Assembly (NCBI RefSeq): GCF_035084215.1
Contig: NC_090325.1
Coordinates: forward strand, 190,154,001 to 190,218,000
DNA length: 64,000 nt
From: Heptranchias perlo
Lineage: Eukaryota
Direction of reading: 5' to 3'
Each line of letters starts with the position of its first letter. The stretch's first letter is position 1. The notes below the pieces were generated by a model, which saw nothing but the letters and a program-made list of their open reading frames with translations, made no database searches and was not told the origin of the DNA. Positions 1-64,000 of this stretch are shown piece after piece. The translations under genes were made by a program, and so were the position numbers.

Positions 1-739
1 GTCCCACTGCCTTAACGCATTAACAGCAAATGATGTTTATGCACCTGGACACAAGTCGGGCACATTTGCCCATGACTTGGCAGTAAAATTAGCGCATGAG
101 CTTGAATAGATGAGTATTTGCCCTGGTGACTTTAATGTTTGTGATACTTGTTGATTTAATAAGGTAGTGTTGAAAGGGGAGAAGCTAATAGTCTTTAGAC
201 TGTAAGTATTCTGTGGCTTATTGTGAAATCCTGTACTGCCTGTGGGTATCGAATGGCTAATAAAAAAGTGAAGGATTATCACTTCCATGTCGGTATAAAG
301 TTTTGCACACAGACTAAAGTAATTAATAGATGTTTTGGACTAAAACAATTTTTTTGTTTAGCAAAGACATTTTGCTAAATTAACTGGAATTAAAAATGTG
401 TTCTTAGGAAAGGTCAGTCCCATTCCCTGCAAACATCCTGAATCATCTGTCCAATTTCAGTGCTGGCAAAAAAAACATTTGGCTCGATTGCCTAATCATG
501 TCAGGAAATTGCTTCAACTTCAGGTTTGCTAGTTCTTCTTGGAACTGGAGACTGTTTAACTAAAGTTTACTATCAGACATAAGAAAAGTCAAAGATGAAG
601 ATAATCCACTGAAGCTCATCCTTCTGGTACCCTAAATACCCTAACTCTCCTATCTTAACAATATTACTTTGAATGTCTCTTTATTTATTACATAAACAAG
701 CAAATTATTCTCAACATTTCAGATAAACAGTGATGAATT

Positions 740-1497
740 TTGGAAGGAAAAATGAGGAGAGGCATTATAAATTAAATGGTACAATTTTAAAGGGGTACAG
801 GAACAGGGAGGACCTAGGGGTTCACATACACAAATTTTTGAAGGTGGCAGGACAAGTTGATAAACTTGTTAAATAAGCATACATAAACAGAGGCATAGAG
901 TACAAAAGCAAGGACGTTATGGTCAACTTTTATAAACCACTGGTTAGGCCTCAGCTAGAATATTGTGTCCAAATCTGGGCACCACTCTTCAGGAAGGATG
1001 TCAAGGCCTTCGAGAGGGTGCAGAGGAGATTTACTAGAATGGCGCCAGGGATGAGGGACTTCAGTCATGCGGAGAGACTAGATAAGCTGGGATTGTTCTC
1101 CTTGGAGCAGAGAAGGTTAAGGGGAGATTTGATAGAGGTGTTCAAAATGATGAGGGGTTTTGATCGAGTAGATGGAGAGAAACTGTTTCTAATGGCAGGA
1201 GAGTAGGTAACCAGAGGTCATACATTTAAGATAATTGGCAAAAAATCCAGTGGGGAAATGAAGAGAAATGATTTTACTCGGCGGGTTGTCATGATCTGGA
1301 ATGCACTACCTGAAAGGGTGGTGGAAGCAGATTCAGTAGTAACTTTCAAAAGGAAATTGGATATATACTTGAAAAGGAAACATTTGCAGAGCCATGGGCA
1401 AAGAGCTGGGGAGTGGGACTAATTGGATAGCTTTTAAAGAGCCAGCACAGACAAGATGGGCTGAATGGCCTCCTTCTGTGCTGTATCATTCTATAAT
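740..1497 (+). mobile_element. CR1/HER1-like LINE, 3' fragment (ORF2 C-terminus and 3' UTR)
   Basis: ORF 919-1206 LVRPQLEYCVQIWAP...LFSLEQRRLRGDLIEVFKMM matches the typical CR1 ORF2 C-terminus. Ends in the CR1 tail gggctgaatggcctccttctgtgctgtatcattctat. Confidence 0.92.
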
Positions 1498-3270
1498 TTA
1501 TTACTCTTGAGTAAAAAAGTTCTTCCCAATATGTTTACATTTGTTTTGTTTTACAAATTTGAACATATGCCCTCAATTACAATTTTCCTGGCTTACTTTG
1601 AAGTAATTTATCTTATCTGTACTATTGTTTAAACACTAGTCAATCTCCCATGGTGTTGTATACGGAGAGACAAGAGCAAGTGTAGTATTCAGCTGAAGGA
1701 GGATATAATTCGACATGGGATGCAGATATAATTCAGTCCTCCATTTTAAAGCCATATAATTTAACTTTGGTTTTATTTAATACTTTGGTTATCTATTATT
1801 GCTAATCAATTTGCTTCACGTGTTAACCATGGGTGACTTTGTGCAATAGTGTAAAACAGCTACTAGCGTTTTACATCACTCCCGATTGTTACTGAAAAAA
1901 TGGTGGTTCAAAAGTTTTCAGTTGAAAAATTTTCTAAAGGTATTTTGAGTGATTTATGTGAAAAAGCCACTTGGTGGCCAGGTTGTGCAGTTACAATGTA
2001 ATGATTTTACATAGGCAGATCCCATTATAAATGTGGACATAAGAACTTACAATGGCAAAAAGTTGACAAAAATGTAACAATGGTAAATAAGCTTTCGAAC
2101 ACAGCAAGTGAACGCAGATGCAAGATTTTTAATAAGATATAGGTTTATCGCCAAATGGCAAAACTTACTGAAATTTGAGAAGCAAAGAAATAGAATTAGC
2201 TGGAACATAAAAGTTTTTTGCAGTACAGGCTGAGGAGCTGAGAAATGCAAAACAGAGGCACGACAATGCCACTATTGGTGAGATGGTGTAATTACAATGT
2301 GGCAAGTTTGCATAGTCAGTTACTATTATAAATGTGGACATATGAATTTGTAATGGAAGAGTGCGCGGACATAAGCTTTCCAATATATTATAGTTATATT
2401 TCAATGAAGTTCCTCCAGCTAGTTTGTCCAGACCGTAGGGTGTACAGGATAGTGTGATGCCAGGCTTCAGTTTGGGTGCTCGACAGTGCTCACTCAATCG
2501 CGTGATTGGGGGTTGTTCAAAGGAAAAGGTTTTCTGATTCTGTTGTTTGAATCAACGTGGATGATGTAAATTAAAGAGAATACATCAGCCTACTTGTACT
2601 CTCAGTGCTATATAACTGCACTCTATTAAGGTCAAGGTGACCTGAACTGAAAGTGTTTCTTCTGGATGTATTCTGAATGCACTGCTTCTAAAGCCAGTCA
2701 AGTTAATAAATCACCCACCCAATGCAACGCATGACATATTTCCTCAGTTAAATCTAGTCAGAGATTTGTGTCAAATAGCTCAGGGAACCTTTATATGAAA
2801 CTCTTGACTTTCTGGTCCCGAGCAGCACCCAGATCACTGTTTGAGTTATTTGTAATCTGTGTGCACATAGCTCCCAGTCATTACACTGGGCACCCTGGAA
2901 GGTATATACTGCAATCTCAGAGCAATCAGAAATCCTCAGCTGTTTGAAGGCGACGTTTTTTTTGTGCCAATGTGTGTTATGTGGTAAACTGTCATTTCTG
3001 GTGGTGTTTAATTGTGATGAAAACTTGTTGTTTCTGCTTATCTGTCCGTTATGGAGTGTGCTGCTGCATTCTACACTTAATAGATGTTTTCATTTCAACT
3101 AAGCCAACAATGTGTTTTTTTCTCGTTCACTAAACGTTTAAGTTAATTATTGTTTTTCTGTTTGGATTTATTTACATTTCCCATGTTTTATGTGTCTCAT
3201 TTTGCTTTTCTTTTGTTCTTTTGTTTTTTCCATCCATTTCATCTCATTCCGTATTCGCTGCTACAGCTAG

Positions 3271-3312
3271 GCTAATCATTACAACAGTCTGAAGGAAGTC
3301 CCAGGTCTTCAG
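3271..3312 (+). CDS. Candidate 42-nt internal (cassette) exon of an unidentified host gene, peptide ANHYNSLKEVPGLQ
   Basis: About 80-nt polypyrimidine tract (3190-3260), acceptor ctacagctag, donor CAG/gtatga at 3312/3313. The 42-nt form is open only in phase 0. Flanks are free of recognisable repeats. Protein not recognised. Confidence 0.5.
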
Positions 3313-3496
3313 GTATGATACAAGCTAAAGTGCAATCCATTAACCTTTTATCAGTAGCCCACATTGCTTATTGAATGACTTTCATTACAACACTGTTTTG
3401 TCTTTTGTGAAGTTTGTTGCAAATCTTTTGTTCTTTGCAAAGTTTTGGTGTGTTTATATTGTATTCTGTTTAACCACCAGCTCTAATGTCTTACAT

Positions 3497-3670
3497 ACAA
3501 TTACATAGAATTTTACAGCATAGAAACAGGCCACTTGGTCCAACTGGTCTCCGCCAGTGTTTATGCTCCACATGAGCCTCCTCCCACCTTACTTCATCTC
3601 ACCTTGTCAACATATGCTTCTATTCCTTTCCCCCTCATGTACTTATCTATAGCTTCCCAGTAAATGCAAT
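3497..3670 (-). mobile_element. CR1-like LINE 3' tail fragment
   Basis: catagaattttacagcatagaaacaggcc...gtgtttatgctccac; same family as 4613-4928, 25108-25228 and 62130-62485. Confidence 0.8.
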
Positions 3671-4373
3671 AGAATTGTATTTCGCTCAATGGAATCGTGC
3701 TTTTACTCATCTAAAGCCATTGTACATTGGTGCGGGTTGCGCACCCAGGTATGTTATAATGGTGGGCAAAGAACAATAGCTTGGAGTTTCCTCCTTGGGC
3801 ACAACCCAGAAGATAGACTCGAAAATGCGTCCAATGTTGCGGCCATTTTGCCGATGTCAAGTTACGCCCAAGTACCCTCCCGATATCGTTAGAATGCATC
3901 GGAACTTAAAATGGGCACAAATCAGCATTATCAATCGGAGCCCAAGGAAAGCACCGAACCCACATTAATATATTTCTTCTTTAAGCATGAAAATTTAAGT
4001 TTCAACTCATTTAACCATCATTCATGCACATTAGGTACAGCTTTTTTAAGAACCGGCAATTGGGGAAGCTTTTCAATTTTTAACGTGGCTTACACTTAGG
4101 CCATTAAAATCCATTCAAAGGAACAGAAAATATAAAGTAGGTCACACTGAGGATAATTTTTTTTTTTAAAAACACTCAAAAAATTGCAAGTAAACACCAG
4201 AAGAATCACTTTCTTTCCTGCTGCGCCTGAAAATCTGGTTGCAATGTGAAGAGACCCTCCAAACAAGTGCAACTGAAGGATGCATGCGTTGGAGAGTCGG
4301 GGACGGAAATTCATTTGAACGAAGGTTTGATGGACGGACAAAAAAGATCAAGGAGACTTGGGCATATTGGAGT

Positions 4374-4612
4374 TAACAACGACGACAGCTTGCATTTATA
4401 TAGCGCCTTTAACGTAGTAAAACAGCCCCAAGGCACTTCACAGGTGCGCTATCAAACAATATTTGACACCGAGCTATATAAGGAGAAATTAGGACAGGTG
4501 ACCAAAAGCTTGATCATAGAGGTAGGTTTTAAGGAGCGTCTTGAAGGAGGTGAGAGAGGTTGAGAGGCGGAGAGGTCACGGGAGGCAATCCCAGAGCTTA
4601 GGGCCTAGGCAG
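4374..4612 (-). mobile_element. L2-like LINE 3' end
   Basis: aacaac..ttgcatttatatagcgcctttaacgtagtaaaac tail shared with many copies (13294, 31078, 33133, 60140). Confidence 0.8.
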
Positions 4613-4928
4613 TGGAGAAGATGTCTCCACTTGTGGGGGAGACCAAAACTAGGCACAATAAATATCAGATAGTCACCAATAAATCTGATAGGGAGCTCAA
4701 GAGAAACTTCTTCACTCAGAGAGTGGTCAGAATGTGGAACGCGCTACCATTTGGAGTAGTTAAGCCGAATAACATTTAAAGGTAAGCCAGATAAACACGA
4801 GGGAGAAAAGAGTAGAAAGTTAAGCTGATTGGGTTGGATGAAGAGGGGTGGGAGGAGGCTCGTGTGGAGCATAAACATGGACCAGTTGGGCTGAATGGCC
4901 TGTTTCTGTGCTGCACATTCTATGTAAT
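4613..4928 (+). mobile_element. CR1-like LINE 3' fragment
   Basis: aacttcttcactcagagagtggtcagaatgtggaac (FFTQRVVRMWN) followed by the CR1 tail. Confidence 0.85.
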
Positions 4929-5060
4929 CTCTAGTTGCCCTTGAGAAGGTGGCGGTGAGCCACCTTCTTAAACCGCTGCAGTCATGTGGTGAAGGTACTC
5001 CCACAGTATTGTTAGACAGGGAGTTTCAGGATGTTGACCCAGCGACCCCAAAAAGGACGA
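4929..5060 (-). mobile_element. 3' fragment of the LINE family at 56758-58193
   Basis: gcccttgagaaggtggcggtgagccaccttcttaaaccgctgcagtc matches 56828-56875. Confidence 0.8.
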
Positions 5061-5544
5061 AGGAATTTCAGTATCAATGAAGGCTGCGATATTGGCAGAT
5101 CGAATGTTCACGTGGCATTCCTTTGATTGCTATCGTAACGTAGCTTTCATCTGTTTATTTTAAATGGTCAAAAAACACCTCCATTAAAATAACAGACGGA
5201 GGAATTTTGTACAAACATGTGAAGCACTCATTCCGTTACGATCACCAGTAGTAAATTCTGGACTTTCATCTCTCATACTACCAGCATGCCTATCAATGAT
5301 GTACTTCTGTGGAATTATCTGTAAAATGCATTCATTAGAGGTCAGCTATCAGTGAAAATGAGCTGCCTTACCCAAACCATTGATTCCTTTATTGATTGCA
5401 AACCATTTTTTTCTAATGCGAGATAATAAGGCACACATTAATATTTATTGTACCTGTCAAAAATATGATGCCATCTTCCAAAAAATTGATTTATTTTCCT
5501 TTTTTCTTTCAATTCTCTCCCCTTCTGTCACCCTGCAGAATTTG

Positions 5545-5855
5545 ACTCTTCGCCCCTCCCTATCTCTGTAACCTCCTCCAGCCCCCCAGAGCTGTCCATT
5601 CCTCTGAGTCTAGACTCTTGTGCATTTCCCCCTCCCTTGGCCCATCATTCGCAGCGTGCCTTCAGCCATCCAGTCCCCACACTCTGGAATTCCCTCTTTA
5701 AACCCCTCTCTTCCTTTAAGATCCTCCTTAAAACCCACCTCTTTGACCACGCTTTTGTTTATCGTTCCTTCTTTGGCTCAGCGTCCATTTTTATGAAGCG
5801 CCGCGGGAGGTTTCGCTATGTTAAAGGCACTATATAAATGCAAATTGTTGCTGTT
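5545..5855 (+). mobile_element. L2-like LINE 3' end
   Basis: ctctggaattccctc...aaaggcactatataaatgcaaattgttgctgttg tail. Confidence 0.8.
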
Positions 5856-5861
5856 GGTTCA

Positions 5862-6385
5862 TTACAGTTCCACAGGCACCCAGTAGCCTTCTGGTGGCTC
5901 ATGCAAGTGACCATTTTACATGTGTAAGTCGAAGCAGCGAGGGGGAGAAATTGGCCTTGGGCAGTGTGCAAAACGGGCGGTGTCGCATCAGCTGCCCATT
6001 ATACGCCCAGCTCGATATAATGAGACCGAATATCAAGTGGGGCGTATAACAGGTGGCCGATACGACACCTCCCAAGGCCAGTTTCTTCCCTGAGTGTCAG
6101 AAGGCCATTCGGCCGCAGGCACTGCAGCTAAACCCAAAAGTGCCTTACCCAGCATCCGCACATGCACAGTTCCAGCAGCGGTCGGTGGATCGTGATGAAG
6201 AGGAGGAGGCCCCGCCTAATGTCTCCACTGCCAGTCCCAGGGAGACTGGGGTGAACTGAAGTCCTTTCACTTACGCACTGGCTGATATCAGCTGACTCAG
6301 CACAGACTGTCGACTAAATGCAGAACCTTCCTGATCCGTGCGCTTGAGTTACTCACCACCTTAACCAGCTGATCCACAGAGGGAG
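5862..6385 (-). mobile_element. Ancient tRNA-derived SINE (same family as 11740-12135), interrupted by a MITE
   Basis: Reverse complement aligns by eye with 11740-12135 (gtggaactgta..., ctgtgctgagtcagctgat...). Confidence 0.6.
5941..6090. mobile_element. Palindromic MITE (~150 bp), probably PIF/Harbinger-type
   Basis: Terminal inverted repeats GGGAGAAATTGGCCTTGGG / CCCAAGGCCAGTTTCTTCCC; internal inverted ttatacgccc / gggcgtataa; flanks cga / tga suggest a 3-bp TSD. Confidence 0.75.
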
Positions 6386-7319
6386 TCGGATATATATCAC
6401 TAATACAGATGATATTAAATACATGCGTAAAATATAAAGAGGCATCAAATATTTTTGAAAACATTAATTATTCTCTAAGGCAGTGTGGACTCCTCGAGCC
6501 AAAAGATATAAAATGTTATTAATGAAAATGCATTCACATAACGGTAACATCATACTTTATTAAATTATATCAATTATTTTGAATATATGTCAAGTGTATG
6601 GAAGTAAAGATTGTACTTGAAAAAATATGCTACAAATGACCATGTCTTTGGCACTGTTTAATGTTAGTGAGATTGTCAAATGGTTGAAATATTTTGGAGG
6701 GAAGCACTATATCGTTTGAAATTATGGCTTAAATACCTGCCCCAATGTTGTCCACATCTCTGAAGATTTAATAAGTTTTCAACCATAATAATTATTAGAA
6801 GCATCATTCACGGCTCACAATAAGAACACCGAATAAGACTTTGAACCATTTGTCTCTAGATGATGGCTGGATGCTAAGTCATGTGACTTTGCTTGACAAC
6901 CCTGTGCAGGATATCAGGCTGGGTCCTACTGTCAGTCTGCTGCTTATTGGGCTTGGCTATGCGAGGGGTATGACATAATGGCACAATATTGTGTGTGTCC
7001 TATTGAAAAGTATGGGTTGTGGAAAAGGTTTATACTTCATGCATCTTTTAAGGGATATTGATTGACATTGCATTTTCATTCTTTGTTATAGAGTTTATAC
7101 ATAATCACAAAAAGCATTTCTATTAAAGTAGCATTCAAGAGTGGCATTTACCTAATTCTCCAGCGTAATCACATTCCATGGGAACAAATATTTTTTCTTC
7201 AGTAAATTGAATTATTCTCTACAAATAGTCTTTTCATCGTTTTACAACATCTTCAAAAACGATTAAAGAGGTAGGTCGAACACCATTTACGATTAGTGGG
7301 AGAAAATAGCACCAGTCGT

Positions 7320-7490
7320 TCTGGTGAATTTACGTTGGGGTTCTCCCGCTCGTCTGCCGTTACATTGGTGGAAGAGCCACGAACGCCACACCAAATAAAT
7401 GGTGTAAATGGTGCTGTTCCTGGGGTTTGCATTGGCTCTTCTGCCGAAGTTACCGCAGGTGACTGGGGAGCCTCTGCGGAAATTCACCCC
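7320..7490. mobile_element. Palindromic MITE (~170 bp)
   Basis: ggtgaattt ... aaattcacc termini; internal inverted gaagagcca / tggctcttc. Confidence 0.65.
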
Positions 7491-8014
7491 CATAATTCAT
7501 AACGGGCTGATTCAAGTGTGAGCGTTTTACGTCTGGCTGTGACGATAAGCATGTGTCACACGGTCACCGCACCCACATTTTAGGAATGAGAGTTTGAGTG
7601 AATGCGGATATCAAATTTGACTTTCCAAGGTCTGAAATTTTGATTCAAGTTTTAAGGCTAATGTGGTGATGAGGGAAGTAGCTTTTCCGCCAGAGTCTTA
7701 GATGGCTACTTTGTCCGCATATTTAAATAGTGGCCAATTCTCTTTATCATGAGTACTCCACAGATTGGAGCCCCCAGTACTGCTCGTAAGAATATCTTAC
7801 AAACTACCTATTCCTTAGTACTGGTGCAGTTTAGTAGAACATTTTCACCTGAGTGAAGGAGCTAGAGTAACAGAACAATACTGCAAGGAATTGGAATTGA
7901 CATAAACCAACCACAATGCAACGTGTCTTCCTCCTCCTCACCAGCAATCAGATTTCCCACATGTATATGTTTCATTGTAAAAGGGCGTTATCTCAGTGAA
8001 TTGATTGCGGAATG

Positions 8015-8386
8015 GTTCCACAGAGACTTGAGCACAGTACTGAATGCAGTACTGAGGAAGCGCTACACTGTTGGAGGTGCCGTCTTTGAGATGAGACGTT
8101 AAACCGAGACCCTGTCTACCCTTTCAGGTGGATATAAAAGATCCCATGGTGCTATTTTGTAGATGAGCAGGGGTGTTCTCCCCAGTGTCCTGGCCAATAT
8201 TTATCCCTAACCCAATATCACTAAAAAAAAACAGATGCTCTGGTCATTTAATTTATTGCTGTTTGTGGGACTTTTTTGTGCGCAAATTGGCTGCCACATC
8301 TCCGACATTACAACAGTGACTACAATTCAAAAAGTACTTCATTGGCTGGAAAGCGCTTTGGGATGCCCTGAGGTCATGAAAGCCAC
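8015..8386 (+). mobile_element. DeuSINE (SacSINE1-like)
   Basis: Deu-domain-like core gtgtcctggccaatatttatccc...gtgcgcaaattggctgcc...acaacagtgactaca; truncated by the N gap. Confidence 0.8.
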
Positions 8387-8521
8387 NNNNNNNNNNNNNN
8401 NNNNNNNNNNNNNNNNNNNNNNNNNNNNNNNNNNNNNNNNNNNNNNNNNNNNNNNNNNNNNNNNNNNNNNNNNNNNNNNNNNNNNNNNNNNNNNNNNNNN
8501 NNNNNNNNNNNNNNNNNNNNN
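8387..8521. other. Assembly gap (135 N)
   Basis: Run of N. Confidence 1.
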
Positions 8522-8683
8522 CTGTTTTCAATTACAACATAATCTCTATGAACTTTAAAAAGCATTTCATGGAAATAATATTGTGTATGGTATAATTAAA
8601 AGATTAATCATGCTGTGGTCTGAATAACGTTTCCAATGAACCATTCCTTCACATGCTTAGATTCCTACTGCAGAATACACAAA

Positions 8684-9439
8684 GGCCCAGAAATCGCTCA
8701 GAGCAGCGAAACAACACTCCTCACCGCTCCATAGATTTATTCTAACCCACTAACTTACTGGGTGCACTTCCTCAAATAGGAAGCAGAGAAGAGCCCAGCG
8801 TTTGCTCCAGCGACGCTAGGACCCATGGGAGGAGCGAGAGGATCACTCTCTCCCCTCGACCAATCAATTGCAGCATTTTTGACAAGCTGCAAACATTTTC
8901 TGCAGGCTTGTAATGAGAAATCCAGGAAGTGAAAGGTATAACATTAAAATCAGTGTAAAAACAGTTATAGACAGTGGGAAAAAAAAGTGTAAGAAGTAAT
9001 TGAATTAAATAAGAGACATTTTTTTAAATTTTTTAATTAATTTTTTTTAATGACTGAAAACTATTAAAATAAGGAGTAATGTGACTCTACATTTTTAAAA
9101 GTTAATTTTTAGTTGGTTGGCAGACATTAAGACTTACTGTGCTGTTAAAACTTAGTTCAGATCTAATATTTTAAAGCGTACCTGTTTTGTGGAGATATTA
9201 GTTACTTTCCAGCTGGGCAGATGAGCAAGTTGGCACCGGTTCAATGATTTCACTGATTGCAGCCTGCGGTATCCCATTAATGCGAAGCTGTCATGTTGCT
9301 GGCGAACCAGGAAGAACAAGTTCCAGATCCCCGCGTTTCACTGCGCAAGTGCGAGCGCCGGAACTTGCTTCTCCATTTCACCACTAACAACGGAGAGCGC
9401 CGTTGAGCTCACCATTCTTTTCTAAGCATTTTCTAGGCC
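8684..9439. mobile_element. ~750-bp non-autonomous DNA transposon (MITE family A)
   Basis: Termini ggcccagaaatcgct / agcattttctaggcc; reverse-orientation relative of 17243-17892. Confidence 0.7.
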
Positions 9440-9879
9440 ATTGACTTCCATTAAAAAGTCTATTTCCAGTTTTGAAATTAATGATCATCTTAATGATCAT
9501 CTCTCAGAATATTAGCAGTTCTAATAAAGCTACTTTGTAATTGCTACTTTTGTAGGACTTTATACAAAGATCTTCTTAATGTAAAGACCCATTACAGAGA
9601 TTATTACTGGATTCATGGAGGGATTTTTTTCATGCCACACATACCGTGCTGATGTCTTTATATCTGTCCCCGCCTATTGTTAAGGGTAATCTATTAAAAA
9701 AAATGCAGACCTAGGGCTAAACCTTGATCACAATGGCTGAATAAAGAATCAAGTGGAAATTGATGAGGGTTACAAGGAAACAAAAATTAGTGAGGAGTGG
9801 AAGTGTCCAAAATTGGTTTCGGATACCTGAAGCCAACCTTAGAAGAGATCAAAGGACAATTGACAGGCAGATAGCAATT

Positions 9880-9995
9880 AAGAAAGAAAAAATTGCATTT
9901 CTCTAGCGCCTTTCATGACCTCAGGACATCCCAAAGCGCTTTACAGCCAGTGAAGTGCTTTTAAAGTATAGTCATTGTTGTAATGTAGGAAATGT
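9880..9995 (-). mobile_element. DeuSINE 3' tail fragment
   Basis: ttgcatttctctagcgcctttcatgacctcaggacatcccaaagcgctttacagcc. Confidence 0.75.
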
Positions 9996-10363
9996 AATGT
10001 CATAGCAGGAGGGATCCAAATGGATGTTTCACCATTATAGATGGAGGGTTAAAGGAAAGGCAGTTCCTCAAAGAGTTGAGTAGGAAGAGAGGATCATAGA
10101 TTTGTAGATGTATGAAATAGACTCTTCAGATCAATCTTAATAAATAGAGAATCAGGAATTGGCAGATGTGTTGAATGGATTCTTCATGGGTGAATGATGT
10201 CTGTGCATAAACTCAAAATCCAGCCATTTCGGCTCAGGAAATCATAAGGTTGATAAAGGAAGAAGGAGAAAGAAATTGTAACATCCTGAGCACCTCACAG
10301 ACTTCACAACCAATTAATTTCCTTGAAGTGCAGTCTCTGTTGCGTAGGTAAAATAAAGTAGTG

Positions 10364-10575
10364 GTGGGGCTTTTCCTGGGTCTGCGCCCGGGCGCACAGG
10401 ATCGCAACCAGACTGGTCAGAACGTGTGCCTGTAAAGGAACCCACCTGATTTTTCTCTAATGCAATTAATGGAGGAAAATCGGCGCAGGTTCCTTTACAG
10501 TCATGTGCTCCGACCCACATCATTTTTCAATATTCACTGCACCCAGGACATTAAGTGTGCCCGGGCCACCTCCCC
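10364..10575. mobile_element. Palindromic MITE (~210 bp)
   Basis: gcccgggcgcac ... gtgtgcccgggc and cctgtaaaggaac / gttcctttacag inverted segments. Confidence 0.55.
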
Positions 10576-11739
10576 AGTATGCGTCATTGAGAAAGCTCAA
10601 GGGATTAAATAGATAGAAGCATCAAATGATGTTCCTGGCTTTCCACTCATGTTTACCTTCTTTTTTGCTCAAATTAGCGAACAAGAAGAAATACCTTTAA
10701 ATATCTACAAGGCACCTGCAGCTGGTGGGATAGATCCTAGAATCCTCAAGGAGATAAGAAAGGAAAAGGATGCAGCTAATATTTTCAGGAGCTACGTTAG
10801 ATGAGTCATTGAGCCGTAGTACTAAATGGTGTTCATTGAAAGAGTACACGGGTCACAGGGAGTAGTCAGCATGGATTTAGAAGCAGTCTAGGCTGAGGCA
10901 AGCTGGCATCTCAGCAGCCTATTAAACCAACAACGGGAAGGTGGCGGTGTGGTTGAAAACCAATGTTGATTCTACTGCTTTGATTTTAATTCTCATATTG
11001 ACCATATCACGCCGGTGGTGGCGGGGGGAGTTAAAAGCCCCCTCCCCACCCTACAATCTGACAGAATTAAATGGCTGTCAACATCGCTATGCTCTATACT
11101 GGCACATTTTCAAAGCAGAACAGCTTTGTGACACTAAGTAAACGTGCTATGTCAGCATGCATTGAAATTAAAGTGTACTAACCTGCTGACACTCGTATGA
11201 CTTTAATAAGGATTCAAGTCTGGGATCAACTCTATCACGATTATAACACTGCATTTTCACAGCTCCTGTTCCTCCTGCTCAAAAGAAATATGTATCTATA
11301 CCCTGGAGTTTGAGTCAGGGGAACCGATAATTGGGATCTTAGTGAGGTGCTTTTCATAGTAGTAAGCTGTTACAGAGCAAAATATTAGAAATAGAATTAA
11401 ATATGAATAGTTGGTTGGATGTACTTTTTGGCGAGAGCTGAACCTTACACATGCTGAACAGAGTTATAGAAAGTACTGAAACCCCTGGAATGAAGTGTAG
11501 ATCACACTATGATTGCATTAAGTACAGACCATTACTTTTCATGTTTGCCTCTGCACCAATGTTGTTAAACTTTTAACTTGGAAATAAGAATGGTCACGCT
11601 TCAAGTTTTTATGTCATTGGGCAGTCTCCAGCGGTTTTCTCTCCATTGCACCATAAGTGACTCAATCATAAAACCCCAATCGGAAATAACGTGACACTTT
11701 TTAAACTGATTTTGTTCCTCTATTCCTAAATTGACCGTG

Positions 11740-12135
11740 AGCTCCCCTGGTGGCCTAGTGGGTAACTGCAGTGGCTTGTGTCATTCTGAGTCCTCAGGTA
11801 CCAAATCTAATCCCCGACCTGTGCTGAACTTACAGATTTCAGCCAGGGCACTTCCGAGAGCACTACAGTTGAGCTCAATCCCTCTGAGGTGAGGGAGGAG
11901 CGAAGTCATCTGCCCCCTGTGGAAAGTGCTCATGTGTGCTTGTCGGGTGAGGACAGAGTTAGATTAGATTTCGATTGTCCTTCCCGCACCCCGGTTTGAT
12001 AGCTTGGCAGCATTATCTGTCTGGGCTTATATGAGAAAAATGGTTACTTGGACACAAGGTATCAGAGGGCTGTGTGTACCCATGGAACTGTACCCCAGTG
12101 TGAGGCAATCCCTTCAGGAGAGAAAGGACAAAGTT
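11740..12135 (+). mobile_element. Ancient tRNA-derived SINE, near full length (family name uncertain)
   Basis: A-box-like tggcctagtggg head; body motifs ctgtgctgaact, gtcgggtgaggacag and catggaactgtaccccag recur at 5862, 45295 and 49255. Confidence 0.65.
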
Positions 12136-12329
12136 GGACAAAAAATTCAAGTGTGAGGATTGGATGGTACAATGTACTTAGAAAACTATTTGATACCTAG
12201 GTTTCTGACCAGCCAGGACTGATTAGATGAAAGTCTATTCTCTCTGACAGCCGTTAAGTATGGTCCCTATGAGAAATAGAAACATTCACACCGTTTCATT
12301 TGAATGAGTTCTTCAGAGATTGTGGTTAA

Positions 12330-14130
12330 GACACTGAGACAATTATTCTGTGCCTTTCCACCTTGTGAACTAATCAGTAGTGTCACATGGTATCAAGAGC
12401 CTTGCTGAAATCTAAATATATTACATCCGCAGAATTTGCATTGACAGAAAGTCTGTTACATCTTCAAAGAGCCCTAGTAAACTTATTAGGCGAGACTTCC
12501 CTCCTGTAAATCCATGCTGACCCCTCTCACGATATCACGCCTACCTCAGTGTTTCATAATCCAATTTTTCAGGATGCCTTCTAATTCTTTACCCACATCA
12601 GACGCTAGGCCTGTCATTGGCTGGGTCATCTCTACACTCCTTTTTAAAGATTAGTGTTCTGTTGGTTACTTTCCAATCCTGGGGCACTATTCCCAGTTCT
12701 AATGATTCCCTAAAGATAGTGGTAAATACGCAACCGATTCTATTAGCACTCCTTTAAGTACTCTTGATGAAGTGCATTGAGCCTATCGTCCTGTCTTCCT
12801 TTAACTTCCTTAGCCTATTGATGACTCTCTCACCTGAAATTTCTATTTCTTTTAGTATCTCCTCCGACCACTCAAATTCAGTTTTTGTGCTAGAGAGAGT
12901 ACCAGTTTCCTCTGTGAAGAGTTAATTTAGGATATTTGCTTTTCCTTGGTCACTTGATATCCTCTCCTTTTTGCATCTTTGAATGCCCTCTCCCCATTTC
13001 CCATTTTTTGCTACAGAAATATTTGTTAAAAATTTGGCATTTCTTTGTGTTCCTTGCTGTTCTAATCTCATTGTCTACTTTAGCTATCTTGAACAGGTTC
13101 CTAACCTGATTTACCTTGTTTCAATATTTGTCTTGGGCCATCAATGCTACACGTGGCTTTCTATTTCGAGAACAATCTCTATTTGTCGTTATTCCCTACA
13201 TTACCTCCATTGTTGCCAAGATTGATCTTTTTCCTCTGTTATCCTTCTCCCCCAGCAGTATGTATCTGTTCTGTACTCTGTGTATGGCATTTCAACAACA
13301 ACAACTTGCATTTATATAGCGTCTTGAATGTAGTAAAAACGTCCCAAGGCCCTGCTCAGGAGCGTTATCTGACAAAATTTGACACTGAGTCTCATAAGGA
13401 GATATTAGGACAGGTGACCAAAAGTTTAGTAAAGAGGTAGGTTTTAAGGAAGAGAGAGAGGCGGAGGGATTTAGGGAGGGAATTTATGATCCACTTTTTC
13501 CCCATGCTTTTCATCTCAAACAGTGCTGTCCAGTGTAACATCCTTTGCCTATCCCTCATCTTCTCAAAATCTGCCTTTCTAATGTTGAATGTTTCTATTG
13601 TATATTCTCTTTTCCACCATAAGCCTAACCTTTAACTCCAGCATAATGTGGTCACTGTTCCCAAGATGTGCTCTACCATCTCCTCGGTGTTAATTAATAT
13701 CAGGTCCAGTCGCGCCCTCTGCTCGCGTTGATTCCTTGACCAATAGTTCCCTGTGACAATGCAGTATTACATCCCAGATTAGGTTTTCAATCCTTTTGCA
13801 TCCTATACAGTTTTCACTATCTAGCCCTGGTAAATTCAAGTCACCAATAACAACTGCACCTGTTCCTATACTCGCTTGCTTTGTTTAGTTGCAACGTTCT
13901 TGGGCCAGTCCCTCTACCTGACCTCATGATCTACAGCAGTTGCTGAACATCAGTTTTCATTGGCCGTACATCTTTTGTCCCTACCGAAAGACCTCCACCT
14001 GATACTCACCCAGACGAGATAAGTCAATCTCTAGTCTCATTCAACTTTTCTTTCACATAAAAGGCTGTGTCCCCTCTCAGATTGTCTCATCTATTCCTAC
14101 AAATGTATCTCTATCCCTGTTTACCTAACT
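12330..14130 (-). mobile_element. Old degraded CR1-like LINE (endonuclease to RT region)
   Basis: Minus strand reads DVIYLDFSKALDT near 12390-12430 and GDLNLP near 13830-13850; many stops and frameshifts. Confidence 0.7.
13294..13483 (-). mobile_element. L2 3' tail nested in the old CR1
   Basis: aacaacaacaacttgcatttatatagcg...ggacaggtgaccaaaag. Confidence 0.8.
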
Positions 14131-14523
14131 TTCCAGACAAAGTAGGATTTTTTTTTTTCCCCTGTTGGTGAATTTAGAAATGTTGCAATGAAATCACAGG
14201 GCAAATCTTGAGTGTGTCGTGTGGGCCATCAGAGTAAAGGGACATACTGGTAAAGGCTTGGGCTAATAAAATGCATCTCTTTGCCTACTCTGTCCAATAA
14301 CAAAACCAGAAAGTGGTCTGTTCTCGTCAAACCAAGTTGGATATCATTTCAGCTTGTTCTGAAACACTTCCTAGAAATGATTGTCACTTGCAGGAGAAGA
14401 ATGATATTGACTAAATCCTGAATATTGTAAATAAAAGCAGTGGGTAATCTCACATTTTGAATGCTCCCAACCATCCTTTCAACCTTGATTAAGGGAACAG
14501 TATCTTCACATGATAGAAGACAC

Positions 14524-14597
14524 TCTTATAAGACATGTAGTGCCCTACCTGGCAGTGCTCTGCACTGCCAGATAGGGCACAGCATGTCTTATAAGAG
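14524..14597. repeat. 74-bp near-perfect hairpin
   Basis: ctcttataagacatgtagtgccctacctggcagtgc-tct-gcactgccagatagggcacagcatgtcttataagag; ~35-bp arms with 3 mismatches. Confidence 0.9.
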
Positions 14598-14700
14598 GAG
14601 AATGGCTTCTGTTTTTATGTAACAATCAAAGTTGTCATCTCCTTCAATATTTTGAAGCTATGACGGCATAGCAATTATATACTTGCATGTGTACTGTAAC

Positions 14701-15080
14701 TAGTGTCGCCAACCCTCCAGGATTGCCCCAAGTCTCCAGGAATTAAAGTCTAATCTCCAGGACACTGCTGTGAGCAACCCAGGAGAGATATCATGGGGGC
14801 ATTGAAAAATTGTGTTTTTAAAAAACGTTCTGTGAACACTTTTGTTTACTGGTTATGGAAATATTGGGCATGGGACAAAAGGCGTTTGACTGACAGTCAA
14901 GAATCATCCAATCGGCTAATGAAGAGTCTATTCACTTTCCGATTGGCATAGAAAGGCAATGCGCCATGAGGATGGATATGTCGGGCGACCAATGGCAAGA
15001 TTGTGAGGTGGGGCTGTTGAAGGGAAGAGGTCATGTGATTAAACCTCCAGGAGTATGTCCAACCAGAGTTGGCAACCCTA
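14701..15080. mobile_element. hAT-type MITE (380 bp)
   Basis: TIRs tagtgtcgccaac / gttggcaacccta; 8-bp TSD actgtaac (14693-14700) / actgtagc (15081-15088). An 8-bp TSD is typical of hAT elements. Confidence 0.85.
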
Positions 15081-16179
15081 ACTGTAGCATGGAATTGAGG
15101 ACGGATCAGTGAATTGAAGGATAACTCTACAGGCCTCAGACAGCCCACCCCCAATTGGCCCACGTCTACATGGATGGGTGTTTTATTTCTCAAAGGAAAC
15201 AGCACAGTGGCATGATTGTGCAGATTTTATTTTCATTCGATTTCAGATTTTTTTTCCCAGCGTCTCATTTTTTCCTCATCAAAATGTCCCATTTAGAAGC
15301 TGCCTTTAGCCTTTGATATGCAGCAAATTGCTCCAATTTCAGAATAAATTCTGAGCAAGTAAAGGTACAATCCCTGAAGTGCAATCTCACTGCAATGATG
15401 CTGGTATGGTCCAATTTTTTGACAACTCCTCTGACACCTCTTTGAATGGTATATTCAGTGCCATGCTATATAAATTGGTGCATTCAATGAACACTAATGG
15501 CTCTTTATATGGTATAGCTCTACCTAATAACAAGCTGCATTGCCAAGCTGTCATCCTTACACAAAATGTTATTTACTCTATTGATGCTAGCGCTGTTATG
15601 AATTATTCACTCACATTTCTGCTCACTCTCCTGCACACGTCGTGAACGGTCTGGATGAATTTCATATCAATAAATCCTAAATTGCTTAGCAGTACCAATT
15701 TCATGCTTGGCCTTTTGTAAGCTACACACAAGTGCAGAGGCATTCTTCACACAACCAAATAGTCTTATTTCTATATATTGACTCTCAGAAACAATGACAA
15801 ATCAGCATTGTTTAATGTCTGCTGTTGAAAAAGAAAAATTTACTCACTCATGCTCTGTACGTGTGATTTATTGACACTTTTCCAAGAGCTGAAACTTAAA
15901 GTGACCTGCGTATGGAACAAAGGATCAAGCATGGAAGAGGGCGTGTGGGTGGGTTCAAAGTTCAAGTTTAAAGCAAACCTTGTGGTTTGATTAGTATTTC
16001 GCAGGACTGAAGTGGAGTAAGTTGGGTTACTTCCGGTTTGGTACTAGCTGTTGTCCTGAGTTTAGTGCCAGGTGACAACATGCTATTTTGCATTACAATG
16101 GCTTTGAATTAGACAAGATGTGTTACATGGACATAGCAACCAAGTAAAAGGATTCCATTTCCAGAGGAAAACATTGTTA

Positions 16180-16860
16180 GTATCATAGTATCATGGTGTG
16201 ATACAACACAGAAGGAGGCCATTCATCCCATTGTGCCTGTGCCGGCTCTTTGGTGGAGCTATCCAATTAGTTCCACTCCCCTGCTCTTTCCCCATATCTC
16301 TGTGATTTTTTTTTTGCTTCAAGTATTTATCCAATTCTCTTTAGAAAGTTATTATTGAATGTGCTTCTACCACCCTTTCAAGCAGTGCATTCCAAATCAT
16401 AACAACTCGCTGATTAAAAAAATGTTTCCTCATGTCACCTCTGGTTCTTTTGCCAATTAGCTTAAATCTGTGCCCTCTGGTTACCGACCCTTCTGCCACC
16501 GGAAACAGTTTCTCCTTAATTACTCAAAACCGTTCATGATTTTGAACGTGTCTATCAAATCTCCTCTTAACCTTCTCTGTTCTCAGGAGAACAATCCCAG
16601 CTTCTCTAGTCTCTCCGCATAACTGAAGTCCCTCATCCCTGGTACCATTCTAGTAAATCTCTTCTGCACCCTCTCCAAGGCCTTGACATCTTCCCTAAAG
16701 TGTGGTGCCCAGAATTGAACACAATACTTCAACTGACACCAGTGCATTATAAAAGTTAAGCATAGCTTCCTTGCTTTTGTACTCTATGTGTCTATTAATA
16801 AAGCCCAGGATCCCATATGCTTTTTTGACAGCCTTCTCAACTTGTCCTGCCACCTTTAAG
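16180..16860 (-). mobile_element. CR1-like LINE 3' fragment
   Basis: ORF 16695-17000 KAVKKAYGILGFINRHIEYKSKE; CR1 tail at 16190-16260. Confidence 0.9.
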
Positions 16861-17242
16861 GTTAGGGTGGTAATAGATAGAATTACACATAAATTACAAC
16901 ACAAAACAGGCCTTTTGGCCGAACCAGCCTGTGGTGGTGTTCCACCTTCCACACAAGCTGTAGTCCTAATCCCATTTGTCTGCCCTGTTCCCATATCCAT
17001 GTATTCCCCTTTCCTTCAACCACCTATCTAACCTATTCTTAAAGGCTGACTTGGGTAGTAATAAAGCATGAAATTTGTATATATTTATTCTTAATTACAG
17101 AGGCTACCAATGCACTGCCTTTCTGCATTTCAAGTACATTCACGAGCACCATAGATGACATTAAATGTGGTTCCTGAGCAGTATTGGTAGAATGCTGGGT
17201 AGAAACTTTCTTGGCTGCTCTTTGAAGCAAGGAGACCTAATT

Positions 17243-17892
17243 GGTCCAGGAATTGCTGGAAAAATAACGGTGAGTTCTCAGCGCACGCCATTATTCATGC
17301 ATAAAACACCCAGCAATACATGGCAAAGAAGAGATACGCCATGAGTTACGAATCGCCACAAATTACTGGATGATTTGCTCCGCCGTTAACCTCGCAAAAA
17401 CCTGAGCTCGCCGTCAACCTCCCGACAAGTGTCAAGAAATTGCTGGATTTGCGCCGTAAATACAAATGAACCTCGCCGCAGACACTTAGGGTTGGAATTT
17501 CACGTCGTAAGGACCCTGTTAGTGATTTATGGTTCTGACATGAAACTCAACCTTGGCGGCCCAGTTAGGGAACAGTTGAAACTTTGGAGTCTCACTCCTG
17601 CAGGTAATAAATTCTTCCCAGAGCCTTTTAAAATATAACATTTAAGATTTTTAATTTTTTTATTACTTTTCCTTTGTCTTTTTTTCTCTCTCTCTTACTC
17701 CAATCTTTCTTTCCCTCCATTTGTTTCAATATCTGTATCTACTTTGACTCTAATTCACACTATTTCCTTCTCCGTCATTCGCTCTATTTTTTCTCTATTT
17801 TTAAATTTAATTGCTTAAGGAGATAAGACCAATGGACCTGAAGTTCAGGAGGTCCCAGGTGCCCCATTTGCTACTCCAGCGATTTCTGGGCC
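17243..17892. mobile_element. MITE family A copy (~650 bp)
   Basis: Termini ggtccaggaattgctgg / ccagcgatttctgggcc; pyrimidine-rich centre shared with 34594-35312. Confidence 0.75.
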
Positions 17893-18829
17893 AATCATTT
17901 TGAAGATGGAAACAGCAATAAGTATCTTCAATGGTTTCCATGCCAGCCAACCTATTTCTGGGATCTTGTGATTTTATGGCATATTTGTCGCAACACAGTC
18001 AAAGTTAGTCAGAATCATTTTTCTCTTTTAACAAAAACTCCTCCTTCTTCGAATTAGCAGATCTTTACAGACTTCCTCTTGGTAAGATCACACTGGAACT
18101 CGGCAGCATTTCCAGTTTACCAGCTTGCAAGCCTGTTGTACCTTACCTACTTTGCTGTCTATTGCCTGAACATCGCGCTTGATGCCTTCGATGTGACAGC
18201 ATTGCTTTAAGAAAGATGATGTTGAGTGATTTCCATCAAGGGCTGAGCAGCAAGTACAGAACAGCAAGATCCTGATAAATGCATGACTACCCCACTAACA
18301 AATGTTGTGATGGGAATGAGGAATTCTAATGGATGTGAATGGGGATTAATGGTATACGTTTATATAGCCAGAATGGGATAGTGGTTGAACTAAGGGCACG
18401 TTTTATTCAGAATTTATTTGAGTTCCAAGCCAGTGGAAAATTTTAAAAAAGGTGCACATCCAATTTATTAACATCGACAATCAAATCTTGCCCTCCTTGC
18501 AGGAAGAGATCAGAATTGGTAGATACAAGTATTTAGCTGTGATTGATGGAAACAACAGGATATATCAGAGAATTACAACTGATACTGTCAATCCTGTGCA
18601 ATCGGTCACATTTTACTCCAGCAGATATTTGTACAGTGTAACTGTTGTATTAACTTAATCCTATAGTAAATATGAAGTAAATGCTAATGCATTGTCACAA
18701 ATTATCAACAATCAGAAGCCTTGCTATCAAATGCCACACATTATATCTGTAAGGTGGTTCATTAGAGATGTCTGCAGTTGAAAAAAATCATCATCGTTTT
18801 ATTGCCTTGGGCCGACTCTGCATTTCCTC

Positions 18830-19038
18830 CTCTAGGGAAGGAAACCTGCCGTCCTTATCTGGTCTGGCCTATACATGACTGCAGACCCACACCAATGTGG
18901 TTGACTCTTAACTGCCCTCTGAGGTGGCCTAGCAAGCCTCTCAGTTGCATCACCACCTTCTCAGGGCAACTAGGAATGAGCAATAAATGCTGGCCTTGTC
19001 AGCAACACCCACAACCTGAGAATGAAAATTTAAAAAAA
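18830..19038 (+). mobile_element. SINE 3' part sharing its tail with the 56758-58193 LINE
   Basis: agggaaggaaacctgccgtccttatctggtctggcc...gcaataaatgctggcc; homologous to 39200-39352. Confidence 0.7.
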
Positions 19039-19226
19039 TCACTACTCCCTGATTGAAATCATCATCTGTGGTGCTTTCTTGCACAATGGACCTTGGTATT
19101 TCAATATATATACTAAAAAAAAGGAAAAAATTCTAAATTACAGGTACATTATTAATTTGGAGGTTAATGTGTGTTCTGGCCCCCGCTAAAGAGCAATAGC
19201 TATCTTCTGTTATGTTATCTTATTCA

Positions 19227-19881
19227 GAATAGAAACATAGAAAATAGGAGCAGGAGTAGGCCATTCGGCCCTTCGAGCCTGCTCCGCCATTCAGTATGAT
19301 CATGGCTGATCCTCTATCTCAATACCATATTCCCGCGCTCTCCCCATACCCCTTGATGCCTGTTGTGTCTAAAAATCTATCTAGCTTCTTCTTAAATATA
19401 TTCAGTGACTTGGCCTCCACAGCCTTTAGTGGTAGAGAATTCCACAAGATTCACCACCCTCTGAGTGAAGAAATTTCTCCTCATCTTACTCCTAAATGTC
19501 CTACCCCGTATCCTGAGACTGTGACCCCTCATTCTGTACCCCCCAGCCAGGGGAAACATCCTCCCTGCATCCAGTCTGTCTAGCCCTGTCAGAATTTTAT
19601 ATGTTTCAATGAGATCCGCTCTCATTCTTCTAAACTCGAGTGAATACAGGCCTAGTCGACCCAATCTCTCCTCACACGACAGTCCTGCCATCCCAGGAAT
19701 CAGTCTGGTGAACCTTTGCTGCACTCCCTCTATGGCAAGTATATTCTTTCCTAGGTAAGGAGACCAAAACTGCACACAATACTCCAGGTGTGGTCTCACC
19801 AAGTCCCTGTATAACTGCAATAAGACATCCTTGCTCCTGTACTCAAATCCTCTTGCAATGAAAGCCAACATACCATTTGCA
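19227..19881 (-). mobile_element. CR1/HER1-like LINE 3' fragment
   Basis: ORF 19392-19895 LVRPHLEYCVQFWSPYL...FFTQRVVNL; tail aacatagaaaataggagcaggagtaggcc. Confidence 0.93.
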
Positions 19882-20163
19882 TGAATGCATTGCATGAAGC
19901 TGAAGAAATGGCACCTTCCTGGTAGTCCACAGTGTTAGATACCAGATGTCCTCACGCACTGCACCAAATGGTTCCGGACACTTTTCAGAGGGCCTTGCTT
20001 TGAAAAACCCCATGAAATCACGACCGATTTTAAAATAGGATTTAGCTTCTCTTTAAAACACAAATTATATTTAAGAAGATCAACTCCCTCACCTCCCCCC
20101 CACCAAAAAAAAAAGCAGCAGTAAAATGGAGCATCCCTGTCACAAACTGTGTAGTAGCTGATA

Positions 20164-20421
20164 TGATGTGGAGATGCCGGTGACGGACTGGGGTTGACAA
20201 CTGTAAACAATTTTACAACACCAAGTTATAGTCCAGCAATTTTATTTGAAATTCACAAGCTTTCGGAAGCTTCCTCCTTCCTCAGGTGAACGGTGTGGAA
20301 ATGAAATTTCCACATTTCCACATTCATTTCCACATTCACCTGAGGAAGGAGGAAGCCTCCGAAACCTTGTGAATTTCAAATAAAATTGCTGGACTATAAC
20401 TTGGTGTTGTAAAATTGTTTA
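20164..20421. mobile_element. Palindromic non-coding Penelope-like insertion with hammerhead motifs (copy 1)
   Basis: ~87-bp inverted arms (20204-20290 / 20335-20421), 40-nt one-sided tail (20164-20203), 12-bp TSD tagtagctgata (20152-20163 / 20422-20433). Confidence 0.85.
20254..20288 (-). ncRNA. Minimal type I hammerhead ribozyme motif (intact core)
   Basis: Minus strand CAC-CUGAGGA-A-GGAGG-AAG-CUUCC-GAAA-GC-UU-GUG: CUGANGA and GAAA core, stem I CAC/GUG, stem II, palindromic AGCU mini stem III. Confidence 0.7.
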
Positions 20422-21614
20422 TAGTAGCTGATAGGCACATTCCAGAGGTCAGTGGCATCTTAGGATTGACCACTCATCTGCAAATTTGATGTGTTAGGAT
20501 TAGTTGATAAATCCATTGAGATAATCAAGAGGCTGAGACATACCTTCCTGACATCATTGCATCGTGAACTATTACACATTCGTTCTCTCTCTTGCTCTGC
20601 TTTCAACTATTGGAAATCAAATATAGGCAGCTCATCTCTCTTCCCCCATTCCCCCCTACCCCCTCTTCTCCGCCCACCCCCTTCCACTGGCCATCACTAT
20701 AAGAGCCTTGCAGCTTTAAAAATCAACTTAAGTGCTCCATCGATAGAAATTAACAGTCGTCTGGCGCTGCCATTGTGCTACTCATAAAGTGCCTTTAAAA
20801 TAACTTCAGTTTATCAAATAATACAGAAAGCCAAAAGAGGTCACTGAGGAGATTTGATTTTTTTTTTCCCCTTGATATTTTCAATTTATTTTGTGCTAGC
20901 TTTCAATAAAGTGAACTGTTACTGGTTCCGAAGCACTATACATCATGCAAACAGCCTGACACTATGTACAGCATTTAAACTGAGCTTGTTCGGAATCAGT
21001 GTCATTTCCATTCAGCTTTGCTTAAAACTATGTCTCTGACAGGGTTGTGGTGCAGTGTTGTGCTGCAGTGTGCTGTGCAATGATAGGTCGCAGATCCTCA
21101 TGGTTCCTCACTCTAAGTTCCCGATCTGAAACTTAAGAAAGGAAATGCTGAGTCAGCATCTGGAAGAGGATGACGAGCTGGCGTTTCAGGTCTGGCTCTC
21201 AATCAGGTTTTGAGTTTTTATTTGCAGTCTTCTTTTTTTAACCTCCCAATTCCTAATCTCAGTCATCACAAGAGGAATGGTTTCCTTTAGTGGCTAAGGA
21301 TAGTGACATTGTAAACAAATGAGGGCAGTGTAGCAAAGATGTGAATGCATTCTTTTTTGAACATGTCTGTGATTTCACTAGAAACTACTAATAGAAAGAA
21401 ATCTTCCCCCATTTGTTTACGATGCTGCCTACATATAACGACAACTGAGAATCACCCATAGCTGGTTATCCAGTTAGGGAAGGAGTGGAATTCAGAGAGA
21501 CAATTTCCTTGGGCTCTTATCCACGTACTTCCTACTCGCAGCCAGATAGCGAGCAGCAATGTTACGTTGTTTAATTGTCAACTTGCCTGCTTTATGGTTT
21601 GTGGCATGGGGAAA

Positions 21615-21843
21615 AAGAAAGAAAAGAATGAACTTGCATTTGTACAGCGCCTTTCAGGACCTCAGGACGTCCCAAAGTGCTTTACAGCCAATGAAGTCGT
21701 TTTGAAGTGTAGACACTGTTGTAATGTAGGAAACGCAGCAGCCAATTTGCGCACAGCAAGGTCCCACAAACAGCAATGTGATAATGACCAGATCATTTGT
21801 TATAGCGATGCTGGCTGAGGGATAAATACTGGCCACGACACCT
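21615..21843 (-). mobile_element. DeuSINE 3' half
   Basis: gcagcagccaatttgcgcacagcaaggtcccacaaacagcaatg. Confidence 0.85.
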
Positions 21844-21924
21844 GAAAAAGAGATGTGAGAAAGGCAGGAAATAACAAACAAGACAAATTGCTTTTCGAAA
21901 CAAAGGAGAATTCAAAAACCCTTT

Positions 21925-22216
21925 ATATTTCATTCTTGGGATATGGCCGCCGCTTGAGAAGGTGGTGGTGGGCCTTCTTCTTGAACCGCTGCAGCGCATG
22001 TGGTGAAGGTTCTCCCACAATTCTGTTCGGTAGGGAGTTCCAGGATTTTGACCCAGCGACGATGAAGGAATGGCGATATATGTCCAGTCAGGCTGGTGTG
22101 CGACTTGGAGGCGATGGTGTTCCCTTGCGCCTGCTTCGCTTGTCCTTCTAGTTGTTAGAGGTTGCAGGTTTGGGAGATGCTGTCGAAGAAGCCTTGCCGA
22201 GTTGCTGCAGTGCATC
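21925..22216 (-). mobile_element. 3' fragment of the 56758-58193 LINE family
   Basis: ORF 21793-22218 begins MHCSNSARLLRQHLPNL, matching MHCSNSPRLLRQHLPNP of ORF 57049-57273. Confidence 0.85.
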
Positions 22217-23063
22217 ATGTAAATAGTATAAAGACAACTGGATGAATGGGAGCGAATAGCTGTAAACCAGGTCTTAAATCTGTATTTTCCTTATGTTTTT
22301 GACATGTTTTACTCCAAACACCTTTGATCATTAGAGGCTGATTGTCTGAATAATTTAGGGATGTTTGCACCTTTATACATGAGCAGACAAAAGCACTCAA
22401 GGTTCTAATTGTCTTTGTAACTACAGTCAGATGAACTCAATCTGTTTAACAAATTTATGTATAAGTTACTTTCCTCCTTATGTCACCCACTTGTTACACC
22501 ATCTGCTGCCTTGTCTGATGTCTCACCCAATCTGACCAATCTCTCAGCCCTTCTGTTTTGTAGTATGAATCTGATCACTATTCAATGTACCTACTCATTT
22601 GCTTAAAAAAAAGAAGCTGACATTTACTAGGAGTTTCTGAATACTGGTGTTCATCTGTTCCATGTCTCAATGCTCCATTGACATTGAAAAGGAACTTGTT
22701 GGGTGAACTTTGACAGTGCAGCTCCAGAATGAAACTTGTCACCTACAAATTGCTCTTTTCGGTCACAGGTACGGAAACTTGCCATTCAGCCAAGGTGTTA
22801 GGTGACTCTGATATTAAGGGATTTGAAAATGAGGACACGTTCTTGAGGTGGCACAGGGAAAGAGTGGAGATTGACCAGGATAGATGTGCCTACCTTGTGT
22901 GGGACAAGGCACGGGCCGTACCATTTCCTGTTGAGGTTGTGTGTGACATTGAAGTCTTCCTTTGGTTTAATTGCTCCCTTTCTAGATAAAGGAAGTTTCA
23001 GTATGGCTCTCTGATGTCTACCTACTCTTGAGATGTGATGCTGCAATGTAACTGCAGCAAGTT

Positions 23064-23276
23064 TCTGGCAGTACGGGGCACAATTTCCGAGCTCGCTTGG
23101 TGGAGAGCCTTGCCCGCTGGTAGCGCGTGTCAAGAAATTGTGAGGGAACTGCCCACGATTTTCCACCCGTTAACTTTAGTGGCCTGAAGATCAAGGGCAG
23201 CATTCTTGAGATCTCCCAGTATGCACAGCAGGCGGGCAAGGTTGCCAGCAGTGTGAACTCAGAAAATTCACCCGTA
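23064..23276. mobile_element. Palindromic MITE (~210 bp)
   Basis: ccttgcccgc / gcgggcaagg and tcaagaa / ttcttga inverted segments; GGG...CCC termini. Confidence 0.65.
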
Positions 23277-23689
23277 GGGGTCAGTTTTAAGTTCCAAAAT
23301 CTATGCCCAAGGCTGCGGCTTGCATTGTGCAGTATGATCAGTGGTTGTCGTGCAATGCGTTCAGGGATGATCCATGCACAGACCTTAAAATTTCAATAAG
23401 TAACTGTTTGAAATGCGAGACGGAAAGTTATTTATAATTAAAGCGATAAGATCCATGCATGGATCATTGCACAACTAAACATCAGACTCATCTTCATGAT
23501 CGTGTTACTGCGCATGGCATTCCTGGGCATAAACTCAAACTGACAGGTAATTCATATTATGGTTGGATGTTATATCAACTAGATGTCAACCAGAATTTGC
23601 TTTAGTCAGTTCAAGAGCAAAGGCAAGTAACAACACTAAACTTTTTTGGAACTTCATTTCAAACCCTGCAACAAGAGCAGTCCTCATGT

Positions 23690-24105
23690 AAAAACAAGCA
23701 TCTCAGAGCACTTAATAAGGTGGACCTTGAGCAGGAAAACAGAGGGGAGGTGCAGTTGAAGGAATGGTCTCTGAGACATTTTAATCACAGAAAAGGCAGT
23801 AGCAATCTAAGTGGTTTCAGGAGAGCAGTCTAAAGGGCAGGAGCATATTGCCTGAAGGATGGGCTTCTACTGGTGGAACAAAGTGAGCAGAAAAGGAACA
23901 GTAATTTGGTGTTGAAGGAGCTGGGAGTGAGCGACATATGGCTTTTCGATTTCTTAGACATGGTGGAAGCAGGCCGTGGAGCTATTTGAAGATGAGGACA
24001 AGTTCTTGAAGTGAACTCACTGTGGCACAGGGAACAAGGGAAGATTGGCGAGGATAGATGTGCCTACCTTATAAGGGACAGGATGTGCGACATACTATTT
24101 CCTGT
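23690..24105 (-). mobile_element. Degraded L2 fragment
   Basis: Weak similarity to the 31078-31760 L2 (gcaggccgtggagctatttgaagatgagg). Confidence 0.5.
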
Positions 24106-24109
24106 TGCA

Positions 24110-24240
24110 GAGTGTAGTGTAGGAAATGCAGCAGCCAATTTGCACACAGCAAGGTCCCACAAACAGCAATGAGATAATGACCAGATAATTTGCTTTAGTG
24201 ATGTTGGTCGAGGAATAAATATTGGCCGGGACACCGGGGA
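24110..24240 (-). mobile_element. DeuSINE fragment
   Basis: gcagcagccaatttgcacacagcaaggtcccacaaacagc. Confidence 0.8.
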
Positions 24241-26499
24241 GGACTGTAACTATGGTAGTAGAGCCTTACCTCAACATTTTACACTGTCACTTTTTTACCA
24301 TAGTGAATCTAGTATCGTCTCCATTCTGAAGCACACTCAACAATACAGATCCCAGCCTCCCTAAACTAATGTTCAAAATCATCCTACTAGTAGTGGATTT
24401 CATAACCATTGGCAGGACCTTAAATCAACCTTTGCTCCCTGTGAGTTTTTGGGTCTTTATAACGCTGTTTATCCTAGATTATTTTGGCAGTTGTGTGTAA
24501 GACTACTGTTATGGGTGACTCCTAGCTCTCTAATCCTTTGAGAGTCTATCTCTACCTGTTCCACAGTGTACCTGATCATGTCTATCTTATTTGCATAACC
24601 TTCAAATCTATTTCTGACCAGTTATTCATCCAGCTCTTTTTGAAGGCGTTAGTTGACTCCAAGTATTCACTGCTCTGCAGAGGGAAAAACATAATTGTAA
24701 TCGCAAGTCTTGTTAATTGTTAAAGACTTGAGGCTTGTTAATTTGATACTCCTGTCTTGTGCACTGTGGGTTTAAATTGAATAACCTACTTGTATCTACA
24801 CCTCTCTGTGTGTTTTTAAAAAACTAGATTATTTCTCTGCTCAATATTCAGTCTTTCAAACGAAGACAGCTTCAACTTTGTGAGATGCTGTTCATAACTT
24901 CATAGAGCCCCAACTCCTTGGCTCATCCAAGCTGCTCATCTCTGAATCCCCTCCAATCCACTGACATTTTGAAGATGAACTACTTAAACTTGCATGCAGT
25001 ACTCATACTGTGACTTCGCTAGTTTTCTGTACAAGATTCGAATCACTTGTTTTGATATGTAAACATTCCTTAGATGCACTTACCTTGGTTGAGATAAATT
25101 ATCTTTTATACAGAATTACATAAAATGTACAGCACAGAAACAGGCCATTTGGCCCAACTGGTCCATGACGGTGTTTATGCTCCACACAAGCCTCCTCCCA
25201 TTCCTCTTCATCAAACCCAATCAGCATAACAGAGTGATGATATTATTATACTGATGAGATATATCAGTTGATCTGTGCAACAACTCAAAACATGTCTTTC
25301 CTCATCCTATATACATTAATTATGAGTTTGGTTTGCAAAATGATTTCAGAACAAGCACTTTTGAACTTATTATAAGGTCAGTTTTGACAGGAAAAATATT
25401 TAGAAGTGTTTATTTTTACTTGAGAAAGGCTGGATAAGAGTGACAGGAGCACAGAGAGTGGAACATTTATATTTTCTAATACATTGTAAATGGTTGCAGC
25501 ACATGCCTTTTTTGTTTACACTAATAATTCAAAGATAATTGTTCACAGAATAGTCGTTTATGCAGCTGTGATTTTTTTTCAGGTCGCTGTTAAAATAACA
25601 CTTGCCCGAAATTTCTGTTCCTAAACCATTGACAAATCACAACTGAATATGTAGCATACATACCGGTCAGCAAATACTAAGCTTGGTATCAAAATCACAA
25701 AGTTCAAAGAACTATAAATCATACATGGGCCTTCGGCAGTAGTTACCAATAAAAGAGGCTGAACCAATGGATTCGATCCAAACTATTTTGTAAGCTATTT
25801 CAGTCACTATAATTTAACAACAACTTACACTGATATAGTGCCCTTTAATGTTGAAAAATGTCCCAAGGCACTCACATTAAATACTTACTACTGAAAAAGT
25901 TTCTAACAAAATAGATAAACTTACCAATGCCATGGGATTTTTTTTCTGTTTGAAATGCTTTTAACATTTTTTTCCCCTTGGAGGCCTGTTTGAGGACCTA
26001 AGAATTGAGTTCATGAAGAAAATCAAGCTGCCAGCATTCAGCTTCGATCTTGCACTGTGTGTGTATAACTTCTATACTTTTTTTGTGACTGACATCAAGG
26101 CTGGACATTCACAGAACATGCCGGGACTTGCAGTTTATCAGCCCCACTCCCTTTCAATGGAACATTACCGAGGACGAAAACCCCCTAGAGTAATTGACCC
26201 TGAATTACATCAGTGACCTAGGAAAATTGGATGAGGGAGTCATTCTGCCGGCTCTCCTGTCACCTGACATCACTTTGGGGATTTTCTGCTCGAAGTAATG
26301 GGAGACATATATGTTTGCCCAAATATGGGTGAGCATATTATAACAGGACGCATATGACATCATTATTTATTCCTGAGATTTGCAGCATCTCTGATGTCCA
26401 GCATTGCTAGGGGCCATGAGATGGGGGAGGGGGGATGGTTAAAAGTTAAATAACTGGTTTGTTCTAAATGCAACCCACCGTCAATATGTTTATGAACAA

Positions 26500-27455
26500 A
26501 TATCAAGTCCTGGATAAGCCATAACTTGCTCCAGCTAAGCATTGACGAGACCAAATCCATCATCTTTGGCCCCGGTTAATAAATAGAGTTAAGACACAGA
26601 TCAGCCATTGTCTAATTGAACGGCAGAACAGGCTTGAGGAGCTGAATGGCCTAATCCTGTTCCAATGTTGCTATCTTCCTATGGCTGCAAATTCCATAAC
26701 CTTGCCATTGACTCCATTACGCTCCCCGGCCACTGTCTGAGGCTAAGCAAGACTGTTTGCCAACTCAATGCCCTATTTGACCCCAATTTGAGTCTCCAAC
26801 CTCATATCCCCTTCATTACAAAGACTGCCTACTTCCATCTCTGTAACATCACCCGCCTCCACCCCTACCATAGCCCGACCGCAGCTGAAACCCATATCCA
26901 TACCTTTCACATCTCCAGATTCCACTATCCCAATATTCTCCTGGCCTCCATCCTCCAGGTCCATAAAGTTCAGCGCAAATAAAGCCGTCCATATTCTATC
27001 CTGCACTAAATCCCACTCGTCCATCGTTGCTGTCCCCACTGACCTGCACTGGCGTTTGATCCTCCAAAGCCTCAAAGTTAAAATTTCTCATTCTTGTTTT
27101 TAAATCCCTTCATGGTTACACCCCACCTCTGTAACCTCTTCCAGCACCGTACAACCCCTGCTCTCCCGAACTCTGCCGTTCATCTGACCCCAGTCTCTTG
27201 TGCATACCCCTCCTCTTCAGCTCACCATTGGCGACTGTGCTTCCAGTCCCTTAGGTCCCACTCTCTGGAATTCCCTCTCCGAGCCCCTCTGCCTCTCAAC
27301 CTCCCTTTTTTCCCTTAAGGCCCCCAGTAAAACCCACCTCTTGGATCAAGCTTTTGGTTCCTTGGCCTGATGTCTACTCCTTTGCCTCGTTGTCGATTTT
27401 CTTCATGCTTCTGAAGCACTATGGGATATTTTTCTGTGTTAAATGTAGTTGATGT
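26500..27455 (+). mobile_element. L2 LINE 3' region with a nested CR1 tail (26575-26665)
   Basis: ORF 26665-26982 HIPFITKTAYFHLCNITRLHP is L2 ORF2-like; aacaggcttgaggagctgaatggcctaatcctgttcc is a CR1 tail. Confidence 0.8.
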
Positions 27456-28039
27456 TCGTTCTTCTGTCTGTGTCAGATCCAGAGCCCACTTTGTTGCTGT
27501 ATGCCTACTTATGAATTTCAGGTCATTTTCATAATTTACCAACTCAAATGATCTTCCCTTAGGAAAAACATCATAAGGAGTCTATTAGTAAGTTGATTAT
27601 TTTTCATGATTATTTAATTTCTTAATCATATGAAAGCAATTCCACGAACGTATAAGATGGTTGGCATACTTTGAAGTGTCTGCAGGGGTTTTAATTTTTT
27701 TTTAAACGCTCAGCCACAGAGGAATATTGTCTCTCTAGTTCTAGGGCTCTGTGTGGGCATCGTGTATATTTAGTATTTGTGGGAACCAGGTCACAGATCT
27801 GAACTGAAGTAAAGTCGATGAAGAATCCAGCTTTAGGGGCAACTGACCGTTCAGTTTAGTGAGATGCAATATTGAGTCACAGGAGCCATATAAGATCAAT
27901 TCTGATAAGACCAGATTCCTTGAATGATGAACTTTAATATAGCCTCAGTCCATCATTCCTCGTTTCGTTCCGTCCTTAATCATTTTTCAAATAGGACTTT
28001 TGTGATTTTCATCTTTCCCCCTTAACATTATTCTACTTT

Positions 28040-28270
28040 AGCAAATGATACACACCTCAGGCATGCTAGGATAAAGCTCCATCTGCTGTGCCCGATGAAT
28101 GTTGCTTCGTCCCACATTTCAAGTGAGCATTCCCTGCTGCAGTGGAAAGCTCTCCGTTCCACGTACTGGCCATTCTTGTGACCTCTCTATGTGATACTGC
28201 CAATTAGTGCACAATAATGGAGGACAGTTTGTGCTCTGAATTCACAGCCACGAGAATCTGGGTTGAAACG
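28040..28270 (-). mobile_element. LF-SINE-like ancient SINE fragment
   Basis: Minus strand gcactaattggcagtatcacatagagaggtc resembles the recalled LF-SINE core GCACTAATTGGCAGTCTCAGCAGAGAGGCC. Confidence 0.45.
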
Positions 28271-28489
28271 TTTGAAAGTTGTTTTACTCTGGGACCCATA
28301 CAGCGATGGAGAGAGAAGAATTTCATCTCGATAGTCTGAGCCAATTGCTAATGTTCCAGCACTTACATGCCCCTGGCACCAGCTGTTGGATGCTTGGTCA
28401 GACTGGGCACTGTCATGTGCAGCCTCAGTGTTCTATTCAATCTGAGCTGATTTACCCTATGTCCAAGGTGTAGTTGAGACTATCACCTT

Positions 28490-29175
28490 CACCATATTGC
28501 TCACTTACGTACCACCTCACCCCCTCCCTTGCTGAAACTTCAGTGCCTTCAGTTCTTAATTTTTATAAGTTTTATCCAGTCCAGAATTCCTCAGCTCAAG
28601 CCGTCTCCTGCACACACCCACTCTCCCTTCCCAGCTGCATGAACTCCCTGTCACCCAGCCTTCAAGATCCTTGTCCTCATTGTCAAATTCCTCAGAGCCT
28701 TGCTTCCATTTAGCTAATTGTCTTCAGCCATATGTCCTCGCTAACACTTTTGATTCCGGATTACTTCTTGGAAGAGAGCTGCCGCAGGGTTCTCCGCATC
28801 TCTCGTCATTAACGTCGGCAGGAACCCTGGAGAAAAAGCCATTGTTAGCCATTCACGCCATGTCTGCGAGGGTTCTACCAATCTCCCGCCTGGGAACCCC
28901 CAAGAAAATTCCAAACGCTTGTTCCCAGTCCCTCCACTTCATCACCAGAGGCCAGTCTTTCGGCCATTATGCCCCTGCCCTTTAGAAATTTATTCCAAAA
29001 CCACTTTGCCTTCCTACCCCTCTCTATCAACTTTTAAAAGCCTCCTAAAATTTATCTCTTCAAACCTACCTTCGGACTCCTCCCCTCTCCCAAATTGCTT
29101 ACTCCCTGCTCGATCATCCCCTCCCCTGCTCTTTATAAAATATCTTTCACATGAGGAGCACTATATAAATTTAAG
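28490..29175 (+). mobile_element. Degraded L2 fragment interrupted by a GC-rich palindromic insert (~28770-28910)
   Basis: L2-type tail gcactatataaatttaagt; insert has gggttc / gaaccc inverted motifs. Confidence 0.5.
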
Positions 29176-30689
29176 TCATCCATTTCAATGTTTTAACCAC
29201 CTGTGTCACTCAGTCACCTTCACCCCAATACGAAATTCTAAATACTACCGGGCCAAACATGTTACATTTGAACTAACACGTACATCTCGGACATTGGTCA
29301 CTGGATAATTCTGAATTTATGTCTCATTTTAGAATCTTAAGCAAAATAAATCAAGTGTTTGAGATAATTCCAGTGACGAGTTATAATTCACTTGGCACTC
29401 CATTCCTACCTAAGTCATAACATCCATTAAACTACACCAGGTCACAATGATATATGAATATAATATTAAAATTAATGTATAGGCATGATTTAAGTTTGAA
29501 GGAACATTCTGGTTCAAAATTAACTAAACAGGACTTACTAGTGATTGTAATGAGTCATAAGAATGTGAGGAAAAAGCCACATGTCCCATGGAACCTCATC
29601 CACCTTGAACCATAACTCCCACTGTAACATCAAGCATCCCTAGACTTTTTACCTCTACCTTTCCCAGCAGATTTTAACCAAAATATGTATTGTGTTTAGA
29701 GTAAAGATGTTCCGAATATTGGTTTTAAGTGTATTTTTCACTGATTCAACCATACGTCTTCTGAACCTACTTGCCAAGCTGAGTTTGAAGAAAGATTATG
29801 AATTCAGCTCTTCTATACTATGTAAATTTTATATATTTCGATGTGCATCCCACTTAAATCTGTCAAGTCTCTGCTGCGGGTCACTGTTGTGATCTCTTCA
29901 TTCTAACAGCCAGTGACATAATCAGCTCTTTGGAAATCACGTTAGTGCCTGCACTAGTCAGACTGTTAATTGCCTCAAACGTCAAATTTGTGAGTATATT
30001 TATATTTTCTTACACTCAAGACTGCTACGACTTCAATACAATTTTTCTTTGAAGCAAACAATTAAAAATAAAATGGGATGATGGGCCCATCCCTAGTTGT
30101 CGTTGAGAAGGTCATGGTGGCCGCCTTCTTGAACTGCTGCAATCCGTGTGGTGCAGCTGCTCCCACAATGATGTGTCATTCAGTACAATCAAACTGAGGT
30201 TTTACCTCTAGTTTTATGATGTTATTGGCCATTGTACGTAGCCATTCTATACCATAGTGCTCTCAGCATCATTGTATCTACATTTCCAGAAGAGTGTTCA
30301 TGTTTGTGACTTACCTTCTTGCCACACCATGTAAGGGTCCTTTGGAAAATTATGCCTGGCTCCACTTTCTTTCTCATCTTCATCAGTGATTTGGTGCATA
30401 TCGTGAAAAGATCTGCTGTTCTCTTTTCTGATGGCACCTACTGATTAACTCCACATTCATCTCAGAACTTTTATATTATGATTATGCATTACAAAATACT
30501 TGTTTTACCCCTCTGTTTCTTCACATTTTTGAGGATGACAAAATTGAGCAGTATTTCAAACATGAACACTGTCCCCACGTGTCACAATGGCTGGTGATAT
30601 ATGCACATATGTACAGGTAATTGATGGTTCTATTCTTGCAGTCAACATCTTAGTTAGCTGTGGCTGCTTAAGCCTAGCCATCGATGTCA

Positions 30690-31030
30690 AACATAGAAAC
30701 ATAGAAAATCGGAGCAAGAGTAGGCCATTCGGCCCTTCAGGCCTGCTCTGCCATTCAAAATGATCATGGCTGATCGTAGGATCAGAGAATCATGCAGCAC
30801 AGAAGGAGGTAATTCTGTCCATTGTGTCTGTGCCGGCTCTATGAAAGAGCTATCTAATTAATTCTGCTTCCCTGCGCTTTCCCCATAGCCCTGAAAAAGT
30901 TTTCCTGTTCAAGTATTTATCCAATTCCCTTTTGAAAGTTACCATTGAATCTGCTTCCACCATCCTTTCATGCAGTGCATTCCAGATCATAACAACTCGC
31001 CTTATAAAAAAAATAATTCTCCTCATCTCC
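30690..31030 (-). mobile_element. Two adjacent CR1 3' tails
   Basis: aacatagaaacatagaaaatcggagcaagagtaggcc and gcagcacagaaggagg...ccagatcataacaactcgc. Confidence 0.8.
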
Positions 31031-31077
31031 CCACCTAATATTGCAATTTTGCTATCATTTCAATATTATTCCATAAA

Positions 31078-31760
31078 TGACAACAATAACTTGCATTTAT
31101 ATAGCACCTTTAATATTATAAAACATCCCAAGGTGCTCCACACGAGCATTATCAAACAAAGTTTGACACCGAGCCACATAAGGAGATTTTAGGACAGAGT
31201 CAGCGAGGTAGGTTTTAAGGAGCATCTTAAAGGAGCAGCGAGAGGTAGAGAGGTGGAGAGGTTTAGGGAAGAATTCCAGAGATTAGGGCCTAAGCAGCTG
31301 AAGGCACTGCTGCCAATGGTGGAGCGATGAAAATCGGGGATGTGCAAGAGGCCAGAATTGGAAGAGCGCAGAGATCTTGGAGGTTTGTCGGACTGGAGGA
31401 GGTTACAGAGATAGGGAGGGGTGAGGCCATGGAGGGATTTGAAAACAAGGAGGAGAATTTTAAAATTGAGGCGTTGACGGAGCAGGAGCCAATATAGGTC
31501 AGCGAGCACAGAGATGATGGGTAAATGGGACTTGGTGCGAGTTAGGATACAGGCAGCAGAGTTTTGGATGAGCTCTAGTTTACAGAGGGTGCAAGGTGGG
31601 AGGCATTAAAGCTTTGGAATAGTCGAGTCTGGAGGTAACAAAGGCATGGATGATGGTTTCAGCAGCAGATGGGCTTAGGCAGGGGCCGAGATCGCGATGT
31701 TAGGGAGGTGGAAGTAGGCGGTCTTGGTAATGGAGAGGATATGGGGTTGGAAGCTCAGCT
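31078..31760 (-). mobile_element. L2 LINE 3' region
   Basis: ORF 31189-31509 LADLYWLLLRQRLNFKILLLVFKSLHGLTPPYL is the typical L2 ORF2 C-terminus. Confidence 0.92.
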
Positions 31761-32181
31761 CTAGTCAGTTGTGAATGACATCTACCCAGATGAGCCAGTT
31801 GCAATTTTAAGATGGTGCTGCTACTGTTCTTGCTTGTACATTTCTGGAAACATTCGATATTTTAATAATTGATGCATCAACACTGCCTATTGTCAAATGG
31901 GCTCCTCGGAGACATCAGTAGGATCTCGGTCCTTTTATCAAACCTGTATATAATGGCCAGCAGAAAGCCCTGTACAAGAGTGGTTTCTACAGTAATAATC
32001 CATTTCCACTGTGTTTTATTTAAAGAAATGTGTAATCTTGTAGATAAAATTACGGTGAGATGCAACTTTGGATCTTGGAGCATATGGGCTATGTCACAAC
32101 TGGCCTGACATTAGGGAATAATGTACTGTAAACCACAATACAATAAACAAGCTTTCATTCCTGCAGGAACCCAAGCTCATT

Positions 32182-32185
<4 letters not shown>

Positions 32186-32215
<30 letters not shown>
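32186..32215. repeat. (TA)15 microsatellite
   Basis: Direct reading. Confidence 0.95.
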
Positions 32216-32218
<3 letters not shown>

Positions 32219-33132
32219 TTTTACACATCATTCTGTCAAACTGGAAGAATCCTATTAATTTACCTGTTACGCAGGCAGGGGATGACAGGAATCAGATCAG
32301 TTATTGTTCCTCCGGTGTCCTTGGGGTAAAGTGTCTTCCAAAGCACTTTGTTGTTTGGGAACAAGAATAAGAAAAGTGCAATGACATTGCCAGTGCTGTC
32401 TGCCAGTTATTTGTCTTTATCTTGGTTTTACTAAAAAGTCCAGCATAATTTTTGTTTTAAAAGAATAAAGCCAATTTGCTGTGGTAGGAAGTATTTTACC
32501 TGCAAATGAATAAAATCACCATGACTGGGATGTGATGGGAGGGTGTAAAGTTTTCACTGTGAGCTGCTCTTGTCAAACTCTGTGAAATGATTTAGTATAT
32601 CTGTCCGGCACCAAAGTTCAAATGTGATAATATTCAACAAGACAATGTTTAATGAAGGGGGCAGGTGTATCATTCTGTTTGTTGTATTACTGATAAGGAA
32701 TGGATGTTTTTACTTATAAGTTTATAAATTATCCCACAAGATTATAGGCTTTCATAGGAATTAAGCATATGGTAATAACTATTCTTGCCAATAATCACAC
32801 ATATACAATAATAACTATAATTAATAATACTTAGGGTCACACTTACGGTACAAAGAACCAGAAAATTCACCGTGACACAGGTTTCGAGCTCGAGGGGATC
32901 AGCTGGCCTAGCCTTGTCGAATTCTCAAGTATCTGTTTTAACAACCCCTCTTTTAATACCTTTCACTCTGGCTGCGTGAGAATCTGCATGTTTCAAAAGT
33001 ATCGCCTCATCCAGTTAGCTGCAATAACTTCAGTATTAATGAGAATCACTCCCCAAGCCTTCACCTTGACTGAAATGTCAATCAAGTCATTCAACTGGAG
33101 ACAGTTGCAGAGAACAAAGGCCCTCTACAGGG

Positions 33133-33625
33133 AACAACAACAACTTGGATTTATATAGCACCTTGAACGTAGTAAAACGTCCCAAGGCGCTTCACAGGAG
33201 CGATTATCACATAAAATTTCACACTGAGCCACATAAGGAGGTATTAGGACAGATGACCAAAAGCTTGGTCAAAGAGGTGGGTTTTAAGGAGCATCTTAAA
33301 AGAGGAGAGAGAGGTGAAGAGGTGGAGAGGTTTAGGGAGGGCATTCCAGAGCTCAGGGCCTAAGCAGCTGAAGGCACGGCCACCAATGGTGGAGCGATTA
33401 AAATTGGTGATGCGCAAGAGGCAAGAATTGGAGGAGCACAGAGATCTCAGAGGGTTTTAGGACTGGAGGAGGTTACAGAGATAAGGAGGAACAAGGCCAT
33501 GGAGGGATTTGAAAACAAGGATGAGAATTTTAAAATTGAGGCATTCCCGAACCGGGAGCCAATGTAGGTCAGCGAGCACAGGGTTGATGGGAGAACGGGA
33601 CTTGGTGCGAGTTCAGATACAGGCA
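33133..33625 (-). mobile_element. L2 LINE 3' region
   Basis: Closely similar to 31078-31560. Confidence 0.9.
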
Positions 33626-34593
33626 GTTACACAGTATGAAGTTACGCAGCTGTCTTCTGAGGGGTCACAAAACAATTTGTGGCCTCTCCTTGTCAGCAGA
33701 ACACTGTCTGATTGGAATTCCTTTTAATTTAAACAGTCCTTTTAACAGAAATTTACTTAACAGGAAAAAGCTAAAAGTTAATATTTAAGTATTAATCGCT
33801 TCCTTACATTAGGGTGTTGTCCATTCGACCATGTCCGTTGATCTTTAACAGCGCTGCCCTTGGTGAAGACGGTGTAAAAACCTAAGTATACTGACAGCAT
33901 CGTGTCTGAATCTGTAATTGTTTCAGCTAACACTTCAGAGATCATTGGAATGAAGCTTTTGGCACAATAATTAAATGAGGCCCTAGAGTATCTGCAGTAG
34001 AAAATCTATCCCATTGTCTTTTGGATGATTGATTGATGGTTGAAAAATTAAAGCCAATGTGAATGAAATACAAGAAGATATAAAAGTTACAAAAAGGCTA
34101 GGCCTATGTTTGGATTTCGTTAGGTCCAAACGCTACAGAAGTAAACCTTTAAAATGTTGGGGGTGAGGATTATGTAGATGTAAGCAGGCTATTTGATCTA
34201 GACTGGGAGCATAGAAATCTAGGACACAGGTTTAAAATTAACAAGCCTCAAGTGAGACTGGAGATTAAACTGAGTTGTGAAGATGTTGAATTGTCACAGT
34301 GAGAGCAGCTGAGATGGTGCCATATAAATCCTTCAAAAATAAATTGGATAAATATCTGTTTGGGAATAGAATTAGAATAGATTGAGATGATCAAACACTC
34401 CATGGGACATGATGGCACTTTGCTGGCTGAGGGAAGAGGAGAGTGGTTATCTGTGGAGGCCAGGAATGGACGAATTGATTTCATTTGGAGATGATGGAAG
34501 TATTCATGCAAAACTCTCAATAGATTAAATGGGTGAGATAAAGTCATGAGATAAAGTAGGTTGAAAATGGTCTGCTGAAGGAGTGGGCTTCAT

Positions 34594-35312
34594 GGGCCAG
34601 AATTTGCTGTCAAAATTACGGTGAAGCTAATGGCGCTCGCTGTTATTTCTGGGTAAATGGTACAGCAACTTCAGGCGAGGGGCAGATGCACGGTTAAACG
34701 TGAATATCCAAAAGTTGCCGTTCGAGTTGGGTGGCTCCGCCGTTAGCTTTGCGAAAATAGCATCTCGTCCTTAGCCTCCCCATGTTTTTTTTGAGAACTT
34801 GCCGCATTTGCCCATTAATTGCCCAGAAAGTTAAGTGTTGTCATAACAAGCGTAAGTACCCTTTTAATGACGGTGATATGTGTTAATAACCACCAATCCA
34901 CCTCTCTCGCCCTGAAAATTAACTATTCTAAGTTTGTAGTCTCATTCCTTCAGGTTTTTGAATTTTTCGGGAGATTTAAAAATTTTTCCTTTCAGTCCCT
35001 TTTTTTTTCTCTCTCTCTTAATCCAATCTTTCCCTCTCTTTATTTCTCTTTCTGTCCCTGATTTGATATTGAATTAATCCCCTTTAATTCACCCTCCTTC
35101 TCAGTCCTTCCTGTAGTTTATTTCCCAATCCTTAAATCTGATCGGTTAGGGAGATATACAGTTGGTTGCCCTGTTCACTCAGGTCCCAGATGCCCTGTTT
35201 CCTTCGCTGCCCCGTTATCACACTTTCAGCAATTTTGTGGGCAAAATTGTTTTGAGCCGGAGGGTGCAGGGGCGAGTCTAACTAGGTGCCCTTCTATAGC
35301 AAATTCTGGCCC
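34594..35312. mobile_element. MITE family A copy (719 bp)
   Basis: Perfect TIR GGGCCAGAATTTGCT / AGCAAATTCTGGCCC. Confidence 0.85.
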
Positions 35313-36903
35313 ATTGAATTTCTCTCATTCCATGCTTTCTTGTGTTGTAGAACTGAGCTTGGAAAGTTCCTATTTCCTCAAAGGTGTCAAAGACCAAGTG
35401 GCTTTGATTGGCTTTATTTCATGTTTACCAACCCACACGTGCAAATTGTGCCCTTTTGTTTTAATGTTTTCTGCTGATCGAGCAGATCTTCTTGCAGTTA
35501 GGACAGCAAACAACAAATAAGACATTTTAAGGACATGAATACTCTTGAGTGTCTGATTAACAGACGAATTATCCATTTGTTTTTGACTTGATCTAATCAT
35601 CAAATAAAATTAGCTGAGATTTCCCATCTCTTTCTTAAAATAACCTTGTTTTTTATTATTTGGTTTAAAAGATGTGAGTGTTGCTTTAAACAAATGATTG
35701 ATTAATAAGATGCCCTGCACATTCCTGACAATGGTAGCAGTGCTGAAAAACAGTTCCGTTCTGTCTAAGAAGGATCGAGTATTGCAGTCTGATATTCTTT
35801 CTGCCCTAGCCTGGGTGTCTACACTGCACGTTTAACTATTCTGTGTAGTTTCTTTAGGGGCCAAGTAAATCAGAAATGCATTTATTCCTGTTTAAAGGCC
35901 TGTTCCCATGTAAATCACTGCGAGGCTTTCTTAGGAGAAAAAAAAAAGAACCTGTCAGTAGGTTTTTATTCATCGCAAAATAGTCATAATTTATTCAGTT
36001 GTACACTCTTGCTATTGCACGGCATTAAATGCAAAGATTGAATAATTTATTGGTTAAAAGATTTATAGTGAGGTTAAAAGATTTATAGTGAATTAGAGAC
36101 CCCAGCAGTTGTCCTCGTAGTGTATAAGATGCAGACTGTAAAGAGTAAATCATTTGATATGTGTATATGCAAAGATAGGATCAAAATAATAACACAAGGC
36201 ATAATTCAATTTCTGGCAACCTTATACAAGCAGTCTATTAATGCTGTACTTTTTCCCGATGCCTGTCATTTAGTCAGTAATGTTAACATTTAACAGTCAA
36301 TACTGCGACCAAACATTATTCTAAATCAATTGTGAATGTTTTTGAAAAGAGTATTTTTTGGTATGTTGCAAGTCATTGGAAACATTTTTGATAAGGAAAG
36401 CTAACTCTGACACTTTGAATAAGATGTCCATGGGGAGATAAGCATTCAAACCTCCCCGCTGAAAGGACAGATTCAGACTGGACTACAGGGCGATCTTGTC
36501 CATATGGCTCAACGAAAAGATCTAATTTCCCAGGCTCAGTTCCTGAACATATCCAGTCCGAGCATCTTGATTCCGACTGTTCACTTCATCTTCATTCATG
36601 AATCCCTGGTACTGCAGATTTTAAGCTCTTTAGAATTTAGTCCATTTGTCTACCTAATTAAATTCTTTACAGTCATTCCAAGCCCAATTCACAGTAAGAC
36701 CCAATCATATCTCCAGTCTTTGTGTAGCTTGTGTAGCCCTAAGCTGGCCCCAATTCCAGATCTACCGTGCAATTGATCAAGATTGAGCAGGATTGGCCAA
36801 GTGAGTGAATTATGTTCCAAATCCCCTTCCTGACCTGCTCCAGAGTGTAAGTCTCATCTGTAACCACTGCCAGTTTATACAATACTGTTGTCTAAAAGCC
36901 TAT

Positions 36904-37618
36904 GGGCTAGATTTTGCTGGAGCTTGCCCTGTTAATTAGACTTGTTCGTGCACATTTATGTTTTAAAGTTTTTTGCCCATAAAGTTGCTGGAAGTGCGAG
37001 CTGATAACGCTGAGGGCAACAGAGCCTCTGGGACCTTGGTCAACAATGAGACGCATGAGATTTAAGGATTGAGAAATAATCAAGAGGAAGGAGTGTGAAT
37101 TTAATGTCAAATCAGGTACAGAAAGAGAAATAAAGAGAGGGAAAGAAAGATTGGTATAAGAGAGAGAGAAAAAAAAAAGAGACTGAAAGGGAATGTAAGA
37201 AAAAAAATTGAAAATTTATAATTTGACATTTTTGAAATCTCCTGAAACAATTCACAACCTGAAGGAATGAACCTGCACACTTATAATTGTTCACCTTCTG
37301 GGCAAGAGAGGTTGATTGGCAGTCATTAACAATTATCATGTCATTAAAATGGTAATTATGCAGATAATTACTAGACTTAACGATCTGTGGCGAGTTTAAT
37401 GGGCAATTAATGTGCAACTTCATGAAAATCACGGGGGAGGTTAAGCGCAAGATGCTATTTTTGCGAAGCTAACGGCAGAGCGCAAGTTGTCTAGCAACTT
37501 GTGGCAATTTGCAAATCATGGGGTATCTCTTCCTCGCTATAACTTGCTGGCAAATTTGTGCATTAATAACGGCGTGCATCACTCAGACACAGTCATTATT
37601 CCAGCAAAAATTTGGCCC
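36904..37618. mobile_element. MITE family A copy (715 bp), reverse orientation
   Basis: Termini gggctagattttgctgg / ccagcaaaaatttggccc; 3-bp TSD TAT (36901-36903 / 37619-37621). Confidence 0.8.
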
Positions 37619-37859
37619 TATATGTAAAATATTGACACACACCTATCACCCTTGCACATATGACGTATCACAAACTTGGACCTTACCATCCCCCCAGAAA
37701 AAAAATGACTACTTTGCATTTAGGCTGCACTCCAAAATTATTTTTTTGCTTTAAAAAAAAATGTGGGCTATATGCTAGTTAATTTGGCACAATATATCCA
37801 GTATCCATTATGCACACCTGTACGCATGCACTCAGATTTCTAAAAGAAAACATTGTCAC

Positions 37860-38268
37860 TAACCACAGCAAATTGGCTGCCATGTTTCCAACATTACAAC
37901 AGTTACTACACTTCATAAGTGCTTCATTGGCTGTAAACGCGTTGGGAAGTCTTGCGGTCGTGAAAGGCGCTATATGAATGCAAATTCTTTCTTCAATTGT
38001 GTTGGTTAAGGGACAAATATTGGCCAGGACACTGGGAGAACTCCCCTGCTCTACTTCGAAATGATGCCATAGGATGTTCTTCGTCCACCTGAGAGAACAG
38101 ATAAGACCTTGGTTTAATGTCTCGTCCGAAAGACAGCACCTGCGACAGACCTGCAGTGCTGCATTGGAGTGTCAACCTAAATTCGATACTCAAGCCTTGG
38201 GTGGGGCTTGCAACCATGACCTTCGAACTCAGAGGCAAGAGTGCTGCTACCGAGCCACAGCTGACACT
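37860..38268. mobile_element. Two DeuSINE pieces in opposite orientation (+ 3' tail 37860-37993; - 5' half 37995-38268)
   Basis: caaattggctgcc...aaaggcgctatatgaatgc, then aaatattggccaggacactgggagaactcccctgc. Confidence 0.75.
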
Positions 38269-38654
38269 ATTTTTAAACAGTCTCTGTGCACTCCATTAAT
38301 CTGGAGCAGCTTGCTCAGCAACCATATTACTGCATATTACTGTAATAAGATTTGAAGGCATTATCTGGATAAAAGAAAATTTCAGTTATAGGACCACGCC
38401 ATTTATTTATAATAGATTCCAATGTAGACTTAAAAGCCCTTTCTGTACAGATTGCACCTTGCAATGAAAACAATAACAGTCATTTCACATAATGCAAAAT
38501 ACTTTTTTATTGCATTTTAACTGCAGAGATTTGTTTTTACTGAATGTTCGTGCTGGGGTAAGTTCTTACATGTAAGGGTCGATAGTCTGAGGACTTGCTG
38601 ATGGCAGGGAGCCTACTCTGGTGTATCCAGCAAATGTGGGTGCTCTGCTTAAGA

Positions 38655-38972
38655 TTTTCCTACAACCCTCTCAGAACTCTGCGTTCCTCCAATTCTGACC
38701 TCTTGTGAATCCCCGATTTTCTTCGCTCTACCATTGGCAGCTGTGCCTTCAGCTGTCCCGATCTTAAGCTCCAGAACTCCCTCGCACAACCTCTCCACCT
38801 CTCTACCTCTCTCTCGTCCTTTAAGACATACCTCTTTGACCAAGCTTTTGGTCATCTGTCCTAATATCTCCTTATGTGGCTCAGTTTCCAATTTTGTTTG
38901 ATAACTGTGAAACGCCTTGGGACATTTACAGTGTTAAAGGCGCTATATAAATGCAAGTTATTATTGTCGTTG
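38655..38972 (+). mobile_element. L2 3' end
   Basis: aaaggcgctatataaatgcaagttattattg tail. Confidence 0.85.
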
Positions 38973-39021
38973 AAATCTGCCCAGTAAAATATCTGTTCCA
39001 CACTGATAGGGCTTAAATTGG

Positions 39022-39352
39022 GTTGTGGTAGCTGAGTGGTTATGGTATTGGAATAGTAAACCAGAGGTCATGAGTTCAAATCTCATAATAGCAAGTTGTG
39101 GAATTGAATTCAATAAATCTGGTTATTTGTGGCCTAGCACCAGGAATGACAAAGGTGCCAGATTATTGTAAGCACCCAAATGGTTCACTAATGTTCTTCA
39201 GGGAAGGGAACTGCCTCCTGTATCTGGTCTGGCCCACATGTGACTCCAGTCCCACACTATGGGGTTGACTCTTAATCCCATCAAAGCAACTAGGGACGGG
39301 CAATAAATTCTGCCTCACCATTGTCGCCCACATCCCGAGAACAAAGAAAAAC
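39022..39352 (+). mobile_element. tRNA-derived SINE whose 3' tail matches the 56758-58193 LINE
   Basis: A-box tagctgagtggtt, B-box gagttcaaatc; tail gggcaataaat...cgcccacatcccgagaac vs LINE gggcaataaat...cgcccacatcccatgaac. Confidence 0.75.
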
Positions 39353-40439
39353 AATTAGACCAACTCTTTCATAGTCACAGAGCACAGGAACCCTAGATTT
39401 TGATCCAGCAAATTCAATCCTGAAGTTGTTTGATGACATAAGATTATCCAGCATTGAGTTTGATTAAAAACAGAAAATGCTGGAGAAGCTCAGCAAGTGA
39501 GGCAGCATCTGTGGAGAAAGAAACAGAGTTAACGTTTCAGGTCGAAGGCCTTTCGCCAGAACTGGAAGATGTTAAAGAGTTAAAGTTTTTAAGCAAGTAC
39601 AGAGCCAGTGAAAGAAGGGGGAGGGAGGGGGAGGGGGGGTGCAGGAAAGAACAAAAGGGAAGGTCTGTGATAGGGTAGAGGACAAAAATGATTAAATGAC
39701 AAAAGAGATGATGGTGCAAGGCAAGGAAGGTGGTAATGAGACAGGTTAAGAAACAAAAGATTGGTCAGGAGTAGCTGTAAATGGCAATAGCAGAACCAAT
39801 ACCAGCATCTGCTGTCCGAAAAAATGGGAGCAATGGTTATGATCTGAAGTTATTGAAATCAATGTTGAGTCCGGAAGGTTTTAAAGTGCCTAAACGAACT
39901 GGAAAATTTCATCAACTTTGCTCCCAATTTCCACCCTTCCCTCGCCTTCACATGGTCCATCTCCGACTCTTCCCTTCCCTTCCTCGACTTCTCTATCTCC
40001 ATTTCTGGGGATAGACAGTCAAACAATATCTATTATAAGTCCACCGACTTCCACAGCTGCCTTGGTTACACTTTCTCCCACCCCTCTTGCTGTAAGGATT
40101 CTATTCCATTCTCCCACTTTCTCCGTCTGTTCTGATGATGGCACTTTCCACACCGTTGTTACCGATAGGTCTTCCTTTTTCCTCAACCAAGGATTCCCCT
40201 CCACTGCAGTATACAGGGCCCTTGATCGTATCGGTCCTATTGCCCGCACTTCTGCCCTCACTCCTTCCCTTCCCTCCCAGAACCATAATAGGGTCCCCCT
40301 TGTGTCCCCACCAGCCTCTACATTCAATGTATCATCCTCCACCATTTCCGCCACCACCAGCAAAAACATCTTCCCCTCCCCTCCCCTTTCAACATTTCAT
40401 CACCTCCAACAACCGCTCTCCTCCCCATGGCACCTTCCC

Positions 40440-40848
40440 TCGGGAGCACAGGGGATGCAACACCTGCCCCTTCACCTCCTCCCTTCCCACCGTCCAGAGC
40501 CCCAAACACTCCTTCCAGGTGAAACAGCGGTTTACTTGTACTTCTTTCAATTCAGTATACTGTATCCGCTGCTCACAATACGGTGTCTTCTACATTGGGG
40601 AGACCAGACACAGATTGGATGATTGCTTTGCTGAACACCTCCGCTCTGTCCTCAAGCGTGACCCTGACCTGCCGATCGCTTGCCATTTTAATTCCCCGTC
40701 CCACTCCCACTCTGACCTCTCTGTCCTCGGCCTCCTACACAGTTCCAATGAAGCTCAATGTAAGCCCGAGGAACAGCACCTCATCTTTCGTTTCGGCACT
40801 TTACAACCTTCCGGACTCAACATTGATTTCAATATCTACAGATCATAA
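40440..40848 (+). pseudogene. GIY-YIG endonuclease domain of the PLE
   Basis: CNTCP...FTCTSFNSVYCIRCSQYGVFYIGETRHRLDDCFAEHLRSV...PIACHFN; upstream RT remnant is frameshifted. Confidence 0.88.
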
Positions 40849-41102
40849 TCACTGCTCCCATTTTTTTGGACAATAGGTGCTGCTAATGTTGCCATTTACA
40901 GCTCCACCTGACCAATCTTTTGTTTCTTAACCTGTCCTATTACCACCTTCCTTGCCTTGCACCATCATCCCTTTTAACATTTAATCATTTTTGCCCTCTA
41001 CCCTATCACAGATCTTTCCTTTTATTCTTTCCTTCCCTCCCTCCCCCGGCCTTTCCCTGGCTCTGTACCTGCTTAAAAACTTTTAACTCTTTAACATCTT
41101 CC

Positions 41103-41139
41103 AGTTCTGACGAAAGGTCTTCGACCTGAAACGTTAACT
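41103..41139 (+). ncRNA. Minimal type I hammerhead ribozyme motif in the PLE 3' repeat
   Basis: AGUU-CUGACGA-A-AGGUC-UUC-GACCU-GAAA-CG-UU-AACU; intact core and palindromic ACGU. The inverted copy at 39527-39563 has CUGGCGA (core mutation). Confidence 0.75.
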
Positions 41140-42439
41140 CTGTTTCTTTCTCCACAGATGCTGCCTGACTTGCTGAGCTTCTCCAGCGTTTTCTGTTTTT
41201 ATTTCAGATTTCCAGCATTGCAGTATTTTGCTTTTGATTGAGTTTGATTACATTTGTGCTCATTTGTGGGAACTGGTCTCTACTGAGATTTACTTTATTT
41301 TTGTTTCATAAATTCAACATCAAGGAATGCTGGAGCTAGAGTTTGCACTTAGCTCTGCTGGTTCCACAAGTTTAGGAAGAAGCAGTGGAATTGGAAAGTT
41401 GGGCAAACAGGCCTTAGGCAGGTTTTGCTTTCAATTGCTTCTGCCAACGAATTTTAGACTGTCCGGATCTTGTATGCTGGACTGCTTGTGCACATAGTCT
41501 TATTAAGTCCCAGAATGCAAAAATTTAGCAATGAGTACCTGAGAAAATGTCCTCGCTTTTGTGCTGGGATTGCACTTTTCCCCTACCAAGTCCATGGGTG
41601 CGAGGGAAGCCCCATGGGAGTAATCTTGACTTTGGGTGATAGTATAAAAGAGGCGACATCGGATTAGCCGCCTGTTATGCATTTCTTCCGATTTTAATTT
41701 CCGTTGACCTGCCAATGACATTGAAGATCGCCATACTTCTTGACTTTTCCTCCTCTGGTTCTTTCTAGGCCTGTACTGCTGTGCCAGCTAATGTGTTGGC
41801 TATAGGTGGATAACGGGGTTAAGTCAGCATGGCCAACACTTCCATCTCTTTTCCCGCTGAAGAGTAACAGGACCATACGGCTGCATTCGAGAAAGTACAG
41901 GGGGTCATTGCTCCACGTGGCCATCTGGGTGACAGGTTCCTGCTCCTCCACGCACCAACACTTGCTCCTCCTTCCTTGCACAATGTGACTGACCTGATGA
42001 TACTTCCTCAAACCCATCAACTGCACCTTCCTAGGTGTCAGCCTTGGTTCAGTGGTAGAACTCTCACCTCTGAGTCGGAAGTTCATGGGTTAAAGCCCCA
42101 CCCCAGATATTTGAGCACATAATCTAGGCTGACACCACTGAGCCACAGCTGATACCTACATAGAATTCAGAGCCTAAGCTGCCTTGGCGGACAGCTGAGG
42201 TCTGTCGTTGGTGCTATGGCCTTTTGATTCCTTAATAAATATTTTCAGCCTATGAAGATAGAGAGAATTAAATATAGCAGTGCTGGAAAGTGAAGGGTAC
42301 AGTTACACTGCACAGCAAGTTAAAGCTTTCCTTTGGAGAAGAATATATATCAGCTATCCTTCATTGAATAATGAAGAGTCTAGTTGCATCTCAAAGTGTA
42401 GACATCATTTAATAATACTAGTGCTTTATCATGTCAGAG

Positions 42440-42720
42440 CAATGCACAGAATGTGCTACTGCTAAAGTGCAGTCACTCTTGTTAAGCACAGCAGCCAATC
42501 TGTACCAGCAACATCCCACAAACTACAATAAGGCGATTGACCAGTTAATGTGTTTTAAGTGTTGTCGGTTGGAATATTAGTCAGGATACCAGGAGAGCTC
42601 CCTGCTCTTCTTTGTATTGAGGCTTGGGACTCCCGCCGCCCACCTCAAGCATCGCTACATGCCGACGGGGCCTCGGGATAACTTCTCACCCAAAAGACAG
42701 TAGAGTACCTCCAACAATGC
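42440..42720 (-). mobile_element. Degraded DeuSINE (a head fragment also lies at 42033-42140, +)
   Basis: gcagccaatctg..atcccacaaac; ccaggagagctccctgctcttc. Confidence 0.6.
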
Positions 42721-42737
42721 AGCGCTCCCTCGGTGTT

Positions 42738-42955
42738 GCACAAAGAGCAGTGGAAATCTGGAACTCTCTCCCCCAAAAAGCTGTTGAGGCTTGGGGTCAA
42801 TTGAAAATTTAAAAACTGAGATTGATAGATTTTTGTTAGGCAAGAGTATTACGGGTTACGGAACTAAGGTGGGTAGATGGAGTTAAGATACAGATCAACT
42901 AATTGAATGGCGGAACAGGCTCGCGGGCTGAATGGCCTACTCCTGTTCCGATGTG
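42738..42955 (+). mobile_element. CR1 3' tail
   Basis: gtggaaatctggaactctctcccccaaaaagctg...gggctgaatggcctactcctgttcc. Confidence 0.85.
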
Positions 42956-43777
42956 TTGCTGTGGACTGTGTGCTGAATCCCTGGTACACATGCCCTTCTG
43001 AAGTAGAGACAAGAGTGCTATCAACCTGTAATTTTCCATTATAGAACATCTGTAAAATGTATTTGCCATCTACCTTTAATGCTGAGTGTTATAAAATTGC
43101 AACTGGAAAACCAGCCCAACAGCAGTTTATTTATAATAAGCTACTCCCTCCCCCAACATCGGAATAGGGTCATATTTTTGATTTAGTCGCAAAAATGCCA
43201 TTGCACCCTGCAAAGGGTTAATAACAGTTGAATCGTTCAGTTAATCCTCTGGACTCCATATCATTAGTTATTTTTTAAATGCTTAGGAACATTTTTTTGC
43301 CATGTTCCTCTGACACCATTCTGCACCAAATTATGTGGCACTTCTGAGGGAATGTTGAAGTAGGATGTGAGTACGGGCAGGTAAAAGAGTATCTTTTATA
43401 GGAGAGTGCTCTGTTCTGTTGGTAGAAAAAGGGAAAAAGGGCGTGCATTATCTTTTCGGGACGCGTGTTAAAACTGGGGTCACAAGTACTCCCGCAGCTG
43501 AATACTGACGAATCTTAAGTAGTGGATGGGGGAAAGAACAAATCCAAAATATTAGCGAATGTTCCAGAGAGGATTTCTCTTCTGCAGGGAACTCCGGTTA
43601 AAAAGTGAAACTGGACACAAGTCTTCAAGAGTTCCAGACATCCCAGCGATCGACCCTTCGATCAATTGCTCCTTCAGCATTCCCGGGTGCGGCTTCGAAG
43701 GACCTGAGTTGAAAGGGGCTACGCTGTAGTTAGTTATTTGAGGAGCGAACTGGAATACGTTGCTGGACTTTTGTTCA

Positions 43778-43985
43778 AATGTAAGGAATCTTACAACACC
43801 AGGTTATAGTCCAACAGTTTTATTTGAAAATCACAAGCTTTCGGAGCTTACCTCCTTCGTCACCTGACAAAGGAGGTAAGCTCCGAAAGCTTGTGATTTT
43901 CAAATAAAACTGTTGGACTATAACCTGGTGTTGTAAGATTCCTTACATTTGTCCACCCCAGTCCATCACCAGCATCTCCACATCA
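43778..43985. mobile_element. Palindromic non-coding Penelope-like insertion with hammerhead motif (copy 2)
   Basis: ~85-bp inverted arms around 43863, 36-nt tail 43950-43985, 13-bp TSD ggacttttgttca (43765-43777 / 43986-43998). The motif at 43861-43895 reads CUGACAA (core mutation). Confidence 0.85.
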
Positions 43986-44127
43986 GGACTTTTGTTCATT
44001 TAGGGACAAAATCCCTTTTCGCATCAACAAATTTGTGATACAAAAACTCTGCATTAATGGACTTCATTTTGCCCATTTTATATAACAGAGCTAAATAGCA
44101 TGTATTGGAGGATTGGAACGAGGTGTT

Positions 44128-44179
44128 GATTGTTTTATATAATTATATATATATATATATATAATTATATAAAACAATC
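44128..44179. repeat. Perfect 52-bp AT-rich palindrome
   Basis: gattgttttatataatta(ta)n..taattatataaaacaatc; self-complementary with no spacer. Confidence 0.9.
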
Positions 44180-45294
44180 GATATGTATCAGTGACACACA
44201 ACGTACTGGTAATTGGTTAACACATTGAAAGTTACTCTTAATACAATAAATGGGCCTAAAACTGAATAAACCCACCCGTCCAATTAACAGTATATATTTG
44301 CAACATGTAGCAGATAAAAGGTGCTATCATATCTCAGGGTTCAGATGCTGGGTTGTGAACCTCTTGAGTTTTGCACTCATTGCCCCAAACATCGTTTGAA
44401 CTCTATGATTACCGCACGGTCACCACTGTCAAGTATCCATAATCTCCGTTTATTTTTCTCTAAATCATGTCATCTTATATAGAATTGGACTAAAGAAATG
44501 ATTACAGGATTATGTACAAGGAGCCACCCTATTAAACATAAGCTTGCAATTTGATTTCCTGAGCTGTATAGCAATTCAAGCATTGGAGCATTTGACTCCC
44601 AGCCAGCAGTCATGAGTTCAGGTCCCAGAGCTGCTTCTCGCTCTAATGCTCTTATCTCAGTTGGGTAACTTTTGTCAGCTCCCAGGTTGTAAGATGGACT
44701 ACGATGTCACACTGAGGCAAGTAATTCATCGGGGTGGGAGCAGGTGAGGAAGGGAGGAGTCTCTGACATGCCCCTCCAACACCCTGCTTGAATCTGTTGG
44801 CCAAATCAAGGAATAGTCACTGATGGGTAGACTCCCATGACATTTGACAATGGTGCTGTCCCAGGTGGGCAGAGGTGTGTCATGGCAAACAGCACCATTG
44901 CAGGGGAAACTGAAGCAAACCAATTCTTTGTTAAAATGGGATCTATTTCCCTATGTTATGAAAGAGTTAATGTGAATTTCAACTGGGGAACCCACTTTGT
45001 GCTCACACTGACGATCTAGGGAAATTGTCCCCTAATCACCCCTTTAACCCATCACAGTAAAACTCCCAGCTTGTCGTTGAAGGTTTAACAATTCTATAAC
45101 TGCTAGTGACATCCCAACACTATCAATACCAACAGACACAAAGATAGAAGCTGAATTCATTCAAAGTCATTTTAGGAAGGTGTCAGTGGGTGGAATGAAA
45201 GTGATTCAGCAGACCGTAGATAGAGATATGAGTGTACGTTCATGTGCGTGAGAGAGAAATGCTCTTGTCTTTGAGAAGTATACTGATTTGTTTT

Positions 45295-45668
45295 CCCCCA
45301 TTTCCTCCCAGTTGTCTCCATTTGTGCTGGGCACAGTTCCACGGGTCCCAGTAGCCCTCGAGTATCTCTTCCAAGTGGGCACTCTTTACGTGTGAGTATA
45401 GACAGTGTGGCAGAGGTCACGCCAGCCGTGCCCAATCCTGCCCTCAGTCGATATCCAAAAAAGGGCACAGTCATTGGGTAGCTCGTAGGAGTGGAAATCC
45501 TACCTGAGATTCTGATCCCTTCACTAGCCCAGAGGTGCTCAGGCCAATTTGAATGTCCCAACTGATGCGAGCTAAAAAGCACAGATGAGCTGTCCAGCTT
45601 GGGATCTTCCTTATCCACATGGCTCAGTGACACATCATTCAGTGCATTTACTCAGTGAGTCATCAGGG
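45295..45668 (-). mobile_element. Ancient SINE (11740 family)
   Basis: cagttccacggg, cctgccctcagtcga and cagtgcatttactcagtgag correspond to the reverse of the family motifs. Confidence 0.6.
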
Positions 45669-45924
45669 AAGGCAATGGCTACATTTATTCCAATACACTC
45701 TAATTAAAACTAGTGACAATGGACTCCTTTCATAGTTAGTGTGTATCTAAACAGCCAATGAACAATCTATGGGATACTAATAGGGATATGCGGTTAATTC
45801 CAACCACACTGATGTGAAGCTGGTTACGGTGACATTTAAAGTCATGACTTGGCTTCACAATAGAAGGGCAGACAAGTAGCATGACCATGGTGACCACCAC
45901 AGCGGGACGCCAAAGATCAGAACA

Positions 45925-46365
45925 ATAGAAAGAAAGAACTTGCGATAATATAGCTTCTTTCACAACCTCAGGTGCTTTACAGCCAATGAAGTACTTTTGA
46001 AGTGTAGTCACTGTTGTGATGTAGGCAACATGGCAGCCAATTTGCACACAAGGTCCCACAAACAGCAATGTGATGATGACTGGATAGTCTGTTTTAAGTG
46101 TTGGTCGAGGGATAAATATTGGCCAGGACACGGGAGAGAATTCCCCTGCTCTTCTTCAAATAGTGCCATGGGATCTTTTACGTCTACCTGAGAGGGCAGA
46201 CGGGGTCTCAGCTTTACATCTCATCCTAAAGATGGCACCTCCAACAGTGCAGTGTTCCCTCAATACTGCACTGGCATGTCAGTCTAGATTTTTGTGCTTA
46301 GGTCTCTGGAGTGGGACTTGAACTCATGACCTTCTGACTCTGAGGCAAGAGTGCCATGGCTGACA
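45925..46365 (-). mobile_element. DeuSINE, near full length
   Basis: Tail aaagaacttgc, Deu core, and reverse tRNA head gggacttgaactcatgaccttctgactc. Confidence 0.85.
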
Positions 46366-46769
46366 TTGCCAGTGAAATCAGTAACAGAATTGAGAGTCTG
46401 TTGTGATCACCACAACAGATGTCAAGGAGGGTTTGAGAAGTGTTAGGTTATTTAAAGAAACAGGGATCTAAAAATAGTAAATTTCAATCATTTCTATATT
46501 TTGAAAGTACTTCCCCTCTCACAAGATGATTATCATTCTCCTTGAAGGCGGTAATTCAGAAGGAGCAAGGTGAGCATGTTTCATTAATACCCAAAAATTG
46601 ATTTTGAAATAAAGAATCATTTTTGCAAATTATACCCTCAGGAAGTCAGTTATAATTTAATTTTCTTGTTCAATATGATGGTGATATCATATCAACTCCC
46701 TTAAATTGCTTCAATGTGACACCAAGTAAAGGGCATTCTCAAGCCAGTGGCGTCTTTGGCAGTTTTCAA

Positions 46770-46917
46770 CAGACAAACACTGGGAAGTTCCTTGGCCACT
46801 CTTCTGATCAGCTGGTGGAAGATCAACAGAAACTCCGAGGTAGAACGTGTAATCGGTGTTTCCGTTGATCATCTGCTGAAGTTACAGTGGCCGATCAGGA
46901 GAATCAGGAAATTCCTA
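46770..46917. mobile_element. Palindromic MITE (~145 bp)
   Basis: ggccact / agtggcc and gatcaacagaaac / gtttccgttgatc inverted segments. Confidence 0.55.
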
Positions 46918-47133
46918 GTGAATATTTTTGAAGATCTCTTTTTAATAACAACCTGCTTTGTTTTTCCCTTGCTGTTGAGGTCCCATGACACCAATCGACA
47001 ATCTCCAATAGGGCAGGTGACCTCCTTCCAAGCTTTTGGCAGTTTAGGTCTTGAATGTGCCACTAGGAATCGTGCAAGAGCGGCCCAGGTCACTTTCTCT
47101 CCAATTTTCCCTTTCACTCCATGAAGAAGAGCA

Positions 47134-47750
47134 GATAATCAGTTTTAGTGATGTTGGTTGAAGGATAAATATTGGCCAGGACACTGGGGCGAACTCCCTG
47201 CTCTTCTTCAAAATAGTACCATGGGATCTTTTATGTCCACAGAAGGGGGCATACGGGACCTTGGTTTGACGTCTCATCTGAAAGACGGCACTTCCAACAG
47301 TGCAGCACTCCCTCAGTACTGCACTGTTGCTTATTGGCTCTTCCAATGGCGCAGAGCTTCCAGAGCTTATACTGAAGATGTACTGAGGGAGTGCTGCACT
47401 GTTGGAAGTGCCGTCTTTCAGATGAGACGTCAAACCAAGGTCCCGTATGCTCCCTTCTGTGGACATAAAAGATCCCATGGTACTATTTTGAAGAAGAGCA
47501 GGGAGTTCGCCCCAGTGTCCTGGCCAATATTTATCCTTCAACCAACATCACTAAAACTGATTATCCGGTCATTTATTTTATTGCTGTTTGAGGAAGCTTG
47601 CTGTGCGCGGGAGCTTGCTGTGCGCAAATTGGCTGCCATGTTTCCTACATCACAACAGTGACTACACTTCAAAAGTATTCCATTAGCTGTAAAGTGCTTT
47701 GGGATGTCCTGAGATCGTGAAAATCGCTATGTAAATTCAAGTCTTCTTTT
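47134..47750. repeat. DeuSINE (+, 47380-47750) with a near-identical 186-bp inverted copy (47134-47319)
   Basis: Arms differ at one position by eye; 60-bp spacer. ORFs 47044-47541 and 47158-47661 share near-identical peptides on opposite strands. Confidence 0.92.
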
Positions 47751-48194
47751 TACCGTGCAAATGAATCTCAATTTCCGCCATCTTCTTAATATATTTTTTG
47801 GTGAATTGATTCTCTGCCTTCTGTCTCTGTCCTGTTGTGATTGGCAGAGTTCTGACACCTCTCTTCTGCCAATTTCAATAACATGCTCTCTTTGATTGGT
47901 TAGAGGGTTGATAATCTAATTGGAGGGATGGAGGGGAAAGGGACCTGATGATCAACCAATGATTCTTCATCTCAGATGTACTAGCATTAATGGAAATAAG
48001 GATGATCACAAACAGCTCATTATTCTGTTTGGTGCAAAATACACCAGTAAATTGATGAGTTAATCGTAAGTGATATTCATTGGTATTGGATGATTGCAGA
48101 ATTGTTAAAATTAGACAGCTTCTATGTGTGAGATTATCAGGTGGAATCCATACATTTGAGATAGCGCCCTGCACTAGAAACGTAAACATGGGTG

Positions 48195-48740
48195 GAACAT
48201 GGGAACAGGAGTAGCCATTCAACCCCTCGAGCCTGTTCCGCCATTCAATTAGATCATGGCTTATCTGCATCTTCACTCCATTTACCCTCCTTGGTTCCAT
48301 ATCCCTTAATACCCTTACCTAACAAAAATCTATGGATCTATGGAGAAATTTTCAATTGACCCCCAGCCTCAACAGCTTTTTGGGGGAGAGAGTTCCAGAT
48401 TTCCACTACCCTTTGTGTGAAGAAGTACTTACTGATATCACCCCTGAACGGTCTAGCTCTAATTTTAAGATTATGCCCCCTTGTTCTGAATGCTCCCACC
48501 AGAGGAAATAGATTTTCTCTATCTACACTATCAACTCCATTAATCATCTTAAACACCACAATTAGATTACCCCTTAATCGTCTATACTTGAGATAATACG
48601 AGCCTGGTCTATGCAACCTGTCATCATAATTTAACCCTCTAAGCCTCTGCATCATTCTGGTGAATCTGCGCTGCACCCCCTCCAAGGGCAATATATCATT
48701 CCTGAGGTGTGGTGCCCAGAACTGAATGCAATACTCCAGA
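48195..48740 (-). mobile_element. CR1-like LINE 3' fragment
   Basis: ORF 48338-48850 LEYCIQFWAPHL...FFTQRVVEIWNSLP. Confidence 0.92.
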
Positions 48741-49254
48741 AGGGCAAGCTTTGTTTCTCGGGAACAACAAAGTGGCATTAGCATATTCTCTGATTTGACT
48801 TTTTCTATTATGCCTATTTTTCCCTTTATCTTCATGTTTTTGCAGCCCAACTAACTGGGAATTGCCAGTGTTTTCACTCGCAGGAGAAGTGAGAGGAAGC
48901 AAGGAGGTGGGTTCACCCTAGCATCCACAGCAATAGAGAGAGCGCTTTTAACAATGGATCCCATAATACTAATAGGTGGCTTTCATCAAAGATTTGAATG
49001 ATGGGATAGCACACCTCCACTGCATATTCTTGTTTTCTATTGCTCTCCAATGAGGTCTATTGGGGTCACGTTGGGAATTACTGACACTATCCATACATGC
49101 ATGGCATTGTGAACCTGAGGCAAGACAGTGAAAGATTATCATCTTGTACGTGAGTCTCCAACTGATTGTGGGACTGTTGGGAGGCCTTTGATTGTTCAGG
49201 TGTGAGGGTTGGTTGGAAGGTTTGCATGGATTGGAAAACTGCTTGTATCTTGCT

Positions 49255-49975
49255 CTCCTTATACTTCAGTGGATAAATACACTGTGTTATGTGAGCCTCA
49301 ATAGGTAGGTCCCGAGACTGATTCCTAATCCGAACTGAGGTGGTTGATCTCTTGGGCTGTCCGCGGGAGTATTCTTGGGCCGTCCGTGAGAGTATTCTTG
49401 GGCCGTCCGCGGGAGTATTCTTGGGCCGTCCGCGGGAGTATTCTTGGGCCGTCCGTGAGAGTATTCTTGGGCTGTCCGCGGGAGTATTCTTGGGCCGTCC
49501 GAGGGAGTATTCTTGGGCCGTCCGTGAGAGTATTCTTGGGCCGTCCGTGAGAGTATTCTTGGGCCGTCCGAGGGAGTATTCTTGGGCCGTCCGTGAGAGT
49601 ATTCTTGGGCCGTCCGAGGGAGTATTCTTGGGCCGTCCGTGGGAGTATTCTTGGGCCGTCTGTGAGAGTATTCTTGGGCCATCCACGGGAGTATTCTTGG
49701 GCCGTCCGCGGGAGTATTCTTGGGCCGGCCATGAGCGTAACCTTGGGCTGTCCATGGGAGTAGTCTTGGGACAGCCATAGGAGTATTGTTGGGCTAGTAA
49801 AGAGTAATAAACCAGTTAGGCCTCCACTCTTGTTCATTCCTGCATTCTGGAAAACATACATCTGTAGACATTGGGTGAAGATAGGATTGGGTTTGGCTGT
49901 GCTACTATCACTGGTCAACTAGGCTGCCAATAGTCACTGACTAAACTCACACATGAAAAATAGTCATTTGAGCAA
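49255..49975 (+). mobile_element. Ancient SINE (11740 family) hosting the minisatellite
   Basis: Head ttcagtggataaatacactg...gagcc; downstream gggtgaagataggatt...cacacatgaaaaatagtcatttg. Confidence 0.55.
49350..49795. repeat. 23-bp minisatellite, ~19 copies
   Basis: Unit TCTTGGGCCGTCCG(C/T/A)G(G/A)GAGTAT; homogeneous core with degenerate right-hand copies. Confidence 0.97.
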
Positions 49976-50819
49976 GCAAATAATTGGGATGTATTGAGCA
50001 TTTAAGACTAATTATTAATATTAATTCTTCTGAACAGAAGAAATTTATTCCCCATAGGACAATTTTGATTACTTAGATACCTGAAGATTGTCATACATTG
50101 TTTCCTCATCACCCCTAAAGCTGTACATTATTCACCAATCCCTTGTGTATGTTTTGTTTGCTATAAAGAAACTTTTGACACTTCATTGCATATCTTATTT
50201 CTTACAAACACTCAAAAAACTTCGCAATACGGAGAACACTCGATTTGTCCTGTTTAAGATTGTTGTTATGTGGTGATCCGTGGTCTCATTTATCAGGTCA
50301 GATTAACTCTTCCCTGGTGGCCCTCTCTATTTTCCTCGAGCCTGTGTGGATTCCAGTGAGAGATTTCCTTTTGGTTACGTCTGATTTAGGACGGCTGGTA
50401 TTCATTTGTCAATGTACAATCCCACAAGAGCATTGCAAAGATAGAATGCAGCCATTTTCTACATGACCAACACTCTCAATATTCATACTTCAGTGTTTTT
50501 ATGCAAACAATTTTTTAGCTGACAATATGCTCTTATCGCTTCCATATTCTGGTACTACACGGAGAATAAATGATGTTCGAGAGGTAAGTCTTTCAGATGA
50601 AATGTTAAACCGAGACCACTAGAAGCAACCTGTTACCAAAGAAAGTAAAGAAATGGTTAGTGAACAATTACGTGACTGGATGGTTCAACTTTCTATTAGC
50701 TGCATGAAAGTAAAGGGGAATTGTAGAGGAAACATTTATCCTCTGCAACTTTTTTTTAATGATAGAGAGCCATCAACAACTTGAATTAACCTTAGTGCCT
50801 TTAGAAGACGTTTCACAGA

Positions 50820-51430
50820 TAGCAGGACAAGTTGATCAGGCTGTTAAAAAGCATGCAGCATCTTTGACTTTGTAAATAGAGGCATATAGTACACAAGCAG
50901 GAAGGTTATGTTAAACCTTTATAAATCGCGGGTTAGGCCTCAGCTGGAGTATTGTGTCCAGTTCTGGGCACCACACTTTAGGAAGGATGTCAAAGGCCTC
51001 AAGAGGGTGCAGAGGAGATTTACTAGAACGGTATCAGGGATGAGGGACTTCAGCTACATGGAGAGACTAGAGAAGCTGGGATTGTTTTCCTTATAGCAGA
51101 AAAGTTCAAGGGGAAATTTAATAGAGGCGTTCAAAATCATGAATTAATAGAGTAAATAAGGAGAAACTGGCGTGAGGGTCGGTAACCAGAGGACACCGAT
51201 TTAAGGTAGTTGGCAAAAGAGCCAGAGGTGAGATGAGGAGAAATTTTTTTACGCAGCGAGTTATTATGATCTGGAATGCACTGCCTGAAAGGGCAGGGGA
51301 AGCAGAGAAAATTGCAGGGCTATGGGGAAAGAGCAGGGGAGTGGGACTAATTGGATAGGTCTTTCAAAGAGCCACCACAGATGGGCCAAATGGCCGCCTC
51401 CTGTGCTGTGAGTTCCTATGATTCTATAAT
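50820..51430 (+). mobile_element. CR1-like LINE 3' fragment
   Basis: ORF 50908-51096 VRPQLEYCVQFWAPHFRKDV. Confidence 0.9.
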
Positions 51431-51774
51431 TCTTGGTGAAAAGCAAATGGATGCTGAGCCACCAAACCAAGAGAGTAGAAGGGTGACTGAAAACTCAGTC
51501 AAAGAGATGGGTTTTCAGAAGGTTTTTAGAAGGTGAAGATAGAGAGATTCCAGAGAGGAGGACTCGGGTGACTCTACACTCTGCAGCTAATGGTGGGGCA
51601 AAGGGAGAGAGGAAGAAAGCAAGGCTAGACTCAGAAGAACTGAGCATTCGGAGGTGGGGGGTGGGTGGGGGAATATTGGGCCAGAAGAATTTGCAAAGGT
51701 AGGGGGCAAGGTCTTGGGAGAAATTTAAAGGTGAGGATGAGGATTTGAAATTTCATCTGTTGGGGAAAGGGAAC

Positions 51775-51965
51775 TACCTATCCTACCTCTCTTTCCTCCT
51801 TTAAGATGCTCCTTAAAACCTACCTAATTGACCAAGCGTTTGGTCACCTGTCCTAATATCTCCTTATGTAGCTCAGCGTCAAATTTTGTTTGATTACGCT
51901 CCTGTGAAGCACCTTGGGACATTTTACTACATTAAATGCACTATATAAATGTAAGTTGTTGTTGT
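51775..51965 (+). mobile_element. L2 3' tail (a degraded - strand L2 lies at 51440-51770)
   Basis: cactatataaatgtaagttgttgttg. Confidence 0.8.
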
Positions 51966-52059
51966 AATGTAAGTCATTGAGGATGGGGTGGGGGTGGGCG
52001 AGACTTTACTGATGATTTCAACAATGAGCGTACAGAAATAAAGAAAACAAAGAACAACC

Positions 52060-52562
52060 AAGAAGGATGTGAAGGCCTTGGAGAGGGTGCAGAGGAGATC
52101 TACCAGAATGGTATCAGGAATGAGGGACTTCAGGTATGTGGAGAGTCTAGAGAAGCTGTGATTGTTCTCCTTGGAGCGGAGAGGATTAAGGGGAGATTTA
52201 ATAACGGTGTTCAAAATGATGATGGGTTTTGATAGAGTAGATAGGGAGAAAATGTTTCCACTGGCAGGAGGGTCGGTAACCAAAGGACACAAATTTAAGA
52301 TGATTGGCAAAAAATCCAGGGGGAAGTGAGGAGAAATTTTTCTACTCAGCAAATGGTTATGACCCGGAATGACACTTGATAAGGTGGTGGAAGCAGATTC
52401 AATAGTATCTTTCAAAAGGGAATTGGATGTATTCTTGAAAAGGAGAAATTTGCAGAGCTACGGGGAAAGAACAAGGGGGTGGGACTAATTGGATAGCCCT
52501 TTGAAAGAGCTGGCACAGACACAATGGGCTGAATGGTCTCCTTCTGTGCTGTATGATTCTCT
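52060..52562 (+). mobile_element. CR1-like LINE 3' fragment
   Basis: gaaggatgtgaaggccttggagagggtgcagaggag...gggctgaatggtctccttctgtgctgtatgattct. Confidence 0.9.
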
Positions 52563-53399
52563 GAAATGGATAACGAATGACTAGTGAAAGGTATGGCTCT
52601 CTACCTTTCGTTGTCTCAGTGCGTCAAATTTCCCATTTTAATTGGCGAATAAAGTCTCATGATTTAGAACGAGCCAGACTGTGCAATCCTTGCAGGTTAC
52701 AGTTTGTCGGGTGTGTCATTTTATTTGAGATGCCTGCACTTCATGCATATTTGAAAGACGAATTGAAAGGTTGTTAAACCCATTGGTGTACTGTAATAAA
52801 AAGCAGTTCTATTTCACAGTGCACAGTCACATTTCTTTGCCAGTGGTCTTTTATAACTCAAAAGTGTTTGCCTCGACCAATAATGTCATTGGCAGATAAT
52901 TACTTACATCTGTCACTGGATTAAAAGCATTTGGGCTGTAAGACAGAAAGCAGCTCAGCGCAGTGTCATTTATTGAAGCCCACATCAATGCAGATGATCC
53001 GCCTCTCAAAAGGTAGCGTAATTAACACATAGCTTAGTCAGCTGTTCCTGACAGTCAGATATCAGCAAACAGTTTAACTGTAATGACTATTTGCCACATC
53101 CACAACACTTGCTTATTCATCGTTTGGACTTGCTTCAGAATGTTCTTCAATCTTTCTGTTCGTTCCTGAGGGACATGACCATTTTGGAACAATGCAAATG
53201 AAGAGTCAGTATCTTGTGCATGCTGGGTCACTGCAATAAAGAGCCACCAGATTTATTGTCCTCAATTTCACATTTCTCAGCAGACTATAAAAATCTAATG
53301 ATTGGCTTCTTGATAGGAAGGAGCCTAGCACAAGCCATGCATCCCTGTGTTGCGATGTTAACCTGCTAATGCAACCCTGTTGCATGTAGTCTCAACCAA

Positions 53400-53750
53400 A
53401 TACAAAACGTATTTTTGCGAACCAAAAAACAAATCTGAAATAATCGAAAATGGTGGAAACATTTAGCAGGTCAGGCAGCATCAAGGGAAAGAGAGAGAGA
53501 GTTAATGTTTCAGGTCGATGACCTTTCATCAGAACTGGAAGATGTCAGAGATGAACAGCTTTTAAGCAAGAGCCAGGGAAAAGGGGGACAAGAAAGGAAT
53601 AAAAGGGAGAGAGGTCTGTGATAAGGTGGCGGGCAGGAGTGATTAAATGACAAAAGTGATGATGGTGCAAGGCAAAACAAAGTGGTAATGAGACAAGTAT
53701 AGAAACAAAAGATGGGTCCAGAGGAGGAGTAAATGGTTACCGCAGAATGG
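53400..53750 (-). mobile_element. PLE 3' repeat fragment (39467 family) with hammerhead motif at 53500-53536
   Basis: Homologous to 39467-39800; minus strand AGUU-CUGAUGA-AAGGUC-AUC-GACCU-GAAA-CA-UU-AACU. Confidence 0.8.
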
Positions 53751-53808
53751 CAGAGGAGGAGGGAAGCATGGAAAATCTGTCAAAGAGAAGACTCCCATAG
53801 CTCAGGAA

Positions 53809-54021
53809 TAATGTAGAGATGCTGGTGATGGACTGGGGTGGACAAATGTGAGGAGTCTTACAACACCAGGTTATAGTCCAACAGCTTTATTTGAAATCAC
53901 AAGCTTTTGGAGCTTTCCTCCTTCGTCAGGTGAGTCACCTGACGAAGGAGGAAGCCTCCGAAAGCTTGTGATTTCAAATAAAGCTGTTGGACTATAACCT
54001 GGTGTTATAAGACTCCTTACA
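53809..54021. mobile_element. Palindromic non-coding Penelope-like insertion with hammerhead motifs (copy 3)
   Basis: Inverted arms 53847-53933 / 53935-54021, 38-nt tail 53809-53846, 12-bp TSD atagctcaggaa / atggctcaggaa. Confidence 0.85.
53936..53970 (+). ncRNA. Minimal type I hammerhead ribozyme motif (intact core)
   Basis: CAC-CUGACGA-A-GGAGG-AAG-CCUCC-GAAA-GC-UU-GUG, followed by AATAAA. Confidence 0.75.
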
Positions 54022-54376
54022 ATGGCTCAGGAATGTGGTGGAAGAAATTAACCAACCTTCTCCTTTCATTATTATTCACACTAAATTTGGATGAAGAAAC
54101 AAAACCACCCATTAAAATATGTTGTACTCACTGCCATCACATTGAGTGCAGTTGCTTCAGTCAATTTGCAGAGACCTAACTTTCACTAAGCTATTAGATA
54201 TAGGTGTGGAGCACTAAAATTATATCAAATTGTTGAGTAGAAACACTCTTCAAGATTCAGATGGATGACACGCAGGCGCACAGTCTCGTTTGTGCTGTGA
54301 AATTCTTCAGCATCTTTGAAAAGCTGCTGAAAGCTGCTGAGAGTAGAAATGCCACTCTAGACGTTTTAATACCCTT

Positions 54377-56168
54377 CATAGAATCATAGAATGGTTACAG
54401 CACCGAAGGAGGCTATTCGGCCTGTACTGGCTCTCTGCAAGATCCAGCTGGTCCCATTCCCCTGCCCTTTCCCTGTAGCCCTGCAATTTTTTTTCCTTCA
54501 AGTACTTATCCAATTCCCTTTTGAAAGCCACGATTGAATCCGCCTCCACCATCTTTTCAGGCAGTGCATTCCAGATCATAACCACTCGCTGTGTATAAAA
54601 AGTTTATCCTCATGTCGACTTTGGCTCTTTTGCCAATCACCTTAAATCTGTGTCCTCTGGTTCTCGACCCTTCTGCCAATGGGAACAGTTTCTCTCTATC
54701 TACTCTGTCTAGACCCCTCATGATTTTGAATCCGTCTATCAAATCTCCTCTCAACCTTCTCTGCTCTAAGGAGAACAACCCCAGCTTCTCCAGTCTATCC
54801 ACGCAACTGAAGTCCCTCATCCCTGGAACCATTCTAGTAAATCTTTGCTGCACCCCCTCTAAGGCCCAGAACTGGACACAATACTCCAGTTGTGGCCGGA
54901 CCAGTGTTTTATAAAGGTTCACCATAACTTCCGTGCTTTTGTACTCTGTGCCTCTATTTATAAAGCCCAGGATCCCGTATGCTTTTTTTAACCGCTTTCT
55001 CAACCTGCCCTGCCACCTTCAGCGATTTGTGCACATATTCCCCCAGATCTCTCTGTCCCTGCACCCCTTTTAGGATTGTACCCTTTGGTTTATATTGCCT
55101 CTCCTCATTGTTCCCACTAAAATGTATCACTTCGCACTTCTGTGCGTTAAATTTCATCTGCCACGTGTCTGCCCATTCCACCGGCCGGTCTATGTCCTCT
55201 TGAAGTCTATCCCTATCCTCCTCACGATTCACTACACTTTATGTCATCTGCAAATGTTGAAATTGTGCCCTGTACACCCAAGTCCAAGTCATTGATACAT
55301 ATCAAGAAATGCAGTGCTCCTAGTACCGACCCCTGGGGAACACCACTGTTTAACTGCCTCTAGTCCTAAAAACAACCATTCACCACTACACTCTGTTTCC
55401 TGTCATTTAGCCAATTTCGAGTCCATGTTGCCACTGCCCCTTTTATTCCTTGGGCTTCAACTTTTGTGACAAGCCTATTATGTGGCACTTTATCAAACGC
55501 CTTTTGGAAGTCATTTACACCACATCAACCGGATTGCCCTCATCAACGATCTCTTTTACTTCATCAAAGAACTCAATCAAGTTAGTTAAACACAATTTGC
55601 CTTTAACAAACCCGTGCTGTCTTTCCTTAATTAATCCACACTTGCCCAAGTGACTGTTAATTTTGTCCCGATTATCGTTTCTAAAAGTTTCCCCACCACC
55701 GAGGTTAAACTGACTGGCCTGTAGTTGCTGGGTTTATCCTTATACTCTTTTTTGAACAAGGGTGTAACATTTGCAATTCTCCAATCCTCTGGCACCAGCC
55801 CCGTATCTATGGATGATTGGAAGATTATGGCCAGCACCTCCGCAATTTCCACCCTTACTTCCCTCAGCAACCTAGGATGCATCCCATCCGGACCTGGTGA
55901 CTTATCCACTTTAAGTACAGCCAGTCTTTCTAGTACCTCCTCTTATCAATTTTTAGCCCATCCAGTATCTCAACTACCTCCTCTTTTACTATGACTTTGG
56001 CAGCATCTTCTTCCTTGGTAAAGACAGATGCAAAGTTCTCATTTAGTACCTCAGCGATGCCCTCTGCCTCCATGCGTAGGCCTCCTTTTTGGTCCCTAAT
56101 TGGCTCACCCCTCCTCTTTCTATTTATATGCCTATAGAAGACTTTTGAATTCACTTTTATGTTAGTTG
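54377..56168 (-). mobile_element. CR1-like LINE, 1.8-kb RT-containing fragment (frameshifted)
   Basis: ORFs with KSPGPDGMHPRLLRE, ANVTPLFKK..PSNYRPVSLTSVVGK, WADTWQMKFN and LVRPQLEYCVQFW. Confidence 0.95.
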
Positions 56169-56757
56169 CAGGAGTTATGTTGGTTTAAAGCAGAAATCTG
56201 TGAATTCACTCAGTTCCAATCCGCCCGGTCAAAAAAAAGAGGAGGGCACGATATCAACTTACCTAAAGATTTGCTATCGTATCATTGAGAATTTTGGGGG
56301 GAAATACTTCCTAGCAAATTCTACAATAGCCTGTTCCCAACATTTTGTGCTGCTACATTGGTCGTGGGGAAATGCAGCCTGCAGCAGATGGTAACTTTGC
56401 ATCGGGGTCTTTGCCGATTTCGAATCATTCTAATATTTTTGTGTGCCAGACATAATCAGTCACGCAATGACGTCAGTGCATTACTGGTCACCTCATTGCT
56501 TGTCCTCTATCTGCTAACTGGTAAGTTGTCTAGTGATGTAATTCATCAGTCAGCAACAACTGTTTATAGTGCCGCACCTGTATATATATCATCCCTTCGA
56601 TCCTATTGCATAGGTGATTTTATTATAAGCACAGCACTGAACATAATGCTCAGCCAATTGTGTAAGATGCTGAGAGGTTTGTTGTCTAGAGATTGAGAAT
56701 GACTTGTTGGGGAAGGAAAAAGGTTAAAGATGCTGTTGATTGACATCCAACACAAAC

Positions 56758-58193
56758 TTTTTTTTTTATTCGTTCATGGGATGTGGGCGTCGCTGGCGAG
56801 GCTGGCATTTATTGCCCATCCCTATTTGCCCTTGAGAAGGTGGTGGTGAGCCGTCTTCTTGAACCGCTGCAGTCCGTGTGGTGAAGGTTCTCCCACAGTG
56901 CTGTTAGGAAAGGAGTTCCAGGATTTTGACCCAGCGACGATGAACGGCGATATATTTCCAAGTCGGGATGGTGTGTGACTTGGAGGGAAACGTGCAGGTG
57001 GTGTTGTTCCCATGTACCTGCTGCTCTTGTCCTTCTAGGTGGTAGAGGTCACGGGTTTGGGAGGTGCTGTCGAAGAAGCCTTGGCGAGTTGCTGCAATGC
57101 ATCCTGTGGATGGTACACACTGCAGCCACTGTGCGCAGGTGGTGAAGGGAGTGAATGTTTAGGATGGTGGATGGGGTGCCAATCAAGCGGGCTGCTTTGT
57201 CCTGGATGGTATCGAGCTTCTTGAGTGTTGTTGGAGCTGCACTCATCCAGGCAAGTGGAGAGTATTTCATCACACTCCTGACTTGTGCCTTTGTAGATGG
57301 TGGAAAGGCTTTGGAGAGTCAGGAGGTGAGTCACTCGCCGCAGAAGACCCAACCTCTGACCTGCTCTTGTAGCCACAGTATTTATATGACTGGTCCAGTT
57401 AAGTTTCTGGTCAATGGTGACCCCCAGGATGTTGATGGTGGGGGATTCGGCGATGGTAATGCCGTTGAATGTCAAGGGGAGGTGGTTAGACTCTCTCTTG
57501 TTGGAGATGGTCATTGCCTGGCATTTGTCTGGAGCGAATGTTACTTGCCACTTATGAGCCCAAGCCTGGATGTTGTCCACGTCTTGCTGCATGCGGGCTC
57601 GAACTGCTTCATTATTTGAGGGGTTGCGAATGGAACTGAAAACTGTGCAATCATCAGCGAACATCCCCATTTCTGACCTTATGATGGAGTGAAGGTCATT
57701 GATGAAGCAGCTGAAGATGGTTGGGCCAAGGACACTGTCCTGAGGAACTCCTGCAGCAATGCCCTGGGGCTGAGATGATTGGCCTCCAACAACCACTACC
57801 ATCTTCCTTTGTGCTAGGTATGACTCCAGCCACTGGAGAGTTTTCCCCCTGATTCCCATTGACTTCAATTTTATTAGGGCTCCTTGATGCCACATTCGGT
57901 CAAATGCTGCCTTGATGTCAAGGGCAGTCACTCTCACCTCACCTCTGGAATTCAGCTCTTTTGTCCATGTTTGGACCAAGGCTGTAATGAGGTCTGGAGC
58001 CGAGTGGTCCTGGTGGAACCCAAACTGAGCATCGGTAAGCAGGTTATTGGTGAGTGAGTGCCACTTGATAGTGCTGTCGACGACACCTTCCATCACTTTG
58101 CTGATGATTGAGAGTAGACTGATGGAGCGGTAATTGGCCGGATTGAATTTGTCCTGCTTTTTGTGGACAGGACATACCTGGGCAATTTTCCAC
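56758..58193 (-). mobile_element. Young 5'-truncated non-LTR retrotransposon (CR1/L2 group) with RT and poly(A)
   Basis: 394-aa ORF with PANYRSISLL, QFGF, LDIKAAFD, GVPQDSVLGP and FADD RT motifs; one frameshift near 57290; poly(A) tail (T-run 56758-56767). Confidence 0.95.
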
Positions 58194-58834
58194 ATTGCCC
58201 AGGTATGTCCTGTCCACAAAACGTGGCGACTAACGGATTTATAGAATAATAAGTGGTTAAAAGGCTGGAAGTAGAACCAAAAGTATTTGGGGTTTCAATC
58301 CGTCGTTGTAATGTATAATATTGCTGCGGTTCGGGACTCTTTGGCCATTTTTTCATGGAAAGGACTTGGACGTGCATTATGTTCAGAATTTTTTTACATA
58401 GCAAAATCTTGCCTGAAAGTAATTCACTTCCCAAGAGTTGTGGACTGGTGGGCAGATGAATGATAATTGCAATGGGAGATAGGAAATTCACTCAGAGATC
58501 CAAACAATGGACAATGGTTCGCCATGTCTGGTTAGTCAGAGAGACACTTTGAACTTCAGTGTTGAAAAGCTTTTGTGATCTCTGTGGGAGGGGACTGTGT
58601 GAGAGGCTTTGAACAATCACAACATGAACATCAAATCAGTGGAACAGCAGAAGGCTGTGAAGGGTAGAGAGAGATTGTGGTTTCAAACTGAGTCACATGA
58701 CCCATTAGAGTGGGCTAAAGTGCAAAGTGTTTTTTGTTTCCCTGACAGAGGTTATACTGATTGCATCAAATGGCTCTCATCAGTCTCATTGTTCTATGTG
58801 CTTTACCTACTGTGGAACACAGCAACTTATCACA

Positions 58835-59385
58835 GAAACATAGGAACAGAAGGAGGCCATTCGGCCTCTCGAGTCTGTTCTGCCATTCAGTTAGATCATG
58901 GCTGATCTGTATCTTAACTCCATCTACCCGCCTTGGTTCCGTAACCTTTAATACCCTTGCCTAACAAAAACTTATCAATCTCAGTTTTGTCATTTACAAT
59001 TGACGTAGCCTCAACAGCTTTTTGGGGGGGAGAGTTCCAGATTTTCACTACCCCAGTTCTTCACACAACAACTATTTGCATTTATATGACATCTTTAACT
59101 TAGAAAAACATCTCAAGGCACTTCACAGAGGTGTAATCAGAAGCTACATGGACACTGAGCCAAAGAGGAGGTAATTGGAGGGATGAGCAAATTGTTGGTC
59201 AAAAAGATGGGTTTTAAGGAGGTTCTGATAGGAGAGAGGGAAGTTGAGAGGTTGAGGAGTTTAAAGAGGGAGTTCTAGAGCATGGGGCTTAAGCAGCTGA
59301 AGGCACGGCCGCCATTGGTGGGGCGAAGGGAATGGGTACAGAAGAGGCCAGAGTTCGAGGGAGAGGTTATAGGGCTGGAGGAACT
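58835..59385 (-). mobile_element. CR1 tail (58835-59055) followed by L2 tail (59068-59385)
   Basis: aacataggaacagaaggaggcc; acaactatttgcatttatatg. Confidence 0.8.
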
Positions 59386-59507
59386 AATAATAATAAAGCC
59401 CTACAGATATAAAAAAAACTTGAAGGCACATGTTGAGATGCTGTGGAATACAGTCGATGTCCCACAAATGGCTTGACCTGGTAAACTTGTGCAAGGCTGT
59501 TAGTGCC

Positions 59508-59685
59508 AGAAAAGAAAGAAAGAACTTGCATTTATATCGCGCCTTGCATCACCTCGGGACGTCCCAAAGTGCTTTGCAGCCAATGAGGTACTTTTGAAAT
59601 GTAGTCACTGTTGTAATATAAGGCACGCAGCAGCCAATTTGCGAACAGCAAGATCCCACAAACAGCAATGAGATCAACGACCAGA
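59508..59685 (-). mobile_element. DeuSINE 3' half
   Basis: aagaacttgcatttatatcgcgcc...gcagccaatttgcgaacagcaag. Confidence 0.85.
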
Positions 59686-60139
59686 AATGCAGAATGCAGA
59701 TCATATTCCATGGATCATTTTCATGTATTCTGCTTGTAGCACTCATTGATTAATTAAAACTAAAATGATAAACATTTGATATTGTCGTATTGTAATACTA
59801 CAGGTTGGAGACCAGTGCCTGATTAATGCAGTGGAGCCAACAGTGCTGAGTCGTAGTGCAAGATCTGCATTATTCACGCAAGTGCAGAGCTCCACTCGCC
59901 AGCATTCAAACACTGCTTGAATATCTCATATCATGAAGCGTTTTTGACTAAAACTAAACCAGTTAAAGAGCAAGACACTTTGTGGGAATTGAAAAGATAA
60001 AAAAGATGGGACTTCATGGGAACTTTTAAATTTCAGATATGAACCATACTGATGTGCAGCTGACAGAGTGACCCTGCTAATGTTAATGTAAATGTTTTCT
60101 TCATCACAGTGCTGCCTGTTTTAATTATTCCATCATCTT

Positions 60140-60609
60140 AATCGCCAAGTCTGGTTCATCCATTACCCCTGTGCTCACTGACCTACATTGGCTCCCAGTC
60201 CAGGAACGCCTCGATTTTAAAATTCTTAACCTTGTTTTCAAGTTCTTCCATGGCCTCGCCTTTCCCTTTCTCTGTAACCTCCTCCAGCCCTACAACCCTC
60301 TGAGATATCTGAGCTCCTCCAATTCTGGCCTCTTGCACAGCCCCGATTTTCGTTGCTCCCCCATTGGCGGCCGTGCCTTCAGCCGCCTAGGCCCTCAGCT
60401 CTGGAATTCCCTCCCTAAACTTCTCCACCTCTCCTCCTCTCGCTCCTCCTTTAAGATGTTCCTTTAAACCTACCTCTTTGACCAAGCTCTTCGTCACCTG
60501 TCCTAATGTCTCGATGGCTCGGTGTAAAATTTTGTTTGATAACGCTCCTGTGAAGCGCCTTGGGATGTTTTACTACGTTAAAGGCACTATATAAATGCAA
60601 GTTGTTGTT
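60140..60609 (+). mobile_element. L2 LINE 3' region
   Basis: ORF 60171-60467 LTDLHWLPVQERLDFKIL. Confidence 0.92.
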
Positions 60610-61205
60610 AATGAAGCACGAGAAACACCTCATGAAGATGACCTTATCACATGACTGTAATCACGCAGTTATAGTAGAAAAAAAATGCAGGTTACAGATT
60701 TATTCCTTAGTAAATCTGTTCTTTAATTGACATGCAAATGACTTTGAATTGCTGTCATAACAGCGTAAAATCATTAATAAATGGTTACCCGAGCCATCAC
60801 ATGAATTGAAATCATTACTTGCAGCTTGTACCCAACAAAATAAATGCCACAAAAGGTTAGAGGAAAAATGAACAAACCAATCCACAGTTCACATGGGTTC
60901 TGAGGGCAATTTGTTAAGCTGTTTTTCCAGTACATTTACAATTCCAAGGTATGTCCTGTACAGCAGTGATAATTACATTACCATGCGCTGAAAGGTCTCA
61001 GGATTTATTAATAATGCAGTTTAAATATCTTGACGTAAAAACACATAATGACACTTTGTCCTGCTTCAGGACTGATTTGCTACAGGAAGCATTGATTCCT
61101 TTGTAGCTATTTCTCCCCTCCTAAAAATAGCTTTGTATTGCACTCGCTGAGTAAAAATAACTCAGTGCATCATAAATCAGCAGCCCAGCTGCCCGTAGAC
61201 GTTCC

Positions 61206-61394
61206 GGAGTCAATTTTGACCTAACCCGCCTATCGGGAAAGCGATGGGATCGGCCGCAATGCTGGTCTTACACCCCGCCCGATTTTAATCTCCATTGAAG
61301 TCACTGGAGAGTAATATTGGACGGGGTGTGAAACCGGCATTCCACCCATTCCTGTGGGTTTCCCGCCCAGCTAATTTGGTTAAAATTGCCCCCT
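61206..61394. mobile_element. Palindromic MITE (~190 bp)
   Basis: caatttt / aaaattg termini; acaccccg / cggggtgt and ctcca / tggag inverted internal segments. Confidence 0.7.
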
Positions 61395-62129
61395 CAGTCT
61401 TTGCTACTATTTGACAGAGTTGGAATGTTCTTGAGCTTAGGGTCTGTAAGTTAGTTAATTAAAAGAGGAACAGATGAAAAAAGATCGCCAGTCTGAAGTC
61501 GTAATTGCAAAACCATCCAGTGCAGGAGTTCATCTTGAAATGTGGCCTAGTGGAGATTTTTTTTTACTGATCTCATCTCTCACCAAGCCTTTCTCTGCTG
61601 GACTGTGAAATTGGAATTAATTGTTTCTGCCCATGCATAACATCAGATGGATATTAAAGGGCTCTTATTGTCTCATGGGCAGATTTTTTGGGGGAAAGCC
61701 AATCTCTGCAACAACCTGTTTAAAAAATTCAGTTATCATGCAATCGTGTTGGATCCACTGGGCCGTGAGCTTTTACAATGAAGTCTTTTAATTTGATTTT
61801 ATTAAACCCAAGGTTAAATACCAAATGCATCGAGAAAGCCACTCAAAAATATCAATGTACCCATGGACAGATCATCAAGGTTTAGTGATAGTGCCAGAGT
61901 TGATCATCGGCTGACCTTACTGAGAGATCAGTGGCATTGTATCACATGGGTCGTTGGTTATATCATTCTGACCTCCCTTGTACTCACCTGGTAGGAAGAC
62001 GATGTCCCTTTAACGTAATTGAAGGTTCACAGTAGTCATTTTCTTTTTAATGTTTCTAATATTGTAATCATCTGTTTGTGTTTTATTTGCCTCTTTAAAT
62101 CTCCAACTATGTTAGCATCGAGTTGGCTA

Positions 62130-62485
62130 CATAGTTACATAGAGTCGACAGCACAGAAACAGGCCGTTCGGCCCAATTGGTCCATGCCAGCATTTATGCT
62201 CCACCCGAGCCTCCTCCCACCCCTCATCATGTAAACCTATAAACATATCCTTCTATTCCTTTTTCCCTTATGTGCTTATCTAGCTTCCCCTTAAATGCAT
62301 CTATGCTATTTGCCTGAACTACTCTTTGTGGTAATGAGTTCCACATTCTTACCACTCTTTGGGTAAAGAAGTTTCTCCTGACTTGCCTATTGGAATTATT
62401 AATGACTATTTTATATTTATAGCACCTAGTTTTGGTCTCCCCCACAAGTGGAAACATCTTCTCTACGTTTACCCTAACAAACCTC
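62130..62485 (-). mobile_element. CR1-like LINE 3' fragment
   Basis: ORF 62227-62457 RRNFFTQRVVRMWNSLP. Confidence 0.88.
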
Positions 62486-62894
62486 AGCCTTCCCCAGCCT
62501 GTTTAACTGTTACATTTGGACACAGTAACTGATGACAATTGCATTGCATCTCAGAGAAAAGGCTCCGGTAATAACACTTTATTTTTGAAGCCCTCATTAC
62601 CTAATGGAAGGCGTGACTTTTTGAAGTGATGCTGCTCTTAAGAGTTTCTGTTTGAGTTTCGGGTGGTAATTTTGATTTGTAAGTAATTTATCTTGTTAAG
62701 TGATTTATCTTACTTTTCTTCTCATAAGTAGAAAATGCTGCCTATGCATTGGGATACTTATTCAAAGGAACATTGCAGGATATGACATTCAACCTTGAAT
62801 ATTTATTTGTTATTTTTTTCACATTTTAGAAAATACTCCCTGCAAATTGGCTGGTCTCCTAATTGGAACTGCAACCTTTGCAATGTTTCCAAGA

Positions 62895-63300
62895 TTAGAA
62901 AGAAGAAAGATTTGTATTTCGCTATCATCTGATCGCTTCTCTCTCAAATGTCACAAAGCTCTTCGCACACAATACTTTGAAGTGCAGCGAATGTTATTAT
63001 AGAGGCAAACACGGCATCCATTTTGCACATAGCAAGGTCCCACAAATAGCAATTGAAGAATAGCCTGTCAATCTACTGGTTGAGGGAGCAATGTTAGCCA
63101 GGACTTTGGGAGAACACTCTCCTTTTATTCAAATAGTGCCATGAGATCTTTAATGTCTGGCTGAGTTATCAGAACAAGGTCATTGGTTTTGGTTCTATGA
63201 CTTGACCAAATAATGGCACCTCTAACAAGACAGCACTTTCTCAGCATTTAACTGGGACTTGAGCTTATGACCTACTGACTCAGGTGAGCTGCTACCAAGT
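62895..63300 (-). mobile_element. Degraded DeuSINE
   Basis: gcaaggtcccacaaatagc...aatagtgccatgagatc. Confidence 0.7.
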
Positions 63301-63719
63301 AAGCACTTAAGTATAATTCAATTATGTCTTTACCTAGCCTCAGCTCCTAGTAAATCTTACCAACTCCCGGCCATAGCTTATTACTTTTATTGGAACACCA
63401 GGACATGCTAACAGCCAAGCATAGGTGAAAGTGCCTTGTGTTGGGAAGGGCAGCCCAAGTTGGGATAGCTGTTGACACTCGGTGTGTTAGAATTTTTTTT
63501 CTAAATTACATTGGGGAATATAATTTCCAACTAAACACTTGGGGATAAACCAATTGCTGTGCCTTATGTGGTAGGATTCCCTTAAACATCAAAGGGCAGA
63601 GACCAGTAAAAGATTGTGTTTAGCTCCCACCCTCCTGATCCACACTGAATGTGATCTTCCAATGTCGTTATTCTCCAACTGGCTCACTGATTGTGTGGTG
63701 GGCAATTGATGTAAATATC

Positions 63720-63995
63720 AACTTAGCTCAGTTGGTAACACTTTCTTCTGAGTCTGAAGGTTGTGGGTTCAAGCCCTGCTCCGGACGTAAGCACATAATC
63801 CAGGCTGACACTACAGTCCAGTACGGAGGGACTGCTGCATTGTAGGAGATGTCTTCTTTTGGATGAGACATTGAGGCCCCTTCTGTCTGTTGAGGTAGAC
63901 ATAAAAGTTCCCTTATCACCATTCGAAGAAGAGCAGGAAGTTCTTCAGGTGTCCCAGTGAACATCCATCCCTCAACCAACACCACCTAAAAATAT
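63720..63995 (+). mobile_element. DeuSINE 5' half with tRNA-derived head
   Basis: A-box tagctcagttggt, B-box gggttcaagccc, then gaagaagagcagg...gtcccagtgaac. Confidence 0.8.
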
Positions 63996-64000
63996 CAAAC

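Follow-up and report, generated by a model that had tools for sequence, protein, structure and literature searches.

The three short palindromes in the window, by which we mean the whole 64,000-nt stretch of DNA analysed here, are minimal head-to-head insertions of an abundant autonomous Penelope-like element (PLE), built from about 130 nt of its 5' UTR, probably as run-off products on a linear transcript. Across the family, the cluster of arm ends tracks the TATA box of the parent element, and not its hammerhead ribozyme or the predicted cut site. As by-products, the mini-palindromes come from a transposon type that is already known, and their inverted copy, one-sided tail, target site duplication (TSD) and minimal hammerhead are all published PLE traits; judged from the accessible parts of that literature, the stop position of the arms is the part for which no earlier report was found. 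Our search of the accessible literature returned no account of TATA-anchored run-off ends in PLEs, and a prior description of the family or of this pattern is possible.

The palindromes and their parent element

The original prediction described three hammerhead-bearing palindromes, each with its own 12–13 bp TSD, and all three (E1, E2 and E3) are present where it placed them, with tails of about 35–40 nt and arms of about 87–99 nt. Their layout is as follows, negative PLE positions being counted from the ATG.

E1 (20164-20421; arm overlap 99 nt)
20152..20163, no strand: left TSD, 12 bp, exact
20164..20307, minus strand: tail-bearing arm, the last 144 nt before the PLE ATG; 5' end at about TATA+24
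20164-20203, within the tail-bearing arm: tail, 40 nt
20254..20288, minus strand: intact minimal type I hammerhead; predicted cut between 20257 and 20256
20308..20322, no strand: junction filler, 15 nt, a local repeat of the arm end
20323..20421, plus strand: tail-less arm, starting 40 nt above the ATG; hammerhead without the AGCU palindrome
20422..20433, no strand: right TSD
E2 (43778-43985; arms about 87 nt)
43765..43777, no strand: left TSD, 13 bp, exact
43778..43862, minus strand: tail-less inverted arm, PLE -121 to about -35; begins within the hammerhead core
43860-43862: junction microhomology, 3 nt
43860..43985, plus strand: tail-bearing arm, PLE -126 to -1; hammerhead core with G8 changed to A
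about 43950-43985, within the tail-bearing arm: tail, about 35 nt
43986..43998, no strand: right TSD
E3 (53809-54021; arms 87 nt)
53797..53809, no strand: left TSD, 13 bp, last base shared with the tail end
53809..53935, minus strand: tail-bearing arm, PLE -127 to -1; 5' end at TATA+30; core mutated
53809-53846, within the tail-bearing arm: tail, 38 nt
53935..54021, plus strand: tail-less arm, carrying an intact minimal hammerhead
53936-53970, plus strand: intact hammerhead; predicted cut between 53967 and 53968
54022..54034, no strand: right TSD

The TSDs are exact in E1 and E2, and in E3 the 13-bp copies differ by one mismatch, with 10 bp exact. The idea of a three-copy family survives in part: all three derive from one kind of PLE, but they are not copies of a single unit, because their best matches are different subfamilies and they have three different junctions. 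The same is true of the proposal that the arms carry a hammerhead motif. The two intact cores expected at 20254-20288 (minus) and 53936-53970 (plus) are there, but only two of the six arms are fully intact, E2 having no intact core at all and the second arm of E1 having lost its palindromic AGCU. A motif scan gave five matches in the window against none in 50 mononucleotide shuffles. Rfam at its gathering threshold reported no hammerhead in the window, a result that is uninformative for this type because minimal PLE hammerheads have no helix III. The core, stems I and II and the palindromic 15.2-16.2 positions of the minimal type I class are all found in the motif, which occupies -127 to -88 of the parent PLE across aligned subfamilies and likely works there. 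An AATAAA lies at about -84; if it ended transcripts in the 3' pLTR, linear RNAs would carry the RT start sites at their 5' end only.

That parent, an autonomous PLE ending in the same tail, had been proposed as something to look for and was found. A 30-nt stretch of the tail has 37,912 exact matches genome-wide; the tail directly precedes the parent open reading frame (ORF), ending on the A of its ATG, and tail plus ORF start together match exactly 863 times. An intact tandem unit of 3,081 bp encodes a reverse transcriptase (RT), a Cys linker and a GIY-YIG-type end in a frame open over more than 900 codons (RVT_1, E 3e-10), the linker reading C-x4-C-x2-C and the C-terminal end VVYLIRC..YIG, plus R and H motifs. 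The Pfam GIY-YIG model did not match the parent protein directly; its endonuclease (EN) region aligns to P0026, which carries PF01541, and a search of solved structures gave one weak RT match (E 0.84). In P0001, C-x4-C-x2-C stands before the EN, in the form of the Neptune/Nematis linker criterion (CX2-5CxxC), and it is this linker motif, not a tree, that suggests a Neptune-type placement for the parent.

The family comprises tens of thousands of young copies, with intact ORFs and natural variants of the spacer between TATA box and hammerhead. A second PLE family is also represented in the window. Two loci (L086 and L250) are tandems of 3,081-3,083 bp. Tail–ORF junctions with less than 300 nt of matched ORF were dropped (6 of 37, L105 among them only because the locus is short), and a partial copy precedes 31 full-like units. 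Insertion ends were tabulated against 44 natural reference copies, the table holding 184 sampled copies once three of 187, whose alignment fell short of the tail, had been dropped. An adjacent inverted arm is present in 114 of the 184, and palindromes of at most 300 bp made of the 5' UTR only account for 100, about half of the insertions. Genome-wide there are at least 8,954 palindrome loci.

Arm ends relative to the TATA box and the hammerhead

The inversion points cluster, in line with the prediction of stereotyped minimal PLE insertions, which is supported by the discovery of the parent as well: the zone 115-145 nt above the ATG takes in the ends of 63 of 114 inverted arms, and tail arms stop there in 81 of 184 copies (-115 to -145) against 8 of 184 over the whole of -176 to -299. 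Copies without an adjacent inverted arm also stop in this zone. A table built on a single reference gave an end spike at -122, which is false, an artefact of the divergence of subfamilies above the hammerhead.

One reading of the cluster, extremely improbable in our judgement, is that the arms stop where hammerhead cleavage leaves a 5' end. The motif is conserved, its pairing positions being paired in 88.7% of cells as against 28-51% when slid, although the changes are mostly G-U, only two pairs have changed on both sides and the covariation is weak. The predicted cut, however, lies at -93, where no arm ends (none at -92 to -94, nine at -89 to -91), 144 ends falling instead at -115 to -145, and in vitro the Anolis element PAc takes uncleaved RNA (PMC11167929).

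The ends pile up at TATA+28 to +33, below a conserved TATA box, and 0-20 nt above the hammerhead; a transcription start in that interval would fall at about -128, -132 and -139 for short, middle and long spacers. In three classes of TATA–hammerhead spacing, the longer arm ends a median of 5, 9 and 16 nt above the hammerhead, whereas relative to the TATA box the medians are +32, +30 and +30; the slope of TATA tracking is 0.86 +/- 0.24 (p=4e-4, n=101). Both TATA box and initiator are motif matches, the latter occurring at TATA+27 to +30 in 27 of the 44 references and absent from the other 17. Genome-wide counts of 20-mers for one subfamily group are 14,770 just below TATA+30, 7,850 at TATA+1 to +20 and 8,190 just above the TATA box, the three words being unequal in degeneracy and in the subfamilies they cover. 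Of 101 longer arms in the zone, about a quarter (25) end at TATA+8 to +27, above the supposed start. No consistent extra G, the signature of a cap, was visible by eye at the 5' junction of 40 copies without an adjacent inverted arm.

The same parent PLE could also yield such ends on an ordinary long template if RNA structure or the early processivity of RT decided where copying stops, the enzyme dropping off just past the unwound hammerhead or after about 130 nt. The position of the pile-up close above the hammerhead favours this, as do short palindromes in several of the spacers and a blind test that was only partly clean: when subfamilies were re-assigned from downstream sequence alone, which left 23 of 101 copies ambiguous, the short- and long-spacer classes still differed (medians 5 and 11 nt, p=0.004), the middle class having a median of 16 nt. 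Against it, the end shifts with the TATA box while the hammerhead stays at -122, and a block due to structure should make itself felt at the hairpin's 3' foot rather than on its 5' side. Moreover, a second pass after a full unit rarely stops at the same sequence (3/22 in the zone, against 81/137; Fisher p=6e-5), 18 of the 22 running past the TATA box. We regard a stop of this kind as unlikely.

Two proposed primings, their junctions and the fate of the products

The reading we prefer, run-off on a linear transcript, would begin with RT starting inside the 5' UTR, primed from both nicked target strands. One cDNA, primed at the ATG site, would give the tail-bearing arm, and the other, primed at the -36 site, the tail-less arm; both would run off the likely 5' end of the transcript, TATA+30 being the putative transcription start, and their 3' ends would be linked by 2-3 self-complementary nucleotides or by a short filler. 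Long copies, which extend beyond that start, would require a template that is circular or multimeric. In PAc, nicks are made and extended on both target strands, and RT initiates internally at two sites that bound the tail (PMC11167929); the transfer is by analogy, since PAc is a Poseidon element with its start sites inside the ORF.

In 90 of 114 copies the start of the inverted arm falls at -33 to -38, giving a second start about 36 nt upstream of the tail end at the ATG. Flush junctions overlap by at least 2 nt in 39 of 62 cases (17% in the null), and TSDs of 12-13 bp, which are 71% A+T, were found in 78 of 150 copies. An origin from two RNAs would predict arms of different subfamilies, which are rare here, being clear in only one of 113 palindromes (L208) and partial in L002.

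Self-priming, already proposed for inverted PLE junctions in one study (PMC3846280), would have a single cDNA fold back at a short palindrome and copy itself into the inverted arm, the tail arising when the intermediate is resolved. That both arms nearly always belong to one subfamily, and are identical in 43 of 113 pairs, fits such a fold-back, and so does the correlation of their ends (rho 0.64; 52/105 within 5 nt), which self-priming predicts too; ends are also frequently located at palindromic words (AAGCTT, for example). However, in 36 of 105 copies the tail-less arm outreaches the tail arm on the 5' side by more than 5 nt, and in 17 the reverse holds; in L035 a tail-less arm of about 2.8 kb stands beside a tail arm of 0.9 kb. 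As both length orders occur, a single fold-back is insufficient without later deletion, and the fixed start at -33 to -38 is less simply explained by it than by two RT start sites as in PAc. Self-priming is thus, to our mind, an improbable source of these palindromes.

The original prediction had offered, as its other option, a palindrome of 200-260 bp that is a retrozyme-like non-autonomous unit, transcribed, self-cleaving and re-inserted by a PLE enzyme. The abundance of palindrome loci, the retention of at least one intact core in 66 of 105 palindromes, the recurrence of some junctions and a tandem retrozyme-like array of the same PLE elsewhere in the genome (L249) would suit a self-copying unit. 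Yet 99 distinct junctions occur among 106 palindromes and none of 29 fillers recurs; the commonest junction is a 3-nt microhomology found in several subfamilies and in both polarities. The cores lie on opposite strands, there are no head-to-tail tandem units, no TATA box and no pile-up of ends at the cut site, and the hairpin is favoured over the ribozyme fold by 50 kcal/mol (in E3, -155 kcal/mol free against -105 with the hammerhead forced), which bears out in silico the expectation that the long hairpin competes with ribozyme folding. The claim of a self-copying unit is therefore not supported, and we hold it to be very unlikely.

As run-off products, the mini-palindromes have no TATA box, and the hairpin is predicted to enclose their hammerhead, which would be a passenger, so they are likely dead on arrival. 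Thousands of near-perfect hairpins of about 90 bp are thus spread through the genome and are predicted to give dsRNA where host transcripts cross them.

A wider reading, for which we would claim somewhat less than an even chance, distinguishes two classes of template: linear RNA from TATA+30 would give run-off mini-palindromes, and hammerhead-processed circles or multimers would give long copies of more than one unit and new retrozyme arrays like that at L249. Strong-stop-like cDNAs, inserted from both nicks by a dimeric RT/endonuclease, would then have left about 20,000 promoterless mini-palindromes. If this is true, DNA alone would suffice to map, from insertion ends, where PLE transcription begins and where RT starts at its two sites. 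The PLE literature, in the parts available, calls the post-initiation steps unvalidated and offers self-priming or circular templates as hypotheses; the origin of inverted ends, tails and partial tandems is a standing question that the present family addresses, and it yields sharp predictions, namely a TATA+30 start, linear run-off, circle read-through and two primings per insertion.

Comparison with known systems

The parent shares with EN+ PLEs of the Neptune type (Craig et al. 2021, PMC8557442; Arkhipova et al. 2013, PMC3846280) a single ORF with RT, Cys linker and GIY-YIG-type end, partial tandems, an inverted 5'-truncated neighbour copy, a TSD and a one-sided tail of 30-40 bp. TATA and initiator-like motifs in the pLTR, noted there for Pen2a_Av, are also present here, whereas mini-palindromes of the 5' UTR only as half of the insertions, and ends that track the TATA box, go unmentioned in the available portions of those papers. 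PAc (Poseidon, Anolis carolinensis; Frangieh et al. 2024, PMC11167929) likewise has a hammerhead near the ORF start, AT-rich targets and two fixed 3' boundaries enclosing the tail, but in PAc RT starts about 111-118 nt inside the ORF, compared with starts at the ATG and some 36 nt upstream in the present element. The PAc ORF begins within the ribozyme, which here lies wholly in the 5' UTR; the accessible part of that paper does not discuss inverted mini-insertions.

With the minimal type I hammerheads of metazoan PLEs (Cervera and de la Pena 2014, PMC4209133) the motif shares the CUGANGA/GAAA core, the palindromic 15.2-16.2, the absence of loop 3, an extra base between 9 and 10.1 and the G10.1-C11.1 pair, but stem II is here only 4-5 bp. 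The same study ascribed motif pairs 100-700 bp apart on opposite strands to truncated PLEs. Non-LTR retrozymes (PMC7229834; bioRxiv 10.64898/2026.07.22.740005) are similarly small and non-coding, with a type I hammerhead and a relation to PLE pLTRs, but they are head-to-tail tandems with one ribozyme per unit on one strand, whereas E1-E3 are single head-to-head palindromes; nor do the palindromes, with their independent junctions, amplify as a unit from a master copy. The array at L249, 9.5 units of 404 bp inserted under one TSD, matches the retrozyme layout.

The inverted arms also recall the twin priming of L1 elements. There, two target nicks each prime a cDNA, leaving a 5' inversion with junction microhomology and a retained TSD, the two segments covering different parts of the RNA and priming taking place at the poly(A) tail; here, in contrast, the two arms span one and the same stretch, and poly(A) is absent.

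Three palindromic insertions and their parent element

The three palindromes in the window are genuine and belong to an abundant, already known class, namely minimal insertions of a shark Penelope-like element (PLE) that appears, from a linker motif, to be of Neptune type. They have the form first described, the duplication of the last carrying one mismatch, and the table lists them with their intact ribozyme cores.

Palindromes and intact minimal hammerheads in the window
20164-20421, E1: 258 bp, near-perfect palindrome, one-sided tail, 12-bp TSD
20254-20288, - strand: intact minimal hammerhead, in E1
43778-43985, E2: 208 bp, near-perfect palindrome, one-sided tail, 13-bp TSD
53809-54021, E3: 213 bp, near-perfect palindrome, one-sided tail, 13-bp TSD with one mismatch
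53936-53970, + strand: intact minimal hammerhead, in E3

Of the six arms, only these two carry an intact core, the remaining four being mutated or beginning within it; a motif scan gave five matches in the window and none in 50 shuffles. Across subfamilies the hammerhead is conserved, its changes being mostly G-U and its covariation weak, and it is thus likely to be maintained in the parent PLE. Counting PLE positions backwards from the tail end (-1), AATAAA is kept in aligned references just below the hammerhead, at about -84 to -79 (e.g. window 43902-43907), despite which the sampled insertions have no poly(A) at their ends.

The 3.25-Gb genome contains 37,912 exact copies of the 30-nt tail, 8,954 loci that match a strict head-to-head pattern centred on the hammerhead and 20,735 matches to a 29-mer from the ORF end. 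Walking upstream along long copies led to an ORF, and hence to an autonomous PLE with a matching tail, of the sort that the first reading proposed to look for. As the tail adjoins this ORF, terminating on the A of its ATG, and the two occur together in 863 genome matches, each arm is the stretch directly before the ORF of a PLE. An intact 3,081-bp unit stands in tandem at one locus (L086); its ORF of >900 codons contains RT motifs (RVT_1, E 3e-10) together with a C-x4-C-x2-C linker, and ends in VVYLIRC..YIG; ORFs of 902 aa are found at L250, L252 and L253 and one of 891 aa at L258. The closest named relatives of the protein are shark proteins (80-96% identity), and its C-terminal part aligns to a match carrying the Pfam GIY-YIG family. 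The linker points to the Neptune type, as defined in PMC8557442.

For statistics, copies were chosen by tail alone, comprising 98 drawn from the first 100 exact matches on contig C1 and a further 89 with a one-base tail variant on C1-C2; alignment against 44 natural references led to the removal of three (n=184). An adjacent inverted arm is present in 114, starting at -33 to -38 in 90 of these, and 100 of the 184 are palindromes of <=300 bp. TSDs of 12-13 bp (71% A+T) flank 78 of 150 short copies. Extrapolated from the sample to the exact-tail count, there are roughly 20,000 mini-palindromes genome-wide.

Where the arms stop

Stereotyped minimal insertion was one of the two readings first offered, and the inversion points do cluster: the interval -115 to -145 holds the ends of 81/184 tail arms and 63/114 inverted arms, with only 8/184 tail arms ending over -176 to -299. 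The pile-up is alike in both samples (42/96 and 39/88 tail arms), and none occurs at -93, where the ribozyme is predicted to cut. The subfamilies share a conserved TATA-like motif at -157 to -169, its spacer to the hammerhead varying from 36 to 47 nt. In the 101 copies ending in this region, the median stop of the longer arm above the hammerhead is 5, 9 and 16 nt for spacers classed as short, middle and long, and +32, +30 and +30 when measured from TATA; the end follows TATA spacing with a slope of 0.86 +/- 0.24 (p=4e-4), with no trend when measured from TATA (p=0.82). TATA+28 to +33 is the end of 49/101, and 27/44 references have an initiator match at TATA+27 to +30. Against TATA anchoring, 25/101 end at TATA+8 to +27. 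Blind re-assignment of subfamilies confirmed only the short-versus-long contrast (5 vs 11 nt, p=0.004), the middle class giving 16 nt with 23 copies ambiguous. Genome-wide counts in one subfamily group, from patterns not strictly alike, fall from 14,770 to 7,850 across the stop point, with 8,190 above TATA. Together, the arm ends suggest that cDNAs run off at a transcription start.

An RT stop set by sequence or structure would be expected to recur after a full unit. Among 31 arms with a partial copy before an ORF, 22 reach -115; of these, three end within the zone and 18 continue beyond TATA (3/22 against 81/137 on first pass; Fisher p=6e-5). Such rare second-pass stops fit an RNA end present only on one template class, and the end statistics point to a second class; the same result shows that long copies come from templates without an end at the stop point, by way of circles, read-through multimers or template switching, none being favoured. 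Nine of the 31 arms (L084, L252, L261, L264, L267, L268, L270, L273, L275) stop at -40 to -74, inside a stem-loop predicted to enclose the RT start sites, where a bound protein may be the block.

How the arms join

In 105 copies compared for 5' reach, the tail-less arm extends >5 nt further in 36 and the tail arm in 17, with agreement within 5 nt in 52; among long copies one arm may greatly exceed the other, in either direction. Flush junctions overlap by at least 2 nt in 39/62 (17% in the null), and 29 copies carry fillers, some copied from the element. Those at L247 and L094 derive from ORF nt about 60-120 and the ORF end, respectively, which suggests template jumps during joining. The arms differ by 1.8% and belong to a single subfamily in all but 1/113, plus the partly mixed L002; both cDNAs therefore derive from a single RNA or a single source locus. 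Two primings at the two RT start sites fit this origin; fold-back with later loss, a less likely source of the inverted arm, is also compatible with it. The palindromes at L002:1336-1626 and L208 have arms wholly or partly from different subfamilies, the former with a tail at both ends.

Neighbouring repeats and known systems

Other features of the window
39022-39093: weak Rfam match to a tRNA-like fold at 31 bits, the probable head of a SINE
39465-41201: second, distant PLE family with inverted arms, 33-36% aa identity to the parent protein over RT thumb and endonuclease remnants
about 41103, + strand: this family's own intact minimal hammerhead, palindrome ACGU, not AGCU
47129-47570: palindrome of a dispersed SINE-like repeat, 191-bp arms, 98% complementary, 60 nt apart
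49258-49855: 23-bp tandem minisatellite
about 53500-53760: another copy of the second family's end, adjoining E3, whose insertion site appears to lie within or beside it
about 53536, - strand: hammerhead-like motif in that copy

The proposal of a self-copying, retrozyme-like unit is not supported. Among 106 palindromes 99 different junctions occur and no filler recurs; the commonest junction (present in E2) is a 3-nt microhomology that several subfamilies share, in both polarities. Mini-palindromes are without a TATA box and carry their two cores on opposite strands; the long hairpin predicted to compete with ribozyme folding is, in the computed fold of E3, the more stable by 50 kcal/mol. Elsewhere, L249:1357-5182 (contig C2, about 21,272,860-21,276,680) holds about 9.5 nearly identical 404-bp tandem units, each an internally deleted copy of this PLE in which the first 127 nt of the ORF are joined to the last ~275 nt, with TATA, hammerhead and tail. 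The array lies under one TSD and terminates on the tail. It is arranged like a newborn retrozyme and may have arisen by rolling-circle copying.

In the literature covered we found no report of TATA-anchored run-off ends in PLEs, though the family or pattern may have been described before; what is added here, from DNA alone, is the arm-end evidence for run-off and a second template class. An adjacent inverted truncated copy with a one-sided 30-40 bp tail is standard PLE anatomy (PMC8557442; PMC3846280; PMC2377424), and minimal hammerheads are known in pLTRs, the tandem-derived repeats of PLEs, some of them as pairs on opposite strands, separated by 100-700 bp (PMC4209133). For PAc, the Poseidon PLE of Anolis carolinensis, a dimer is predicted, and in vitro both target strands are nicked and extended, RT initiates internally at two sites bounding the tail and the template RNA is uncleaved (PMC11167929). 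Retrozymes, as these sources describe them, are head-to-tail tandems (PMC7229834; bioRxiv 10.64898/2026.07.22.740005), whereas the elements of the window are head-to-head palindromes.
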